Shown: positions 1 to 63,032, counted from the first letter of the whole stretch. The stretch is DNA of 63,032 nt, filler included, from Stramenopiles sp. TOSAG23-6 (GCA_900128565.1; 12 parts of 12 records of this genome joined end to end with filler, not necessarily neighbours in it), one strand, 5' to 3'. A program made the numbers and translations. Notes: generated by a model not told the origin, from the letters alone.

Positions 1-2437
1 GTTCGAATTCATCGCCATGAGGCTTTCCATCCAAGAGCACTTTGAATAACCTAGGTTTGGCATCTGATATTTCCTTCGCTTCAGCAGCCGCTTTAGCGTC
101 TGTGATTGCTTCAAGACTTCGCAATATCAGCATCAACGCATCCCGTGGGCGTTCTTTCTGCAGACCAATTGGTCTCCCGTTTTGTTCTCCATATTCCCAC
201 CGCTCATCTTGGGTGTCAACAAAGGAGGCAATACTTGTAGTAGGCCCCCATCCTCCCAAATTTTCGAGAAAGTTGTTGCCATCGCGTCTTTCAAATTGAA
301 TGCCACTTCTGTCTTCAGCGGAGGTGCCTGGAAATGTCGATTTCATGTACTGCGCAACATCTTCAAGTGTTTGTTTACCGCCAAGTTCGAATTCATCGCC
401 ATGAGGCTTTCCATCCAAGAGCACTTTGAATAACCTAGGCTTGGCATCTGATATTTCCTCCGCTTCAGCAGCTGCTTTAGCGGCTTCAGCAGCCGCTTTA
501 GCCTCTGCGATTGCTTCATGACTTTGCAATATCAGTATCTGCGCATCCCGTGGTTGTTCTCTCTGCAGACCTATTCGCATCCCTCTTTTCTCTGCATATT
601 CCCAGTACCCCTGCATGGAGTCAACAAAAGAGTGAATACTTGTAATAGGCGTCCATCCTCCCAAATTTTCGAGAATGTTGTGGCAATCGCGTCTCTCATA
701 TTGAATGCCATGTCTGTCATCAGCGGAAGTGCCTGGAAATTGTGATTTCATGTACTTCGCAACATCTTCAAGTGTTTGTTTACCGTCAAGTTCGAATTCA
801 TCGCCATGAGGCTTTCCATCCAAGAACACTTTGAATAACCTAGGCTTGGCATCTGATATTTTCTTCGCTTCAGCAGCTGCTTTAGCGTCTGCGATTGCTT
901 CATGACTTTGCAATATCAGCAACTGCGCATCTTGTGGAGGTTCTGTCTGCAGACCTATTGGTCTCCCTTCTTGTTCTCCATATTCCCAGTACCCCTGCAT
1001 GGCGCCAACAAAAAAGTGAATACTTGTTCTAGGCTCCCATCCTCCCAAATTTCCGAGAAGGTTGTTGATATCGCGTCTCTCAAATTGAATGCCACTTCTG
1101 TCGTCAGCGGAAGTGCCCGGAAATGTCGATTTCATGTACTTCGCAACATCTTCAAGTGTTTGTTTACCGCCAAGTTCGAATTCATCGCCATGAGGCTTTC
1201 CATCCAAGAGCACTTTGAATAACCTAGGCTTGGCATCTGATATTTCCTTTGCTTCAGCAGCTGCTTTAGCTATTGCTTCACCACTTTGCAGCATCAGCAC
1301 CAGCGCATCGCGTGGGCGTTCTGTCTGCAGCAGACCTATTGGCCTCCCTTCTTTCTCTGCCCAATCCCAACGCTCCTGTTGGCTGTCAACAAAGGAAGCA
1401 ATACTTGTAATATGCGTCCACCCTCCCAAATTTTCGAGAATGTTGTTGATATCGCGACGTTGGAATTGAATGCCACTTGAGTCCTCAGCAGATGTTTTCG
1501 GAAACATTGTCTTCAAGTTCTCCGCGAGTTCATCTAGTTTTTGCTCCCCTTCCATTGCGAATGTTTTTTGGTGCTTTCCATCCAAGAGAACTTTGATGAT
1601 CACATTACCCGCATTTATTCTTGCTTGGGTAAGCAACTCTCGCCCATAGGCCCTGATCGCTTTTTTGTCTTTTTTTAAATACCCTACCTTGTTAATAAAA
1701 ATGACATTTGGTGCATCTGCCTCATCTATATCATCCATTTTATTAGGCAAGTAAAAGACTGTGGGCTTAGCTTCAGCGTCGTAGTGTATACCATAGTTTT
1801 TTAATGACCTCATTTCAGTGAGAGTCTCAGAAAATGATAGGAATGCTGCAGGTTGGAATCCTAAAGGTTCGCCAAGCTTCTTTCCGAATACTTGCACTTC
1901 TTCTTTATCAGCCCTTAGGTATTTCACGTTGTTTATGGTAATGATATCTGGTACATCTGCCTTGTCTACAACCTCCATTTCATCTTCAGGCAAGTAAAAG
2001 ATTGTTGGCTTAGCTTGAGCGTCGTATTTGATACCAAAGTTCAAAGCGTCTATTTCGGCGAGAGCGTCGAATGGTTCAGGTTCGGCGGAGGGTGGTGCTG
2101 ATTTTACAAGGTTCTTCCCAAATGCTTGCACTTTTTCTTTATCAGCCCTTAGGTATTTCGCATCGTTTATGGTAATGATATCTGGCGCATCTGCGTCATC
2201 TACAACCTTCATTTTATCAGGAAAGTAAAAAATTGTTGGCATAGCTCGGACATCGTATTGCACACCGAAGTTTTTTAACGAATTCATTTTAGCGATAGTC
2301 TCAGAAGTTGATGGGTGTGCTTCAGCTTCGACTGCATGTCTAGTCTCTTGGACAACTTCCTGCGAATCAAGAGGGTGTTGGGCAGAGTAAACTGTGGTGG
2401 TAGAAATTACCAGTAGAATTAGAGAATAAAGCTTCAT
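1..2437 (-). CDS. Secreted tandem-repeat protein (3' truncated): signal peptide, three ~80-aa repeats, then at least four ~128-135-aa repeats
   Basis: Manual translation from ATG 2437 (MKLYSLILLVISTTTVYSA) stays open to base 1. It is absent from the ORF track because it has no stop. Repeat anchor gttcgaattcatcgccatg occurs at 1, 385, 790 and 1174. Confidence 0.85.
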   Translation of the reverse strand, partial: MKLYSLILLVISTTTVYSAQHPLDSQEVVQETRHAVEAEAHPSTSETIAKMNSLKNFGVQYDVRAMPTIFYFPDKMKVVDDADAPDIITINDAKYLRADKEKVQAFGKNLVKSAPPSAEPEPFDALAEIDALNFGIKYDAQAKPTIFYLPEDEMEVVDKADVPDIITINNVKYLRADKEEVQVFGKKLGEPLGFQPAAFLSFSETLTEMRSLKNYGIHYDAEAKPTVFYLPNKMDDIDEADAPNVIFINKVGYLKKDKKAIRAYGRELLTQARINAGNVIIKVLLDGKHQKTFAMEGEQKLDELAENLKTMFPKTSAEDSSGIQFQRRDINNILENLGGWTHITSIASFVDSQQERWDWAEKEGRPIGLLQTERPRDALVLMLQSGEAIAKAAAEAKEISDAKPRLFKVLLDGKPHGDEFELGGKQTLEDVAKYMKSTFPGTSADDRSGIQFERRDINNLLGNLGGWEPRTSIHFFVGAMQGYWEYGEQEGRPIGLQTEPPQDAQLLILQSHEAIADAKAAAEAKKISDAKPRLFKVFLDGKPHGDEFELDGKQTLEDVAKYMKSQFPGTSADDRHGIQYERRDCHNILENLGGWTPITSIHSFVDSMQGYWEYAEKRGMRIGLQREQPRDAQILILQSHEAIAEAKAAAEAAKAAAEAEEISDAKPRLFKVLLDGKPHGDEFELGGKQTLEDVAQYMKSTFPGTSAEDRSGIQFERRDGNNFLENLGGWGPTTSIASFVDTQDERWEYGEQNGRPIGLQKERPRDALMLILRSLEAITDAKAAAEAKEISDAKPRLFKVLLDGKPHGDEFE

Positions 2438-2854
2438 TGTTTTTCCTGCAAAGCTTCGTCTAAAAGTTTGTAGTTTACTTTTTGTTTATTGGGTTAACGA
2501 GAACCACTCGAGCAGGCACGTGGTGAGAAAACTAATGGCCTTGCTTCATCGCGAATTCGACGTTTGAATAAAATACACTAACTATATTTTGAGTGGCTAG
2601 AAAAAAACGGTTACCGGGTAAAAAAAATGTATCGATCACCCACGAAAATCCAAGGAAAATCTGGGCCAAGAAGAAAAAAATCGTGCATCGTACGAATTGA
2701 AAATCAATTAGAAATAATGGACCTTCAAATTCTACCGGTCGGAAAATATGGTACAAATGATTTTTTAAATATTCTCTGAAATCAGTTTTTATAATTGTAG
2801 AAATATATATCATCTCAACAGTATAATTTTACATAAATATTATATCATCATTAT

Positions 2855-5378
2855 CTATCTACGATGCATATCTCTTTTATATCTTTGATTATTATTATTA
2901 GAATCATATCTTCGATTATTATTATTATTATTAGAATCATATCTTTGATTATTAGAATTAGAATTAGAATTAGAATCATATCTTCGATTATTAGAATTAT
3001 TATTAGAATCATATCTTTGATTATTAGAATTAGAATCATATCTTCGATTATTAGAATTATAATTACGTTTATACTTTGGCCTTTCATATCCATCATCATA
3101 GTTATTACCACGCCTATTACTAAAACGCCGTTGATCATTATACTGATTTCTTGTATACTCTCTTCTAGGTTTAGGGTTATACTCTATTCTGGTTCGTTTT
3201 CTATTAGGGTTGTTAGTGCAATATTGTCCTCTACAATCACCTTTTGAATAAATGCCATAGTAATACTTGGCTGGATTTTTTATATAAGAATTTCGTTGTA
3301 ATTTTGATTTTTCAGCACAATTGTACATTTCTATTTGTTTTAGTGTATAAGATAAATGATGTAATGAGCCCTCATTTTCAATCATTGACGTCCAAGTTTT
3401 TCTATCTTTATATTCCGCATAATATTCTTGACAAAATGATGTATTTTGGAAAAATATTTCAAAATTTTTCTAAAAAAAAAAAAAANTNTTNGGNACAAAA
3501 NTTTTTATAAAAACCAAAAAAAAAAAATCGATTTTTTTTTTTTTAACCGAAAAAAAAAAATAAATAAAATAAAACATACATGGCCATTCAGGTGGATTTG
3601 TCCATACTTTTGAAAATAAGCCGTGTTGAATATCTAATACTAAAGATAATTTTGGAGGGGAACAATCATGTTCACGAATAACAAGAAATCCCCCAGGTCT
3701 TAATACTCTATGAACCTCCTTTAATAAAGATTTAGGTTCTTTGACATGATGTAACGCCATCAACATACATTGTGGAAAAATATTTTTTTTTTTTGATTTT
3801 TTTTTTAGGTTTAGGTACAAAATTTTTATAAAAAAAAATAATAAATTTGAAATTGAAAAAAAATAAACAAACATGGTGACTAAACATATAGAATTCGACT
3901 TATATGCTTCCAGCTGAACTCCATCATATAATTGAAAATTCATCCCCGTAGTTGTAGGAATATCACGTATATCACAACCATGTATATTCTTTGCTTCTAA
4001 ACCAAAATGTTTACCTAGTGGTGCTGTAATTGATCCTTCAGCACATCCTACATCTAAAATGATTTTAGGTGCAAAATCATTTGGTAATAATTTTTTGATT
4101 TCATTAATTCGTCGCGTATATCTCCAACTCTCTGCTTCTCCAGATGCAGCAACACGATGTTTCATCGCTTTATGTTCTTCGGAGTGCATTACCCCATGAG
4201 GTACACCGTGCAATAGGTCAGCTAATTTTTGATAAATGACGTCATCATTTTCATCATTTATAATCAAATTTTGTAGTAACTTTGATACTTTTGATTGACC
4301 TTTAGGACATTGATATAATGCAGCGCTGTTAGTGACTATTTGCAGTAAACGAATACCTAGATCATTTTTTTGAATGACGTCTTGTTTTAAAGCAACAAAT
4401 TGTCGTAAACTTTTGACAAGAGGTATGTTAGGGTTAGGGTTTTCTGACGGTTGTTTTGTGATTTTTGTCTCTGNTTCNTCNTTTTTTNGNTTTTNTTGTN
4501 TTTTCTGTATTAACAGGGTGAATAAGAGCAAAAACAACAGTATTTTTATCTTTTTGATCTTTTTGATCTTTTAGTATTGGCATGATGTCAACGACGGTTC
4601 CATTTTCAAAGAAAGTATTATCAGGTAGGGTTAGGGTTTTCATCGATTGTAGAGATTTTCCTGAAACTTCATTATTTGTTTTAGTCAAAGAATTTAGAAC
4701 GGATCTTGTAGCACGAATCACTATCATTGGACAACCAATGGAAGTAGAACGTAATAGTTCATTTAGCAACTTACATAGTGATGATGATCCATTTTTCAAT
4801 TTTGTATCAATTTGGTACGGTGAAAATTCTTTTTGTTGAGGATTTGAACAATAAACACACTGTCGAACAATCTGTAAAAAGTCAATGAAAATGAGTGATC
4901 CATAAGGAAATATACCATCATGATAATTCTGAGCTAATTTTTGAGTAAGAACAGATGTTATAGTTTCAACAGTTGGTGCATCAATTGGATTTGCAGGTTT
5001 TGTTTCTACATTAAAAACTCGAAGTCCATGAGAAGAAATTTTTTGACATTGCGACAAACGGATATTTTCATCTAACTTGTTTAAACAATCTGCATGCCAC
5101 TCACATGAATGTATTCTACGGAAGCCACCAAATTTCGTTCCTACGTTTGTCTCCGCATCGCTCGAGACATTTGCAAAAGCGAAAGCTGAGACTCCTTTAC
5201 TTAGTGATACATCAACAAGAACTCGTACTGCACCACTTGTTGAATAACTAGTTGGAGGGAAATGCTTATCTCGGATATGCAATGTCCATGATGCAATAGC
5301 AGATGCGTCAGCAGCAGTGATTGCATCACCATCTAGTGATGACACTTCTATGGTCTTCAACATGGGTGCAGAAGCCAT
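2855..5378 (-). CDS. Class I SAM-dependent methyltransferase with N-terminal extension and Asn/Arg-rich tail; 2 introns
   Basis: ILDVGCAEG motif I and VHRVLRPGGFLVIREHD. Removing 3765-3872 and 3439-3579 joins the ORFs in frame. The frame break near 4470-4500 coincides with Ns. Confidence 0.8.
2890..3065 (-). repeat. Coding low-complexity repeat (NNRRYDS/NNQRYDS)
   Basis: Repeated ttagaatcatatct units encoding RYDSN(S)NN. Confidence 0.85.
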
Positions 5379-5677
5379 CTCTCTCTCACACACACAATAT
5401 TATATTGTTATATATACGTATGGAGTTGTCGTTCGTTGACCCAAATTAAAATGCACCAAAATGAAATGACCCAAAATGATACAGTACACGAAATCCTGAA
5501 GAAACTGTTAAAATAACTTCTACGAGGAACCCAATGTCGGTTAACAAATTGTTTTGCACTTGTAAACACACAGTCGTGCAGTCGTGCCAACTGAAGTTGA
5601 AAATTAAATATTTACTACAAATAACTTTTTGAGTTGAAGTTCCTCTGTCACAAATTGCCTCCACTACAACTACAACA

Positions 5678-7027
5678 ATGAAACAGATTCTTTTTGCTTG
5701 TATCATGTTGAGCTTATTTGTAAGTGCCTCTTGTGCTACTACTAGCCTTAGTAGCCTAAAGAGAAGAAGAGGAGAACAAGACCAAGAAGACCAAGAAAAA
5801 CGGCGAAGAGAAAGGAAAAAAGCCTTGAGACTACAAAGGAACCGAGCAAGTGCTTTGAAGTCACGGAAAAAGAGGATCCAAACGATTGCGAAACTCGACA
5901 CATTATATGAACGTAAAATTGGTATAATGCAAAGCCTTAGCCAAACATTTAACCTTGAACTGCGACGACTGCAACAGCAACAACAAGTAAGTTTACATTT
6001 ATCATCTCCTCGTTTGTTACAAGGTTTCAAGGTTCTGGAAAGGTGTCAAGGTAATACTCGTGGTCGTGTTCGTGGCTTGAGCCTTCGCAAATATATCTTC
6101 CCAATTACACAAGAAGAGCAGGACGCAATGAACAAAATAAAGAAGACATATGAAATGAAAGATGAGAGAAGAAGGAAAGAGTTGTGTAAATTTAGCGCTT
6201 TACGCTCAAGGAAGTACCTGCCAAAACTTGAACAAGAGATTTTGCGGCTGAACAAGATCATTGAGGCCCAAAAAAAGGATATTCAGGATATTCAGGATGC
6301 TCTTTCAACAAGTATGACACATCGAATGCCTTTGCTAGCTCGTGAGATAAATGGACAGGCTCCTACACATCAACATTCAGCACCAGTAGTAGTAGGTTCA
6401 TTACTACCAATGCCAATGCCAAATCCAAGTGCTGAAGGTTTTGTTCTTCTGCCACCACCGACACCATCTCTACCGGCACCACCGTTAAATGAAGCAAATG
6501 AAGGTCGAGAAAATAAGAGTTTCGCATCCCAAGGACTATATATACATAGTCCGGATGAGCTCGAAAAAACCATGACTGGGTTTGTCAATTTGGGTACATT
6601 TTCACAAACAACACAGGGATTAGATGCGCCCTACGAAGCTACTGTACGTCCAGGAAGTCCTGGAAGTCCATATGATCCACTACCTCCTTCTCCTCCAGCA
6701 TCCCCACGGGTCCAACCACCACCACCACCAATACAACCAGTTTTATTTGACTTGATCATGAGCGGCAATGTTGTTGGAGTGAGGCGAGAGCTAGAATTTA
6801 ACGGCGCAGATCCAAATGCAGTAACATTTCATGATAACAAGAGCGCTTTAATGACAGCTGCAGCAACTGGAAATAAAGAAATATGTCTTTTATTGCTTGT
6901 GAAAGGAGCCAGAATGTTGGACAGAGATATCTTTGGTAAAACGGCTTTCGATTATGCAAAGGACAAGAGACTACGCCAAGCATTGATTAAACTTGCGAAA
7001 GGTAGTAATCTTTTAGCACTTGCTTAG
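5678..7027 (+). CDS. bZIP-like basic region + Pro-rich linker + ankyrin repeat protein, with a signal-peptide-like N-terminus
   Basis: RLQRNRASALKSRKKR basic region, a second degenerate copy (KFSALRSRK), and ankyrin motifs GADPN...SALMTAA and DIFGKTAFDYA. Confidence 0.75.
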   Translation: MKQILFACIMLSLFVSASCATTSLSSLKRRRGEQDQEDQEKRRRERKKALRLQRNRASALKSRKKRIQTIAKLDTLYERKIGIMQSLSQTFNLELRRLQQQQQVSLHLSSPRLLQGFKVLERCQGNTRGRVRGLSLRKYIFPITQEEQDAMNKIKKTYEMKDERRRKELCKFSALRSRKYLPKLEQEILRLNKIIEAQKKDIQDIQDALSTSMTHRMPLLAREINGQAPTHQHSAPVVVGSLLPMPMPNPSAEGFVLLPPPTPSLPAPPLNEANEGRENKSFASQGLYIHSPDELEKTMTGFVNLGTFSQTTQGLDAPYEATVRPGSPGSPYDPLPPSPPASPRVQPPPPPIQPVLFDLIMSGNVVGVRRELEFNGADPNAVTFHDNKSALMTAAATGNKEICLLLLVKGARMLDRDIFGKTAFDYAKDKRLRQALIKLAKGSNLLALA

Positions 7028-7051
7028 AAATCTGAGATATGTGCGAAGGCT

Positions 7052-7241
7052 ATCATTAACAATGATCAATAAGTGAATTAGATCATGGGAATATATTTAT
7101 TTTGATTTATTACTATAAAATCATTAACAATGATCAATAAGTGAATTAGATCATGGGAATATATCATTAACAATGATCAATAAGTGAATTAGATCATGGG
7201 AATATATTTCGAGATATTTATTTTGATTTATTACTATAAAA
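7052..7241. repeat. Intergenic tandem repeat (~43-nt unit x3)
   Basis: atcattaacaatgatcaataagtgaattagatcatgggaatat is present three times. Confidence 0.9.
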
Positions 7242-7335
7242 TCCAAAAACACAACGCATGTATTGCATTCATGATGTAAGCATTAATTTGGAAAAAAAAC
7301 ATCAATCTAATAAAATGTACTTGTAAAAAAAATTG

Positions 7336-7360
7336 TTATACATTTAACAATGACATCACC

Positions 7361-7397
<37 letters not shown>

Positions 7398-8096
7398 GTA
7401 AGCCAAAATCCGATCCAATCTTTGCAATGTCTCGTCCAAGCTCACGCCACGTTTCGGCTTCAAATATAGGAATTGTAGCCCCGTTATCATTTTCAAAACC
7501 TCCTTGTAACATACCATTCTCCCAGCGCAAGGGCTTCATTCGTTTTTCTGTTTTTTCTGGTTTTTCTGTTTTTTCTGTTTTTTCTGCTATATTCATCATC
7601 TCTGACATTGAGCGACCATTTATTTTGGAAAAATATTTCAAAATAAAATCGTTAGGTACAAAATTTCGTACGAAAAATAAATTCGATTTTTTTGTTAAAA
7701 AAAAATAAAACATATATTTGTACCTAGAAGAAATAAACGCGCGGCTTCAGCTTTAATGAGGGCATCTCGTGCGGCCTTGTTTGCAACAGACGATGCAACT
7801 TTTGCCGAATAATTTTGAATTTGTTTTTTATTTTTTTTATTTTCGGACTCTTTTGATTCATTATCAACTTCATTTTTGGTTTTGTTTGGGGTTAGAGTTT
7901 TTTCTTCATTATTTTCTTGATTGAAATTGTTTGACAATAAAGAAAAAACTGGGTTTGGTATTGCTTTGATGTCAACATCATCATGATAATGATGAATGTC
8001 TCGTTTTGATGACCAACCTCCTCGTAGCTTTCCACTTTCCCGTCGCAAAGGTTCAATAGTAACTTTTTCACTAGTAACTTTTTCACTAGAAGATTT
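7336..8096 (-). CDS. Hypothetical protein, 3' part; intron 7618-7715
   Basis: Two ORFs join in frame (LLGTN|GRSMSEM) after removing a family intron. Confidence 0.6.
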
Positions 8097-8196
8097 NNNN
8101 NNNNNNNNNNNNNNNNNNNNNNNNNNNNNNNNNNNNNNNNTTAATTAATTAANNNNNNNNNNNNNNNNNNNNNNNNNNNNNNNNNNNNNNNNNNNN
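8097..8196. other. Artificial contig spacer (one of 11)
   Basis: 100-nt N-TTAATTAATTAA-N block, also at 16287, 24473, 32643, 40799, 48945, 57083, 58274, 59464, 60654 and 61844. Confidence 0.98.
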
Positions 8197-8283
8197 TTTA
8201 TTTTTTTTCAATTTCGAATTTATTTTTCGTACGAAATTTTGTACCTAACGAATATTTTTTCGAAATATTTTTCCAAAATACAT

Positions 8284-10169
8284 GCTATAATCTAAATGGA
8301 ACAGCTTCGTTGAGGGGAACTCCTTATTGGATGGCTCCGGAAATGATTCGCCAAAGTGGACATGTAGGTTTTCATCATTTCATCATTTGAATTTTACATT
8401 TCGTTTTTCTTTTTTCCCCAAATTGAAAGGTTTCATATACCCAACGAGTTTTTATTAACAAATTTCGAAATCGACATATTGTTTTATATTACATGGAAGG
8501 CAATCAGATATTTGGAGTGTAGGTTGTACAGTGATTGAAATGTTAACTGGAAAACCTCCTTGGCATAGTAGTGGTTTCACATCACAAGTTGCAGCTTTGT
8601 TCCATATAGCTTCATCTAAAACCTCACCGCCACTTCCTGAAGATTTGTCTGAAGTAGCTATATCTTTTCTAAAGTCTTGCCTTCAAATTGAACCACTCAA
8701 GAGACCTACAGCAATATCTCTCTTAGACTGTAGTTTTGTGGTTACTAGTGGTGCAACTAGAGCAGGTAACTCTGAAAATGTCAAACGTAGAAACAGTCCA
8801 CATTTAACTAGTAGTAATAAAAGTTTTGAAAGTTCGGTGCAGCATGAAAAAGAAGATAGAAATCTATTTACGACCCTTCCAAATGTATCATTGCCAAGTA
8901 ATTTATTAGTAGACAATGACAATGTAGTATCTAGTAGTCAAAATAGAACAATGAAAACAACATCTAATAGTCAAAATAAAAATACGCAAAAGACCGACTT
9001 ATTACTTCCAATAGGCCTCAAGTTTAATAAAGATAAAGCTCGAAAACAACAACAACGACAGATACAACAAATAAAAAAAGATAAGCTGCAGAGAGTTGAA
9101 GATGAGTGGCAAGGAGCTACAGATGAACGGGAGGACGACCATACTCCATCCATTCTCACATCACCAGAATTGTCACCAATAATCACAAGAAATAAAGCAA
9201 TAGAACAACGAGGCAGAGGTACATTTGCTGCATCCCCTATAGACAAGAAGAAGTCAGAATTTTCGAATAGTATTGAAGATAGAAGTATTTCTGGGGCAAA
9301 ATTTATTGAACCATTGTCAATGCGGATCAATCGAGCTCGTGGCGGACGAGGACCACCACGCGTTACTCTTCCAATAGCGAACTCTTCTTCTTCAAATGTA
9401 GTAAAATCGCATATAGCATCATTGGGCAAAAAAACACACACAACATTCTTACCAAAAGTAAAAAAATCTTACAGTCCAAATGACATTCGACGAAATAAAC
9501 AATGGGGTCGACGATCCAAGAAAATTACAAATACCTCGGATATCACAGATGACACGTCATCAGAATCTATGAACAGTTCTTCAACAATTGTCGTACAATC
9601 CATTTCACCAGGATCTCCTAATATTGGTGTACTATCATCAGATTCGTCAAATGAAATTCGCGATCCACGTACGTTTTCATTTTTTTTTTGCCTATTTTTT
9701 TTTCGTACGAAATTTTGTACCTAATAACAAAAATCTTGTAATATTTTTTCACAATACATGATCTCCTTTAAAAAGATTCTTCTTCTGGGGAAAGTCTCCT
9801 CGGAGCCCTGAAGCTCAAGGAATTGGTGCTAATGATTCCACCGACAAAAAGTCACGTGTTAAAAATGTAGATTTTATTGGAGATAGAGGTCATCGAAATT
9901 CAGAAGAAGGTACTTTATTGGGTGATAAAAAGATTGAAATTGTTGCGAAAAGTCCTATAGTTGAAACAAAAGAAATTGCGGAAGGAGTTGTCGGGCCCGG
10001 GATGATTACCTCCGATAAAGGCGGCAAGTCCCCCAAGGTTGTTAAGAAGAACGCAAATACAGAAGAAAATCTTTCTCTTACAAAAGGTATCAAACAAAAT
10101 AAAGTAGCAAAGGAGTCAGCAACAGACGTTGGATTTGAAGAGTTCGATGATGTAAACGCATACATTTGA
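8284..10169 (+). CDS. STE11/NPK1-type MAP3K, 5' truncated; introns 8364-8494 and 9669-9759
   Basis: Spliced sequence gives LRGTPYWMAPEMIRQSGH|GRQSDIWSVGCTVIEMLTGKPPW. Confidence 0.9.
8364..8494 (+). mobile_element. Diverged GT-AT intron in the MAP3K
   Basis: cat|GTAGG...TTACAT|gga agg gives SGHGRQSDIW; the nearest downstream AG is out of frame. Confidence 0.88.
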
Positions 10170-10349
10170 TGCATATGCATTGACAAATTGAACGAAGACA
10201 CCAAACTATAAACAAATAGAACAGTAGACAAATTTATTAAATTGATTATTTTTAATATAACAAGATAACATACTTTATAGTATATGTTGTTGTGCAATTG
10301 CTTGAATTCTTGGTAAAATCTCAGTTGTTGATCGAGTTCCTAAGCTACC

Positions 10350-10846
10350 TCAGTCATCCCAGGATGGTACTTGTTCATAGTGAAAACCCTTCCAACGCCA
10401 CAAAGAACCAAATAGTATATATGTTGCCCAACTACCGGGAATAAATGTAATAAAAGCTACCAATGAAACTGAAGTAATTTTGTTCCAGTCACGATAGTCA
10501 GACTTATATTCGGCGATTGCTAAAAAAATCATAAAGCTGCCAAGCGTTAGCAGAAAAATTGCCATTGCTGCTGTTTTTAAAGGCATAGAGTTTCGGCGAG
10601 CACAATCATGGAACATAGGAGTACGATACTGTTTTGGTTTCGTGACTTGACCAAAGTTATTTGCTACAGAGTCTGGAATTTTCTCATAACGCTATAAGTT
10701 TGAAATATTGAAAAAAATAACAAGAGTTAGATAGTTGTTTTCAACTACAATGAAGAGAGACACAGTTTGCCGTGAATATTATCTCAGAAAAACAAATACA
10801 GCAATTAATAAAATTGAAAATTATAAAATACATTTCTCATCTTCAT
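10350..10846 (-). CDS. TMEM230/TMEM134-family small membrane protein; probable GT-AG intron ~10693-10831
   Basis: Two TM helices and the C-terminus FIPGSWATYIL...WKGFHYEQVPSWDD, typical of this family. Confidence 0.7.
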
Positions 10847-11157
10847 TGATTTGATATAATGCAAATGAATATCTGGTTTATCAAAGCTACTCTGCTGATA
10901 AAATTACTACAAGGTCTTGTATTTTTTTTAAAGGTTCGTAAAAAGACAAACACACACACACACACACAACAGCAACAAAAACACGAAGATACCTTTCTTT
11001 TTCGGTTTTCAGGTTTGTCCGAATGAATATTTATTTACGTTGAAATTTTCAAAATTTAAATTTTAAACCGTATTTTCAAAAAAATCTACAAAAAATGGTT
11101 TGTTTTTCAACTTTGTACAGTCTTTTGTTGTTCCTCACCTGAATTTTGAGAAAGTAA

Positions 11158-11989
11158 ATGTCACGACATCAATATTTTGAGCATATTGAAGAACGTGTTA
11201 TTGGTAGATTAAATCCCTATAAAAAATGTTGTTGCTGTTGCGACTTACGGAAAGGTGTTTTTGCCATTGTATGGCTTGCACTCTGTGATGTAGTTTTTTA
11301 TTTTGGAAGAACTGCTGCTCGTTGGGGCGCGCCTTGTTTTTTTTGGTGGACAAATTGGGCAACTGCAATTACGTTTGTAGTCGGTATGGGGCTGCGTATA
11401 ATTGGAATTCCAATATCAATAATGGCGCTATTAGACATTCGCCGTAAAGAAGACAAATGGGTTGCACGATTTTTTGATTTTCTTGTTGTTCTCATTTTTG
11501 TCCTGTCTCTAGATATTTTCCTCTGTCTCTTTGAAGTGAACGCTGTCTGTACATCACCACAAATATTGGGATACCATAAATGTGCTGTTCTTTGGGGACT
11601 CCAAGCAGATATTAACGATCCTGCCAAGAGAGTCAAACCTGCCTGTTGTGTTGACTCAAGTATTTCTTCAAGTGATTACTGGCCTCGGGTCTGTAAAAAA
11701 ACGCCAAAACAACGTAGTGTAAATTTCGATTCAGATAAGTGCTGGACTATATCTGCAATTTATTGATGTAGGTTTTGGACTGATATGGATCATTGTATTA
11801 TTTTTTGCTGCCCGATACGTTGATAGCTATCGCAAGATTATGCGAATCAGTCCTAGAAATATCAACAACGTAAGAGCAAATAATGAAAGAGGAGAAGCTT
11901 TGCCACCAGAGACACTTCGCACAATAGATTTACAATCAGTGACATCCAATGATATCAATAACACTAACCATGTGGAGCAGGTTCAATAA
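11158..11989 (+). CDS. Multi-pass membrane protein with N-terminal Cys cluster; apparent 1-nt frameshift near 11764
   Basis: KKCCCCCDLRKG then 3 TM segments. A fourth TM (DVGFGLIWIIVLFFAARY) continues in the +1 frame to TAA 11987-11989. Confidence 0.6.
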
Positions 11990-12128
11990 AAAATACTTTA
12001 AATTAAATAAAATTCATCATACATAGGAAAGATCCTTTTATTATTACATTGACATACAATATAAAAGAAAGAACCAAGTATACCCTACTTATTACACTGA
12101 AATACAGTATAAAAGAACGAACCAAGTA

Positions 12129-15100
12129 TTACAATAAAAAGAAGGATAAGTACAACAGAAACATGCTAATCTTTTGTTGCGTACCACTACTACTCAGGAG
12201 AACGTCATCAGAGTTGGCTGTCTTGTCACCAGATTTGCCAGTTTCATTCTTTGTATTATCTTTTCCATTCTCTGTGGTATCTTCAGGTTGAAGGCTGGGC
12301 TTCAGGTTTGGATTGCTTGTATCTTCTGTAGTATCAGGAGGAGAAGGCGTTGTGTCTGTTACACCAGCAGTCTTTGCATTCAAGAAAGTTAAACTTATCT
12401 TCTGATTCACACCATCAGTTGTCGTCACCATCGCTGCATCCAATCGTCGTCTCTGGTTACCACCATCAATACTTGAAGCCTCTGTTGTCGATTCCTGGGA
12501 AACACTCATCGAATCGAGTGCCTTGGCATTATCCACCATGAGACTTTGGAAGACAAATTTTGCTGCGTCGGGATCTTCAAATTTAGAAGTACATTTAATG
12601 CGATTCTTCTTTTTTTTCATTTGTACACATTTATTACACACTGATTGGCCATTCAATGAAACAACACTGCAATCACTAGCTGTACAACTTTTTTTCGTTG
12701 CATCGCCTATTTTTTTCCATGCGCACAAATAATTATTTCTACATTTTCTCCTTTTCAATGATGCACAAATTTCAGCATTATCATTTTCTGGTTTTTGGTT
12801 TTCTAAATCAGGAGCAGATTTTGAGGCGCCATCTTGTTGTGTTTTTTCCGATTCATCATCTACTTTCAATAAACGTCTTGATCTCAGATTGTCATCTTTA
12901 CCCACCTTTGATGCCTTTTTTGTTCCGTTGTTATCCATCGATATTTCTGTAAGTATACGCCCAAACTTCTCTTCGAAAGCAGTTGAATCAAAGTCTTTTA
13001 TGTCCACTGGGTTAGTATTCGGATCAGTTACTTTGAAATCCGCATGAATTATTGGCAATTTTACTTCTTTCACTGGCACATCTCTAAATAATTGCATTTC
13101 CTCAAATAATTCCATATCAAATTCCTCTACATCACCACCATTTTCTTCAAAGTATTTGACTGATTTATTTTCACATGCTTCGAGTCCCAACAAATCTCCT
13201 TTCCTCAGCTTATTTGCACACGTTTCCCAAACTCCAAGAGACTTCTTCATAAGAGCTCGTTGCAATTGAAATGGATATTCAAGTGTATCTCCAGAAAAAT
13301 TATCTTTCCATGTAGCTCTTGCTTTCTTCTGACATGCTTCCATTTCCTCAAAAGTAGAATCTTTGGTGAGACAAGCAGCGACCATATTAGCAACGGATGT
13401 TGCGAAACCCTCTTTTATTTCATCATCAAAGTCCTCGAGTTCACCTCCGGCTTCTTGATACAGATCTTTCGCTAGTTTCTTGCATTCTGACTTTGTGCCT
13501 TCACAATTTTCCATTGCGTCACCAGCCAGTAATGCAGCCCCATCTTGAACAGCTTTTTCTGTTTTCAATTTTTTTTTCTCTGTTTCACTTGCAGCTGGTG
13601 GTTTCTCATCTTCCTCGTAACCTTCCCAATCGCCTTCGTCAGCTGGACTTTCATCAACGTCTCCATTGAGATCTTGAGGGACGGTGATGGCTAGAAAAAC
13701 TTTTTCCAAATATTCTCCATAAAAGTTTCTCGCAGCATCTTGACATGCCTTGAATGTTTTTTCTTTTGTAATGATCGCATTTGTTCCATCATGCACAGGA
13801 TTATCTGTGCAAGCATATGATGATGATTGCACCTCTTCTGCAAATATTCTTTCAACTTCTTCGATCAAATCTGGAGCAAAATCCATTTCTTCGCCACCTG
13901 CAGCAAGATACTTTTCAAGAGCTTTATCATGACAACCCTTCAAATCCGTATTCTTCTTTGAACTTTTTACACAAGCCTCCAGATTTCGGAGAGTAGCATA
14001 TACAACTGCATCTTTTAGCTTGACTTTTGACTCTTCAGTTTTACCGACACTAACCATTTCGCATTGTTCCCTCTTTGTCTTAGAACACAATTTAATACCA
14101 CCACAAGCTTCATAGCACGACATTAATAGTTTTGAAGCGTTTTCTGTCTCTGCCTTTTTCCTTTCCATGTTAATTTTTCGTTTATCTCCACCATACTCAA
14201 GAAAAGCTTCCTTTTCCTTCATTTTACAGACTTCAATTTCAAATTTTTCGCATTTCGTAGAAGCAGCACACGCATTCAATTCCATTTCAGTACAATTGTC
14301 CAAATTACAACCAACACATTTCTCGTCTTCACACTTTTTCTCACAGCCATTTTTTGCGGATGATATAGCTTTACGAGCAGTTGTTGCTTTAGCTTCATCA
14401 AAATCTTGTTCTAATCCACCAGCTACAACAAAAGCCTGCTTCGATTTTTCTTGACATTTTTCAAAATTTGCTTTTCTTGAAGATTCTGTTTTGAGAGTCT
14501 CTGCATCATTACCTGCCGAGTCCTTCACCTTTTTAACTTGGGCATTCAAGCAAGCCTTCATTTTTTCTTGATAAATACGATCAGCGACTTCGTTTTTGAT
14601 TACATTCACATCTGAAGAATCGCCACCATGAGAGATGAATGCCCTCCTTGCAGTTTCATCACAAGCTTCAGAAAATTCCTTTTCCAATGTTAAACTCATA
14701 GTATCATCGTGTTTACGCATACAAATTTCATACGATTCTGTGAAAGCTGTCTCGGCAGCTTCTTCCTGATCACGAGCGAATTCTTCAGTATTACCGCCAA
14801 ACTTTTTGAATTCCTTCTCTGCACCCTTATTGCACTTATTCACTTCAACATCAAGTTCTGCATCAGATAATGGTTTGTCAAAGTTGATCTTGGACTCCAT
14901 ACACGCGTCCATATAGCGCGCATAAGCATGTGTTGCTGCCTCAGATGCATATTCATCAAAGTCTTCTGGTGACCCACCTGCTTTTTCATAGGCTTCTTGG
15001 GATTTCTTTTGACACTTCTTTTGAGCACTTCTCATTTGTGATTCATTGGTTTCATCCAGATTAAGGTTTACAATTTCTTCATTCATACAATCACTAAATG

Positions 15101-16286
15101 CAACAACAATTGCCTTTTCTGCGCCTTTAAGAATTGCTTCATCATGATCTCGGGGGTCTCCTCCACTTTGAAAAAATGCTATGTCTGCAACTTCATCACA
15201 TCCTTCTCTTGCCTCTAGAAGAAGTCTCTCTTCTGAAAGTTGCGTCTCTCCTAGAGCTTTTAGTTCAATCATTTGACTTTCTACACAGTCGCGGAATGCC
15301 TTTGTATACGCATCAGTACTTGCTTCAATTTCAGCCTTTTCAAAACCATCTTTGGACCCCCCAGCTTTCTGGAATGCAGCCTTTGCAGCACTTTCACAGC
15401 CTTTAGCTGCAGCTTGAATTTCACTGTGTTTAGCAGTTTCCACATCAATATCTTGCGACCAGAGTGCTTCTACCACACAATCTCTCATTATATCGGTAAC
15501 AGCATTAGTCTTGGCGTTCTTTTTTACTTCATCGAGATGCTCTCGGTCACCACCAGCATTCACAAAATCATCCTCTGCCATGTTCTTACATTTTTCTGTT
15601 GCTGCTTTTATTTGAGCCTCTGTTACATCTGATGAATCGTCTCCAAGTACATCAGCTACACAAAATTTCAGCTTTTCGGCATATGCCTTTTCGGCAGCGT
15701 GACATTTTCTTTCAAACATATTTTCTGTGTTTCCACCCGCCTTTAGGAACTTCGTTGAAGCATGTTCGTCACATTGCTTTTGAAAAAACTTCAGTTCATT
15801 TTCTGATGGCTTTTGGTCTAAATCTGAAATCTGGTTTTTCATACACTCATTCATTGTATTCTTGTATGCTTCTTCTTGAATTTCACGAGTGACAGTAGTA
15901 AATTCTTGCTTTTTACCACCGGCTGCCACGTACAATTCTCGAGCTTTGGCTTCGCAGGTTTCCATAAACTCTATGATAAATTCATTGACTTGGTCATTAA
16001 GTACGCCGGCTTTATTCATTTTCTCGTTTGCTTCTGTTTCGCATTTTTTCATTTCTGCAATTAGTTTCTTCTTTGGAAGAGAAGCTTTACAAACCAGATA
16101 ACATTGAGCATTTTTTTGAGTGCACTTTTTACAGTAATCTTCTTCATTCAAACCTGCTTGACAACTAAGACACTGAAGATTGATAGCTTTACAGCAAACT
16201 TTTTCCTTCTCTGGGCATACTTTTTTGCAGTTCCCTCTTACACAATCAGCACAATACTCACCTGGTGTCGTACCAGCTACACAACT
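12129..16286 (-). CDS. Large Cys-rich helical-repeat surface protein (5' truncated) with a hydrophobic C-terminal tail, possibly a GPI signal
   Basis: >1340 aa ORF with recurring C...A...F..(A)GG units, RRLL/RRRL motifs, a Ser/Thr/Asp linker and the tail MFLLYLSFFLL. Confidence 0.75.
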   Translation of the reverse strand, partial: SCVAGTTPGEYCADCVRGNCKKVCPEKEKVCCKAINLQCLSCQAGLNEEDYCKKCTQKNAQCYLVCKASLPKKKLIAEMKKCETEANEKMNKAGVLNDQVNEFIIEFMETCEAKARELYVAAGGKKQEFTTVTREIQEEAYKNTMNECMKNQISDLDQKPSENELKFFQKQCDEHASTKFLKAGGNTENMFERKCHAAEKAYAEKLKFCVADVLGDDSSDVTEAQIKAATEKCKNMAEDDFVNAGGDREHLDEVKKNAKTNAVTDIMRDCVVEALWSQDIDVETAKHSEIQAAAKGCESAAKAAFQKAGGSKDGFEKAEIEASTDAYTKAFRDCVESQMIELKALGETQLSEERLLLEAREGCDEVADIAFFQSGGDPRDHDEAILKGAEKAIVVAFSDCMNEEIVNLNLDETNESQMRSAQKKCQKKSQEAYEKAGGSPEDFDEYASEAATHAYARYMDACMESKINFDKPLSDAELDVEVNKCNKGAEKEFKKFGGNTEEFARDQEEAAETAFTESYEICMRKHDDTMSLTLEKEFSEACDETARRAFISHGGDSSDVNVIKNEVADRIYQEKMKACLNAQVKKVKDSAGNDAETLKTESSRKANFEKCQEKSKQAFVVAGGLEQDFDEAKATTARKAISSAKNGCEKKCEDEKCVGCNLDNCTEMELNACAASTKCEKFEIEVCKMKEKEAFLEYGGDKRKINMERKKAETENASKLLMSCYEACGGIKLCSKTKREQCEMVSVGKTEESKVKLKDAVVYATLRNLEACVKSSKKNTDLKGCHDKALEKYLAAGGEEMDFAPDLIEEVERIFAEEVQSSSYACTDNPVHDGTNAIITKEKTFKACQDAARNFYGEYLEKVFLAITVPQDLNGDVDESPADEGDWEGYEEDEKPPAASETEKKKLKTEKAVQDGAALLAGDAMENCEGTKSECKKLAKDLYQEAGGELEDFDDEIKEGFATSVANMVAACLTKDSTFEEMEACQKKARATWKDNFSGDTLEYPFQLQRALMKKSLGVWETCANKLRKGDLLGLEACENKSVKYFEENGGDVEEFDMELFEEMQLFRDVPVKEVKLPIIHADFKVTDPNTNPVDIKDFDSTAFEEKFGRILTEISMDNNGTKKASKVGKDDNLRSRRLLKVDDESEKTQQDGASKSAPDLENQKPENDNAEICASLKRRKCRNNYLCAWKKIGDATKKSCTASDCSVVSLNGQSVCNKCVQMKKKKNRIKCTSKFEDPDAAKFVFQSLMVDNAKALDSMSVSQESTTEASSIDGGNQRRRLDAAMVTTTDGVNQKISLTFLNAKTAGVTDTTPSPPDTTEDTSNPNLKPSLQPEDTTENGKDNTKNETGKSGDKTANSDDVLLSSSGTQQKISMFLLYLSFFLL

Positions 16287-16413
16287 NNNNNNNNNNNNNN
16301 NNNNNNNNNNNNNNNNNNNNNNNNNNNNNNTTAATTAATTAANNNNNNNNNNNNNNNNNNNNNNNNNNNNNNNNNNNNNNNNNNNNGCACTGTGGGCTAT
16401 AAAAACCTTAACT

Positions 16414-19400
16414 CTAATCTATGCTACTAGAACTTTCATCAAAATCATCATCATAAATTAAGCCAGGTAAAAAAAGTTTAACTTTTGATATTTCATCAAT
16501 GGTCAAATGAATCTTTTGTATAGTGGCAACCTGAAGTTCTTTAATCGCATTCATTGTATTATGCATTTCAACCATTGCCGTATTCGTTTGTGTTTCTATT
16601 TGTTTCATAGTTTTACTTACTAAACGTATTTGTGTAATATCTACACCACTACCTATTATAATTTTATGCTTTTCAGGAATAATACTACATTTCATGTCAA
16701 ATTCCCATTTCTTTAACAAAAAATCAGATGGAAAAGTTATTTCTTGTAATTCTCTAAATATACGTTCTGCTTCTGAAAATGCAGTTCCATCAATCATCGC
16801 TAATAATTCTGGATCTGCATTTATATATTCAGCTAATTGTCTTTCATATATGTATGGAAAATGTATTAGAACTTCATAAGACTGCCTCCATTTTTTTAAT
16901 TTACTTTTTAATTTACTTAATGAAATACGACGCGTATTTCTGTTAAGTAATAAATTTCGAATAAAAATAGCTTTACTTTTCACAAAATTGATAATTGTAT
17001 GAAGAATCGTGGCTATTAGATTTCCATTCCTTATTTGTTTCATTAAGCTTTTAAGAAGCCGTTTAGAAGTTGACGATCGTATCAACGTACCAATCTTTCC
17101 TTCATTGTAAATAAATCGGTATTTTTTCCAATTTGCAATCATATAACAAGAAATAATACAAACCAAAAAATATCTAAATACAATGATATACGAAATGAAA
17201 TAAAGAAATAATACTGAAACTGTATTATCATTCATATTTTTTTCATCTTTCAAATGTAGAAAAATATTATTATTTAAGATGCCTAAGCTAAGATTAGAAA
17301 TTGTTGCAGAAAGAGTTGAAAATCTATGCGAATTAAAAACAAAGCAAAAGTATCCAAATACAGTAAATGCTGCAAAAATTGATCCTATAGTAAACATAAT
17401 TGTTATAATTTCTTTCCATGATTTGACTAAAATATGCACAAATGTCCTAAGAAAATCAGAATAGGGTGTATATTTCAATACACGGAATGTCAAAAGTAGA
17501 ATAACAAATGATAATCGTAAATGTTGACGTTCAATAGCATCAAAAGCAGTTTCCATATCTTGATAATTGTTCATTGTGAAGGCTTGTCTTAGTTTTTCAT
17601 CCATATTTAATGTGTGAAGATCCCAATGAAAGGCTAATTCTTGAACTACATACACGGTAATAAATACAGCTATATCATAAAAGGCAAATATAATTTCATA
17701 ATAGAATTCTGTAGTTTGTTTTCGCCAATCGAGTATTTCTCTCCTTGACTGATATACTGTAAGTATCGACAATGTGATTAAAGGGAGCACCAGAAAAAAA
17801 CGTACAATAATATTTGAAGTATTTAAATGAAGCAATGAATCATTTGTTGGTGTCAGCCAAGCAATGTTTGCATTCCAATGAGGAACAACTAAACCTTCAG
17901 GTCCAATTTCAAACCAAACTTTAACAAGACATAAAGCATGAGCATCATGAATGTAATAAGTGATTTTGAAAAATATTGCTCGTGTTGCTAGTCCTAAGAA
18001 GTGTTTCAAATCTCCAATTTCAGCTTTGATTTGTTCAGCGGATTTATCATACCGTAAAGTATGTAAAAATCCTGAACCATCATATGTAGCATAGAGTCCA
18101 TCTGATGACATTGCATCTGTTTCTGTAGACCGGAACCAATTGTATTCACATCTATAATCTCGTGCATTACTACTTTTGTAAGTTTCATGCACAGTATGAA
18201 TAAGTTTATAACATTCCAGCTGACGATGTTCCTCCTTTAAATCCTTCGATGCAATGTATCCACATGTTTCTGTGTTTTTAATATTTTTATTATGCAAATC
18301 ACAATGATTAATATCAACATAACACCACACTTGATCACAAGTTTGATCTCTAGCAGCATTTAATTCACCAGTCGTTTGGTTCAAACAATTTGTTGAGTCT
18401 AATATATTGTAATTAAAGCACCCTTGATAACCCAATTCGTCTGACTCTTTGATAATACATTTACAAGATGGATTTTCAACATACCGACAAACACCGAAAA
18501 CTTCATTTATTTTTTCACTTGCACCATTACAAACCCCACCATTTGGTGCACAATCATTTGTTGTGACACAATTTAAATCCACTGAAATACTACACTTTCC
18601 AATGACAGGGTCTACAGCAGGTTTATATCCAATACATTGTTTTTCACTTGGTGTTAGTATATAGTGAGATCTTTTAATACAATCATTTGTAGTTCTACAT
18701 CCTACAACACAAATTCCATACGTTGCACCTGTTTTTTTTATACAATTTGATAATTTATTTCTCAGTAGTCCCTGTTCTGATGTACAATCTGAATCTTTCG
18801 TACAAGAAATTTTACATACTTTATTTGTAGTTGTTGTTGCTGGATTTTCTGATACACAACTTCCGATACCACACTCGGCTGGACTAACACACTGTGTTTT
18901 GTTAGCATTATCTGCAATTATGTCTGAATTAGTTCCTATAATATTAGTTTTCACTCGACTAATTCCTCCAAATTCTTCAAGATTGGCAACATTATAACTA
19001 TACCTAGGAAAGTTCTGATTACTTAGTCGTACTGGGCGTTTGATTGGTTTATTTCTATCATTTATTACAGTTCCAAAATAATTTTGGGTTGTTTCATCCT
19101 GAGGCATTTTTTGCACACGTACTTGACGAACTCGAACTCCCCACATTCCAATCATTCCATTTTTATTTTCTTTGTCTTCCTGCTTTTCATTTTGGGTATG
19201 AAATAATTCTGGGACAATGATTTCTTCTACATATGCCCAAATATTAGGGATTATATCAACTTTTTCCAAGGTCAAATTTTCACTACCTTGGTGTTCCGTG
19301 GTAAAGGGAGCATATCTCAACATCTTTTCTACACGATCAATTATAAGAAATTTTTCGGCAGGACGTACAGTATCAACGATTGCAATAATACTAGAAACCA

Positions 19401-19545
19401 AAGCAATTACATAGAAAAGTATATCAAGTCGTCTCAAACGTAACTTTTGTGTTTTATCAAACCACTTGTCAAAGTCGTCGAGACCAATCATTCCAACGTC
19501 TTCAAGAGAATCAACAGACTCTAACACGGAACTTTGGGTACTCAT
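16414..19545 (-). CDS. Polycystin-2 (TRPP)-like cation channel
   Basis: GVRVRQVRV, YATYDGSGF, LATRAIF, FEIGPEG, six TM segments and a C-terminal coiled coil. Confidence 0.8.
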   Translation of the reverse strand: MSTQSSVLESVDSLEDVGMIGLDDFDKWFDKTQKLRLRRLDILFYVIALVSSIIAIVDTVRPAEKFLIIDRVEKMLRYAPFTTEHQGSENLTLEKVDIIPNIWAYVEEIIVPELFHTQNEKQEDKENKNGMIGMWGVRVRQVRVQKMPQDETTQNYFGTVINDRNKPIKRPVRLSNQNFPRYSYNVANLEEFGGISRVKTNIIGTNSDIIADNANKTQCVSPAECGIGSCVSENPATTTTNKVCKISCTKDSDCTSEQGLLRNKLSNCIKKTGATYGICVVGCRTTNDCIKRSHYILTPSEKQCIGYKPAVDPVIGKCSISVDLNCVTTNDCAPNGGVCNGASEKINEVFGVCRYVENPSCKCIIKESDELGYQGCFNYNILDSTNCLNQTTGELNAARDQTCDQVWCYVDINHCDLHNKNIKNTETCGYIASKDLKEEHRQLECYKLIHTVHETYKSSNARDYRCEYNWFRSTETDAMSSDGLYATYDGSGFLHTLRYDKSAEQIKAEIGDLKHFLGLATRAIFFKITYYIHDAHALCLVKVWFEIGPEGLVVPHWNANIAWLTPTNDSLLHLNTSNIIVRFFLVLPLITLSILTVYQSRREILDWRKQTTEFYYEIIFAFYDIAVFITVYVVQELAFHWDLHTLNMDEKLRQAFTMNNYQDMETAFDAIERQHLRLSFVILLLTFRVLKYTPYSDFLRTFVHILVKSWKEIITIMFTIGSIFAAFTVFGYFCFVFNSHRFSTLSATISNLSLGILNNNIFLHLKDEKNMNDNTVSVLFLYFISYIIVFRYFLVCIISCYMIANWKKYRFIYNEGKIGTLIRSSTSKRLLKSLMKQIRNGNLIATILHTIINFVKSKAIFIRNLLLNRNTRRISLSKLKSKLKKWRQSYEVLIHFPYIYERQLAEYINADPELLAMIDGTAFSEAERIFRELQEITFPSDFLLKKWEFDMKCSIIPEKHKIIIGSGVDITQIRLVSKTMKQIETQTNTAMVEMHNTMNAIKELQVATIQKIHLTIDEISKVKLFLPGLIYDDDFDESSSSID

Positions 19546-20104
19546 TTCAAATATAAAGCGTTTAAGATTTTTTCATACTTCAAGTGTAAGAGGAAAGTCA
19601 AATGTCAATCAATTGCAAAGTTTTAGGCTTTGAAGAAAGAAGATGAGAGAGGAGGAGGAGGAGAGGAGGAGGAGGAGAGAGTGTTGTTGTTTCAAAATTT
19701 CAAATTGAAATAATAATCTCCGCCCGGAGCGGGAAAAAAAAGATAAATTGCAAATTGGAATTATTTTGCGATTTTGTAATTTGAAATTTGAAATTTTGAA
19801 TTTATTTTCTGTTTTTGACGACTAATGTCTCATTCATCAATTGGCCATACTATAATATGCTTTGAATATAACTACCTAATTGACGAATCGTGTACTATAT
19901 GGAAATACTGCACACACAATGAAAAATTGAATATTAATAGAAAGAAAAAAGTTTCAATTTTATTTCTCTTTTTTCCAGTTCTATTTGAATATCATAATAT
20001 ATCAACCCACTGAACATCTTTCATAAATTTTTATCGCCTTTACGAAGACAAATTGAAACGATATTGATGGATTTGTGAGTGTTTATTCCACACACGTAAC
20101 TTAT

Positions 20105-20681
20105 TCATTTCAATTTGTGTCTCACACGTAATTTATTCACTCCAATTTGTAATCCATTTGCAAGTTTTGTAAGTTCTTCGAGTTCTGGTTCAATAATTTG
20201 TAATTGACCTTTACCAACCCTTCTAAAAACGACGTTCATTGTCGAATTAGGTCGCCTTTCTCTTTTNGAGATTTTTTTTTNGNCTTNCANGTAAGCATGT
20301 GGGACGATGTCGTCTCCGTATTCTTCGTGGTTGACTGACATCAGCCACTGGTTGACAAGGGATACAACAAGGGATACAATGACAATTTCGCCCGAAAAAA
20401 GATGTAATACGCATCTGTTTTATGTCGCCTCTTTTATCTTGAGGNAGTNAATNTTGTGGTAGTGCAGTCCACTCGTTTGTANTATCTGGATTTNTATCGT
20501 CAGCACCAGAGATTTCCATATCCCTTCCCTTTATTAAAGTCTCTGAAGGGGTTTCTGTTTCCATGGTCATTTGCTTGANTGAAGTATCTGCAGCATGAAC
20601 AACACTAAGCGCATAACAGAATATNCAAAGCATGTACGTGAATCTATTATAAAATGTTGACATAATTGGTTTAATATTCAA
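20105..20681 (-). CDS. Hypothetical protein, frame uncertain because of Ns
   Basis: Overlapping ORFs with a hydrophobic N-terminal segment. Confidence 0.35.
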
Positions 20682-20980
20682 TGGTATAGCAGTNCTCTTG
20701 GTGTAGTTGTCGAAGTTGTCTTGTCTTGCTTTTTTTAGAGTGGTACTTTGCTGACTCTGACTAATGATAATATCAGATTCGAACCCGAACCCTAACCCTA
20801 GTAATAATTATACGCAATCGCAATCGAGATACAAAAATAACTAGGGTTAGGGTTACTCCCGGAGATTTTCAATTTCCGTTTCGTCTTTTTATCAATTATT
20901 TACATAATACATCCCAATCTTTTTCTCATCTACATAAAAAAGCAAGTTCTTTTATTGTTTGAACATTCAACGNCATTCAA

Positions 20981-23098
20981 ATGAAAATCCAACCAGAGAG
21001 TACATCTGGTAATAGTGCAAATGCATATTTACTACAATCCAAAGTAGCCGAACATGGAGTAGTAGCTATAAAAGAAGAAAAAACTTCATTGGAAGAGGCT
21101 CGAGAAGAGTCTGACGCTCGTTTGTTACAACAGGCAAAAGAGATGAATTCTACTAATTCTACGAATAAACAAGAACTTAAGCAAGGACCTATGGGTACTT
21201 CAACGAACGCAATGCCCAAAGGTCAATATTTTATAAATCCATATTCAGATTTTATGAAAAAATGGGACAATTTCATTATGATATTATTATTATTTACCGC
21301 TGCTGTTACTCCTTTTGAAGTTGCTTTNATGGGTGAAACAAGAGTAGATTTATTATTTTTTGTGAATAGAATTGTTGATTTAGGTTTCACAGTGGATATG
21401 TTTTTTCAATTTAATCTTGGATTTCCAGATCCTGAAACAAATGAAATCATTTATCATCATGGCGCAATTGCACATCGATACTTAACAACGTGGTTTTTGA
21501 TAGATTTTGTATCAATTTTACCATTTGATATTGTAGCAATGAATATTAATACAGAAGATATGGATGTATCTCAATTAAAGATTGTTCGTACAATTCGTTT
21601 GTTGAGATTGATTAAGTTGTTGCGTGTGNTGAGGTCATCAAGAATATTAAAAAGAATTGAACATTCTTTAGGTTGGTCCTTTGTCACATTTGCTTTAATT
21701 AAATTTGTTATTGCATTATTTGTTACGATGCATTGGGTTGCATGTATTTGGGGTATATGTCCATCAATGTCATCATCCGCATTAAATTGGTATACAGAAT
21801 TTGGTATGGAATATGCAACTACAGGAGATCGTTATGCTGCTGCTGTAGAATTTGCTATGATGTCATTTGTTGTAGGATATGGATCATTTACACCAACTAC
21901 GACAGGTGAACGTGTTGTTGCTTTATTCTGTATGTTTTTATCAGGTAGTATATACGCTTATATTATTGGTGCAATATGTCAGGCAGTGTCGATGAGAGAT
22001 CCAGGAACTCAAAAATTTCATCAAACTATGGATTTATTAAATATGTACATGACAGAAATCAGAATGCCACCAGATGATCGAATTCGTATGAGAGAATTTG
22101 TACATAATTGTAAAGGTTTACAAAGACAAGAATTTTATCAAGAAGTTCTTCGAGTCTTATCACCAAAATTACAGGGTGAATTTGCAATGCGTACAACAGG
22201 TCAATGGATTGAACAAGTTCCATTTTTTTGTTGTGACGAAACAGAAGAGAGAAGGCGATTTGTAGTTGATGTTGCATTAACGTTAAGTCGTAGAGCATAT
22301 ACTCGTGGTGAAATTTTATTTAAGATAAATGAAACAGCAGATTTGATGTTTATAGTTGCTCAAGGTGTGATTGGTGCAAAAGGNAGTATACTTCGATCAG
22401 GTGATTTTGTNGGCGAAGATATGATTATGCAGANTGGTCTACGTACGTATAGAGCAACGGCAATGACATTTGTTGATACGCAAACACTTTCAAGAGATAA
22501 CTTATTTAGAGTATTAGAAAGAGGTGATTTTCCTGAAACAGAAAAANTAATTCATATTGCAGCACTTCGATTAGCAATCAAAAGATACTTTAAAAAATTG
22601 GTGACTACTATACAGTCGGGTNATGCTTTCGCAAGCAAGAAAAAAATGACGGAAGAAGAAATTTCAGAGTGGAAACTTCAAATGAAAAAAAAATCATCAG
22701 AAAAGTCATTATTGGCTTCTCCACTAGGAAAAAGAAAAAAACAGAAAGAAGAAAAAACAGAAAGTGATGAAAAAGTACATGCAGATCCAATTCGATCTTG
22801 TTTACAAGAATCAATTACAAAAGAAGTAGACTTAAATTCTTTATTACAAAAGCTTGAAAATATGTCCCGTGGAATAAAGCTTTTACAATCTGCAGTTACA
22901 GCTACTGCACAAAATATCCATGAATTACAGTCTGATTTTAGTACACATTTAGGTATTGGAAAAGATACAAGAAATGTTGAGTCTAGAAAATATCCAGAAA
23001 TTAATGGTGATGATGAAAGTTGGAGNCCATCAACACCAAATATACAAAATATCGATATTTTGGAAGATTTGAAAGAGGGTATTTCACGTCGTATTTAA
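20981..23098 (+). CDS. Cyclic-nucleotide-binding-domain voltage-gated cation channel (EAG/HCN-like)
   Basis: S4 RTIRLLRLIKLLRV, pore VVGYG, C-linker and CNBD (GDFxGE, RATAMT). Confidence 0.9.
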   Translation: MKIQPESTSGNSANAYLLQSKVAEHGVVAIKEEKTSLEEAREESDARLLQQAKEMNSTNSTNKQELKQGPMGTSTNAMPKGQYFINPYSDFMKKWDNFIMILLLFTAAVTPFEVAXMGETRVDLLFFVNRIVDLGFTVDMFFQFNLGFPDPETNEIIYHHGAIAHRYLTTWFLIDFVSILPFDIVAMNINTEDMDVSQLKIVRTIRLLRLIKLLRVXRSSRILKRIEHSLGWSFVTFALIKFVIALFVTMHWVACIWGICPSMSSSALNWYTEFGMEYATTGDRYAAAVEFAMMSFVVGYGSFTPTTTGERVVALFCMFLSGSIYAYIIGAICQAVSMRDPGTQKFHQTMDLLNMYMTEIRMPPDDRIRMREFVHNCKGLQRQEFYQEVLRVLSPKLQGEFAMRTTGQWIEQVPFFCCDETEERRRFVVDVALTLSRRAYTRGEILFKINETADLMFIVAQGVIGAKXSILRSGDFXGEDMIMQXGLRTYRATAMTFVDTQTLSRDNLFRVLERGDFPETEKXIHIAALRLAIKRYFKKLVTTIQSGXAFASKKKMTEEEISEWKLQMKKKSSEKSLLASPLGKRKKQKEEKTESDEKVHADPIRSCLQESITKEVDLNSLLQKLENMSRGIKLLQSAVTATAQNIHELQSDFSTHLGIGKDTRNVESRKYPEINGDDESWXPSTPNIQNIDILEDLKEGISRRI

Positions 23099-23320
23099 AT
23101 GTAGTAAAAAAAAANTAAAAAAATCTTTTTTTTACTAGCATTTGCTGTTCTGTTAAACTGAATTTCGGAATTTATTTTTTAATTTATTTTTTCGGAATTT
23201 TTCCAAGATCTCTCAGATCGTCTAAAAACGAGTCTAAAAAGTATCTTTTTTTACTCGAAAAACTTTCACAAATAACATTACACATGGTTGCTATAATNTA
23301 CAAGTAGTGTAGTACATTAA

Positions 23321-23932
23321 ATGGCTAGCATTTATCACGAGCATATCGCTTGGAAAAAGAAAATTTACGCCGACCGAAAGAAACGTAAAGCAAAAAAACT
23401 TCAAGAAGAGCGAGCGAAGCATCAAGAGTCTTGCACATTTAAGCCAACTATTACTGAATATAAACCTCATGTTCAACAAAAGGTAAGTATTCCCCAGCAC
23501 AAATCTTGTTTGCAACACAAATGGCGACAAGANCGGGCGCGAATACAACGAAAACAAGAGGAAGAATTGANACAGCATAGAAGTTATGCGTCAAGCCGAG
23601 GAGTTACTAAATCAAACTGGGACTCAAGTTCTTCACAAAAAAAAACTGAGAAGCTACAACAAAATTCAAATAATCATTTAAATAATAGTAAANAAAGNCA
23701 TGACCTGTCAAAAAAGACNAAAAAAGAGCTACTTATGTACGCTATTACTTTAAAAAAGGATCATGAATATAAGCTGAAAGAACAAGAACTTTTTCTCCGA
23801 GACAAATTCCAGAAAAGACTTCATGATCTTTCAGTACAATGGATGCAGAGTAAAGATAATCTTTTACAACGCATAAATAAGTTAGAAAAGTATTTTCAAG
23901 AAAGTGNAGATTATAATCAAGGCAATAAATAA
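23321..23932 (+). CDS. Hypothetical coiled-coil protein
   Basis: 203-aa ORF with an ESCTFKPTI motif. Confidence 0.55.
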   Translation: MASIYHEHIAWKKKIYADRKKRKAKKLQEERAKHQESCTFKPTITEYKPHVQQKVSIPQHKSCLQHKWRQXRARIQRKQEEELXQHRSYASSRGVTKSNWDSSSSQKKTEKLQQNSNNHLNNSKXXHDLSKKXKKELLMYAITLKKDHEYKLKEQELFLRDKFQKRLHDLSVQWMQSKDNLLQRINKLEKYFQESXDYNQGNK

Positions 23933-23973
23933 ATTTATATGAGATTTTATCTATATTTCAAAACTAGTATACA

Positions 23974-24472
23974 TTATATTATATGATCTGTAACTTCAAA
24001 TNAAGTACTTAAACTATCCATCATGCTTATTGTTGCTTGTAGCTCAACTCTGGCTTTGCGCAACTCTTCACTTATATTGTTCTCATCTTTTTGAAATTTT
24101 TTACTAACCTTGTTTACAATAGAATTTGTACCAATTGCTCCTTGTAAGGTTTCTTGAAGAGTCAGTTTTTGTACGCGTAATTTCAGTCTATTTCTATTAC
24201 TTAATAAATTATCTAGAAGACTTATAGTAATACTACCATCTGATTTATTATTTGCATTATTTTCATTATTTTCATTGTATTGAATTTCTGATGTATTAAA
24301 ATCCAATAGTTCAGATGATTTTGGTTGTGTATTAATAAAATTATTCGATGTATTGTTTATGTGGTCTGTATTATTATTATTATACATTGAATTATTTTGA
24401 TAGTGTCCATTATTATCATTATTATTGTGGGTAAATGTTTTCTTCGACGGAGAAGTGTTACAAATATTTCCT
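23974..24472 (-). CDS. Hypothetical protein, C-terminal part
   Basis: ORF with a coiled-coil-like C-terminus, open towards the contig end. Confidence 0.45.
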
Positions 24473-24679
24473 NNNNNNNNNNNNNNNNNNNNNNNNNNNN
24501 NNNNNNNNNNNNNNNNTTAATTAATTAANNNNNNNNNNNNNNNNNNNNNNNNNNNNNNNNNNNNNNNNNNNNTTTTTTTTTTTACATTTTTTTTTAAATA
24601 TTTTTTTTACATTTTTTTTATATTTTTTGTACTGTTTTATTAATATTTTCTATTCTATACGTATTGAATCACAATAAAT

Positions 24680-26816
24680 GAATGCATCCTGCATTGGCTA
24701 CTTGGTCTTCGGAAGAAATATATGGTGGAATGTTAGAACATGGAACCTCGATTCAAAAACGTCCTTTAATATCTGGACATAATTGGCCAAAATTTATTCA
24801 AACTACAAATTCTACAAAAAAACACACGAAATACTTGAGAAATATAAAGCATATGAAATATCAAACCAACTCTACAGATAAAAATAATATTGAAGGAAGA
24901 AACTCAGACATAATATCTACGGTATTGTCCACCGTACATTCTATATTACCACAAAGAATTTCGACTTTTTTAAGTAAACAAATACGTACAAAAAAAAAAA
25001 CATCCGAAAATGGAGATATTGGAGATATTTCAGAAACTATAAAAGGACCAAACTCAAGCGATAAAAAAGGTTTAAAAGGGTATAAAGCTGGGGAAATTCT
25101 TCGTCAAGTGTGTGATGGTTATGATACAGCACCTATTGATTTTATACCTGTCCTTGGAAATAATGAAGAGCATGTTTGTTTTCATCATCAAATCATCAAT
25201 TTATCCATTTCATTTTTTTTTTTTTTTTTCGTAAAAAAAATTTTGTATCTAAAAAAAAAAATTTTTAGATATTTTTACACGAAAAATGATCATCGAAGTA
25301 AACGAAATGTTGCTGAGGGAAAAAAAGTTATACGTATTCTTGAAAATGTTTTATCAGCAAAACAACAAAATTGTACCATAGATGAAACTGTATCTTCAGA
25401 ATCGATTGGTGTTGTGACTCCATGTATGTGTTTTCAATTTCGAATTTTTTTTGTTTTTTAAATTTTAAATTTTAAATTTTAAATTTTTTTTTTTTTTTTT
25501 TTTATAGTATATGTTGTACCTAACAAAATATTTTTTAAATTGAATCAAAACAATCACAATACATACCTTGGTCAAGTGAAATTGATCAAAACTATGATTG
25601 AGCATCGAGTGGAAGAATTAGAAGGGCGTTCTTTATCACATTCTGATTTACAATTGAAGAAAAATAAAAGCACGAAAAAAAACCATGAAAAAAAATTGGA
25701 ATCATTAGTTTGTGATTTCGTGTCTCATTCTGACTTTTTGAATGATACAAACAAAAATACCAAGAATAACAAAAATAACAAAAATAACAAACATAACAAA
25801 AATAACAAAAATACAAATACTACTACTGATACAAATAATATACTTGAATTTTCAAATAATTTATCAAGTTTTCACCGGTATGTAATTCATTCAACTGCAG
25901 CAAAATATGGATTAAATAGTAAAAGTGTATGTTTTAATTTTTTTTTTTGTATGAATTTTTTTTCGTACGAAATTTTGTACCTAACAAATTTTAGTTTTTT
26001 TTTAAATATTTTACAAAATACATAGTGGTGAAGGAGATCAACGTGCCATTAAAATTTGGCGAGATAATTGTGATGTTGTTGTTAATGATGATGATGATAA
26101 TATCTCACAAACAAATGCAAACGTTACATTACATTCTAATTCTAGTAAATTGACGAAAAACACGAAAAACACGAAAAACACGAAAAACACGAAAAACACT
26201 CCGATATCGTCAACATCAAAAAACACAAAAGACATTGAAATACAATACAAAGAACAAATGAAAAAGCAAACATTAGCATCTCAATTAAGAAATGTTGATA
26301 TTAAATCTGTTGATGGATTTCAGGGCGATGAGAAAGATTTAATTATTTTTTCGTGTGTTCGATCAAACCCGGCAGGAAATATTGGCTTTCTTTCTGATTG
26401 GCGAAGAATGTACGTTTACTATAACCCTAACCCTAACTATATTCTGTGCTATATGATGTAACAACAAAAAAATTAGAAATATTTAAAAATATTTTTTTTT
26501 TNATAANTTTTTTTTTCATACGTTTACTATATATTATATATTATATACTATATATTATATACTATATTCTTTGCTATATGATGTAACAAAAAAAAAATTA
26601 GAAATATTTAAAAATATATTTTTTTTTAAATCAGTATATTTTGTACCTAACCAAAACATTACATTTTTGTTTTTAAATATTTTCCTACATTATATGAATG
26701 TTGCATTCACAAGAGCTCGAAGAGGATTAGTTGTTATAGGAGATCCAGACACACTTCAACATAATGATCTTTGGTTATCGTGGTTAAATCATTTTCGATA
26801 TTTTCTTAAAAAATAA
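24680..26816 (+). CDS. UPF1/DNA2/IGHMBP2-like SF1 helicase, C-terminal half, with internal R3H domain; introns 25174-25287, 25424-25564, 25927-26023, 26410-26695
   Basis: Spliced motifs (R)[35 protein letters not shown] and [13 protein letters not shown]. Confidence 0.9.
25424..25564 (+). mobile_element. GT-AT introner splitting the helicase TPY motif
   Basis: cca t|GTATG...AATACAT|ac ctt ggt caa gives TPYLGQV. Confidence 0.92.
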
Positions 26817-27101
26817 TTGTACAATTTTAGATTTTATTTAAAAAAAAAAAAAAAAATTTTGAATGTAAAATTGTTTTTTTGAAAAACAAAATTTCTTATG
26901 AAAATATATACAGTATATCATATACAACAATACAAAAAGAAAAAGAATACCAAAATATTCTAAACAATTAAAGTGTAACACATCATTTATTGTTGCTTTG
27001 TATATATAATAAAAATATGAAAAATATATATATATATATATTTTTTGTTTTTCGTACAAAAATTCTGTATATAGCTTAAAAAAGCTTAAAAAAGGTTTTT
27101 T

Positions 27102-28013
27102 TTACCGTCTACGATTTGATTTTCCAGGTCGTTTTTTCGTACCTTTTTTTGTACCTTTTCGACTATTTTTTTTCCCACCTTGTCCTCCATTGAGATGTCG
27201 ATAATATCCTGACATATCATTTGATGATTTTGCAGAATTACGTTTTTTATCTCTAGGTCGAACTCCACCAAATCCGTATTTTTTATCATGAGCTTTCCGT
27301 TTTTTTGATTTCTCATTAGAGTTAAGTCCATAATTTTTACGTTTTTTATTTCTACCTGAAAGTTCATTTTCTGTTTTTTCCAAGTGAATATCAAAGAGTG
27401 CTTTTTCATTATCAGCGGTAAGAGCTGTGTCTGGTTTTCCTTCCTTTTTTCGCCACGATGCAACAGCTTCAACAGCTGCTTTTTTAGATTGGCGTCTTTG
27501 TTGGAGTTTGTTTTCTTGTTGTTCTTTTTGATATTTACGATTATGTTGCGCTTTTTTACGGATATCTACAGCTTTCATTCTTTGTTGTTCAAACAATAAT
27601 TCGCGCTTGACTCTTTGCATGTGTTCATCGCTCTTGAGCATCTCTGCGAAATAGTCTTTAGGTCTCTGAAAAGAAATTTGTTTTTCATTGAGTTGTCGAT
27701 GCCCTTTCGAAGCCAAGGCTAAGGATGCACTGTAAAAGATTAATTCACGCTTAAGATCATCATTCACATCCACGACATCCACAGGCACATCTGTAGTCAA
27801 TGCGAGAGTCTCAGAAAAATTGAAACCCGACGCCTGAACGTTTTTCAAGCACTGCTGTAAGAGGGACATTGTAGTCGAATTGCCTTTTGAATTGAGTGTG
27901 TTTATAGCTTGTATTGATGCGGCAGTTGATTGTAACGCACGCTGTTCCATCTCAAGCTCAGCTACATCTACGTTTGATGATTCAGATTGATCATTATCGT
28001 ATTTAACAGCCAT
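27102..28013 (-). CDS. EBP2: rRNA-processing protein EBP2
   Basis: DDLKRELIFY, RPKDYFAEMLKSDEHMQRVK, KYGFGG, KRPGKSNR. Confidence 0.95.
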   Translation of the reverse strand: MAVKYDNDQSESSNVDVAELEMEQRALQSTAASIQAINTLNSKGNSTTMSLLQQCLKNVQASGFNFSETLALTTDVPVDVVDVNDDLKRELIFYSASLALASKGHRQLNEKQISFQRPKDYFAEMLKSDEHMQRVKRELLFEQQRMKAVDIRKKAQHNRKYQKEQQENKLQQRRQSKKAAVEAVASWRKKEGKPDTALTADNEKALFDIHLEKTENELSGRNKKRKNYGLNSNEKSKKRKAHDKKYGFGGVRPRDKKRNSAKSSNDMSGYYRHLNGGQGGKKNSRKGTKKGTKKRPGKSNRRR

Positions 28014-28297
28014 GTTGAAACAATGTTTATATGTAATAAGTGATGACTCTCTATATATAAAATGCTTGCTACGCGTTTGTTTCTGACTTTTACCGTTTTC
28101 ATGATTTTTGCATGAATTCGCTGAATACATCGAAAAAGTGAACCGGGTAACTACTTTTTTTGACTTTTAAACTTTTTTCTCCTCGTGCCGAGAGAGAGAG
28201 AGAGACTTTTTCAAGTAAGTCTTGACTCTTCGTCTTGGAGAGAGTTTTCTTCGAGTCGAGAGTGACGTACTAGTAAGTTTGATCACATTTATTCAGA

Positions 28298-29167
28298 ATG
28301 ACGACAGGGAATGCGGCAGAACTTAGGCAAAAGCTTCTTTCTTTTATTGCGAAAAATGGAGTCTGTTGCATTATGCCTTTAATGGAACAACTCGAAAATG
28401 CAAAACTTTTTGACGTTTGTAGATTCATTGACGAACTGGGTGGAATCAATAGGGCTTGTAAACGTCTGCATTTGATTTCAATAATACCAAAGAGTAGGAA
28501 TGGTTTCCTTTCATTAACGCTCAAAGGGAAGAATAATTCTTGGGGTCAACCAACAAAAAAAATCACAAAGATTGAAATTACCGAAGATGTTAAAAGTAAA
28601 CTTGACGCTTTGAGAAATGGGAGCGAATACAAAGCTAGAAAAAGTTGTCATAAGTTAGGGACGGATATTCTGTATATCTCTTCAGATATGGTTGATAACC
28701 GTGATAGAGAGCGGAGAGAGCGACAGGAAGACAATGAATCATCATCGGAATCGGAAGAGGAGGCTTCTACAGAAGGAGAGACATCTAAAAAATCTGAATT
28801 TGAGGAGAGTTCTATAAATGATGATGAACGAAAAAAATCAAAAATAGAACAAAACGTTAACGTTATTGAAAACGTTGAGGACACTGAGCAGGCTACAAAA
28901 CATACAGATAAAACATGCAATACTATAAATATAAAAAATGCGGATGAAAAAAATAATATGACAAAAAATACAAATGAAACACTGAAAGCGATTGACACTG
29001 AAGACGTTTCTATTGTAGTAGTCGAGAATGGTATTAAAAACCAACAGTCCATTGTAAAAAATGATATAAACTATGATAAAAAGCCAAACATCAATAGAAA
29101 ACGTGATAGAAAGGAATGCGATGAGATACCCGAAACGAGTACAGAAAAAAAAAAGATCAAAAGTTAA
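28298..29167 (+). CDS. Hypothetical protein
   Basis: 289-aa ORF with a globular N-terminus and an acidic/charged C-terminus. Confidence 0.55.
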   Translation: MTTGNAAELRQKLLSFIAKNGVCCIMPLMEQLENAKLFDVCRFIDELGGINRACKRLHLISIIPKSRNGFLSLTLKGKNNSWGQPTKKITKIEITEDVKSKLDALRNGSEYKARKSCHKLGTDILYISSDMVDNRDRERRERQEDNESSSESEEEASTEGETSKKSEFEESSINDDERKKSKIEQNVNVIENVEDTEQATKHTDKTCNTINIKNADEKNNMTKNTNETLKAIDTEDVSIVVVENGIKNQQSIVKNDINYDKKPNINRKRDRKECDEIPETSTEKKKIKS

Positions 29168-29607
29168 TCAAAACAGTAATTTGAAATTGACGCTTTTATA
29201 AATTTTTTATTTTCTCTGATGTACCTAATTTTGATTTTTTTTACAGTACGAAAATATTGACGGAATTTCACAATACGTACGACATTATAAATAATTACTC
29301 AATGAAGAAGACTCGCTAGTATACAAACAACTGAAAGTATTATAATCCAACTACACACACACGAAATAAAAAATCGAAACTTTTCAATGGACCGGCATTG
29401 TCAATATTTCGTGTCCCAAAAGTTTTTGAAATTTCAAATGCATTTCGCAATTTCATTCAAATTATATTTCTTTCTGATTTTTCGCGGCGCTACTTCATAT
29501 AAACTGTACATACGTGTTATAATAAAACGATTTCTTCCTATTGAGTATGATATAAGCAATTACAACTTAATATATAAAACACATCTTTACGCAATCATTC
29601 TTTTATA

Positions 29608-32492
29608 ATGTTATCTTCAGAAGTACAACATACTGAAACAAATACTCAGGGGATGAAACAAGACAATGAAACGATAGTGAGTGATTCTTCATTGAACAAA
29701 CACGTTGATACAAACGTAAACAAGAAGGACACACTACAATCTGAAATTTCTGAGAGTAACTCACACACCACAATGAGAGAAATCGAGTATAAAGAAATAT
29801 ACAGTAATTATTTAAAAGAAAATATAAGTATTGTTGGAAAGAAAGCAAATTTTCCTGAATATTTGTCGTCTAATAATGAAGTGTCTACTACAAGTGACAA
29901 ACTTAAGTTACCCAACTTTTATGATGGACTCTACGAAAACATTGCACATAATGTAGTTCAAGGACAATGGAATGATGAGTTAAATGTTTCAAATTATAGT
30001 GTACATTCAGATATATTGCAACAAAGAGACAATGAAAACATTCCTATACAACATCAAAGTTTTGATGGAGTCGCATGGGATGTCTCAATAGGTTCTAATT
30101 CCGTACCAAATTCTGTACAAAACAAAGCAGATTCTTTGAACACTGAACAACAAGATCTTTTGGAAGGAAAAAACACAAAAGCATGTACACAACATCATCA
30201 ATATGTAACCGTCGAACCATTAATGAAACAAGCTGCACTTGATAAATTAAAAAAATGGCAAAAGGGCAATTGTTCAATGACGCAAAAACCTTTTTGGTAT
30301 TGTGTACGTTTTTTTTTTTTTTTCGTGTTTTGTTTTGTTTTGTTTTGTTTTTTATCTATACGTAACGCCCGATTTGGGTACGACATTTCAAGGTTTTTGT
30401 TTTTTTTAAATATGTTCAAAATCGTTCAAGATGTTCTCACTTGTTACATTTTTGTATCGAGTCATAACCCTAACCCAAACTAAATTTTTTTTTTTTTTTT
30501 TTTCTTACAAATATTTCGTACTTAACACATTTTTAGTGTTGTACATATTATCATACATACTATGCAATCACTCAACGTTCGACATATATTAATCCTATAC
30601 TAATCAAACAACGTTGTAAACAAACTGGCAAAATTTGTTGGATAAATCCAATAACAAATGAAAAACAATTTACAAATCCAAACCAACAAAATCCATTTTT
30701 TTCAGTCGAAAACCCTAACCCTACTACTACTACAAATACGAATGATATTCAAAATGATATTCAAAATAATTCGTTAGGTACAGAAATTCGTACTACAGAA
30801 TCCATTTCAAACCCTAACCCTAGTGAAATTGTATCAAAATGGACACGAAATACTTGTCCAATTTCAGGTCGTTTTTATTGGTATAATAAAGAAACTGATG
30901 AATCAACATTTGAAGATCCAACACTTCAAATAAATGTTGATAACCCTAACCCTAATGACCCTAATGATGAAAAAAATGTACAAGTAATAAAACATCAAAC
31001 TCATAAATTCGAAATTCAAGAAAAAAAAAAAAAAAACCCTAACCCTAATACTACAATGACATCTGAAGAATTAAATGAAGTATCACGAAAAAGTCGAGAA
31101 AAAATTTTGAAACGTTTTACACAAGTAAAACAAAACACAAAAAACACAAAAGATGATTACTTTGCTAGTGTCTCCAGAGGTATTCAATGTATTGATGATG
31201 AAAGTTTTGAAACATTTCAAAACCCTAACCCTAAAAACCCTAAAAACAAAAATACAAACCCTAACCCTAATGAAAATCAGCAAAATCAGAAAATAGTTGG
31301 TATAAAAAGTGATAACATACAAAAACATGTAAAACATTCATTACGTACGTTTAATACAGGAATATGTCATGTAGATGAATCAAAGATTCCAATTACAAAA
31401 AAACACGAAAAATCAAAGATTCCAATTACTAAAAAACACGAAAAACATAGTAAAAAAAACACGAAACATAAAAAACATAAAAACCATAAGAAACATAAAA
31501 ACCATAAGAAACATAAAAACCATAAAAATAATGTATTATTGTATAAAGAAATTGAAAAAAAATCTGTATCAACTCAAGTATCACCTTCAGGAGAATTAGG
31601 GTTAGGGGTTTCAGTAGATTGTATGAATGATATACAATTTGAAAAATCTTTAAGTACGAATTTTGGTACGAATACTCAATTGGAATATGTAGACAACCCT
31701 AACCCTAATCAAAATGTTAGTGATGATGATTTAATATATTGTAATGATCTTGTTTCAGTTGAGGAGCGTGAAAAAAAAAGAAAAGCGGCTATCGAAGCAA
31801 GAAAAATATTTTTACTTAAATATCGAAAAAAAAAAAAAAAACAGAATTGTTCCAATAATGGACATAAACAGATTTGTTCCAATAATGGACAATATTCCCA
31901 AAAAGAAATTACAAAGAAAGTTGAAACACGAAATTTAAAGATGATGCCTTTTACAACAACACCAGAAAAAACACCAGAAAAAAAATCAAAACAAAAAAAA
32001 ACATCAGAAAAGACATCAGAAAAGACACCAAAAAAAACATCAGAAAAAACACCAAAAAAAACATCAGAAAATACACAAAACAAAACACCAGAAAAAACAC
32101 AAAAAAATACACCAGATACTATACAATATAAAACTCCAGAATCATCATTTGATCATGACAATTCTATTGATAATGGTGATATTTCATCACTTATTGAAAG
32201 CATTGCAACAAACGGAGGTTCTTTATATGCTTCAAATGATTCTGAAAATTATGTTATTTCAAAATCAGAACAAATTGAAAATAAAACAAAACAAGAAAAT
32301 CCTACATATGAAAATTATGTTATTTCAAAATCAGAACAATTTGAAAATAAAAAAAGCAAAAAAATAAAGAAAACAAAAAAAAACACGAAAACACAAAAAA
32401 CAAAAAAAACACAAAAAACACAAAAAACAAAAAAAAAGTACAATCTTATTGATACAACAGATTTTCCATTACTTGCTGCTGCATCAAAACGG
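29608..32492 (+). CDS. WW-domain protein with low-complexity regions (3' truncated); intron 30304-30563
   Basis: WQKGNCSMTQKPFWYC|AITQRSTYINP and WTRNTCPISGRFYWYNKETDESTFEDP; the frame runs into ORF 31056. Confidence 0.7.
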
Positions 32493-32806
32493 GTATGTTT
32501 TATTTGAATTTCTAATTTAATTTTTTTTTTTTTGGTTTTCATACGAAATTTCATACCTAACGATTTTTTTTTTGAAATATTTTTTCATAATTTTTTTTTC
32601 ATACGAAATTTCGTACCTAACGAATTTTTTTTTGAAATATTTNNNNNNNNNNNNNNNNNNNNNNNNNNNNNNNNNNNNNNNNNNNNTTAATTAATTAANN
32701 NNNNNNNNNNNNNNNNNNNNNNNNNNNNNNNNNNNNNNNNNNAAATCGTTAGGTACGAAATTTCGTATGAAAAAAAAATTAAATTAGAAATTCATATAAA
32801 ACATAC

Positions 32807-32926
32807 AAGATCTGGTACAAATATTTCATCTATTTCAGAGCATAATTTATCAGGATACCGATATGCTAGCTGTACACCTTTTTTGTAATGTCGCACGACC
32901 AATGCAATTGCATTTAAATTTTCCAT
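32807..32926 (-). CDS. First exon of a probable NPRL3/Npr3-like (GATOR1) protein
   Basis: MENLNAIALVVRHYKKGVQLAYRYP resembles the NPRL3 N-terminus (...LLFRYP) and is followed by a family intron donor at 32806. Confidence 0.5.
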
Positions 32927-33345
32927 TATTGTATTGTTGGATATTGAGATAGTATTTCTTTAGCTACGGAATTAATGGCACGAAATCGAGACGGACCTAA
33001 CTTTGCGCCGCCGTACCACCGAGTTACTGAAACAAGAGTGTTTTCACAATTTTTGTTCTCCAACAGAGTAAGTAATCGACGACCTGCACCTACCTCACCA
33101 CAATCTGTAAATCCTGCAATTGCGCCGTCCTCTGACCGCCAAGCAGCAATGTGAGGATGTGTTGCTTTAGCAACTCTTGGGCAATTCGCGATTTCAACTA
33201 AAGCGGGTTTAACGTCAGCTGCAGAATCAATGCGGACTATTGTAGCTTGGAATTTGCACTTTTTAAAATTCTGAACCTCTCCTCGAGCAATTAGCGTGTG
33301 AATGCTTCTTTTAAACAAAAATCGAACATGTCCTAGAGATAGCAT
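32926..33345 (-). CDS. IMPACT/YigZ (UPF0029) domain protein
   Basis: KATHPHIAAWR, DCGEVGAGRRLL, VTRWYGGAKLGPSRFRAI. Confidence 0.9.
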   Translation of the reverse strand: MLSLGHVRFLFKRSIHTLIARGEVQNFKKCKFQATIVRIDSAADVKPALVEIANCPRVAKATHPHIAAWRSEDGAIAGFTDCGEVGAGRRLLTLLENKNCENTLVSVTRWYGGAKLGPSRFRAINSVAKEILSQYPTIQ

Positions 33346-33576
33346 TCAACATAATTTTGGGAAAGAATAAAATATGAGTTTTTNTACAAAAANGACGAAA
33401 AANTGACNAGCCNTCAATTTTCAAAATTTTCGATTTCGTGCAAAATTTTGACAGGCGCAGGCGCTTCAAATGATGATTGCTATCTCTCATTAGTTAAAAG
33501 ACTGTTAAGACTACAAAGTCAAAAGAGAAAAGACACAAAAAAAAGAATATATCACCCATTTTCTTTTGCATTTTTG

Positions 33577-36500
33577 ATGAGTGCAAATGGAAGACACATA
33601 CTGGAAAAATATTCACGTCAAAGTCACGAAGGTAGCCTTGAGCATCGTCCTGCAAGCATCACTGAAAATGCGGCTATGAATAGAAGCCGTAACACTTCCC
33701 TTGGGCGACCTTGTAGATTGCGCAGGGCTTCGTCAGCTGGTAGTGTCCGGAAAAATGCTGATTTACCTCCTCGTCCAATACGCAGGCGTAGTATATCATC
33801 TCCTAGATGTACACGAGCAGCAGCACAGTCAGCCATGCGTCGTGTGAGTCTGAATAGTGAACTCAATGGTGGTAGACGATCCACACTACGCCGACGCATC
33901 AGCGATCCAACTACATCTTTACGAAAAGGTGCACGTGGAAGCTCAGCATATATCTCACAAAGCAGGGACAGTAGTATTTCAAAACAATCAACGATGTATC
34001 GTTCAAATAGTGGTAGCTCTCTTCTTTCTCTTGCACTGAGTAATAGATCTTCAATTAGTAAAGGGCACCCAAAAAAGAAAATAACTTCGAAGGTTGATAA
34101 AAATAGTATAGTACAAGAACCAAAAAAAAAAAAAAGAGGATTGCAAATGCCAAAAGGTCTTACTCTAGATTTTGCTTCTCTAGCCTCAACAACCTCCAAT
34201 AATGGCTTAGGAGTAGCTATAGATAGTCCTCAATCTCGAACGTCGTTTGCCGAAAGTACCCCTAGATCTCGAGGATCTTGGGCCGGGTCAACTCCGAGAC
34301 GATTCATGTATGTTTTATTTTTTTTCAAATTCCAAATTTTTTTTCGTACGAAATTTTGTACGTAACAAATTTAAGTTTTTTTTTTTTGAAATATTTTTCC
34401 AAAATACATGAGTGAAATTTCCTACTCTTCTTCTGATACAAATGAAGAAGATCTTTCATCACTCTGTCGTACAGCGGACTTAGAAGACGCCAATAATAGT
34501 GATTTGTCAGGAATTCTTCTATTACCATTGAAATTGATTCACAACAGAAACAAAAAACACGAAAACATTTTGTCTAGTGATGATGACGAGATAACCAATA
34601 CTGATTTTCCAGATGCACCTAATCTTATGAAACTACCAAGTATTGAGTATGAAAATGAATGCGATGGTGAAAGAAATCGACAAGATTATATATCATTTCC
34701 TGTAACTGATGGTATGGTGCCTCCTATATTAGCCACTAGTCGAAGTTTGCCATTATCATTAAACCCTAAAAACACGAAAATTACAGATAAAAAAAGAAGA
34801 TGTAGTCAAATAGCAAAAACTCGTGAACGACGATCTTTGTCTGGAGGTCGCAGATCGAAACGGTCAAGTAGATCTAGATCTAGGCGAAGTTCATTGAATG
34901 GACATAGAAGTTCTTTTATTTCGTGTGCGCTCTCAAAGAATGGTACTGTACATTCCGATGCAGGTATAAGTATATCGGAAGCAGGTATTACAAAAATAAG
35001 TATACCTAATAAAATTCCTGGACGCCAGCAACGATACATTGCTAGAAGAGGATCAAAAGATCCTAGATATGACCCAAGAAAAGAAATGAAAAAAGCCGAG
35101 GATGAATTTCTTGTACTAGAAAATATAGGTCGAGGTGCAAGTGCAGTAGTGTATAAAGCAGTAGATTTACATACTCTTCGATTAGTCGCTATAAAGAGAT
35201 TGGATGCATGTTTTCAATTCATTCATTTTTGTTTTTTTTTCGTACGAAATTTCATACCTAACAAAAACAAAATCAAATTTTTGAAATTTTTGAAATATTT
35301 TTTACGATATATGCAACTGATTCAGAACAAATGTCTCAGCTAATGGTAGAATTGAATGCGTTAAAATGCAATTTACAATCATGTGTAAGTACCCAGGAAA
35401 CACCTTGCTCCAATTCGGAGTGCTCTCTGAGACAGATGTATGTTTTATTTTTTTTCAAATTCGAATTTTTTTTTCGTACGGAATTTTGTACCTAACAAAT
35501 TTAAGGTTTTTTTTTTTTCAAATATTTTTCCAAAAAGCATACATGATTCCCCCCGTAAAGTAAACGATTCTAATTCAAATAACCTAAATAACTCTAATTC
35601 AAATAACCTAAATAGCTCAAATAGTGTTCACAACCCTAATTCAAATAACTCAATTAAGTCAAATAATTCAAATAATCTTCACAATGATACAAAAAATGAA
35701 TCTGAAATAGCAGAAAATTCATATGGAAATTTGCATGTATCAAAAAGATCAATAGTTCAATCTACAATGTCTAGTTCATCTTTAACAAAAAGATCAATAG
35801 TTCAATCTACAATGTCTAGTTCATCTTTAACAAAGTCTTCGCCATGGTCTGTAGGTAATATTCGACAAGCATTTGGCAATGCGTTTACTAAAACTAGCAG
35901 TGCTTTAGGTAGGAAATTTGGAACGGGTATGTCAATCCCAAATTTATTTCTAAATAAAACTGGTCGTGGACATTCAATTCGCAGATGCTCAATTTGTGAA
36001 GCTGTGTTTTGTGGAACTTGTAAAAGCTTACAGATGATTTCATTGGGTAATCATCTTTGGGTGTGCAAAGACAATTGCAGGCATACGGAGAAAATTCGAA
36101 GAGAAAATTCTGATGTATGCGCCAATTTAGTTAAAATACATGATGCATATTTGGATCATAATACAGGGAAGGCGTCCATTGTGATGGAATTGATGGATCT
36201 TGGATCACTTGAAGATTTAATGCCACGTCAAAAGCGAAATACTCTTGCAGGAAAAACAAAACGAAATAGTCAAATTTTAGAAAAAACACTAAAAAACAAT
36301 ACTGATATAAATGATATAAACAAAAACAAAGAAGATACTAAAATGAAAAACTTCAAATTTTCTGAAGGTTTACTTTCCTTAATTGCTTTACATGTCTTAC
36401 GAGGTCTCTCCTTTCTCCATGATGAAATGAAAATTGTTCATAGGGATGTATGTTTTAGTTTTTTTAATTTCGAATTTATTTTTTTTTCGTACGAAATATT

Positions 36501-37736
36501 GTACCTAACAAATTTTAGTTTTTATTTTTGAAAATATTTTTCCAAAATACATGTAAAGCCTGCTAATATATTATTAAATAGTCTAGGTATATTTAAACTT
36601 GCGGATTTAGGTATTGCAGGAGGTGGCCATGAAGAAGAAGTTGATTCCATCTGTAATGATATAAAGTTGAATGAACAAGTAGGAACGAAAGCATATATGA
36701 GCCCTGAGCGAATTCGGGGGGGAGAAAGTACGTATGGTTTTGCATCTGATGTATGGTATGTTTTATTTTTTTTCAATTTCGAATTTATTATTTTTTCGTA
36801 CTAAATTTCGTACGTAACAAATTTTACATTTTTTTTTCACAATATAGGTCTTTTGGTCTTTCTCTTCTCGCTTGTGCTAATGGTCATCATCCAATTGATG
36901 AAGGTAGTTTCTTCTCCATCATGAACGCTATTTGTTATGCTCCTTCTCCTGTGCCCAATAAGGGGTTTTCAAGTGAATTTTGTGACTTTATAAGCCTCTG
37001 TCTCAAAAAAGATCCAAAATTACGACCACCAGCTCGAGCTCTTTTACGCCATCCATTTGTGGCGGGAAAGAAACGTCGTGCTATGCATTTGCGAGCTTTA
37101 GTTGCATTTCATAAATATCATGATACATCGAGACTCGAAGATCTTCGAAGAATTGCGAGTGAAGTCTTAGACTATCACGTAAAAGCTGCCCTAAAACAAA
37201 GCAAAAACGAAACTCATATTCCTCGAATGAACAGTCTCACGCGTAGTAGAATTCGTGCAAGGACACAAAGTGTCGGGTTTCAAGGTAGTATACATTGTAC
37301 TTTAAGTAATGATGTTAGTAGTAAGAATGGAGTTGATAACACCAAGTATGAACCGTCCACCGATACATCGAGTGACGAAGATGAAACATGTCCTCATTCA
37401 CCTAGACTTGTTGCTCCTTTGCCACACTTTAATGAAGGTAGTTTATTATGCCTTGCAGAACAACTGCGTCTGAATGTTTGTACTGTATTTGATGTGTTTG
37501 AACGAGAACGAAGCCTCGCAAGCGAAAGGCTGCGGAGGAAGGTAAATGTATGTTTTATTTTGTTTCAAATTCGAAATTTGTTTTCGTACGAAATTCTGTA
37601 CCTAACGATTTTTTTTTTCAAATATTTTTCCAAAATACATTCTTCCCGGTCTCTTCAGAAAGCGATAGCACTTTTTCATGCATCAGAGGAATCAAACAAC
37701 CCAAAAATATTGCGCCTTCGTTCACAACAATTGTGA
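33577..37736 (+). CDS. MAP2K (STE7)-like kinase with long N-terminus; introns 34308-34409, 35206-35312, 35438-35540, 36448-36552, 36756-36847, 37548-37640
   Basis: IGRGASAVV, VAIK, IVMELMDLGSL, IVHRD|VKPANIL, VGTKAYMSPERI, SDVW|SFGLSL. Confidence 0.9.
36448..36552 (+). mobile_element. Representative GT-AT introner splitting the kinase catalytic loop
   Basis: gat|GTATG...AATACAT|gta aag cct gives HRDVKPANIL. Confidence 0.92.
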
Positions 37737-38101
37737 TAATATTGGATTTTTGTATTTCATTGAATGTACAAGATGTGTGTAATAAAAGAAATAGATCTAA
37801 ATTTATTGACGTTTTTTAATCATTTTACTGAATTTATGAATTTCTGATATGCGTATTATATTTTAGTATGTATTCAGTTGAGGGTTAGTGAAAACTAATA
37901 TGGATCTAAATAATCACAACAAAAATGCTGCGATAAATAATACAACAATTGAACAAATAAGTTTCTTCTCGTTAAATTCATGGGTGCTTCTGACAAAAAA
38001 AACACGAAAAGAAGAAGAATGCCGAATAAATGTAACTGTAGGACTACTTGGACATATAAATTCCAATACCATACCGTACATATCGATGCTTATCCTTCAA
38101 G

Positions 38102-38764
38102 ATGCATCATTCAGATGTGTATTATCAGTGGTTTCACACGAGCCAACCAGAATGCTCTCCAAATAATCATATTAGAATAGTATACCATACCAAACAATCC
38201 AAAAAAGGTGATAGGTTATTACCAGAATTGACTTGGCTTCCGTGTAGTAAAGATGATTTTACTAGAATTTTACAATTAGCAGAGCCGCTGAGAAACCCGA
38301 TATGGGAAAATTTTGTGCTAAGTCGACCAAAAGTGGGAGATCGTATACAAGCGCTTATTGCTACTAATTTTCCAAAATTGCATATCAATGTGGTAACTAG
38401 ACATATATCTAAAAAATCTTGTGGAGTGCGACAGATGTTCTGGGAATTTAGGTTGTCTCTCCGACCAGGTCGGGTATTGAAGCTACAATGCCCAGCTGTT
38501 TATAAAGATGGAGTAAAGACAAAACTTAGAACAAATGAGGGTTTTGAAGTTCAAATGTGTATTCCTCCAGGTACTCAGCCTGGCCATGAATTTGAGATCC
38601 ATATGGAGGGACAACACGGAGTTATATATGCAGATGAGATTGAAATGAATGACCCAAACTTGGACGAGGGCGAAGAGGGGAAAGGTTTCCCTTTGATACT
38701 TGCTGTTTTAATTTTATTAATAGTTGTCGGCCTTGCTGTGGGTTCCGCAGTAGAAAGAAATTAA
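38102..38764 (+). CDS. Hypothetical tail-anchored membrane protein
   Basis: C-terminal TM and an IPPGTQPGHEF motif; the start is uncertain. Confidence 0.5.
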   Translation: MHHSDVYYQWFHTSQPECSPNNHIRIVYHTKQSKKGDRLLPELTWLPCSKDDFTRILQLAEPLRNPIWENFVLSRPKVGDRIQALIATNFPKLHINVVTRHISKKSCGVRQMFWEFRLSLRPGRVLKLQCPAVYKDGVKTKLRTNEGFEVQMCIPPGTQPGHEFEIHMEGQHGVIYADEIEMNDPNLDEGEEGKGFPLILAVLILLIVVGLAVGSAVERN

Positions 38765-38802
38765 AAAATATCAATATATTTATTGGAAAATATCACAACA
38801 AT

Positions 38803-40701
38803 TTACGAATTTCCTAACGCCTTTGAGGCCAAAAGTTTTCCCTTCACACTAACGCTCTTCTTTTTCCTTCTTTTAGCTCGCTGTATACTTGCTCTGTTAT
38901 TCTTTTGTGGTAAATTTGGTTTCTGCTGATAATTCACACTACGTCGTTTATTGGGTATTGGAGGTCTACCAGATGATCCAATATCAGGTATAGTTTTCAT
39001 AAGATCATCTTTTTGTTTTAAGCCATTCTTCAATTTTGGCTTGATCATAGGCGGGTTTTGACCAGAATTTGTCCTACCAATCACAGTATTACTACGACCG
39101 CGGCTATATTGTATGACACTACCACTTCTAGCACGAGAATCATCGATAACACCATCTAATCCTGGAGCAAGTGTACACTCTTTCGCTAGCTGTAATGCAT
39201 CTATAAATACTTCCAACATTCCAGTCCTAGGAAAGACAATTTCGTAGGGTCTTTGACCCGTTGAAGGGTCAAAAATAACTTTACAAGATTTTGCATCTTT
39301 GGGCTCAGCAAATAATATAGTATTAATTCGATGGATCTTTCCAATATCAGTTCCATCATAAGTTGTTAAAGTTGCTTTTCGTTTATTAAATTCAAGACGT
39401 CGACTTTGCTTGAAACCAAATTTATCTACTTTACATACATTAAATTCAGAGATACCACCAACATAATTACCTGGGTTTTTTGGAGGAGTTAGAGGACGAC
39501 TAGGCTCGCATATATTTTGAAAAAATATTTTGAATCCGAAATTTGTTAGGTACAAAGTTTGGTACAAAAAACATTAGGTAAAAATTTCAATTTTGAAAAC
39601 ATACTATTATGTGCCCACATTGATGAAAAATCTTGAACAAATCCACGAATACTTGCACGAAATCCACTACTTTTTTGAGTAGGTACATCTTCAATGCTGT
39701 CTTCATCTCCATTCTCTTTATTTTCATCTGAACTTTTATGATCGTCTCCTCGAAATGTTTCAATGACTTTTTGACCCCATATATTGTGAAAAAATATTTT
39801 TTTTTTCGTAAAAAAAAAAAAAAGTTAGGTACATAATTTTCTTACTAAAAAAAAAGTTAAATTTTTGAAATTTAAAACGTTCATGTTAATTGGTTAAAGT
39901 GTTCCTCATCAGCGATACGCTGCTTTTCTTCAGCAGCTCTCATTGCAGCTAAAGTTGCCTCCATTTGCTTCCGTAACTCATCTGAATGTTTCACACTTTC
40001 ATTGACAGCATCGGCAGTTTTAATAATTTGATCAAGGGCAACAACCAATTTTGGATGATCTTTATGAGTTTCTGAAGTATTTTTTAGTAGTTCGGCAACT
40101 AGTAGCCGATATCGTGGTATTCTTTGAACGGGTTGAATTAACAGATCCATAAGACGTTGTCCATGAAGTCTTGGATCTGCATGAGTTTTTTCCAGGAATC
40201 TTTTGAATTTTTTTTTACGACGGGAAAAATCAGCAAGATCTTTAGCACATATAGTAAAATTATTAATATATCTCATATACATTTTAAAATATGGAGCAAA
40301 TGATATGAAAAGACCTCCAAGCTCAGACTTGGCATTCCAAAGCAACATCGTCCGTGTAAGATCATCGAGAAACTGTTCATTTACAGTAACAATATGTTCA
40401 ATACCATGAAATATTTTTGCCATTTTACGCTGAGATAAAATGGTACCCTGGGCAGCCTTTAACGGATTGATAAATAAATCAACGACTAATCTGATATTTG
40501 ATACATATGAATGTTCAGTAGCAAAAATTTCTAGTGCAATTTTTGATCGTTTTGATTTCATTTTTTCTAATTTTCGTTGCGCTTTTATTTGTTCACTTGT
40601 TGCTTTCCGTGATAAATTATATTTTTTTCGATGATTTTCGACTTTACCATTAATTTTCTGTATAATTCTATTAGGAAGGCCTCGGGTGTCATTGGGTACA
40701 C
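38803..40701 (-). CDS. RhoGEF (DH) plus PH-like domain protein, 5' truncated; introns 39779-39882 and 39510-39604
   Basis: EIFATEHSYV and LLIQPVQRIPRYRLL are DH hallmarks. Confidence 0.9.
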
Positions 40702-40957
40702 ATGTATTTTGGAAAAATATTTCAAAAAAAAAAACTAAAAAAAATTGTTAGGTACAAAATTTCCTATAAAAAAAAAATTCATAAAAAAAAAAAAAAAANN
40801 NNNNNNNNNNNNNNNNNNNNNNNNNNNNNNNNNNNNNNNNNNTTAATTAATTAANNNNNNNNNNNNNNNNNNNNNNNNNNNNNNNNNNNNNNNNNNNNCG
40901 AAATTTTGTACCTAACAATTTTTTTAGATTTTTTTGAAATATTTTTCCAAAATACAT

Positions 40958-41333
40958 TCAACATTAAATCGTGGAAACCAAATGAATCTGAAGTTAGAGA
41001 AAGTACGTTTTCATCATTTAAAAAAAAAAAAAAAATATTTCGTACGAAATTTTGTACCTAACAATTTTTTTTTTTTTAAATATTTTTCACTATACTTCTC
41101 TTGAACAACGATTACACCAACATGAAGACAAAGGTGTAGTGTCTGGCGATGAAAATGTTGAAATTGAGCAAATTGAAAAAGTTGTGCAAGAAAGTATTAC
41201 TAAAAGTTTTGGTTCCAATGGTCAATATTGGAAAGATTTAGGTATAGAAGAAGAGAAAACACGAAATCAAGTTGCTGATTCGATTTTTGCTTCTCTTATA
41301 GACGATGTGGTGAAAAATCTTCAATTGAAATAA
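40958..41333 (+). CDS. C-terminal exons of a DUF4378-like protein
   Basis: WKDLGIEEEKTRNQVADSIFASLIDDVV pattern. Confidence 0.5.
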
Positions 41334-41380
41334 AAAAAAAAGTATCGAAATTTCAACTTTATTTTTCTATATAAGCGTCT

Positions 41381-42184
41381 TTATCTTGTTTTTATAGCCA
41401 TTTCACTAATAGTAGACACATCACCTCGAGTAGTAAAACTTATGTTAGAGTTATTAGGGTTAATATCAGGCACATCACCTCGAGTAGTAAAACTTATGTT
41501 AGAGTTATTAGGGTTAGGGTTAATATCAGACACATCACCTCGAGTAAAACTTAGAACGAATCCCCAAATAGTCCCACATGTAATTTTGGGAAAATATTTC
41601 AAAAAAAAAATCAAAATTTGTTAGGTACAAAATTTCGTACGAAAAAAAAATAGGTAAAAAAATCATGATGAAAACGTACCCGCACTTAAAAAGGGTATAC
41701 GATATCTAATTGGAATGAATCGAAAATTGATGAAATGAAGAGGCACAAAAATAAGAAAACAATTTCTTACATCCAACATGACATTTTCCAGATATCTATT
41801 TTTTGCAAGCTGTATTTGTTGACTTATTTTAGAGAAAAACACAGGCGGAGTAGCAACTACCATTTGTTGTACTATATAGTATAAAGGTAAATAAACAGAC
41901 GGTGTTTGCACAAGGACATCAAAAACAGCAGTTGCCAATGGGCCCTGCTTTGCCCATGGGTATAACTTTGTGTATACAAAATGTCCAGGTCCACCACCAT
42001 ACAGTGCACCAAATAAACCAAAAATCAACAACCGGGTGTAACAAAACTTTTTATCAGGATCTTTACGAGTTTGATAAAATTGTACTATTCCGTCACCAAT
42101 TAAATACCGACCAGACATTGAAGCGGCGGACGTAATCACTCGATGACGCCCCGCAAAGCGATGTAAACGTGAGAAAAGATACAT
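41381..42184 (-). CDS. Mpv17/PMP22-family membrane protein; intron 41578-41679; tandem-repeat C-terminal tail
   Basis: GDGIVQ, FINFRFIPIRYRIPFLSA|GGTIWGFVLS. Confidence 0.85.
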
Positions 42185-42741
42185 ATAGAATTGTTTAGGA
42201 GTTCTAATACTAAGTTTCTCTCAAGTAGTAGGTTATGTATGTGTTCCTTGATGACTTGTTGCAACAGTAAACAGACTATATATTCTTGAAGAGATCTATT
42301 GAAAATATAACAAATACGGCATTACGGGGAAGTATCCGAAATAAAGACTAGGACTTTGAAACCCTCACTAATTTCTCTTTCTATTATCTAAATAGTGAGC
42401 ACAGAGAAGAAATGCAAAAGCCAAAGGTAATAATGAGAATATGCGCAATAGCTACCGGTAGAAGAAGTAGAACTCGACGAGTACACAAGTAGCAAAACTT
42501 GTCAAATTTAAAAAAAAAAAACACTGTCAAAAAAAACCCTAACCCTAATCCTATATTTGAAAATTTGAAAAATTTTACGATTCTCCGAGGATTTCGATGA
42601 AAATATCTTTCTTTTGCAAAAAAACAGAGAAAGATAGATTTAGAGAGTTTCTTTCCACATTATTCATTGACTTTTATTCTTTTTTCGAGTAAATTCTTGA
42701 ACAATGTGTTCGTGAAATTAGTTCATTAATTATATTTTTCA

Positions 42742-45700
42742 ATGGGAGCTGCTTTTTCATCACCGGATGATTTGAATCTTTCTGCTCAAAATGAAAAAAT
42801 TGACCAGGAGCATTTTGTTGCGGAATTGTTTGACTCTCGTGTTATATTTCCAGCCTCTTCAATTCAGCTCATGGGTAAAATTGGAGCTGGAAATTCAGGT
42901 CAAGTTATGCAAGGTGAGCTTGATGGAATGCCTTGTGCTCTAAAACTCACGAATGATCTATGGTTTAGTGGTCTCAGAGATGAGAGTGCTATGGACTCTT
43001 TCCGACGAGAGGTTAAAATACTCCTCACTGCTTCACACCCTAATGTGTTACGTTTGTACGGCGTGACACTACTCCAAGAATCTGCTGGCACACAACCAGA
43101 TAATGATAATCTAGTAAAAGAACAAAAACTGTATATGGTTACAGAACTATGCGTGACTTCGTTAGCTGCAGAAATAACTACACATCGCAAAAAACTCGAT
43201 GCCTCAGGCGCTGCGAAGAACGTGTTAACGAAATATCACTTTAAGAAAGATCGACTTCTAAAATGGATGAACCAAGTAAGCTCTGCACTAGCATATCTAC
43301 ATCGACTTCGACTTTTGCACGGCGATATCAAACCGGACAATGTTTTAGTAGATCACGTACGTTTTTATTATGAATTTCAGTTTTTTTTTGTATGAAATTT
43401 TGTACCTAACCAAAAAAACTTTTTTTTTTCCTAAAAATATTTTTTTACAGTGTAGCTAGATAATATAAAATTATGCGACTTTGGTTTAGCTGGTTGGGTA
43501 TCTCGAAGACGTTCTCACACAATTCACCAAAACAGAGAAAGTCAAAGTAATCGATTTAGTAAAAGATTTAGTGTTCAATCACGAACTATTTTTAATAATA
43601 CTACCAAAAAAGATTTCCAAAATGTTAAAAACAGTTTTGAACAAGAAAAAAAAGATTCAAAAAAATTAGAAAAATTATTACAGATGAATGGATTTGAAAA
43701 CGGAGTCGCAACGTTCCATGTGTGTAAGGATAATAAGTTTGGTGCAAAAAAAGAACGTCGAATAGAAATCGATGTTCTAGATGGCACTTTATCCACATTT
43801 GATGGCCATGTATGTTTTATTTTTTTTCAATTTTTTATCTAAATATTTTTTCGTACGAAATTTTGTACCTAACAAAAATTAAGTTTTTTTTTTTGAAATA
43901 TTGTTCCAAAATACATCATTGTGGGAAAATTCATCCTTGTACTTCGGTGCTAGCAGTGGAACCTCAAAGTATTAATGTATATTTTCATCATTCATTATTT
44001 CAGTTTTTTTTGTAGTGCATTCCGTACCTGACAATCTAACTTTTTTTTTTTTTTTGTGATATATTTTTCAATTTCGAATTTATTTATTTTTTCGTACGAA
44101 ATTCCGTACCTAACAAATTTTACAATGATATATTTTTCAATTTTCATACATGTAAAGTCATTTTTGGTTCTGAATATTATCAACGTCCGTACAAACTAAC
44201 TTTTAATGGTAAATCTGATTTAGAAAGATTTATACATGCATTATCAATCACACAAGATGTGATAAAAAAAAGACGTCGCAAAATTCGAGATAGAGCGCAA
44301 TCTACAAAAATATGTGCTAAACCTCCAATATCAAAAAGAATGGCAAACGGAACAAAACAACAGAATGTATGTTTTATTTTTTTTTCAATTTCGAAGTTTT
44401 TTTTTCGTACGAAATTTTGTACCTAACGAAATTTTTTTTTAAATATTTTTCCAAAATACAGAAGTATACTTCTCAACGGCTGAAAGGAAGAAGGTCTCAA
44501 TTTTCAGTGTCTATCAATAGGGATTATCGAAATGGATTATCAAACAGGAAAAGTGTTGGTTTTATTCCATTAATGGCCGATGGTGTAGTTCAGTTATTTA
44601 GAAATAATCATACAAAAACACCAAATTCACCGAGGTCTATACGGAGGAACCTCCGAAGTGGTAGCTCTGCATGTAAAGTAGACTATATCAATCAAGGCTT
44701 TGGTACATTAGCATTTATGGCCCCAGAATTATTAACACCAAAAGGTACGATCATACCATTTCCCCTCATGGTCGACGTGTGGGGATTTGGAGCATTGATA
44801 TGGTCTCTTGTTATGTTAGATACTGCAGGACCTTTCGGTAATCGTCCAGCGTCAACTGTAAAGATGTTACATGCTCAGGCATGGTTGCCTGAAGTTCCTG
44901 ATTATTATGATGGATTGAGTGGGTCAGACATATTTGTCAATCATAACAATACCAATCTAAAAAATCAAAACAGTTCAGAAGTTCAAAATATATCAGTAGC
45001 GTCTTCAACAAATAATGATATTGAAATAACTGAAAGTGCAAACTCAGGAACTACTGATAGTACTACTGATGATTGTAATTCTTTGTCTATTCGAAGTATA
45101 ATTGAATCTTGTTGGGAAAGGCACCCACTTGATAGGCCTTCTGTTTCAGAAATACAATTAGCTATAACTCAATCGTCCTCTTCTATCGTTGATACTCATA
45201 CTACAAAATCAGATATGTCTAAAAACCCTAACATAAAACCCCAGGAATCCCAGGATTGTTCAAATGCTCCCACAAGGAAGTTCACAACAGATATCTCTTT
45301 GCCAGTTATGACAAACACTAATTCAAATGAAAACAAAGTGTTGACAAAAGAACAAGATCGAAAATCGAGCTATACATTACCTCTACATGAAAACAAAAAA
45401 CAAGTGTATACTTCAAGAAGAACTACAAGTAATGATAAATTGAAAATTAAATGTCAAAGTATGAAATATACCGAAGCTGCAAAAAAGTCTGCTAATCGGA
45501 TACACCGGAGATCAATTGCATTTATGGGGGCAACCATGAGTCATTCTCCTGTTGCAAAGAAGAAACATAAACGAAAATCTTGGGCAGTTCAAGATTTGAC
45601 TGTAGAATCTTTAAATACACCAAATGGTAATTCACGTGCTTCATCCTCTTTGACACAAATTTCTTCAAACCTGAACCCTGACCCTAATGTAAGTTCAAAG

Positions 45701-45823
45701 CTTCCTTGTTATTCAAGTGAAGAAAAAAAATGTGGTTCTGAAGTATTTAACATATTAGTTTCACATTTTAATCTCCCAAGAAAAGAAGCTGCGGCATCAG
45801 TTGCAAATATTTTAGAAATTTGA
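42742..45823 (+). CDS. Tyrosine-kinase-like (TKL) kinase, probably N-myristoylated; introns 43357-43455, 43810-43916, 43977-44147, 44367-44461
   Basis: MGAAFS, IGAGNSGQV, HGDIKPDNVLVDH|LDNIKLCDFG, GTLAFMAPE, DVWGFG, CWERHPLDRPS. Confidence 0.9.
44367..44461 (+). mobile_element. Family member with a canonical AG acceptor
   Basis: aat|GTATG...AATACAG|aag, in frame. Confidence 0.88.
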
Positions 45824-46251
45824 TTTGAAGTTTGTTATTATTATAATAAAAGTTTTTATGAAAAATTTTGGAATTTATTTACTACCTAGGTACCTGATTC
45901 AAAATTTAGTATATGCATCAGATTTGCAGAGCTGTAAAACTTGCAAACTAACAAGAATAAATATGATTTGTGGTGCAAGACGAAAAGCAAGGGTACCAAA
46001 ACGCGACAAAAATACGACGATTGACTTTTATTGTGTAGGACATTTGAAAAAAATAATAAATAACGTTCCGGCGGTTAATCTTTCCTTCTATAGCGCGCCT
46101 AATGTAAGCTAAGAATCACAATTTGCTAAAACTTTATCCGATGACATCCCTCAAGTTTAGATTGATCATCAGCTAGAGTCTTCTGAAATAAATATGAAAA
46201 CCTATTGAGAGACGATCTTTACAGTGTACATAAGTAAATTACTCCAATAGC

Positions 46252-48436
46252 ATGGCAAAAAAACGTCCACTTTGGTTACGTAACCCATTTGTGCGATGTA
46301 TGCTTCGCATTTCGATTTTCATTGGTGTAGCAGTTTCTTTAGCTACCGTTTTTTACGAAATACATGTATTACACAACAAGAATTCAACAAACTATTCCTC
46401 AAAATGGAGTCTAAAACAAGAAGTTATTGATATTAAAGGGTCTCTGAATATTCGTCTGGCATCCATCTCGAGTTCCGCTCTTGATGGTCGACTACTTGAA
46501 ACACTTAAATCTTTATTTGAGACTGCTGGTTATGGCATAGTTAAATCGAGTACATCCAATAAAGACGGAAAGCATTTTTTTATAACTATGCAAGCTCTTT
46601 GTAATCCATATATAAATGAAAGTTTTGAAATGTCGAAGGAAAATGAAAGCTATAATGGTTTATTCCTCTTATGGTCGAGTCCTTTGCAGCATGCGGAGCT
46701 GAATATGTTCACATCACCAAAGACGAGTTTTAATGATTGGATTTCCAATTCAAGTCATTCGTGGAAAAACATCCTATATAGTTTATTTTTTTCTCGAAGA
46801 ATGCAATCTGGTTTAGAAACTTCTTTACCTTCTTTTTTTGAGCAAAATATTTTGAGAGAAAAATTGAAATTTTTCAAGGCATTTTCTATAGAAGACTTTA
46901 TTCATGCATCAGATAAGACTATGAATACGATATTAGATGAAGCAATTACATTACGTCAGTTGTGGTCTATGACTACCACACATTGTCCTAACCCTCATAA
47001 TATGTACAATCAATCGGAAGGAGCAAAAACAAAATGGAGGAAAACACAGAATCAGTGGGGAAAAGTCAAGATTATGATCCAGCCATTACTGCCATTAATG
47101 AACGAATTTATTCAACCAGAGAAAGATTTAGTCTCCACTCAGTCGAAATTGTTAGTTAAATATATACAGGATGGGAATGTAAGTAATATTTTAAAAATCC
47201 TAAACATAGATGAAAAACACGAAAAAAAACAGAGAAAACACAAAAAAGAGGCAATAATTAGTATACTAACAAGTAATAACGTAGGTTACATAGCAGGTGT
47301 CCTAGTGCTTGGGTCTTCATTCAGAACATTTCATTCAGATATGGCAATGATTTTACTAGTAACAAGTGACGTCACCATGTGCGTTTTCATTATATTTTTT
47401 TTACCTAATTTGTTTTTCGTAGAAATTCCAATTGTAGTAACAAAACTTCAAACCTACAAGCCTAACCTTTTTTTTTACTCAAAAAATATTTTTTCACAAT
47501 ATAAAACTCCGTTACAACAACTTGCTTTGGAAAACGTTGGTTGGTTGTTACGCAACGTAAAAAAAATAAAANAACCTTGGTGGGGTGGTAATGGTTGCAA
47601 TAGTTCATTTATGAATCATGATATAAGATGGGGCAGAATGATGAGTAAGTTGCATTCTTGGAATATAGTAGAATTTGACAGATTACTATATGTTGACGCA
47701 GATGTTGTATTCACCGGCCATTCTGGAATATTATTTCAGTATCCCCGTAAGCAATTAATATACATAACAAATGTTAAACAAAAAACGTATATTGCAGGGA
47801 TAACTGGGTTTGAAAAACCACGTAAAGGTTTGCATCATTTGAACGCTGGTATGTACGTTACTCTAGGGTTAGGGTTCATTTTCATTTTTTTTCTTTTTAT
47901 AGAAAATTTTGAACCTAATAATTTTTTTTTTCGTAAAAAAAAATATTTTTTCACAAAACATTATTCTATTGGAGCCTAATCAAAAAACATTTAATAATTT
48001 GATGAAATTGAGATTAGATATCCGGCCAGAAATATTTCATAATGAAATTGACTGTACTGAGCAAGCATTACTTAATAAATACTTTTATAGACCTGATATG
48101 ACAGTTACTAGTTATCCTATAGATCCAGGTTGCCCTGCAGTATTATTACCCGATGCTGGTCGAGTGAGTGATTTATACAACTGGTACGAAAGTTCGTATG
48201 AAAAACAATTAAATCCCACAAACGAAAGCAATTCAACACATATAAAACTGCCAGTAGTAATGCATTGGGTAAACTGTAATAAACCTTGGGGAGATATAGT
48301 AAATATAGAAGCAAATCAAAGAATGAAATATGAATGTGACACACAGATGAATAATTATTGGCAGCGGATATTTAGAAGACTGCGTTTAGATGATAATTTG
48401 TTTTCGCTTACATATCATCAGATATCTCTTGAATAA
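46252..48436 (+). CDS. Type II membrane GT8 (glycogenin-like) glycosyltransferase; introns 47379-47504 and 47853-47961
   Basis: YIAGVLVLGSS, MSKLHSWNIVEFDRLLYVDAD (DxD), LNAGI|ILLEPN, TEQALLN. Confidence 0.85.
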
Positions 48437-49113
48437 TCGAGTATCATCAAGGCACGTCCTGGAAAAGTAGCCGGTTTCAGGGTTGTAAAGTAAAGTACCG
48501 TATTTCGTGATAAAGTACTTGACTACGAAGTCTAGTACTTGAGTTGCCAACTTTATTAGTATAGTTTGTAGTTCAGTACTTGAGTTGCCAACTTAAGTAG
48601 TATACTATTCATATATAGTAATGTATTTTGGATGTAATATACTACACTTCATACTACACTGTTGGACATCAGATTAAAATACTTTACATAATAAAATAAG
48701 TACTGTATATGACAGTAGTAAAATACTCTACTATTAACACAAGTACTGAACTTTGCACATATCTATTTATTTTCAATACTACAATACAATACCTGGAATG
48801 TAGAATAATCTCACTATTCGGTTAATTCACGATACTTTTTAGAAAATCCAGTGTGTTTGACTTTGACTAGTGTACCACTATCATATAGCAATATGCATGT
48901 GTTGCTGAAGAAGGGTAGAATGCACATTAATGAATACCAACAATNNNNNNNNNNNNNNNNNNNNNNNNNNNNNNNNNNNNNNNNNNNNTTAATTAATTAA
49001 NNNNNNNNNNNNNNNNNNNNNNNNNNNNNNNNNNNNNNNNNNNNTATAATTTTTTTTCGTACGAAATTTTGTACCTAATGAAAAGACAACTTAAATATTT
49101 TTTTATAATACAT

Positions 49114-49527
49114 GTACGACGTGGATTACGCTGGGCAATACTTTGGGCTTTAGTTTGCGCCATCTTGGCTTTTTGGGATCCTTTTAGGGTCGCAACTTTA
49201 ATGACTAATGAAAAGATAATTTCTCCTTATGCTACTCTCGGGATTCCAGAGTTATCATCATCAAGGGATACTGTAAACGTTGCAATTTCTGAAAAAAGAC
49301 TCGCCAATTCAACAGACGGTGACGTCTCTGAAGATAATGAAACAGCAGCTGTTGTCTTTCAAGACGAAAATGTTTCTAAGGCTGTTGCTCTTCTTTCACA
49401 CAAAGAATCAAAACAAAAATACGACTCCGATATAAGAACTAGTGCGTTAAAGTTTGTTGTTGGGGGTGCGTTATCTGGATTTATTGTTGGTATGAGTCTT
49501 GCTGTGTGTGTGGGAGAGTCTTTATAA
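49114..49527 (+). CDS. Membrane protein with a J-domain-like segment, 3' part
   Basis: SPYATLGI ... AVALLSHKESKQKYD flanked by TM helices; no HPD motif. Confidence 0.5.
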   Translation, partial: VRRGLRWAILWALVCAILAFWDPFRVATLMTNEKIISPYATLGIPELSSSRDTVNVAISEKRLANSTDGDVSEDNETAAVVFQDENVSKAVALLSHKESKQKYDSDIRTSALKFVVGGALSGFIVGMSLAVCVGESL

Positions 49528-49579
49528 ATTTGCTAATATGAAATATAAATATTACAACTGCTCATTTTCTTTTATTTAT

Positions 49580-52196
49580 CTAATTTTTTTTTTCAAAGTA
49601 TTTTTGATGAACTGGTTGAATCAAACAATTACACACAAATGCGAGTGAAATAAATCCAACAGATGAATACATTGTCGTATTGTAAAGTGTTCCTGTCGGG
49701 TCAAGTGTTCCTTCAGGCACAATTTCCATTAGTCTTGATATTGTAACTGTATTTGTATCACATAAAATATCAAATTCTTCACCACCAAAACGCACTTCAG
49801 GTGATACTCCAAATGATGTCGAAAACAGCGTAGGGTCGGAAATTTTAGCTAAGTTATGAAGAGCCGAGATTTTTGCTTCTTTGTGCAAAAAAGTCAATAA
49901 TAAAGGTGAAGAAAATGATGCAGCCGCACCTGCAGCTAACAATGTGTATAATATGCAAATTATAAAACAAATAAATAAACGGGAAGTTGTATAAAATATT
50001 GTAGTATTGATTGTATACTATATATAGATAATACCATCACCCTGCCATGTATTGAAGCTAAATATTTTGTACCAAAGAGATCAGCCAAGTATGCCGGAAG
50101 TATTCCATAACACCCACCGTAGAATGAAACGATCAAACTTGTTCCTGCTGTAAATGACCCGATCAACATCCACTGGGAGAGATTCGTATTTGACATTGAT
50201 GCATATAATGTAATTGAAGGCAAAACCATGTATTGTGAAAAATATATAAATATATATATTTTTTTAGTAAAAAACATTTTGTACAATTTACGTTTTACGA
50301 AAAAAAAAAAAAATATTTTAAAATAATAATAATAATTGATGAAAACATACAAACAAATAGGAACACCAAAACCAAATAATAATGATGTATTTTTACGACC
50401 GAAAATATCTGAAGTGAGTGGCCATCCAATGCGACCAAATAAATTTGCAATACCCAAGGCTGCTACATAGGATGCAGAAAACTGTGAATCAACAATGTCA
50501 GGCATATGTGTTCCAAAGATGTATTTTGGAAAAATATTTCAAAAAAAAAAAAAACTAAAATTTGTTAGGTACAGAATTTCGTACGAAAAATAAATTCAAA
50601 ATTGAAAAAAAAAAATAAAACATACATATCCGTCATTATATTCTTCGCGGCAGAAAGAAGGCCTACACCTGCCATACACTGGGCATAAAGACCCACAAGA
50701 AAAAGGTAAAATTGTGGTGTCCGTTGACTATTTGCTAATGTGACATCATTTTCTACTTCATTTTGTTTTGTATTTTTTATATTTTTTGTATTTTTTGTTT
50801 CTATATTTTTTATATTTTTTGTATTTTGATAGAGATTTGTACTAATAATCCCAACTTTCTCTGGTGTCCAACCCTCCTTGGGTATTCGAATCGTCAATGC
50901 ACCCATAGTAATAGCTAGAGTATATGTATTGTGAAAATAGTTTAAAACATTTCAAATTCGTTAGGTACACAATTTCGTACGAAAAACAAATTTATGTAAA
51001 ATATTCAACTTTGAAGACATACATATACCTGATAACGTTAAGAGCGTCATAGCTACACCTGAATTCCCGGTACCAACAGCATATACACCCGCATCTGCTG
51101 AAAACGGTAACATCGCAACGTCATTTGCCGTAGCAACGACAACTTCGACAAATTTGTTTGTTTCACCTGAAACATCATTCAGAAATAATTTTCCATCAAT
51201 AGTAACTATTTTTTCTCCTACTGTATGAAGATCACCAAAATATTCAGGAATCTTTGAGAATCTTTTTAGTAATGTATTTTGGGAAAATATTTTCATTTTT
51301 TTTTGTTAGATACAAAATTTCGTACGAAAAATAAATGAATTTAAAATTGATCCTGAAAACATACATGTTTCATAGAGAGGGGCTCCTAAAATAGCACCAA
51401 AGGCAAAACCGCTAACACTCACTGTAGAAACACGAAATATTAGTCGTTGTGAAAGTATAAGTGAAAACATTTTCAAATCATTCGAAAAAGAAATATTGAA
51501 GTAGAAAGAAATATCTAATCATTCGAAAAAGAAATATTGAAGTAGAAAGAAATATCTAATACCACCTGCAGCCATTCCTCGTTTATCGGGAAACCAGCGA
51601 ACTAAGCAAGCAATAGGTGCCAGGTATCCGAATGCTAAGCCCATTCCACCAAGTGCACCATAACCCAAATATAGTAAAGAAAGTTGATGACACATAACCC
51701 CAATACCACTGACAAAGAAGCCACCTCCCCAGAGTGAAGCTGATAGAAGTCCAATAGTTCGAGGACCATATTTATCGATTAAAGTACCAATGAATGGTAC
51801 TGTTATCGCCATAAATGCCGCAGTAGTTGAAAATATAGGCATGACAGAAGATAAATCCCAGTCTGAAGCAGAAGATACTACAACACCAAGCTCTTTCGTT
51901 AATGGGGAGTTAAAAAGAGACCACGCATAAAACCCACCACAGCTACCACCAATGGCAAGAGAACCGGGAACAGATAACCATCGATTATATCCATCTTTAG
52001 CAATGATATTTTCCTTTGATATTATACTTAAAAGATAACCTTTCCTTCCCGATGGAACTTGTTTTGGACTTTCAGTACCGGTAGTGTTGCTATTATGACG
52101 AGGTAAACATAATGTAACCGAAGGCTTTGCATTACACCGTTGAAATAACTGTGTTGCAGTGGCCCTATTGTTGTTTAACAAAATTCGAGCAAGCAT
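49580..52196 (-). CDS. MFS transporter, oxalate:formate antiporter (OFA)-like; 6 introns
   Basis: YAWSLFNSPL, DKYGPR, WFPDKRGMAAG, LPAYLADLFG, IHGR. Confidence 0.9.
51422..51562 (-). other. Conventional GT-AG intron unrelated to the repeat family, with a 41-nt internal duplication
   Basis: GTATTAG...CTACAG; splicing gives RGMAAGVSVSGFAFGA. Confidence 0.75.
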
Positions 52197-52556
52197 TCTG
52201 ATGCTATCGCAGTACTACTTATATTAAGCATTAGACTATGAAATTTTGTAGGATTAATATCAGTCAAGTGTGAATATAACTTTCAACTTGTTTACAAGTT
52301 GTTGTCGTTGTACTTCATTTTGATAGAAAAAAATAAAAATGAACGGTCAAGTCCGGTCAAGTCATGTTCAACAACAACAAGGCGAAGGAGTACAGTGTAC
52401 ACAAAGTATTCGTGTTGAGTTGAGACTAGAGAGAGCCTCCTGTTTGATTTGTATGCAAAACTCTCACCTAATTTAGCGTTTCCCTTATTTCATTCACGAC
52501 TTTGTGACTTTAGTCAGTTCACTTGTACCATATAATTTAGCTCTTCGATACAGAAT

Positions 52557-55181
52557 ATGGCAGTGAGATATAAAAGTGATTCTTCACTATTATTTCTATA
52601 TGGAAGTCAGCATGGCTGCGCTATGTCTATTGCTGAAGCTTTGCACGCTGAAGCATTGGATTCGACTAAATTTAGTGAATGTATTATTCACCCGGGAAAT
52701 TATTTTGCTGATAAAATAGATGAGTTGATCAAATATAGTGTAATTATATTTGTTGTGTCTACCACTGGAAACGGTGAAGTTCCGGATAATTGTTCCAAAT
52801 TGTGGAGGAAACTCCGCCGCCGAACCCAACCAAAGGATCTCTTACAGGGTGTTTCATATGGCGTACTTGCTTTAGGTGATACAAACTATGATCAGTTCTG
52901 TCGTGCTGGTAAAAATTTTGATTCTAGGCTCAGTGCCTTGGGTGCTCAGCGTTTGTGTCCAATTGGCTGTGCTGATGACGGTACAGGGCTCGAACAAGTG
53001 GTTGAACCTTGGAAAGCTACACTTTGGCCAACGTTATCAAAATATTTCTCAAGCAAATGTGATATTCTATCAACAGAGATGTGTCACAATGTATCGTTAT
53101 CTTCTTCTTTGGAGAAACATGCAGTTGGTAGTAAAGCGCTAACTTTAGACACTGGGGAAAACATGAGTGAAAGTAGCCCTAACCCTAATGCAACAACCTT
53201 TAACGGTACATATAGTAATAGTCTAAATATCGGGATGATTTGTCCAGATCTTATTGATCATAAATTCATAAAATCTCGGTTGAAAAAATGCAAACGATTA
53301 CCTAGAAACCGGAAAATTTCAATGCGNATTGAATATGACAATGGTTGCACTACCACAATAGAACCGTCCACTACAAAACAAAACGTTCCTACCCCTAACC
53401 CTATCATTCCTCCTCAATATTATGAAGCACCAATTGTTTCTGCAGAGTATTTAAATGCAGGTGGATCTACCTCATCTAGAAGAGTTATTAAAATTACTGT
53501 TGATTTAAAATCTTCAAATATAAACTGGGTCCCTGGTGATTCTTTTGGCATCATTCCCACAAATTCATATCAAGTGGTACATAAACTCTTGAACAGGTTA
53601 GTTGTTCATATAAAAAACATAAAAAATACAAAAAACATAAAAAATACAAATAATAGTAAAGATGATTTTGAATGTGCTTTGAAAGTGGCTGACGTCCCCT
53701 GTGTAATTACTGATGGACCTGTACACTTGCAGTTAGGGTTAGGGTTAGGATGTACTTCTGGGAGAAAGTTTAAAACTCTAAGGACAATTTTATCATCATG
53801 TTGCGATCTCAGAACAATTTGGAGAAAATCTTTTCTTAGAGATTTATCAACATTTTGTACAAATAAGCTAGAACGAGATCAACTCATTTTACTTTGCTCA
53901 CATGATGAAATTGGGGTAAAGATGTATAATAATCTGTTAGTCGCTCAACGTGTGAATATTTTGGAATTATTGGAGTTATTTCCTTCTTGTACGCCTACTG
54001 TGGATGTAATTTTGAGTCATTTAACTGAATTACTTCCTCGGTATTATTCGGCTGCTTCATCGCCGATGACATCACAATTAAAGACATTTGCATTTACAGT
54101 GGTCGAAAATAAATGTCCCAAGACTGATACAATGTCTAACAATAATAGTAATGAGATAAATCAATGTCCCAAGACTGATACAATGTCTAACAATAATAGT
54201 AATGAGATAACTCAAACGAATAGTGAAAATGTTCGCATCGTTCCAGGTTTGTGCTCATCTTGGTTAGAGAGTATTAGTTTAGATAAACTAACCATTAATA
54301 ATGAAGAAATAAATACTAAACAAAAGTCTAATACCGTAAAAATACCATTAATACACAGACCTTCGAAAGAATTCACACTACCAGGCAGTACAAAATGGCC
54401 CATTATTATGATAGGTGCAGGAACCGGTGTGGCACCATTTAGAGCTTTCATTGAGCATAGAGTGAATAAGCGGAATGTATTGATGGCACGTGAGTGTACT
54501 TCGCCAACAACGAATGGGTATTGGCGAAGTGGTTATGAATGTAAAGGAATGCGAGATGATATGATTGATTCCTCAGTAGTATCGAATTATAATACATCGG
54601 TACAACAGGTGAATGAATCCACTATTTCGAGGAGTTCTGAAGAAATACGTCCAGACACAAATAAGAATTCGGTTGATCCCATAGCTTCATTTGCATCAGC
54701 AGCAGCAAAAGCAGCAATAGATTCTCGTCAAGCTGTCAATGATTCATCCCAAAGTATAAAAAACACAAAATCTGTGAATACATGTAAGAAAAAAATTGGT
54801 TCTACCTTATTTGGTCCAGTGCTTGCATATTTTGGTTTTCGAAATCGTTCAAATGACTTTTTATTTAATGAAGATCTATTATATTGGGAAAAAACAAATG
54901 ATATCGATTCGCTTCAAGTTGCATTTTCAAGAGATCAAAAAGAGAAACATTATGTAACACATTTGATCGCACAAGAAAAAGAAAGAAGAAAATTATGTAA
55001 TCTACTACGTAATGAAGGTGCATATTTGTATGTCTGTGGTGCTGTCAAAATGGCAACTGATGTTCATACGCAATTATTAGACATTTTTGTAAAATTTGGG
55101 AAACTCAGTGAAACTCAGGCGGAAAAGGAATTAAAAGAGTTGATAACACGGGGTCGTTATGTCCGTGAAATATGGCATTAA
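52557..55181 (+). CDS. MTRR: Diflavin reductase, most similar to methionine synthase reductase
   Basis: LYGSQHG, STTGNGEVP, ALGDTNY, ADDGTGLE, PRYYSAAS, GAGTGVAPF, YVCG, RYVREIW. Confidence 0.8.
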   Translation: MAVRYKSDSSLLFLYGSQHGCAMSIAEALHAEALDSTKFSECIIHPGNYFADKIDELIKYSVIIFVVSTTGNGEVPDNCSKLWRKLRRRTQPKDLLQGVSYGVLALGDTNYDQFCRAGKNFDSRLSALGAQRLCPIGCADDGTGLEQVVEPWKATLWPTLSKYFSSKCDILSTEMCHNVSLSSSLEKHAVGSKALTLDTGENMSESSPNPNATTFNGTYSNSLNIGMICPDLIDHKFIKSRLKKCKRLPRNRKISMXIEYDNGCTTTIEPSTTKQNVPTPNPIIPPQYYEAPIVSAEYLNAGGSTSSRRVIKITVDLKSSNINWVPGDSFGIIPTNSYQVVHKLLNRLVVHIKNIKNTKNIKNTNNSKDDFECALKVADVPCVITDGPVHLQLGLGLGCTSGRKFKTLRTILSSCCDLRTIWRKSFLRDLSTFCTNKLERDQLILLCSHDEIGVKMYNNLLVAQRVNILELLELFPSCTPTVDVILSHLTELLPRYYSAASSPMTSQLKTFAFTVVENKCPKTDTMSNNNSNEINQCPKTDTMSNNNSNEITQTNSENVRIVPGLCSSWLESISLDKLTINNEEINTKQKSNTVKIPLIHRPSKEFTLPGSTKWPIIMIGAGTGVAPFRAFIEHRVNKRNVLMARECTSPTTNGYWRSGYECKGMRDDMIDSSVVSNYNTSVQQVNESTISRSSEEIRPDTNKNSVDPIASFASAAAKAAIDSRQAVNDSSQSIKNTKSVNTCKKKIGSTLFGPVLAYFGFRNRSNDFLFNEDLLYWEKTNDIDSLQVAFSRDQKEKHYVTHLIAQEKERRKLCNLLRNEGAYLYVCGAVKMATDVHTQLLDIFVKFGKLSETQAEKELKELITRGRYVREIWH

Positions 55182-55239
55182 AATATTTCATTAAAATATT
55201 TATTATCTGCAAAAATCTACTTTTATAAATTCCATCAAA

Positions 55240-57082
55240 TTATTTTTGTTTATCTTCCAAAGGATCTCCAAATGGCTCCCACTGAAATCTACTAGGAAAA
55301 TACTTTCTTTCAATTTCATCATGTAATGGCTTCTTAATCTCATTTGGATCACTTTCTTCACCGCTACTTTCACCGCTACTTTCATCACTACTTTCATCGG
55401 ATAATACTCTACGATGGTATAAAAAAGAATGATCTGGTATTCCATATAATCCACCATATTTTGCATTCAATAGTCGACGTCTTCGATCCTGTTTTGCTTT
55501 TTTACGATGCCGTTTCGCTTCGCTTTCAGCAAGGATTACAGTTTCTCCATAATCATATTGTCTTCTTGATGATTCATCACCGAGTATTTTATATGCATTT
55601 GCAACTTGTTGAAATGCAACAGTAGATCCTCCCTGTTTATCAGGATGCACAGAGCGACTGGCTTTTCTATCTGTATTGTGTGAAAAAATACAAAAACAAA
55701 AATGATTGTTTTGTTAGGTATACAAAAATACAAAAATAAAAATAAAATGATGTTTTTGTTTCGTATACAAAATGTAGTAGGAAAACATTAATATACTTGA
55801 AATGTATGATGAAAACAAACATGTATTTTGGAAAAATATTTCAAAAAAAAAAACTAAAAATCGTTAGGNNNNNNNNNNNNNNNNNNNNNNNNNNNNNNNN
55901 NNNNNNNNNNNNNNNNNNNNNNNNNNNNNNNNNNNNNNNNNNNNNNNNNNNNNNNNNNNNNNNGTCCTTTGTAAAGTCCAACGATACGCCAAGAACAATG
56001 TATAAATTGATAGATTTCCATCTTTTTTCATTTTTTTCATTTTCTTCACTATTCTGGGATATATTCTTCTCAAAGACATGTTCTACAGAATTTTTACCAT
56101 CCTCATCAACATTAGTTTCATCATCTACATTTTCTTGAACATCAATATTTTTTTCATTTTCTTGGGCATCAATATTTATTTTCTCATCTTCTTGAACATC
56201 AACAAAACTGTCAATGTCATCGAAATTGTCAATTGCTCCAACTTTTTGATTATTTTCTGGAGGTATACCCTGACATTTGTTTTTGTTATTGAGGTTTAAC
56301 ATTTTTTCTTCGTCTTTATCACATAAAATTTTCATTTTCTTTTTCCAAGTAGACGTCAAAATCCATAATTTTTCGCGTCGAAAGTGAGCATGTGCCCTAA
56401 ACAATAAAGAATCAATTCCCTCAGAATGTCTATTCAGTCGAAGGACTCGTTCAAATGAAAGTATTGCTTCTTCATAATGATTATCACCCAAATCCATATA
56501 CACCTTTCCGAGTTCTAAATGAGCATCTTTATAGCAAGGAAAATGTCTTAATATTACCATTAATGTTTGTCTACTCTTTTCAAGTTCTCTACTTTTTCGT
56601 TGACATTTTGCTAATTGCAATTGATAATAAGCAAGTTTCCACTTGGATATACGGATTGCATGTATTTTGGAAAAATATTTCAAAAAAAAATCTAAAAAAA
56701 AATGTTAGGTACAAAATTTCGTACGAAAAAAAAATTGTAGACTAAAAATTGAAAAAAAATTAAAACATACATATTCGTCTCTCCATGAATCAAGCCATGA
56801 TGATGATCCTTTTTTTTGTAGAGAAAGAATAATTTCTTGGTACATGGCAGAGGCTTTCAACCAGGAACACGAATTCTGTGCAGTTTTGGCCTCCTCCACT
56901 TTGGGTGAAAGTGAAACCTCGTCTTCCACCAAAGATTCTTGCGGTGGTGTTTTTTCTTCATTGTGACAATCAAAACTACCTTTTATTTCAGCCAATCCAT
57001 GAGACATGTTTGCAGCACGACATTCATCAACAACATTAACAATATCACAATTATAAAACAAATGAATAAACATCAATGATAT
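55240..57082 (-). CDS. TPR + DnaJ-domain protein (5' truncated); introns 56660-56770, 55821-gap, 55671-55820
   Basis: TPR (AHLELGKVY...EEAILSFERVL) and J-domain NLYIVLGV...RKASRSVHPDKQGG...AYKIL. Confidence 0.85.
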
Positions 57083-57238
57083 NNNNNNNNNNNNNNNNNN
57101 NNNNNNNNNNNNNNNNNNNNNNNNNNTTAATTAATTAANNNNNNNNNNNNNNNNNNNNNNNNNNNNNNNNNNNNNNNNNNNNATTTTGTACCTAACAAAT
57201 TTAAGTTTTTTTTTTTGAAATATTTTTCCAAAATACAT

Positions 57239-58149
57239 GATGGTCAGAAGAATAGTTTTATATCAAGAGCTTTTGAAGGTAAATATGATTCAAGTGTAGC
57301 AATAGAGTTTACACCAAAAAATGTACAATTTGCATTTTTACGTTTTATAGTAACTCAAATTATGGATTTTGAATCATTTGTGACGGTAAGAAAAGATATG
57401 AAAAGTGGAAATGTTCCTTTTTTAAATGAAGAAGCGTTTTTAGATACAGTTCCAGATGATAGTAAAGTTTTTGTACAAAATATGATATGTACACAAATGT
57501 TTGAATCATTTCTTCGGGATCATGCGGCCGGTTCAGTAGAAGCAAAATTCTTTTCAGAATCAATATTAGCAAAACGAAATCGATCCGTGACTGTACGAAA
57601 AAAATATAAGACACCGTTTTTAAATGATACTTCACTTTTGATTCAAGAAACATTTGTTACTCCAGGAGTTAATCCACGAGGCCTTGACAAAAATGTATTT
57701 ACATATCCAGATATGGTACGACATCAACGATTTCCATCACTTGATTCTTCATGTACATTTTCAAAATTAAATTAAAGTTTTTTTTTTTTTTTTCATACGA
57801 AATTTTGTACCTAAGCAAAAAAAAATTAGAAAAAAAAAAAATATTTTTTCACAACACATTATTTGGTGATCCACGACCTGCCAAATGGTTAATTAAAAAT
57901 CCTGAGATTTCACGAACTTCAAACAGAGGTGTATTTGATTTTCTTGATGCACAAAATGCAGCACTTGCACTCGAAGGGGCTAACCCTAACCCTAACCCTA
58001 CTCAAAAAAGTTCACTATCACCATCAAAATTAATTATGTCAAATGACGAGGGGCTGATGAGTAATATAAAATCTTCAGATGTGTTGCTACAACTAGATGC
58101 TGAGAAATTTACAAGATTTCTAAAACATGTTGTACTTGTTCAATCTCGT
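57239..58149 (+). CDS. DENN-domain (Rab GEF) protein fragment; intron 57753-57859
   Basis: FLNEEAFL, TQMFESFL, FFSESILAKRNR, FPSLDSS|LFGDPRP. Confidence 0.75.
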
Positions 58150-58214
58150 GTAGGTTTTTTTTTTTTAATTTTTTTTTTCGTAGTAAATTTTGTACCTAAA
58201 CAAAAAAACAAAAC

Positions 58215-58252
<38 letters not shown>

Positions 58253-58373
58253 AAAAAAAAAAAAAAAAAATTTNNNNNNNNNNNNNNNNNNNNNNNNNNN
58301 NNNNNNNNNNNNNNNNNTTAATTAATTAANNNNNNNNNNNNNNNNNNNNNNNNNNNNNNNNNNNNNNNNNNNN

Positions 58374-59390
58374 CCTTTAAAGGTGTAGTGTTTATTCTAC
58401 AATGTCAACAATATATCAATAGAATCTAAGGAATCTAAAGATTTTAAGGAATCAAATAATAATTTGAAAGAGTCTAGTGTTTCTGTGATACTAACAGACA
58501 ATTTGAACGAAACAAATAATAATTTGAACGAAACAAATGTAAAACAACACCCATATAAAAGACGACATATTCGTGTCAATAGAAAGAAAAGAAGCTTAGC
58601 TTTAGTAAAAGGACGATCAGTATTAAATAGAGTAATTACTTCTTCAACTGCAAAGAACGCATGGGATAAATCTACTGCTGCGTTACTTAACCTTAAAGAC
58701 ATCAATGCCTCCGAAATACTACATGAGGTTTCAAAAACTGTGGTTGATGAAACTGATGAATTGTTTTCAGAACTGCAATTATTAATGAAGAAAATGTCAC
58801 CTGAAATTCTTCTTCGTTTTCAAGCTGCTGCTGCCATTGAACACCATTTATTAAATGAGGACAATGAAAAACGCATAAAAAATGTTTTTTTTGAGGGAAA
58901 ATCGTATTTTGAACATACAATGAATTTCACTGAAAAATATTTGCATGAAGAATATACTCAGTATCATGAAAAATATAAACAATATAAGAGTACAAATGAA
59001 AAAGACTTGAAAGAAAACCAAAAACAAAATAGATATAACAAACCGAATGTATGTTTTATTTTTTTTTGTATGATTTTTTTTTTCGTACGAAATTTTGTAC
59101 CTAACAAAAAATTTTAGATTTTTTCAAATATTTTTCCAAAATACATCGACGTAGTAATCAAGAAGGTAAGCATGAACATTCAAAAGATTCAAATAGTTTG
59201 AATGATTTCAATACAATAGAAAATAAAAACCAAGAAAATATTACAAATGTAGAAGAAAAAACACAAAATTCAACGCACTCAAAATACGACGTAAATAATG
59301 ATGGTCTAATTAACATTGATGATATTTTATATACAATGGGTGAAGAACTACCAGACACTTTAAATCAATATTTAGACCGTGATGATGATG
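58374..59390 (+). CDS. EF-hand-containing protein fragment; intron 59049-59146
   Basis: YDVNNDGLINIDD and LDRDDDG. Confidence 0.65.
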
Positions 59391-59406
59391 GTATTTTTAT
59401 AATTTT

Positions 59407-59463
<57 letters not shown>

Positions 59464-59611
59464 NNNNNNNNNNNNNNNNNNNNNNNNNNNNNNNNNNNNN
59501 NNNNNNNTTAATTAATTAANNNNNNNNNNNNNNNNNNNNNNNNNNNNNNNNNNNNNNNNNNNNACCTAACGAGTTTTTTACAAAAAAAAAACATATTTTT
59601 TCACAATACAT

Positions 59612-59912
59612 GCACAAAGGTGATGGTTGGAATATGACAACTATTTTAAAACGTATTCTCACTTATATAGTAGCAGGTATTGCTACAACTATAGGAGCTT
59701 GGTTTCTTTTCGTAGCATTTTTTCGTACTTATGTTTTACATCCTCTGGGTTTTTCAAACGGTACTATACAAAAGGCAAACGAAATCCATCAATCTTCTCC
59801 AACATTTGATAATTCAGAGTCTAGTGAAGAAAATTGTGAACCTTGGAATAGTACAAAATCATCAAATTCCAAAGGAAAACATTGGAAAAATAAACATTGG
59901 AAAAACAATTAG
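59612..59912 (+). CDS. Last exon of a membrane protein
   Basis: Single TM after a family-intron acceptor at 59611. Confidence 0.45.
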
Positions 59913-59931
59913 AGAAATGAATACAAATAAT

Positions 59932-60653
<722 letters not shown>

Positions 60654-60753
60654 NNNNNNNNNNNNNNNNNNNNNNNNNNNNNNNNNNNNNNNNNNNNTTA
60701 ATTAATTAANNNNNNNNNNNNNNNNNNNNNNNNNNNNNNNNNNNNNNNNNNNN

Positions 60754-61843
60754 CGATATCTGTTGTGGACTTTATTACTTGGTTTAGTCATTTTAGTCCA
60801 CATTATTGTCGTTCTGGGATTCGCCCTTTCCCATAAAGAAACTGTTGGTGATATTACGCATGTCACTGTCAGTGGTCTTATATCAATATCTGTAGTTTTT
60901 TTCATGCGAATATTCAATCTCATTCTATTTCGTTTTCGTAGTAAAAATGAAACAGAACAATGGACGGAACTACATGAAACACTTGCATGGAGAGGATTTC
61001 AAACAGGTGATTTACTCCTCGCAGGATCTGCAGTGGATATTATATCTTTCTGTAGTCAATATCATGTACGTTTTATTTTTTTTTCAATTTCGATTTTTTT
61101 TCGTACGAAAGTTTGTACCTAACGAATTTTTTTTTAAGACTTAGAAGACGTCATAGAAAGTGGTTCCTTCTACATACGAATATGGATACAGTAAATGTTT
61201 TAGTAAAGGCAGTCATTCAGAGTATTTCAGATGAAGAATTAAATAAAATTGAAGAGGAAAGTTCCAATCATTGGGAGACAGATGCTTTAGCTTTACTAAA
61301 GCCATTTATAAAGTATAATAACAAAGGAGTAGAAGTTGGAGAACCAATCGAAATATTATCTGCTATAAAAGCACATGCAATGAAGTATCCAATGCATGTT
61401 CCTGCATCGGAAACCGGTTGCTATGTACTAGAAGCTATAGCAAATGGTACAAGAATTTTGACACTGAGACACTTTATGCATATTTGGTNNNNNNNNNNNN
61501 NNNNNNNNNNNNNNNNNNNNNNNNNNNNNNNNNNNNNNNNNNNNNNNNNNNNNNNNNNNNNNNNNGGATGCCATACCCAAGCCTTTGTGCTGTGGTTGTT
61601 GCAGGTTTCAGAATTTCGAGAAGAAATAAGAAACTTATCCGAGGTTCTTATCTTTGTTCAGCTGTTGTTGGCGCAATTTTTCAAAGATTAGGTATTTTAA
61701 GCGATGAAGTTTCTCCAGATAATTTTATGCCTGCTGATTTTGCTGATGAAAGTTCGCACCTGAGTGTCAATACATACCTACTTCGTTCTTGGCTATTTGG
61801 AAGGATTGTCTATATCGGCAAAAGTGGAGATGATACAAAGGAG
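60754..61843 (+). CDS. Multi-pass membrane protein fragment; intron ~61066-61154
   Basis: TM-rich ORFs join in frame across a family intron. Confidence 0.5.
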
Positions 61844-61943
61844 NNNNNNNNNNNNNNNNNNNNNNNNNNNNNNNNNNNNNNNNNNNNTTAATTAATTAAN
61901 NNNNNNNNNNNNNNNNNNNNNNNNNNNNNNNNNNNNNNNNNNN

Positions 61944-62989
61944 GATGTTTTTGATTCACTTGTAGTTAGGATCATCGATGACTTTTTTGTTTGTAATACT
62001 CTCTTACGACCAAGTTCAGCAGCTAACATTGCACCAGCACATTTGGTACTTTCACATGTCGACTGTACACTTTGCATTGCAATTTCATAAATTAAAGTCG
62101 AAGTTTTACCACCTAATATAGACGCAACTTCTGCTATAGCACTAATAGAATCTAAAAACTTTACAAATAAAGTCCTGTTATTTGATATATTTGACGAGTT
62201 ATTTAAACCTTGTTCAAAGCTTGATTTAAGCACCTGTGTTGATAAATCAAACATTGATTGCATTAGAGGAGAACATATTGTATGCATTGTTTCAAATAAT
62301 AATAATGACTTTGTCGACAAATCTGTAGTCATTGTCATTTCACAATTATTATTATGTTTTTTTTTCTTTTGTTTTTTTGGCTTTGTTTCATTGATTGTAC
62401 CATAAGAATCGTATTCGTGTTTCGCCCAATGACAAAAATTAGACAAAGCAAGATTCCACGTGTTTTGGAAAAATATTTCAAATTTTTTTTTGTTAGGTAC
62501 AAAATTCCGTACGAAANNNNTAAATTCGAAATTGAAAAAAAAATAAAACGTACACGTTTGTTTTGAGAGTTTTGCAACTTGGTCATTGCTATCATACAAA
62601 ATTCTCATAAATAATGTAGTTAAAATGGGATTTAATAAATTATATGCCAACCAACTTTTAGAATTGACAACATCTGATAAAAGGACATGTAGAGTTGTTA
62701 CAGCAGATAGCCGAACTTGATATAAAGGTTCATTTTCAGAGAGTAAAGCCCATAATGAAGGAACTCTTGAAACTAAACTAAAACTGTATTTATGTAGATT
62801 CTTTCTTTTTCGCTTCTTTGAATTATTTGAATTATTTGAATTTGTATTGCATTGTACTCCAAACGAATTCTGAATATCTTCACAATTTCTCATTATTCCA
62901 ATATTGACACATTTCAAAGTATGAATTTTTGCAATTAGACATGATAAAGATGCTTTTGCAGGTGAAAGTGGATGGACTAGAGGTAAAGC
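61944..62989 (-). CDS. Mot1/BTAF1-like HEAT-region fragment; intron 62458-62553
   Basis: LVSRVPSLWALL...VRLSAVTTL resembles the Mot1 LVPRLWPFL...VRxAxLxTL segment. Confidence 0.55.
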
Positions 62990-63032
62990 ATATAGTATGA
63001 AAAAATATTTCAAAAAAAATTCTAAAAAATTT

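Follow-up and report, generated by a model that had tools for sequence, protein, structure and literature searches.

The window analysed here, 63,032 nucleotides including filler, consists of 12 parts of 12 records of the genome of Stramenopiles sp. TOSAG23-6 (GCA_900128565.1) joined end to end, and within its open reading frames (ORFs), on both strands, lie copies of one repeat family of about 100 nt in sense orientation (Table 1). An nhmmer search with a family profile of eight full copies gave 97 matches at E<=10 and 34 at E<=1e-4; 33 of the 34 strong matches lie on the strand of the flanking ORFs and the remaining one is a partial core (30742-30798). The pattern GTATGT..CTAAC..ACAT was matched 11 times at 10 loci, against 0.11 predicted from shuffled sequences, while the same pattern ending in ACAG was matched once. 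The inserts are real, belong to a single family and are far commoner than chance would allow. The intron-free ORF 53331-55178 has its best named relatives among oomycetes and ochrophytes, with 27-35% identity.

Table 1. Copies of the repeat family in the window. Flank, the two bases preceding the 5' end.
Position	Strand	Flank	5' end	3' end	Phase	Remarks
3439..3579	-	AT	GTATGT	ACAT	1	ORF 330/193 codons
7618..7715	-	AT	ATATGT	AAAT		G1 to A; 95 and 98 nt both in frame
8197..8283	+			ACAT		5' side lost at contig spacer
8364..8494	+	AT	GTAGGT	ACAT	0	Diverged; Pkinase 174/175
9669..9759	+	AC	GTACGT	ACAT	1	No AT flank; ORF 403/135
25424..25564	+	AT	GTATGT	ACAT	1	Helicase gene
25927..26023	+	GT	GTATGT	ACAT	0	No AT flank; splits R3H domain
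26410..26695	+	AT	GTACGT	ATAT	2	Long, diverged; AAA_12 176/split/178
30304..30554	+	GT	GTACGT	AG 30536 or CAT 30554		Long, diverged; both ends in phase
32493..32642	+					Two cores; runs into contig spacer, no 3' end
32743..32806	-					Runs into contig spacer, no 3' end
34308..34409	+	AT	GTATGT	ACAT	2	In-phase AG 3 nt downstream
35206..35312	+	AT	GCATGT	ATAT	0	GC donor
35438..35540	+	AT	GTATGT	AG 35537 or CAT 35540		Both ends in phase
36448..36552	+	AT	GTATGT	ACAT	0	Between HRD and VKPAN; Pkinase 123/124
36756..36847	+	TG	GTATGT	ATAG	2	AG end
37548..37640	+	AT	GTATGT	ACAT	0	3' end also in independent metagenome contig
39510..39604	-	TA	GTATGT	ATAT		Alternatives 91 nt (AT), 100 nt (AG)
39779..39882	-	AT	GAACGT	ATAT	1	GA donor; ORF 288/76
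40702..40798	-			ACAT		5' side lost at spacer
40899..40957	+			ACAT		5' side lost at spacer
41003..41097	+	AA	GTACGT	ACTT		Frame undeterminable
41578..41679	-	GG	GTACGT	ACAT	1	No AT flank; Mpv17/PMP22 domain; no in-phase AG within 30 nt
43357..43455	+	AC	GTACGT	GTAG	0	AG end
43810..43916	+	AT	GTATGT	ACAT	0	
43977..44147	+	AT	GTATAT	TCAT		Composite, two cores; next exon begins ACAT
44367..44461	+	AT	GTATGT	ACAG	0	Young copy; AG end
47379..47504	+	AT	GTGCGT	ATAA	2	AA end; GT8 gene
47853..47961	+	AT	GTACGT	ACAT	2	
49045..49113	+			ACAT		5' side lost at spacer
50519..50625	-	AT	GTATGT	ACAT	2	MFS gene
50924..51022	-	AT	GTATGT	ACAT	1	MFS gene
51272..51364	-	AT	GTATGT	ACAT	1	MFS gene
55821..55868	-			ACAT		5' side lost at N gap
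56660..56770	-	AT	GTATGT	ACAT	0	
57183..57238	+			ACAT		5' side lost at spacer
57753..57859	+	AT	GTACAT	ACAT	1	Diverged
58150..58273	+		GTAGGT			Diverged; runs into spacer, no 3' end
59049..59146	+	AT	GTATGT	ACAT	0	
61066..61160	+	AT	GTACGT	AAAG		3' part replaced; AG end
62458..62553	-	GT	GTACGT	ACGT		

Thirty-two copies are bounded on both sides, and their 3' end is AT in 23 (the calls for 37548-37640 and 39510-39604 rest on the family alignment, another frame being open there too), AG in four, and either AG or AT in two; AA, GT and TT occur once each. Six further copies, truncated on their 5' side at contig ends, all terminate in ACAT and three more lack a 3' end. The sequence-only reading, which had tallied 29 AT ends among 36 copies and nine more in truncated ones, and had claimed that most introns here end in AT rather than AG, is borne out in the same proportion. 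The six junctions that it quoted have the right coordinates, and each of them starts with GT, ends with AT and restores the quoted peptide. Its description of a U2-type donor, with a CTAAC before the end, also holds: GT starts the intron at 29 of 32 loci (the exceptions being GC at 35206, GA at 39882 and AT at 7715), and a CTAAC-type branch motif lies 31-51 nt upstream of the end at 27 of 32. The 5' GTAYGT, the branch motif and the U-tract are retained even by old, degenerate copies, and diverged copies keep G+1, T+2 and G+5.

Removal of the inserts as GT...AT gives back long frames. The family 3' tail could be placed at 24 of the loci whose donor is correct, and the family-aligned end preserved the frame at every one of them, where the chance is one in three for each. 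Intron phases number about 9, 9 and 7, as expected for recent random insertion. Both flanking exons match one Pfam profile at three junctions, and profile positions run gap-free across all three, with Pkinase 123 and 124 contiguous at 36448-36552, Pkinase 174 and 175 at 8364-8494 (extrapolated by one residue per side), and AAA_12 176 and 178 separated by the split codon at 26410-26695. At 25927-26023 the R3H profile has reached position 47 of 60 by the last exon residue.

If these were ordinary GT-AG introns with a misread end, the acceptor would be a nearby AG, either about 10 nt past the branch motif or the first one in the exon. An AG does occur 29-36 nt before the end in seven AT-ended loci, as well as in the ambiguous copy at 35438, but in five of the seven it is out of phase. 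Similarly, an in-phase AG is available at 30304 and 35438 and within 12 nt at 6 of the 23 AT-ended loci, whereas 17 of the 23 have none within that distance and 10 have none within 30 nt. The AT end fits Pfam contiguity exactly at all three junctions and, at 36448-36552, splicing to the AG that lies in phase 6 nt downstream would cost two profile positions that are both present. We consider conventional acceptors very unlikely.

Equally slight, in our judgement, is the probability that the inserts are never removed, the genes being dead or the inserts having arisen artificially during single-cell amplification or assembly. In favour, N are scattered through a fragmented assembly and exon-insert joins occur in contigs from RNA libraries: two contigs of library X7 pass from exon into insert 35206-35312, one from each side, and in contigs of the polyA library X8 an exon from a different locus adjoins part of a family copy, either 5' or 3'. 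Unspliced RNA or carried-over DNA may account for such contigs, and no RNA contig across an insert was found among the contig pieces and joints listed. Against this, no fewer than 25 sites in 10 genes or more have open frames of tens to hundreds of codons in the exons on either side, the copies lie in sense orientation, and an independent 2024 metagenome carries the same inserts at the same places. For insert 35206-35312 the donor, and for insert 37548-37640 the 3' end, also occur in contigs of X3, an independent seawater metagenome, and no alternative letter is seen at either. By summed contig depths, which are rough, the family reaches about 240,000 in X1 DNA against about 65 for unique DNA, and about 11,700 against about 6 in X3, that is, some 1,000-4,000 times unique DNA in the two DNA data sets.

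Such abundance, in short elements that interrupt coding sequence, could also suggest excision from the DNA of an expressed nucleus, as with the internal eliminated sequences (IES) of ciliates that carry a repeated dinucleotide at their boundaries. Short elements with a 2-nt direct repeat and short inverted ends resemble Paramecium IES, and one repeat copy would remain after excision. However, the relatives here are stramenopiles, not ciliates, the standard code yields long ORFs, no insert-skipping DNA joint is present among the joints listed, and the conserved splice signals would have no reason to exist. This explanation seems to us extremely improbable.

The reading that explains the sequence most economically, and the best that we can offer for the inserts, is U2-type spliceosomal excision as GT...AT, held with moderate confidence. 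The inserts would all be copies of a single short mobile element, non-coding and of the introner kind, that has spread through coding regions of many unrelated genes in a marine stramenopile-like protist. Each copy carries U2-type signals of its own: GTAYGT(TTT) as 5' splice site, (TA)CCTAAC as branch motif and, after a U-rich tract, a conserved 3' tail with AYAT at its end. Removal of the element from the pre-mRNA would be the work of the major spliceosome, with one cut immediately 5' of GTAYGT and the other immediately 3' of the terminal T. Position -2 is retained as A while -1 is variable, with T in most copies, G in some, and A and another base in one copy each, which suggests that the second catalytic step of the host has no requirement for G at -1; the splicing machinery probably accepts AT 3' ends.

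The exact register is less constrained. AT immediately precedes the GT donor in 23 of the 32 copies and there the cut is formally ambiguous, because GT-AT, TG-CA and AT-AC cuts produce identical mRNA. The insertion site may have supplied the terminal AT as a 2-nt direct repeat, and this AT is not necessarily a signal that belongs to the element; at 62458-62553 GT both precedes the donor and forms the end. The association between upstream and terminal AT is weak (Fisher p 0.023 or 0.075, according to the treatment of two ambiguous loci). Probably the element inserted with a 2-nt target repeat, or between A and T, which would explain how precise loss of the element with one AT restores the gene.

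The same introner family might therefore be spliced with the cut shifted by two bases or one, as AT...AC or TG...CA, the element ending in AYAC and the AT belonging to the exon. In the -2 register the family 3' end becomes a constant AC or AT, and 62458-62553 reads GT...AC. Both spliceosomes tolerate the combination of A at +1 and C at -1, and the pairing is known for AT-AC introns. On the other hand, copies lacking the upstream AT (9669, 25927, 41679 and 39604) would start with AC, GT, GG and TA, and for 9669-9759, 25927-26023 and 41578-41679, which require the same excision length, the ends would be AC-AC, GT-AC and GG-AC. The 5' site would be ATGTAT, with the G+1/T+2/G+5 pattern of diverged copies lost, and the T that TG...CA requires before the G is absent at 9669, 41679 and 41003. 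A shifted cut is, in our view, unlikely.

The two ends could also pair, guiding a removal from RNA that is blind to splice-site dinucleotides, a mechanism put forward for the nonconventional introns of euglenids and the introner elements of Amoebophrya. The sequence across the 5' junction, AT+GTAT, is reverse-complementary to the six terminal bases, ATACAT, and this stem occurs in the minimum-energy fold of most of eight folded copies. Nevertheless, it measures only 6 bp, fold energies do not consistently improve on those of shuffled sequences (z +0.94 to -2.84), and the ends are uniform, unlike those of the euglenid and Amoebophrya systems as far as the accessible part of PMC7789003 describes them. 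Moreover, the copies retain 5' site, branch motif and U-tract in textbook form, although these are superfluous for such a route, which we judge decidedly unlikely.

Returning to spliceosomal GT...AT excision, searches in the window gave no snRNA or splicing-factor gene (an Rfam search returned no family) and no intron outside the family for comparison, and a search for database proteins spanning the junctions found none. All introns detectable in the window are members of the mobile AT-ending family, so that the AT statistic describes one introner burst and not an older intron population. The sequence-only reading, in which the introner-type burst is absent, had argued for a spliceosome that accepts AT, and this part gains support from the retained U2-type signals and the 17 of 23 loci devoid of a close in-phase AG; the reading as a whole is qualified by the single-family origin of the introns, by the ambiguous register of 23 of 32 copies and by the RNA contigs listed, of which none bridges an insert and two run into one.

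In the literature searched, GT-AT introns appear only as rare exceptions, and introners were not found for marine heterotrophic stramenopiles. Introner surveys begin with annotated introns, and families with unfamiliar ends are dropped unless supported by RNA (PMC12130899). The introner elements of Micromonas, Aureococcus, dinoflagellates and fungi, as presented in the accessible part of PMC9860276, resemble the present family in their many near-identical, intron-sized copies in unrelated genes, which bring one or both splice sites, while the target-site repeat can supply the other boundary; splicing usually leaves mRNA length as it was, the elements are AT-rich relative to exons, and marine protists are over-represented. 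They differ in that the families described in that text use GY...AG, whereas the 3' end here is AT, and in their target repeats, quoted as 3-9 bp compared with only 2 nt. The inverted ends of the present family, of only 4-6 bp, are also unlike described introner elements.

Larvacean tunicates provide a second parallel. The available sections of PMC13326754 describe 3' AT and AC intron ends, mention a U-rich tract with them, and report that the introns of Fritillaria borealis and relatives, mostly of the non-GT/AG kind, are spliced by the major spliceosome; they list introner transposons carrying weak sites among the possible origins of diverging splice sites, and propose a changed U1/U6 m6A pattern for the binding of non-canonical 5' sites. 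According to the same sections, Fritillaria is an animal with duplicated U2AF subunits in which fewer than 10% of introns obey the GT/AG rule, unlike here, where 5' site and branch motif follow the textbook and the sole departure is at the last base. Amoebophrya, another marine protist, has more than 60% non-canonical introns, with direct repeats that overlap the exon/intron borders and leave the register undefined, and with inverted repeats at the ends (PMC7789003, accessible part). Its introns share no common terminal dinucleotide and carry inverted repeats of 8-20 nt and direct repeats of 3-5 nt in that account, in contrast to the uniform GT and AT, the 6-bp stem and the U2-type branch motif of the present family.

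GT-AT introns are documented and spliceable among U12-type introns with relaxed 3' ends, and constitute a fraction of a percent of introns in species possessing them (PMC1557818 and the Physarum preprint 10.1101/2020.10.12.336362, in the portions available). Their 5' site is given there as [G/A]TATC[C/T]TT, with 9-12 nt from branch motif to end, whereas the present family has G at +5 and a distance of 31-51 nt. A single counterpart is the U2-type GT-AT intron of mammalian DGCR2, conserved between human and mouse, which likewise combines an optimal 5' site, a U-tract and an AT terminus; in the accessible part of PMC1557818 such mammalian introns are isolated cases, forming neither a family nor a rule.

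Reading frames in the window are interrupted by copies of a single repeat family of about 100 nt. At a typical junction, coding stops at ...AT, a block extends from GTATGT to ...AATACAT, and coding then resumes in phase; the interior of the block carries a palindromic TTCGTACGAA core and a GTACCTAAC motif followed by a U-rich stretch. A profile built from eight full copies yielded 97 matches in the window at E<=10, and 34 at E<=1e-4, on both strands, while the pattern GTATGT..CTAAC..ACAT was matched 11 times (at 10 loci) against 0.11 expected from shuffles, and its ACAG-ended version once. The copies, at a density of about 45 per 63 kb of window, occupy non-homologous positions in unrelated host genes, including those for kinases, a helicase, GT8, MFS, RhoGEF and Mpv17 proteins, and insertion phases are almost evenly represented (about 9, 9 and 7). 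Among the 34 strong matches, 33 have the same orientation as the ORFs that flank them; the other, at 30742-30798, is a partial core within an ORF. Introns clearly outside the family were not found in the window, and even the long, diverged copies at 26410-26695 and 30304-30554 retain a GTACGT start, a branch motif and an A/T-rich tail. The inserts fit the picture of an introner burst given in introner surveys (PMC9860276). We consider it probable that the family is a U2-type introner, which would carry its own 5' site and branch point and would be excised as GT...AT, with the AT probably inherited from the insertion site.

For the 32 loci bounded at both ends, the 3' end is AT in 23, AG in four, either AG or AT in phase in two (30304 and 35438), and AA, GT and TT in one each, the reading frame of the TT-ended locus being ambiguous; the AT calls at 37548-37640 and 39510-39604 rest on family alignment, and a second frame is also open there. 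This matches in proportion the 29 of 36 inserts from which the sequence-only reading had claimed that most introns of the window end in AT, and all six junctions that it quoted are in place and restore the peptides that it gave. Six further copies, cut at the 5' side by contig ends or gaps, also end in ACAT, and three copies have no 3' end. The 5' ends are GT in 29 of the 32 loci, mostly GTATGT or GTACGT, and the remainder are GC (35206), GA (39882) and AT (7715), the last being a typical copy apart from a G-to-A change. A CTAA[CT] branch motif is present at 27 of the 32 loci, and its adenosine lies 31-51 nt before the end. Of the features of U2-type introns, the GTRNGT-like 5' site and the branch motif with a U-rich tract are present, while the terminal YAG is absent from most copies, AG being certain in only the four loci and possible in two more. 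An A at position -2 is kept in 30 of 32 loci, position -1 being T, G or A, and the simplest statement is that the spliceosome needs A at -2 and can dispense with G at -1.

Assignment to the U12 type was considered and rejected: positions +5 and +6 of the family are G and T, against a [G/A]TATCCTT 5' site, and the branch motif lies 31-51 nt from the end rather than at about 9-15 nt. Three simple rules for choosing the 3' site were also discarded; choice of the first CAT beyond the U-tract is contradicted at 26410-26695 by an earlier, out-of-frame ACAT, the first AT after the branch fails everywhere, and a fixed distance is incompatible with the 31-51 nt range. At 35438-35540, 43977-44147 and 30304-30554 the frame-preserving CAT end stands directly before an exonic ACAT, such that the usual family end would fall 4 nt into the exon; two of these three loci would be compatible with a donor displaced by 4 nt (GT at +5), and 35438 also has an in-phase AG 3 nt upstream of its CAT end.

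The exactness of removal was examined by frame and by protein profile. At loci placeable by alignment alone, the family-aligned 3' tail was among the frame-preserving options in 24 of 24 cases, and the predicted removals usually join ORFs of 50-500 codons; in the MFS gene, its three introns chain consistently. Three junctions had both flanking exons matching one Pfam profile and all three proved contiguous (see the table), seven others (MFS, third kinase, GT8, Mpv17, R3H) being matched by one exon or neither. Cryptic AG acceptors fit less well. No in-phase AG occurs within 12 nt of the end at 17 of 23 AT-ended loci, nor within 30 nt at 10 of 23, and at the kinase insert starting at 36448, use of the in-phase AG 6 nt downstream would lose two Pkinase positions that are present. 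Seven AT-ended copies, and also the ambiguous 35438, have an AG about 10 nt past the branch motif, which is out of phase in five of the seven. A search for database proteins extending across the 36448 junction gave no matches from the exon before or the exon after, and is neutral either way.

Coordinates of contig spacers, profile-contiguous junctions and other features of the window
Feature	Position (strand)	Detail
Contig spacers	8097-8196, 16287-16386, 24473-24572, 32643-32742, 40799-40898, 48945-49044, 57083-57182	plus four more
Pkinase contiguity	36448-36552	profile position 123 at the last residue before the insert, 124 at the first after it
Pkinase contiguity	8364-8494	174 and 175, each extrapolated by one residue
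AAA_12 contiguity	26410-26695	176, split codon, 178
Core-only partial matches without ends, inside ORFs	30094-30132 (+), 30742-30798 (-), 31642-31690 (-), 48183-48215 (-)	
Degenerate family-like block	25168-25290 (+)	GTTTGT start, TATCTAA motif; in frame and stop-free in first helicase exon
SF1 helicase gene	24682-26813 (+)	R3H domain between two AAA_12 parts
Intron-free ORF	2-2485 (-)	828 codons, 45% GC against about 32% elsewhere
Telomere-type dodecamers in ORF 52536-55178	53177, 53393, 53733 (examples)	
Telomere-type dodecamers in ORF 30537-32504	30468-31708	eight sites
Telomere-type dodecamers in family introns	26425, 47863 (examples)	

The bases preceding the donor bear on both the origin of the terminal AT and the position of the cut. 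AT stands directly before the donor at 23 of 32 loci (72%), against a background of 10% (binomial p about 1e-16), and the 2-nt flank equals the last two nucleotides in 20 of 32 copies (19 AT and one GT), or 21 when the end of the ambiguous 35438 is taken as AT. AT flanks and AT ends are weakly associated (Fisher p of 0.023 or 0.075, according to the treatment of ambiguous loci). The same DNA is produced by a 2-nt AT target duplication, by insertion between A and T, or by an element that owns its AT and prefers AT sites. The copy at 62458-62553, with GT both before the donor and at its end, speaks for target duplication, while four copies with flanks AC, GT, GG and TA that are still AT-ended speak against it, or else reflect later change in the exon. 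Two insertions in unrelated genes and in different phases, 3579/3439 (-) and 43810/43916 (+), share the flanks TGGCCAT before and CATT after the insert, which may indicate a target preference wider than AT, or coincidence.

Wherever AT precedes the donor, cuts at GT...AT, at TG...CA and, in the -2 register, at AT...AC yield identical mRNA. In the -2 register the exon would dictate the first two intron bases (AT, AC, GT, GG or TA) and ATGTAT would stand as the 5' site; for TG...CA the required T is missing at three loci. The GT...AT register is favoured on sequence grounds, because G+1, T+2 and G+5 of GTAYGT are constant in diverged copies, the pattern expected of a selected U2-type 5' site. 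Two further approaches added little: at 25927-26023, where register 0 and register -2 predict serine and asparagine, respectively, comparison of the R3H exon with representatives gave one low-complexity match only, and a solved-structure search gave nothing useful. Where the repeat is identical in all copies, introner surveys have described the manner of insertion as unresolvable (PMC9860276). The last six intron bases are reverse-complementary to the six bases that span the donor junction, two from the exon and four from the intron, and the resulting 6-bp end stem appears in most predicted folds, which are not consistently better than those of shuffles; the inverted ends of the family extend to 4-6 bp only. 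Target-site duplications and terminal inverted repeats are transposon marks that not every introner family need carry. The earlier proposal of a GT-AT intron system of U2 type is partly supported and needs two additions, namely that the introns constitute one introner family and that their AT is mirrored at the 5' flank.

Copy number was estimated from public contig sets over 33414-40798, using summed contig depths that are rough only. In X1, a small 2015 DNA data set that is probably related to the assembly, depth was about 240,000 over family positions and about 65 over unique sequence. The corresponding values for X3, which is an independent seawater metagenome from 2024, were about 11,700 and about 6. 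These depths, with the density in the window pointing likewise, indicate roughly thousands of copies per genome. In contigs of X3 the donor of 35206-35312 and the 3' end of 37548-37640 occupy identical positions and show no alternative letter, which means that the inserts did not arise as an artefact of one amplification. None of the DNA joints listed bypasses an insert. With a 22-nt core pattern, zero additional copies were obtained from the metagenome collection, and 64 loci matched there by a 17-nt pattern were dismissed as chance, with a single weak family match (E 5e-4).

The two metatranscriptome runs matching the stretch consist of short contigs, of which those listed lie inside exons, and no RNA contig or joint among those listed bridges or skips an insert. 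Two contigs of the RNA library X7 extend from exon into the insert 35206-35312, one from each side, and in the polyA library X8 a few contigs connect family ends with exons from other loci; all of these may derive from unspliced RNA or carried-over DNA. Summed depth in X8 is 0-17 per bin over family positions (one low-complexity bin excepted), about the same as over single-copy exons (0.5-3.3), whereas in the DNA runs family depth exceeds single-copy depth a thousand-fold or more. Such parity would fit removal from mature mRNA; as it draws on contig depths and on uncovered parts, it is not counted as evidence.

The window consists of unlinked contigs in order of falling length, seven of about 8 kb and then several of about 1.1 kb, joined by 44 N, a 12-base linker with stops in all frames and 44 N, so that genes on either side of a spacer imply no adjacency in the genome. 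Family copies straddle many of the contig ends, as expected from assembler breakage at a high-copy repeat. The GC content is about 32%, rising to 45% in the first 2 kb, and neither Rfam families nor tRNAs were found within the window. Its genes are of eukaryotic character and encode protein kinases, a polycystin-type channel, a cyclic-nucleotide-gated channel, an SF1 helicase with an R3H domain, RhoGEF, an MFS transporter, a GT8 glycosyltransferase, Mpv17/PMP22 and a methionine-synthase-reductase-like flavoprotein, whose closest named relatives are from oomycetes and ochrophytes (27-35% identity), and the DNA is present in seawater and other marine metagenomes from several studies. On the basis of flavoprotein relatives, gene content and marine occurrence, the source organism can be called a marine, stramenopile-like protist; comparison with a protein atlas yielded no taxonomic signal. 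Some long genes are intron-free, with ORFs of 1,401, 1,052 and 881 codons.

A few other features of the window were recorded. The minus-strand ORF at its start has a signal-peptide-like beginning, about three tandem copies of a 384-nt unit and weak Pfam matches only. The layout of the helicase gene is unusual in that AAA_12 profile positions 26-106 fall in the first exon, R3H in the second, and AAA_12 positions 105-194 in the third and fourth. A telomere-type dodecamer, TTAGGGTTAGGG, occurs at 25 sites on both strands (one mismatch or fewer), against 0.05 expected from shuffles, and many of the sites lie inside long ORFs and would be translated; dodecamers could represent a second kind of small insertion. 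Two of the four core-only partial matches lie antisense to the ORF, with such dodecamers flanking them, and all four may represent exonised fragments or a chance resemblance.

Few bases of eukaryotic genes are as constant as the terminal G of introns, which is considered to be read through RNA-RNA contacts in the catalytic centre. We regard as evenly balanced the broader proposition that, in a widespread marine stramenopile-like protist, the second step of the major spliceosome takes YAU as readily as YAG, and that an introner with its own 5' site and branch point, using the AT of its insertion site as acceptor, thereby reached thousands of copies. If true, GT-AT would be the commonest intron type of the genome, thousands of otherwise textbook U2-type introns ending in U would offer a clean test case for 3' splice site choice, and the family would show how far a mobile element can push spliceosome specificity. 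Gene finders restricted to GY-AG would mis-annotate most genes of such an organism, through splits, truncations and read-through, and introner surveys starting from annotated introns would miss the family altogether. Genomes of uncultured marine stramenopiles have been described as having few but long introns (PMC5269757), a description that serves only as an example of what could be affected.

A GT-AT-dominated intron system was absent from the literature that we searched, which was thin on subscription journals and excluded supplements; within the same journal limit, no description was found of introners in uncultured marine heterotrophic stramenopiles, and the available portions of genome papers on these organisms do not mention unusual splice sites. 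Individual GT-AT introns are known. A five-species catalogue lists seven U12-type cases and one conserved U2-type case, in DGCR2 (PMC1557818), and in Physarum GT-AT accounts for 17% of 1,014 non-canonical U12-type introns (preprint 10.1101/2020.10.12.336362). In U12-type introns, however, the branch motif lies 9-12 nt from the end, whereas in the family it lies at 31-51 nt and +5 is G. The internal eliminated sequences of ciliates, which are lost precisely from somatic DNA, are TA-bounded, whereas the repeat that bounds the family is AT. Mass non-canonical splicing occurs in Amoebophrya, with heterogeneous ends and long inverted repeats (PMC7789003); the euglenid and Amoebophrya type combines variable borders with extended end pairing, whereas the family has uniform borders and a 6-bp stem. 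In Fritillaria, mass non-canonical splicing is performed by the major spliceosome, and GT/AG introns constitute less than 10%; AC- or AT-ended introns with U-rich tracts occur, non-AG ends are bound by duplicated U2AF subunits, and an altered m6A pattern of U1/U6 snRNA has been proposed for binding of non-canonical 5' sites (PMC13326754). Introner-driven non-canonical splicing is already known as a kind, and the family would be a GT...AT-ended variant of it.

What the first reader, a model, noticed from the sequence alone, without database searches (positions are those of the whole stretch)
3439..63032. The introns are one transposon-like (introner) family with short terminal inverted repeats and an AT target duplication
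Seen: ~45-50 related copies in unrelated genes. The ends AT-GTAT(G)TTTT and AAAATAC-AT are reverse complements. The upstream exon ends in AT in about 26 of 36 cases, so the structure is AT|GTAT...ATAC|AT. Some copies have longer flank identities that include deviant termini: ATGCA at 35206, ATGTT at 3872, AAAT at 7715 and ACGTG at 62553. Established: introners in algae are MITE-like elements that take a splice site from their target-site duplication. Inference: an element that duplicates AT supplies its own non-canonical acceptor, and splicing removes the element plus one AT, so insertion is scarless. No transposase is present in this window.
Basis: partly seen in the sequence, partly recalled or inferred. 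Interest (0 to 1): 0.88.

Follow-up and report, generated by a model that had tools for sequence, protein, structure and literature searches.

The report
Copied introns ending in AT
Nearly all introns in these genes of an uncultured marine protist are copies of one ~100-base element that appears to be cut out at an unusual GT...AT boundary, which shows introns spreading by copying and explains why a public gene model here is wrong.

Summary
An iterated nhmmer search gave 44 hits. With hand curation I count 34 complete and 11 partial family-type introns, all sense to their host genes, plus one unrelated GT-AG intron. Removing GT...AT restores one open frame in 8 of 8 multi-intron genes (27 introns); 106 of 108 one- or two-base shifts break it. 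Pfam profiles and homologues run straight across six junctions.

The upstream exon ends in AT in 24 of 34 introns against 3.35 expected. 28 of 34 introns end in AT.

An introner family with scarless removal is well supported. The terminal inverted repeat is only 4 perfect bases. AT as a target duplication cannot be told from AT carried by the element: locus-specific matching is weak (p 0.017), and two to three copies contradict a strict AT duplication. No copy is intergenic or antisense. No RNA junction was seen. No transposase was found in the ten intronless ORFs scanned. A public gene model mis-splices one of these introns. Verdict: a new variant of a known kind.

The parts
3765..3872 (-). 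family-type intron, AT|GTTTGT...GTAT|G
3439..3579 (-). family intron, AT|GTATGT...ACAT|C
7618..7715 (-). family intron with A at the first base: AT|ATATGT...AAAT|G
8197..8283 (+). 3' part of a copy, cut by a contig start, ends ACAT|G
8364..8494 (+). divergent intron with the same ends, AT|GTAGGT...ACAT|G
   Evidence: Pkinase profile 173 then 176 across it
9669..9759 (+). family intron after AC: AC|GTACGT...ACAT|G; an ancestral AT here would make a TGA stop
25174..25287 (+). divergent family-type intron, AT|GTTTGT...AAAT|G
25424..25564 (+). family-type intron, AT|GTATGT...ACAT|A
   Evidence: homologue P0123 residues 46|47 are contiguous across it
25927..26023 (+). family intron after GT: GT|GTATGT...ACAT|A
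26410..26695 (+). long composite intron, AT|GTACGT...ATAT|G, holds a telomere-like motif and an internal duplication
   Evidence: AAA_12 profile 176|178; P0122 residues 101|102
30304..30536 (+). family-like intron with a canonical end, GT|GTACGT...TTAG|T
32493..32642 (+). 5' part of a copy (GG|GTATGT) with a second core in tandem, cut by a contig end
32743..32806 (-). 5' part of a copy (TT|GTATGT), cut by a contig end
34308..34409 (+). family intron, AT|GTATGT...ACAT|G
   Evidence: a 2024 metagenome contig crosses its 5' junction
35206..35312 (+). family intron with a GC start, AT|GCATGT...ATAT|G
   Evidence: homologue P0132 is contiguous across it
35438..35540 (+). family intron, AT|GTATGT...GCAT|A
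36448..36552 (+). family intron that splits the kinase motif HRD|VKPANIL
   Evidence: Pkinase profile 123|124; a 35-residue gap in the tblastn alignments of P0125-P0131, P0133, P0136 and P0138
36756..36847 (+). family intron with a canonical end after a Trp codon: TG|GTATGT...ATAG|G
   Evidence: DVW|SFG contiguous in P0129
37548..37640 (+). family intron, AT|GTATGT...ACAT|T
39779..39882 (-). family intron with a GA start, AT|GAACGT...ATAT|G
39510..39604 (-). family intron after TA: TA|GTATGT...ATAT|G
40702..40798 (-). 3' part of a copy, cut by a contig end, ends ACAT|G
40899..40957 (+). 3' part of a copy, cut by a contig start, ends ACAT|T
41003..41093 (+). family intron after AA; the acceptor CTAT|A was chosen by frame and is not certain
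41578..41679 (-). family intron after GG: GG|GTACGT...ACAT|G
43357..43455 (+). family intron with a canonical end, AC|GTACGT...GTAG|C
43810..43916 (+). family intron, AT|GTATGT...ACAT|C
43977..44147 (+). composite intron with two core blocks, AT|GTATAT...TCAT|A
44367..44461 (+). family intron whose last base is G: AT|GTATGT...ACAG|A
47379..47504 (+). family intron with no in-frame AT or AG end; acceptor unresolved
47853..47961 (+). family intron holding a telomere-like motif, AT|GTACGT...ACAT|T
49045..49113 (+). 3' part of a copy, cut by a contig start, ends ACAT|G
51422..51562 (-). the one non-family intron, canonical: TG|GTATTA...ACAG|T, with an internal tandem duplication
51272..51364 (-). 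family intron, AT|GTATGT...ACAT|T
50924..51022 (-). family intron, AT|GTATGT...ACAT|A
50519..50625 (-). family intron, AT|GTATGT...ACAT|C
50228..50350 (-). divergent intron after TT: TT|GTATGT...ACAT|G
55671..55868 (-). two copies head to tail in one intron: the first is cut by a gap and ends ACAT, the second runs GTTTGT...ACAG
56660..56770 (-). family intron, AT|GTATGT...ACAT|G
57183..57238 (+). 3' part of a copy, cut by a contig start, ends ACAT|G
57753..57859 (+). family intron, AT|GTACAT...ACAT|T
58150..58273 (+). 5' part of a copy (GT|GTAGGT), cut by a contig end
59049..59146 (+). family intron, AT|GTATGT...ACAT|C
59564..59611 (+). 3' part of a copy, cut by a contig start, ends ACAT|G
   Evidence: family D2 row
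61066..61144 (+). copy lacking its 3' block, ended by a nearby AAG or TAG
62458..62553 (-). family intron where both the exon end and the intron end are GT: GT|GTACGT...ACGT|G

Best explanation
WHAT IT IS. This is an introner family: a mobile element of about 100 bases that becomes an intron wherever it lands in a transcribed exon in the sense direction.

SHOWN
- Each copy brings a donor of the form GTNNGT, usually GTATGTTTT.
- Each copy brings a 22-base core, CGTACGAAATTTTGTACCTAAC, which holds a CTAAC branch-site-like motif 40-50 bases before the 3' end.
- Each copy brings a conserved 3' block, AAATATTTTTCCAAAATACAT.
- Removing the stretch from GT to the final AT restores the host reading frame and the host's conserved protein motifs exactly.
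- The copies sit after an exonic AT far more often than chance, in a C-AT-G context.

INFERRED
- The major (U2-type) spliceosome of this organism removes them and accepts AT, and sometimes other pairs, as the last two intron bases.
- Spread is at the DNA level by a small non-autonomous transposon with ends GTAT...ATAC. It duplicates a two-base target, mostly AT, and the 3' copy serves as the acceptor. Element plus one AT then leaves the mRNA unchanged.

ODDS. I give about 0.8 to the introner with GT...AT removal. I give about 0.45-0.5 to the AT target-duplication step. The stated confidence is for the whole chain.
For: - FAMILY: 44 nhmmer hits. A 17-base core word occurs 26 times against 0 expected. 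Pairs reach 92% and 88% identity. The alignment shows conserved blocks.
- SCARLESS REMOVAL: 8 of 8 multi-intron genes (27 introns) are stop-free after removal, and 106 of 108 shifts of one acceptor break the frame.
- PROFILE CONTINUITY: Pkinase runs 123|124 across 36448 and 173 to 176 across 8364. AAA_12 runs 176|178 across 26410.
- HOMOLOGUE CONTINUITY: homologues are continuous across 25424, 26410, 35206, 36448 and 36756.
- FLANKS: upstream AT in 24 of 34 against 3.35 expected. C at -3 in 15 of 34 against 5.5 expected. G at +1 in 16 of 34 against 7.6 expected.
- COUPLING OF THE TWO ENDS: upstream AT goes with a 3' AT (22 of 28 against 2 of 6, Fisher p 0.048). The within-locus dinucleotide match is 23 against 19.9 expected, p 0.017. 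Copy 62553 has GT at both places.
- REAL DNA: 2024 seawater metagenome contigs cross the same exon-element junctions. Summed contig depth over the element-bearing bins is about a thousand times that of the exon-only bins; the tool warns that this depth is not a copy number.
- NOT SHARED WITH A RELATIVE: P0131 is one 812-residue ORF on a 15,963-base contig, with no introns at the aligned places.
- PRECEDENTS: target-derived splice sites in Micromonas and Fritillaria (review passages). A TA-flanked transposon proposal in Physarum (passages).
Against: - NO RNA PROOF. No RNA read or contig joining two exons was seen. One RNA contig runs from the exon into intron 35206 and another lies within it and runs on into the next exon. 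Splicing at AT therefore rests on reading frames and homology only.
- NON-AT EXON ENDS. Six of 28 AT-ending introns follow non-AT exon ends.
- COUNTER-EXAMPLES. At 9669 an ancestral AT would give a TGA stop. At 36756 the exon end is the Trp of DVWSFG and the intron ends in AG.
- NO NEIGHBOURING MATCH. There is no locus-specific match at neighbouring positions.
- WEAK INVERTED REPEAT. It is only 4 perfect bases, and variant ends do not co-vary.
- DISTRIBUTION. No copy is intergenic or antisense, against about 12 expected under even, strand-blind insertion. That fits an RNA-level or transcription-linked route at least as well.
- NO AGE TREND. Upstream AT is as frequent in copies that barely match the family model as in the best-matching ones. 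That is not what a decaying insertion scar predicts.
- NO PARTNER. No transposase partner was seen.
- RECALLED, NOT TESTED. I know of no transposon superfamily with a fixed AT duplication.
Confidence: 0.5

Rival explanations
1. It is the same introner family, but the element is GT...AT and carries both splice sites. It inserts without any target duplication. Either the excised intron RNA is reverse-spliced into other transcripts, copied back and recombined, or a DNA route without duplication is used. The exonic AT (C-AT-G) is then a site preference, or a filter for efficient splicing after insertion.
For: - All of about 45 copies are genic and sense, with 0 intergenic or antisense against about 12 expected.
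- Element ends coincide exactly with intron ends.
- AT-ending copies follow AC, GT, GG, TT, AA and TA exon ends.
- At 9669 the upstream AT is impossible.
- Upstream AT does not fade in divergent copies.
- The inverted repeat is too short to count.
- Fungal introner-like elements without duplications or inverted repeats have been read this way (Gozashti 2022 passage).
Against: - An upstream AT frequency of 71% is very high for a mere preference.
- Upstream AT is linked to a 3' AT, and 62553 has GT at both places.
- The site consensus C-AT-G is palindromic and the tips GTAT...ATAC are palindromic. Both suggest a symmetric DNA-level enzyme.
- Copies lie nested or in tandem inside introns.
Confidence: 0.35
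2. The introns are not copies of a mobile element. They look alike because this organism's splicing machinery demands long, fixed signals, so old introns have converged on one consensus.
For: - Conservation falls in three blocks (5' end, branch-site block, 3' block) separated by variable T or A runs.
- Introns that barely match the family model still have AT|GT...AT.
Against: - Blocks of 22 and 21 bases are far longer than any known splice signal.
- Sub-family motifs lie between the blocks.
- Pairs in unrelated genes reach 88% identity.
- Several large genes have no intron at all, while one kinase gene has six.
- One ordinary GT-AG intron without the blocks is present in a spliced frame.
- A relative has none of these introns.
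Confidence: 0.05
3. The family is removed by a minor (U12-like) spliceosome, which is known to tolerate odd last bases. The 3' block would then act as a nearby branch site. This concerns the splicing machinery and could hold together with either route of spread.
For: - GT-AT and AT-AT are among the commonest odd boundary pairs of U12-type introns in Physarum (passage read).
- One copy starts with A (7715).
- The last two bases vary: AT, AG, GT and perhaps AA.
- The donor is conserved out to position 9.
Against: - The donor is GTNNGT, with G at +5 in 32 of 34, and positions +3 and +4 vary. It is not RTATCCTT.
- The CTAAC motif lies 40-50 bases from the 3' end, not 10-15.
- No snRNA gene was found in the window to test this.
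Confidence: 0.1

Closest known systems
Introner elements of Micromonas pusilla and Aureococcus anophagefferens (review PMC11282704, passages; Gozashti et al. 2022, PMC9860276, passages)
   Same: Many near-identical short introns sit in unrelated genes, sense to the gene and enriched in genes. The element supplies one splice site, and the other is proposed to come from the duplicated target. Removal leaves the mRNA unchanged.
   Different: - Those introns end in AG; here 28 of 34 end in AT.
- Their duplications are 3 bases or more and vary from locus to locus, so they can be proven. Here the pair is the same nearly everywhere, so it cannot.
- The inverted repeat here is only 4 perfect bases.
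Non-canonical MITE-derived introns of the tunicate Fritillaria borealis (Henriet et al. 2019, seen only through the review's passages)
   Same: Most introns are non-canonical and lineage-specific. An exonic repeat before the intron (TAC there, AT here) reappears as the 3' end of the intron. The spliceosome must have adapted.
   Different: - The boundaries there are AG-AC and AG-AT, with a non-GT donor. Here the donor is a normal GTATGT and only the acceptor is odd.
- That host is an animal; this one is a stramenopile-like protist.
- RNA evidence exists there and not here.
U12-type intron expansion in Physarum polycephalum (bioRxiv 10.1101/2020.10.12.336362, passages)
   Same: Thousands of new introns are proposed to come from a transposon with short inverted ends and a two-base (TA) duplication. 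GT-AT boundaries occur. The standard annotation had discarded non-GY-AG introns.
   Different: Those are minor-spliceosome introns, with an RTATCTT donor and a branch site 9-12 bases from the end. Here the donor is GTNNGT and the branch-like motif lies far upstream.
Fungal introner-like elements (as described in Gozashti et al. 2022, passage)
   Same: There is no provable duplication or inverted repeat. The bias to genes is strong. Spread by reverse splicing has been proposed.
   Different: As I recall them, those introns have canonical boundaries and no marked flanking dinucleotide. Here the AT flank is found in 71% of introns.
Introners of Amoebophrya and Polarella (review passages)
   Same: There are many non-canonical, repeated introns with signs of transposon origin in a marine protist.
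   Different: Those have variable 3-5 base duplications and many families. Here there is one dominant family with one fixed pair.

Membership tests
Introner (intron-generating mobile element) | Many introns in unrelated genes share sequence over their whole length | tested here: met
   44 nhmmer hits. 26 core words against 0 expected. 88% identity between genes on different contigs. The hosts are unrelated by Pfam.
Introner (intron-generating mobile element) | Element ends coincide with intron ends, and removal leaves the coding sequence intact | tested here: met
   8 of 8 genes are open after removal, and 106 of 108 shifts break the frame. Profiles and homologues are continuous across six junctions. 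There is no RNA evidence.
Introner (intron-generating mobile element) | Intron positions are recent, that is, not shared with relatives or polymorphic | tested here: inconclusive
   Homologue P0131 is one ORF on a 15,963-base contig, without introns at the aligned places. It is distant, at about 27-36% identity in the aligned pieces. Contigs from the 2024 metagenome populations cross the 34308 and 35206 junctions and begin or end inside introns 36756 and 37548. No empty site was seen, and the joint table was cut at 15 of 262 rows.
MITE-like DNA transposon | Target-site duplication that matches within a locus but differs between loci | tested here: inconclusive
   The dinucleotide match is 23 against 19.9 expected, p 0.017. 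There is one GT/GT locus, no signal at other positions, and six mismatching loci. This is the ambiguous class of Gozashti et al..
MITE-like DNA transposon | Terminal inverted repeats (6 bases or more, by the criterion read) | tested here: inconclusive
   4 perfect bases in 14 of 35. 7 bases with a one-base bulge in 12 of 35. There is no co-variation in the GTAC variants.
MITE-like DNA transposon | Copies in both orientations and outside genes; an autonomous partner with the same ends | tested here: not met
   Within this window there are 0 antisense or intergenic copies against about 12 expected. No transposase domain was found in 10 intronless ORFs. The whole genome could not be searched.
U12-type (minor) intron | Donor RTATCCTT and a branch site 10-15 bases before the 3' end (consensus recalled; the Physarum form was read) | tested here: not met
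   The donor is GTNNGT, with G at +5 in 32 of 34. CTAAC lies 40-50 bases upstream.
U2-type AT-AC intron | The intron starts with AT and ends with AC | tested here: inconclusive
   For the 22 loci with AT on both sides, the AT...AC register gives the same mRNA. At 9669 that register creates a TGA stop, so GT...AT is favoured there (reading of the sequence).

The most novel reading that the evidence does not exclude
An uncultured marine stramenopile-like protist splices most of its introns at GT...AT with an otherwise ordinary major-type donor and branch site. The cause would be a single introner whose two-base AT target duplication became the acceptor and forced the spliceosome to accept T as the last intron base. 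Gene models built on GT-AG rules for this organism, and probably its relatives, would then be wrong wherever an intron occurs.
Probability: 0.4. Interest if true: 0.8.

Novelty: new variant of a known kind. Interest (0 to 1): 0.7.

Why it matters
INTRON ORIGINS. The window shows intron gain by copying at high density: about 45 family-type introns and one intron of another kind. That bears on the open question of where introns come from.

SPLICING CHEMISTRY. If the AT acceptor is confirmed, it would be a major-type spliceosome that routinely ends introns in T. That is a useful natural test of how the 3' splice site is chosen.

ANNOTATION. The one public model I could check (P0121) forces a different splice. 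It loses the conserved helicase motif NVAFTR and adds 12 residues of intron. Functional catalogues built from such single-cell and metagenome assemblies may be distorted in every intron-bearing gene.

PRIOR REPORTS. My searches and the passages read turned up no report of this family or of GT-AT introns in marine stramenopiles. Papers outside the library and all supplementary tables were not seen. The introner family lists of Gozashti et al. are in such tables.

Tried and rejected
- WHOLE GENOME: none is held, so no genome-wide count and no search for an autonomous copy.
The poly-A run covered too little to judge. Depth ratios are not copy numbers.
- PUBLIC DNA COLLECTIONS: a 22-base core word gave 0 viral contigs and 0 genome contigs. 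The 17-base word gave 64 metagenome loci, but only 4 gave even a weak, partial nhmmer match (E 2e-4 to 1e-3) and none holds a recognisable element. The 21-base 3' block gave 3 bacterial or metagenome records, which I take to be chance matches and did not examine.
- PROTEIN SEARCHES: the 67-residue kinase exon found no longer relative. The representative search found no near-identical protein; the best was 48%.
- PDB: searches with the two exons around 25927 did not reach the junction. The choice between acceptors there rests on a recalled R3H motif.
- RNA STRUCTURE: none is conserved. The best fold is 6 pairs at -3.8 kcal/mol with no compensatory change.
- RFAM: 0 matches.
- LOCAL HOPPING: same-gene copies are slightly more alike (0.648 against 0.601), permutation p 0.058, not significant.
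- AGE TREND: upstream AT against family score, Mann-Whitney p 0.19.
- AUTOMATIC ACCEPTOR SEARCH: a search by open frame alone failed, because the T-rich element is open in some frames.

Full report
WHAT THE WINDOW IS

The 63,032 bases are not one locus. They are twelve small contigs joined by 100-base linkers of N with a stop-codon spacer. Seven are about 8 kb and five about 1.1 kb. G+C is about 32%. No whole genome is held.

The genes are eukaryotic. An intronless methionine synthase reductase ORF is closest to labyrinthulomycete proteins, at about 50% identity over its best local stretch. One public protein that is 100% identical to part of the window carries the source name GSMAST32.ASY1.ANO1.2790.1. 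The host is therefore a marine stramenopile-like protist known from an environmental assembly.

The same DNA is held by small 2015 runs labelled with one organism and by 2024 seawater metagenomes.

THE OBSERVATION

A profile built from eight clear copies and iterated with nhmmer gave 44 hits:
- 39 hits lie in 38 introns.
- 4 are weak matches inside exons.
- 1 is the self-hit of a central palindrome.

Reading the sequence around every donor-like motif and every break between open frames added eight introns with the same ends. It also found a single unrelated intron with canonical GT-AG ends, at 51562-51422 on the minus strand.

I end with 34 complete and 11 partial family-type introns. The partial ones are cut by contig ends, as expected if assemblies break at a repeat.

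Every copy lies in the sense direction of its host gene.

An alignment of 28 copies shows three conserved blocks separated by unstable T or A runs and some sub-family motifs:
- the donor GTATGTTTT;
- the core CGTACGAAATTTTGTACCTAAC;
- the 3' block AAATATTTTTCCAAAATACAT.

A 17-base core word occurs 26 times with at most one mismatch, against none in shuffles. The best pair is 92% identical within one gene, and the next is 88% between genes on different contigs. This is far more than splice signals plus poly-T.

THEY ARE INTRONS, AND THEIR REMOVAL IS EXACT

With the curated boundaries, all eight multi-intron genes (27 introns) read as one stop-free frame over 774 to 3,121 spliced bases. Moving any single acceptor by one or two bases puts stops in every frame in 106 of 108 trials.

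Independent of frame:
- The Pkinase profile runs 123|124 across intron 36448-36552, restoring HRD|VKPANIL.
- The Pkinase profile runs from 173 to 176 across the divergent intron 8364-8494, with the two unaligned end residues filling 174 and 175.
- The AAA_12 profile runs 176|178 across 26410-26695, with one split codon.

Homologues laid on the window by tblastn are continuous across 25424, 26410, 35206, 36448 and 36756. In the alignments of P0125-P0131, P0133, P0136 and P0138 the intron at 36448 appears as a 35-residue gap.

The same insertions are present in the 2024 metagenome contigs, which cross the exon-element junctions at 34308 and 35206 and begin or end inside introns 36756 and 37548. 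They are therefore not amplification or assembly artefacts.

WHAT IS MISSING IS RNA

Of the two RNA runs laid, one has a contig that runs from the exon into intron 35206 and another that lies within that intron and runs on into the next exon. The poly-A run barely covers the organism. None of the 15 joints displayed, of 262, is an exon-exon joint. Splicing at these boundaries is therefore inferred, not seen.

THE BOUNDARIES

Of the 34 family introns:
- 33 begin with G and 32 have T second. One starts GC, one GA and one AT.
- G at +5 is found in 32, and T at +6 in all 34.
- Positions +3 and +4 vary, which is a major-type GTNNGT donor.
- 28 end in AT, four in AG and one in GT. One (47379) has no in-frame AT or AG at all.

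All seven partial copies with a 3' end finish in AT.

Where AT flanks both sides, the registers GT...AT and AT...AC give the same mRNA. At 9669, where the exon ends in AC, the shifted register creates a TGA, so GT...AT is favoured (reading).

THE FLANKS

The upstream exon ends in AT in 24 of 34, against 3.35 expected from codon-phase-matched coding sequence (p 3e-17). The site is wider than AT:
- C at -3 in 15 of 34 against 5.5 expected.
- G as the first base of the next exon in 16 of 34 against 7.6 expected.

The pre-insertion site therefore reads C-AT-G.

A permutation test, however, shows no excess of within-locus matching at any position other than the pair itself. The one nominal exception at -8 is what 16 tests can give by chance.

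IS AT A TARGET DUPLICATION?

This is the crux. The Methods of Gozashti et al. 2022, read, state the problem: when nearly all copies have the same pair on both sides, a duplication cannot be told from an insertion preference.

In favour of a duplication:
- The within-locus dinucleotide match is 23 against 19.9 expected (p 0.017).
- Upstream AT is linked to a 3' AT (22 of 28 against 2 of 6, p 0.048).
- Locus 62553 has GT at both places.
- The site is palindromic and the element tips are palindromic.

Against it:
- Six AT-ending introns follow AC, GT, GG, TT, AA or TA.
- At 9669 an ancestral AT is excluded by a stop codon.
- At 36756 the exon end is the invariant Trp of DVWSFG, and the intron ends in AG.
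- At 25927 the exon end is probably a conserved Ser of an R3H domain. The Pfam match reaches the last residue of that exon; the motif itself is recalled.
- Upstream AT is no rarer in copies that hardly match the family model.
- The inverted repeat is 4 perfect bases in 14 of 35, or 7 with a bulge in 12 of 35, and the GTAC variants have no matching change at the other end.

DISTRIBUTION

From a hand-drawn gene map based, about 6.6 kb of the window is intergenic. At the exon density of 0.9 sense copies per kb, even and strand-blind insertion predicts about 12 intergenic copies. There are none, and none is antisense.

Several large genes have no intron, while one kinase gene has six. Gene bias is usual for introners (161 of 175 genomes in the passage read). 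It also fits an RNA-level route.

MECHANISM AND ODDS

I give about 0.8 to the core reading. The element carries its own donor and branch site, is removed from GT to the final AT by a major-type spliceosome that tolerates a non-G last base, and has multiplied through the genes of this lineage.

On how it spreads:
- About 0.45-0.5 for a small DNA transposon that duplicates a two-base target, mostly AT.
- About 0.35 for an element that carries its own AT and inserts without duplication, reverse splicing included.
- About 0.05 for convergence on long splice signals.

A minor-spliceosome reading (0.1) concerns the machinery only. It is weakened by the donor pattern and by the distance of the CTAAC motif from the 3' end.

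COMPARISON WITH WHAT IS KNOWN

- It works like the introners of Micromonas and Aureococcus.
- It is closest in logic to Fritillaria, where an exonic TAC repeat forms the 3' end of non-canonical introns (review passages).
- It also resembles the TA-flanked transposon proposed for Physarum minor introns.
- It differs in combining an ordinary donor with AT as the dominant acceptor, in one dominant family, in a stramenopile-like host.

My searches found no report of it (passages). Supplementary tables were closed.

The public gene model P0121 reads 12 residues into intron 26410, then joins to a point beyond the conserved NVAFTR motif that homologues P0122-P0124 keep. The non-canonical introns were therefore not recognised in that annotation.

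VERDICT

This is a real and striking introner family. It is a new variant of a known kind. The AT acceptor is well supported by frame and homology but unseen in RNA. The transposon details (inverted repeat, AT duplication) are still open.

Noticed in passing
window 4431, 4628, 20790, 20844, 26425, 30468-31705 (nine sites), 41511, 42537, 47866, 53177, 53393, 53736, 57984-57998: The telomere-like word CCCTAACCC occurs 22 times against 0.06 expected, in both orientations. Many of the sites lie in frame inside long open reading frames, where they read as NPNPN or LGLGLG (ORF translations). In the methionine synthase reductase ORF, the LGLGLG stretch sits in an insertion of about 11 residues that eight homologues lack. 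These look like lineage-specific in-frame micro-insertions of telomere repeats.
   Followed up: partly
window 26258-26813 (+): The public gene model P0121 (96 residues) reads 12 residues into intron 26410-26695. It then joins past the conserved helicase motif NVAFTR, which homologues keep. The annotation forced a different splice.
   Followed up: yes
window 30744-30799 and 31642-31689 (minus-strand matches inside a plus-strand exon); also 30089-30135: These are weak matches to the element core (E 1e-7 to 1e-4) lying inside the coding exon of a WW-domain gene. Two are antisense, and one is bracketed by two telomere-like words about 99 bases apart. They may be exonised fragments or chance.
   Followed up: no
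window 51422-51562 (-): This is the only intron without family features. It has canonical GT...AG ends and holds a tandem duplication of about 41 bases.
   Followed up: partly
window 47379-47504 (+): This family intron is 126 bases long and open in frame. No AT or AG acceptor fits the frames fixed by the GT8 domain on both sides. The possible ends are TA, AA or AC, or there is a sequence error nearby.
   Followed up: partly
window 1-2485 (-): A secreted-looking protein is built of about 384-405 base repeats at 45% G+C. That is well above the window's 32%, and it has no intron.
   Followed up: no
window 12132-24472: There is a run of large intronless genes with no element copy: a 1,385-residue Cys-rich repeat protein, a polycystin-like channel, and a cyclic-nucleotide-gated channel. 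Introns are very unevenly spread among genes.
   Followed up: partly
window 4437-4570 and 11723-11768: Neighbouring open frames overlap or shift here without a recognisable intron. The first place is full of single N and is probably a sequence error.
   Followed up: no
window 7080-7250: There is a short tandem repeat of about 60 bases in an intergenic stretch.
   Followed up: no
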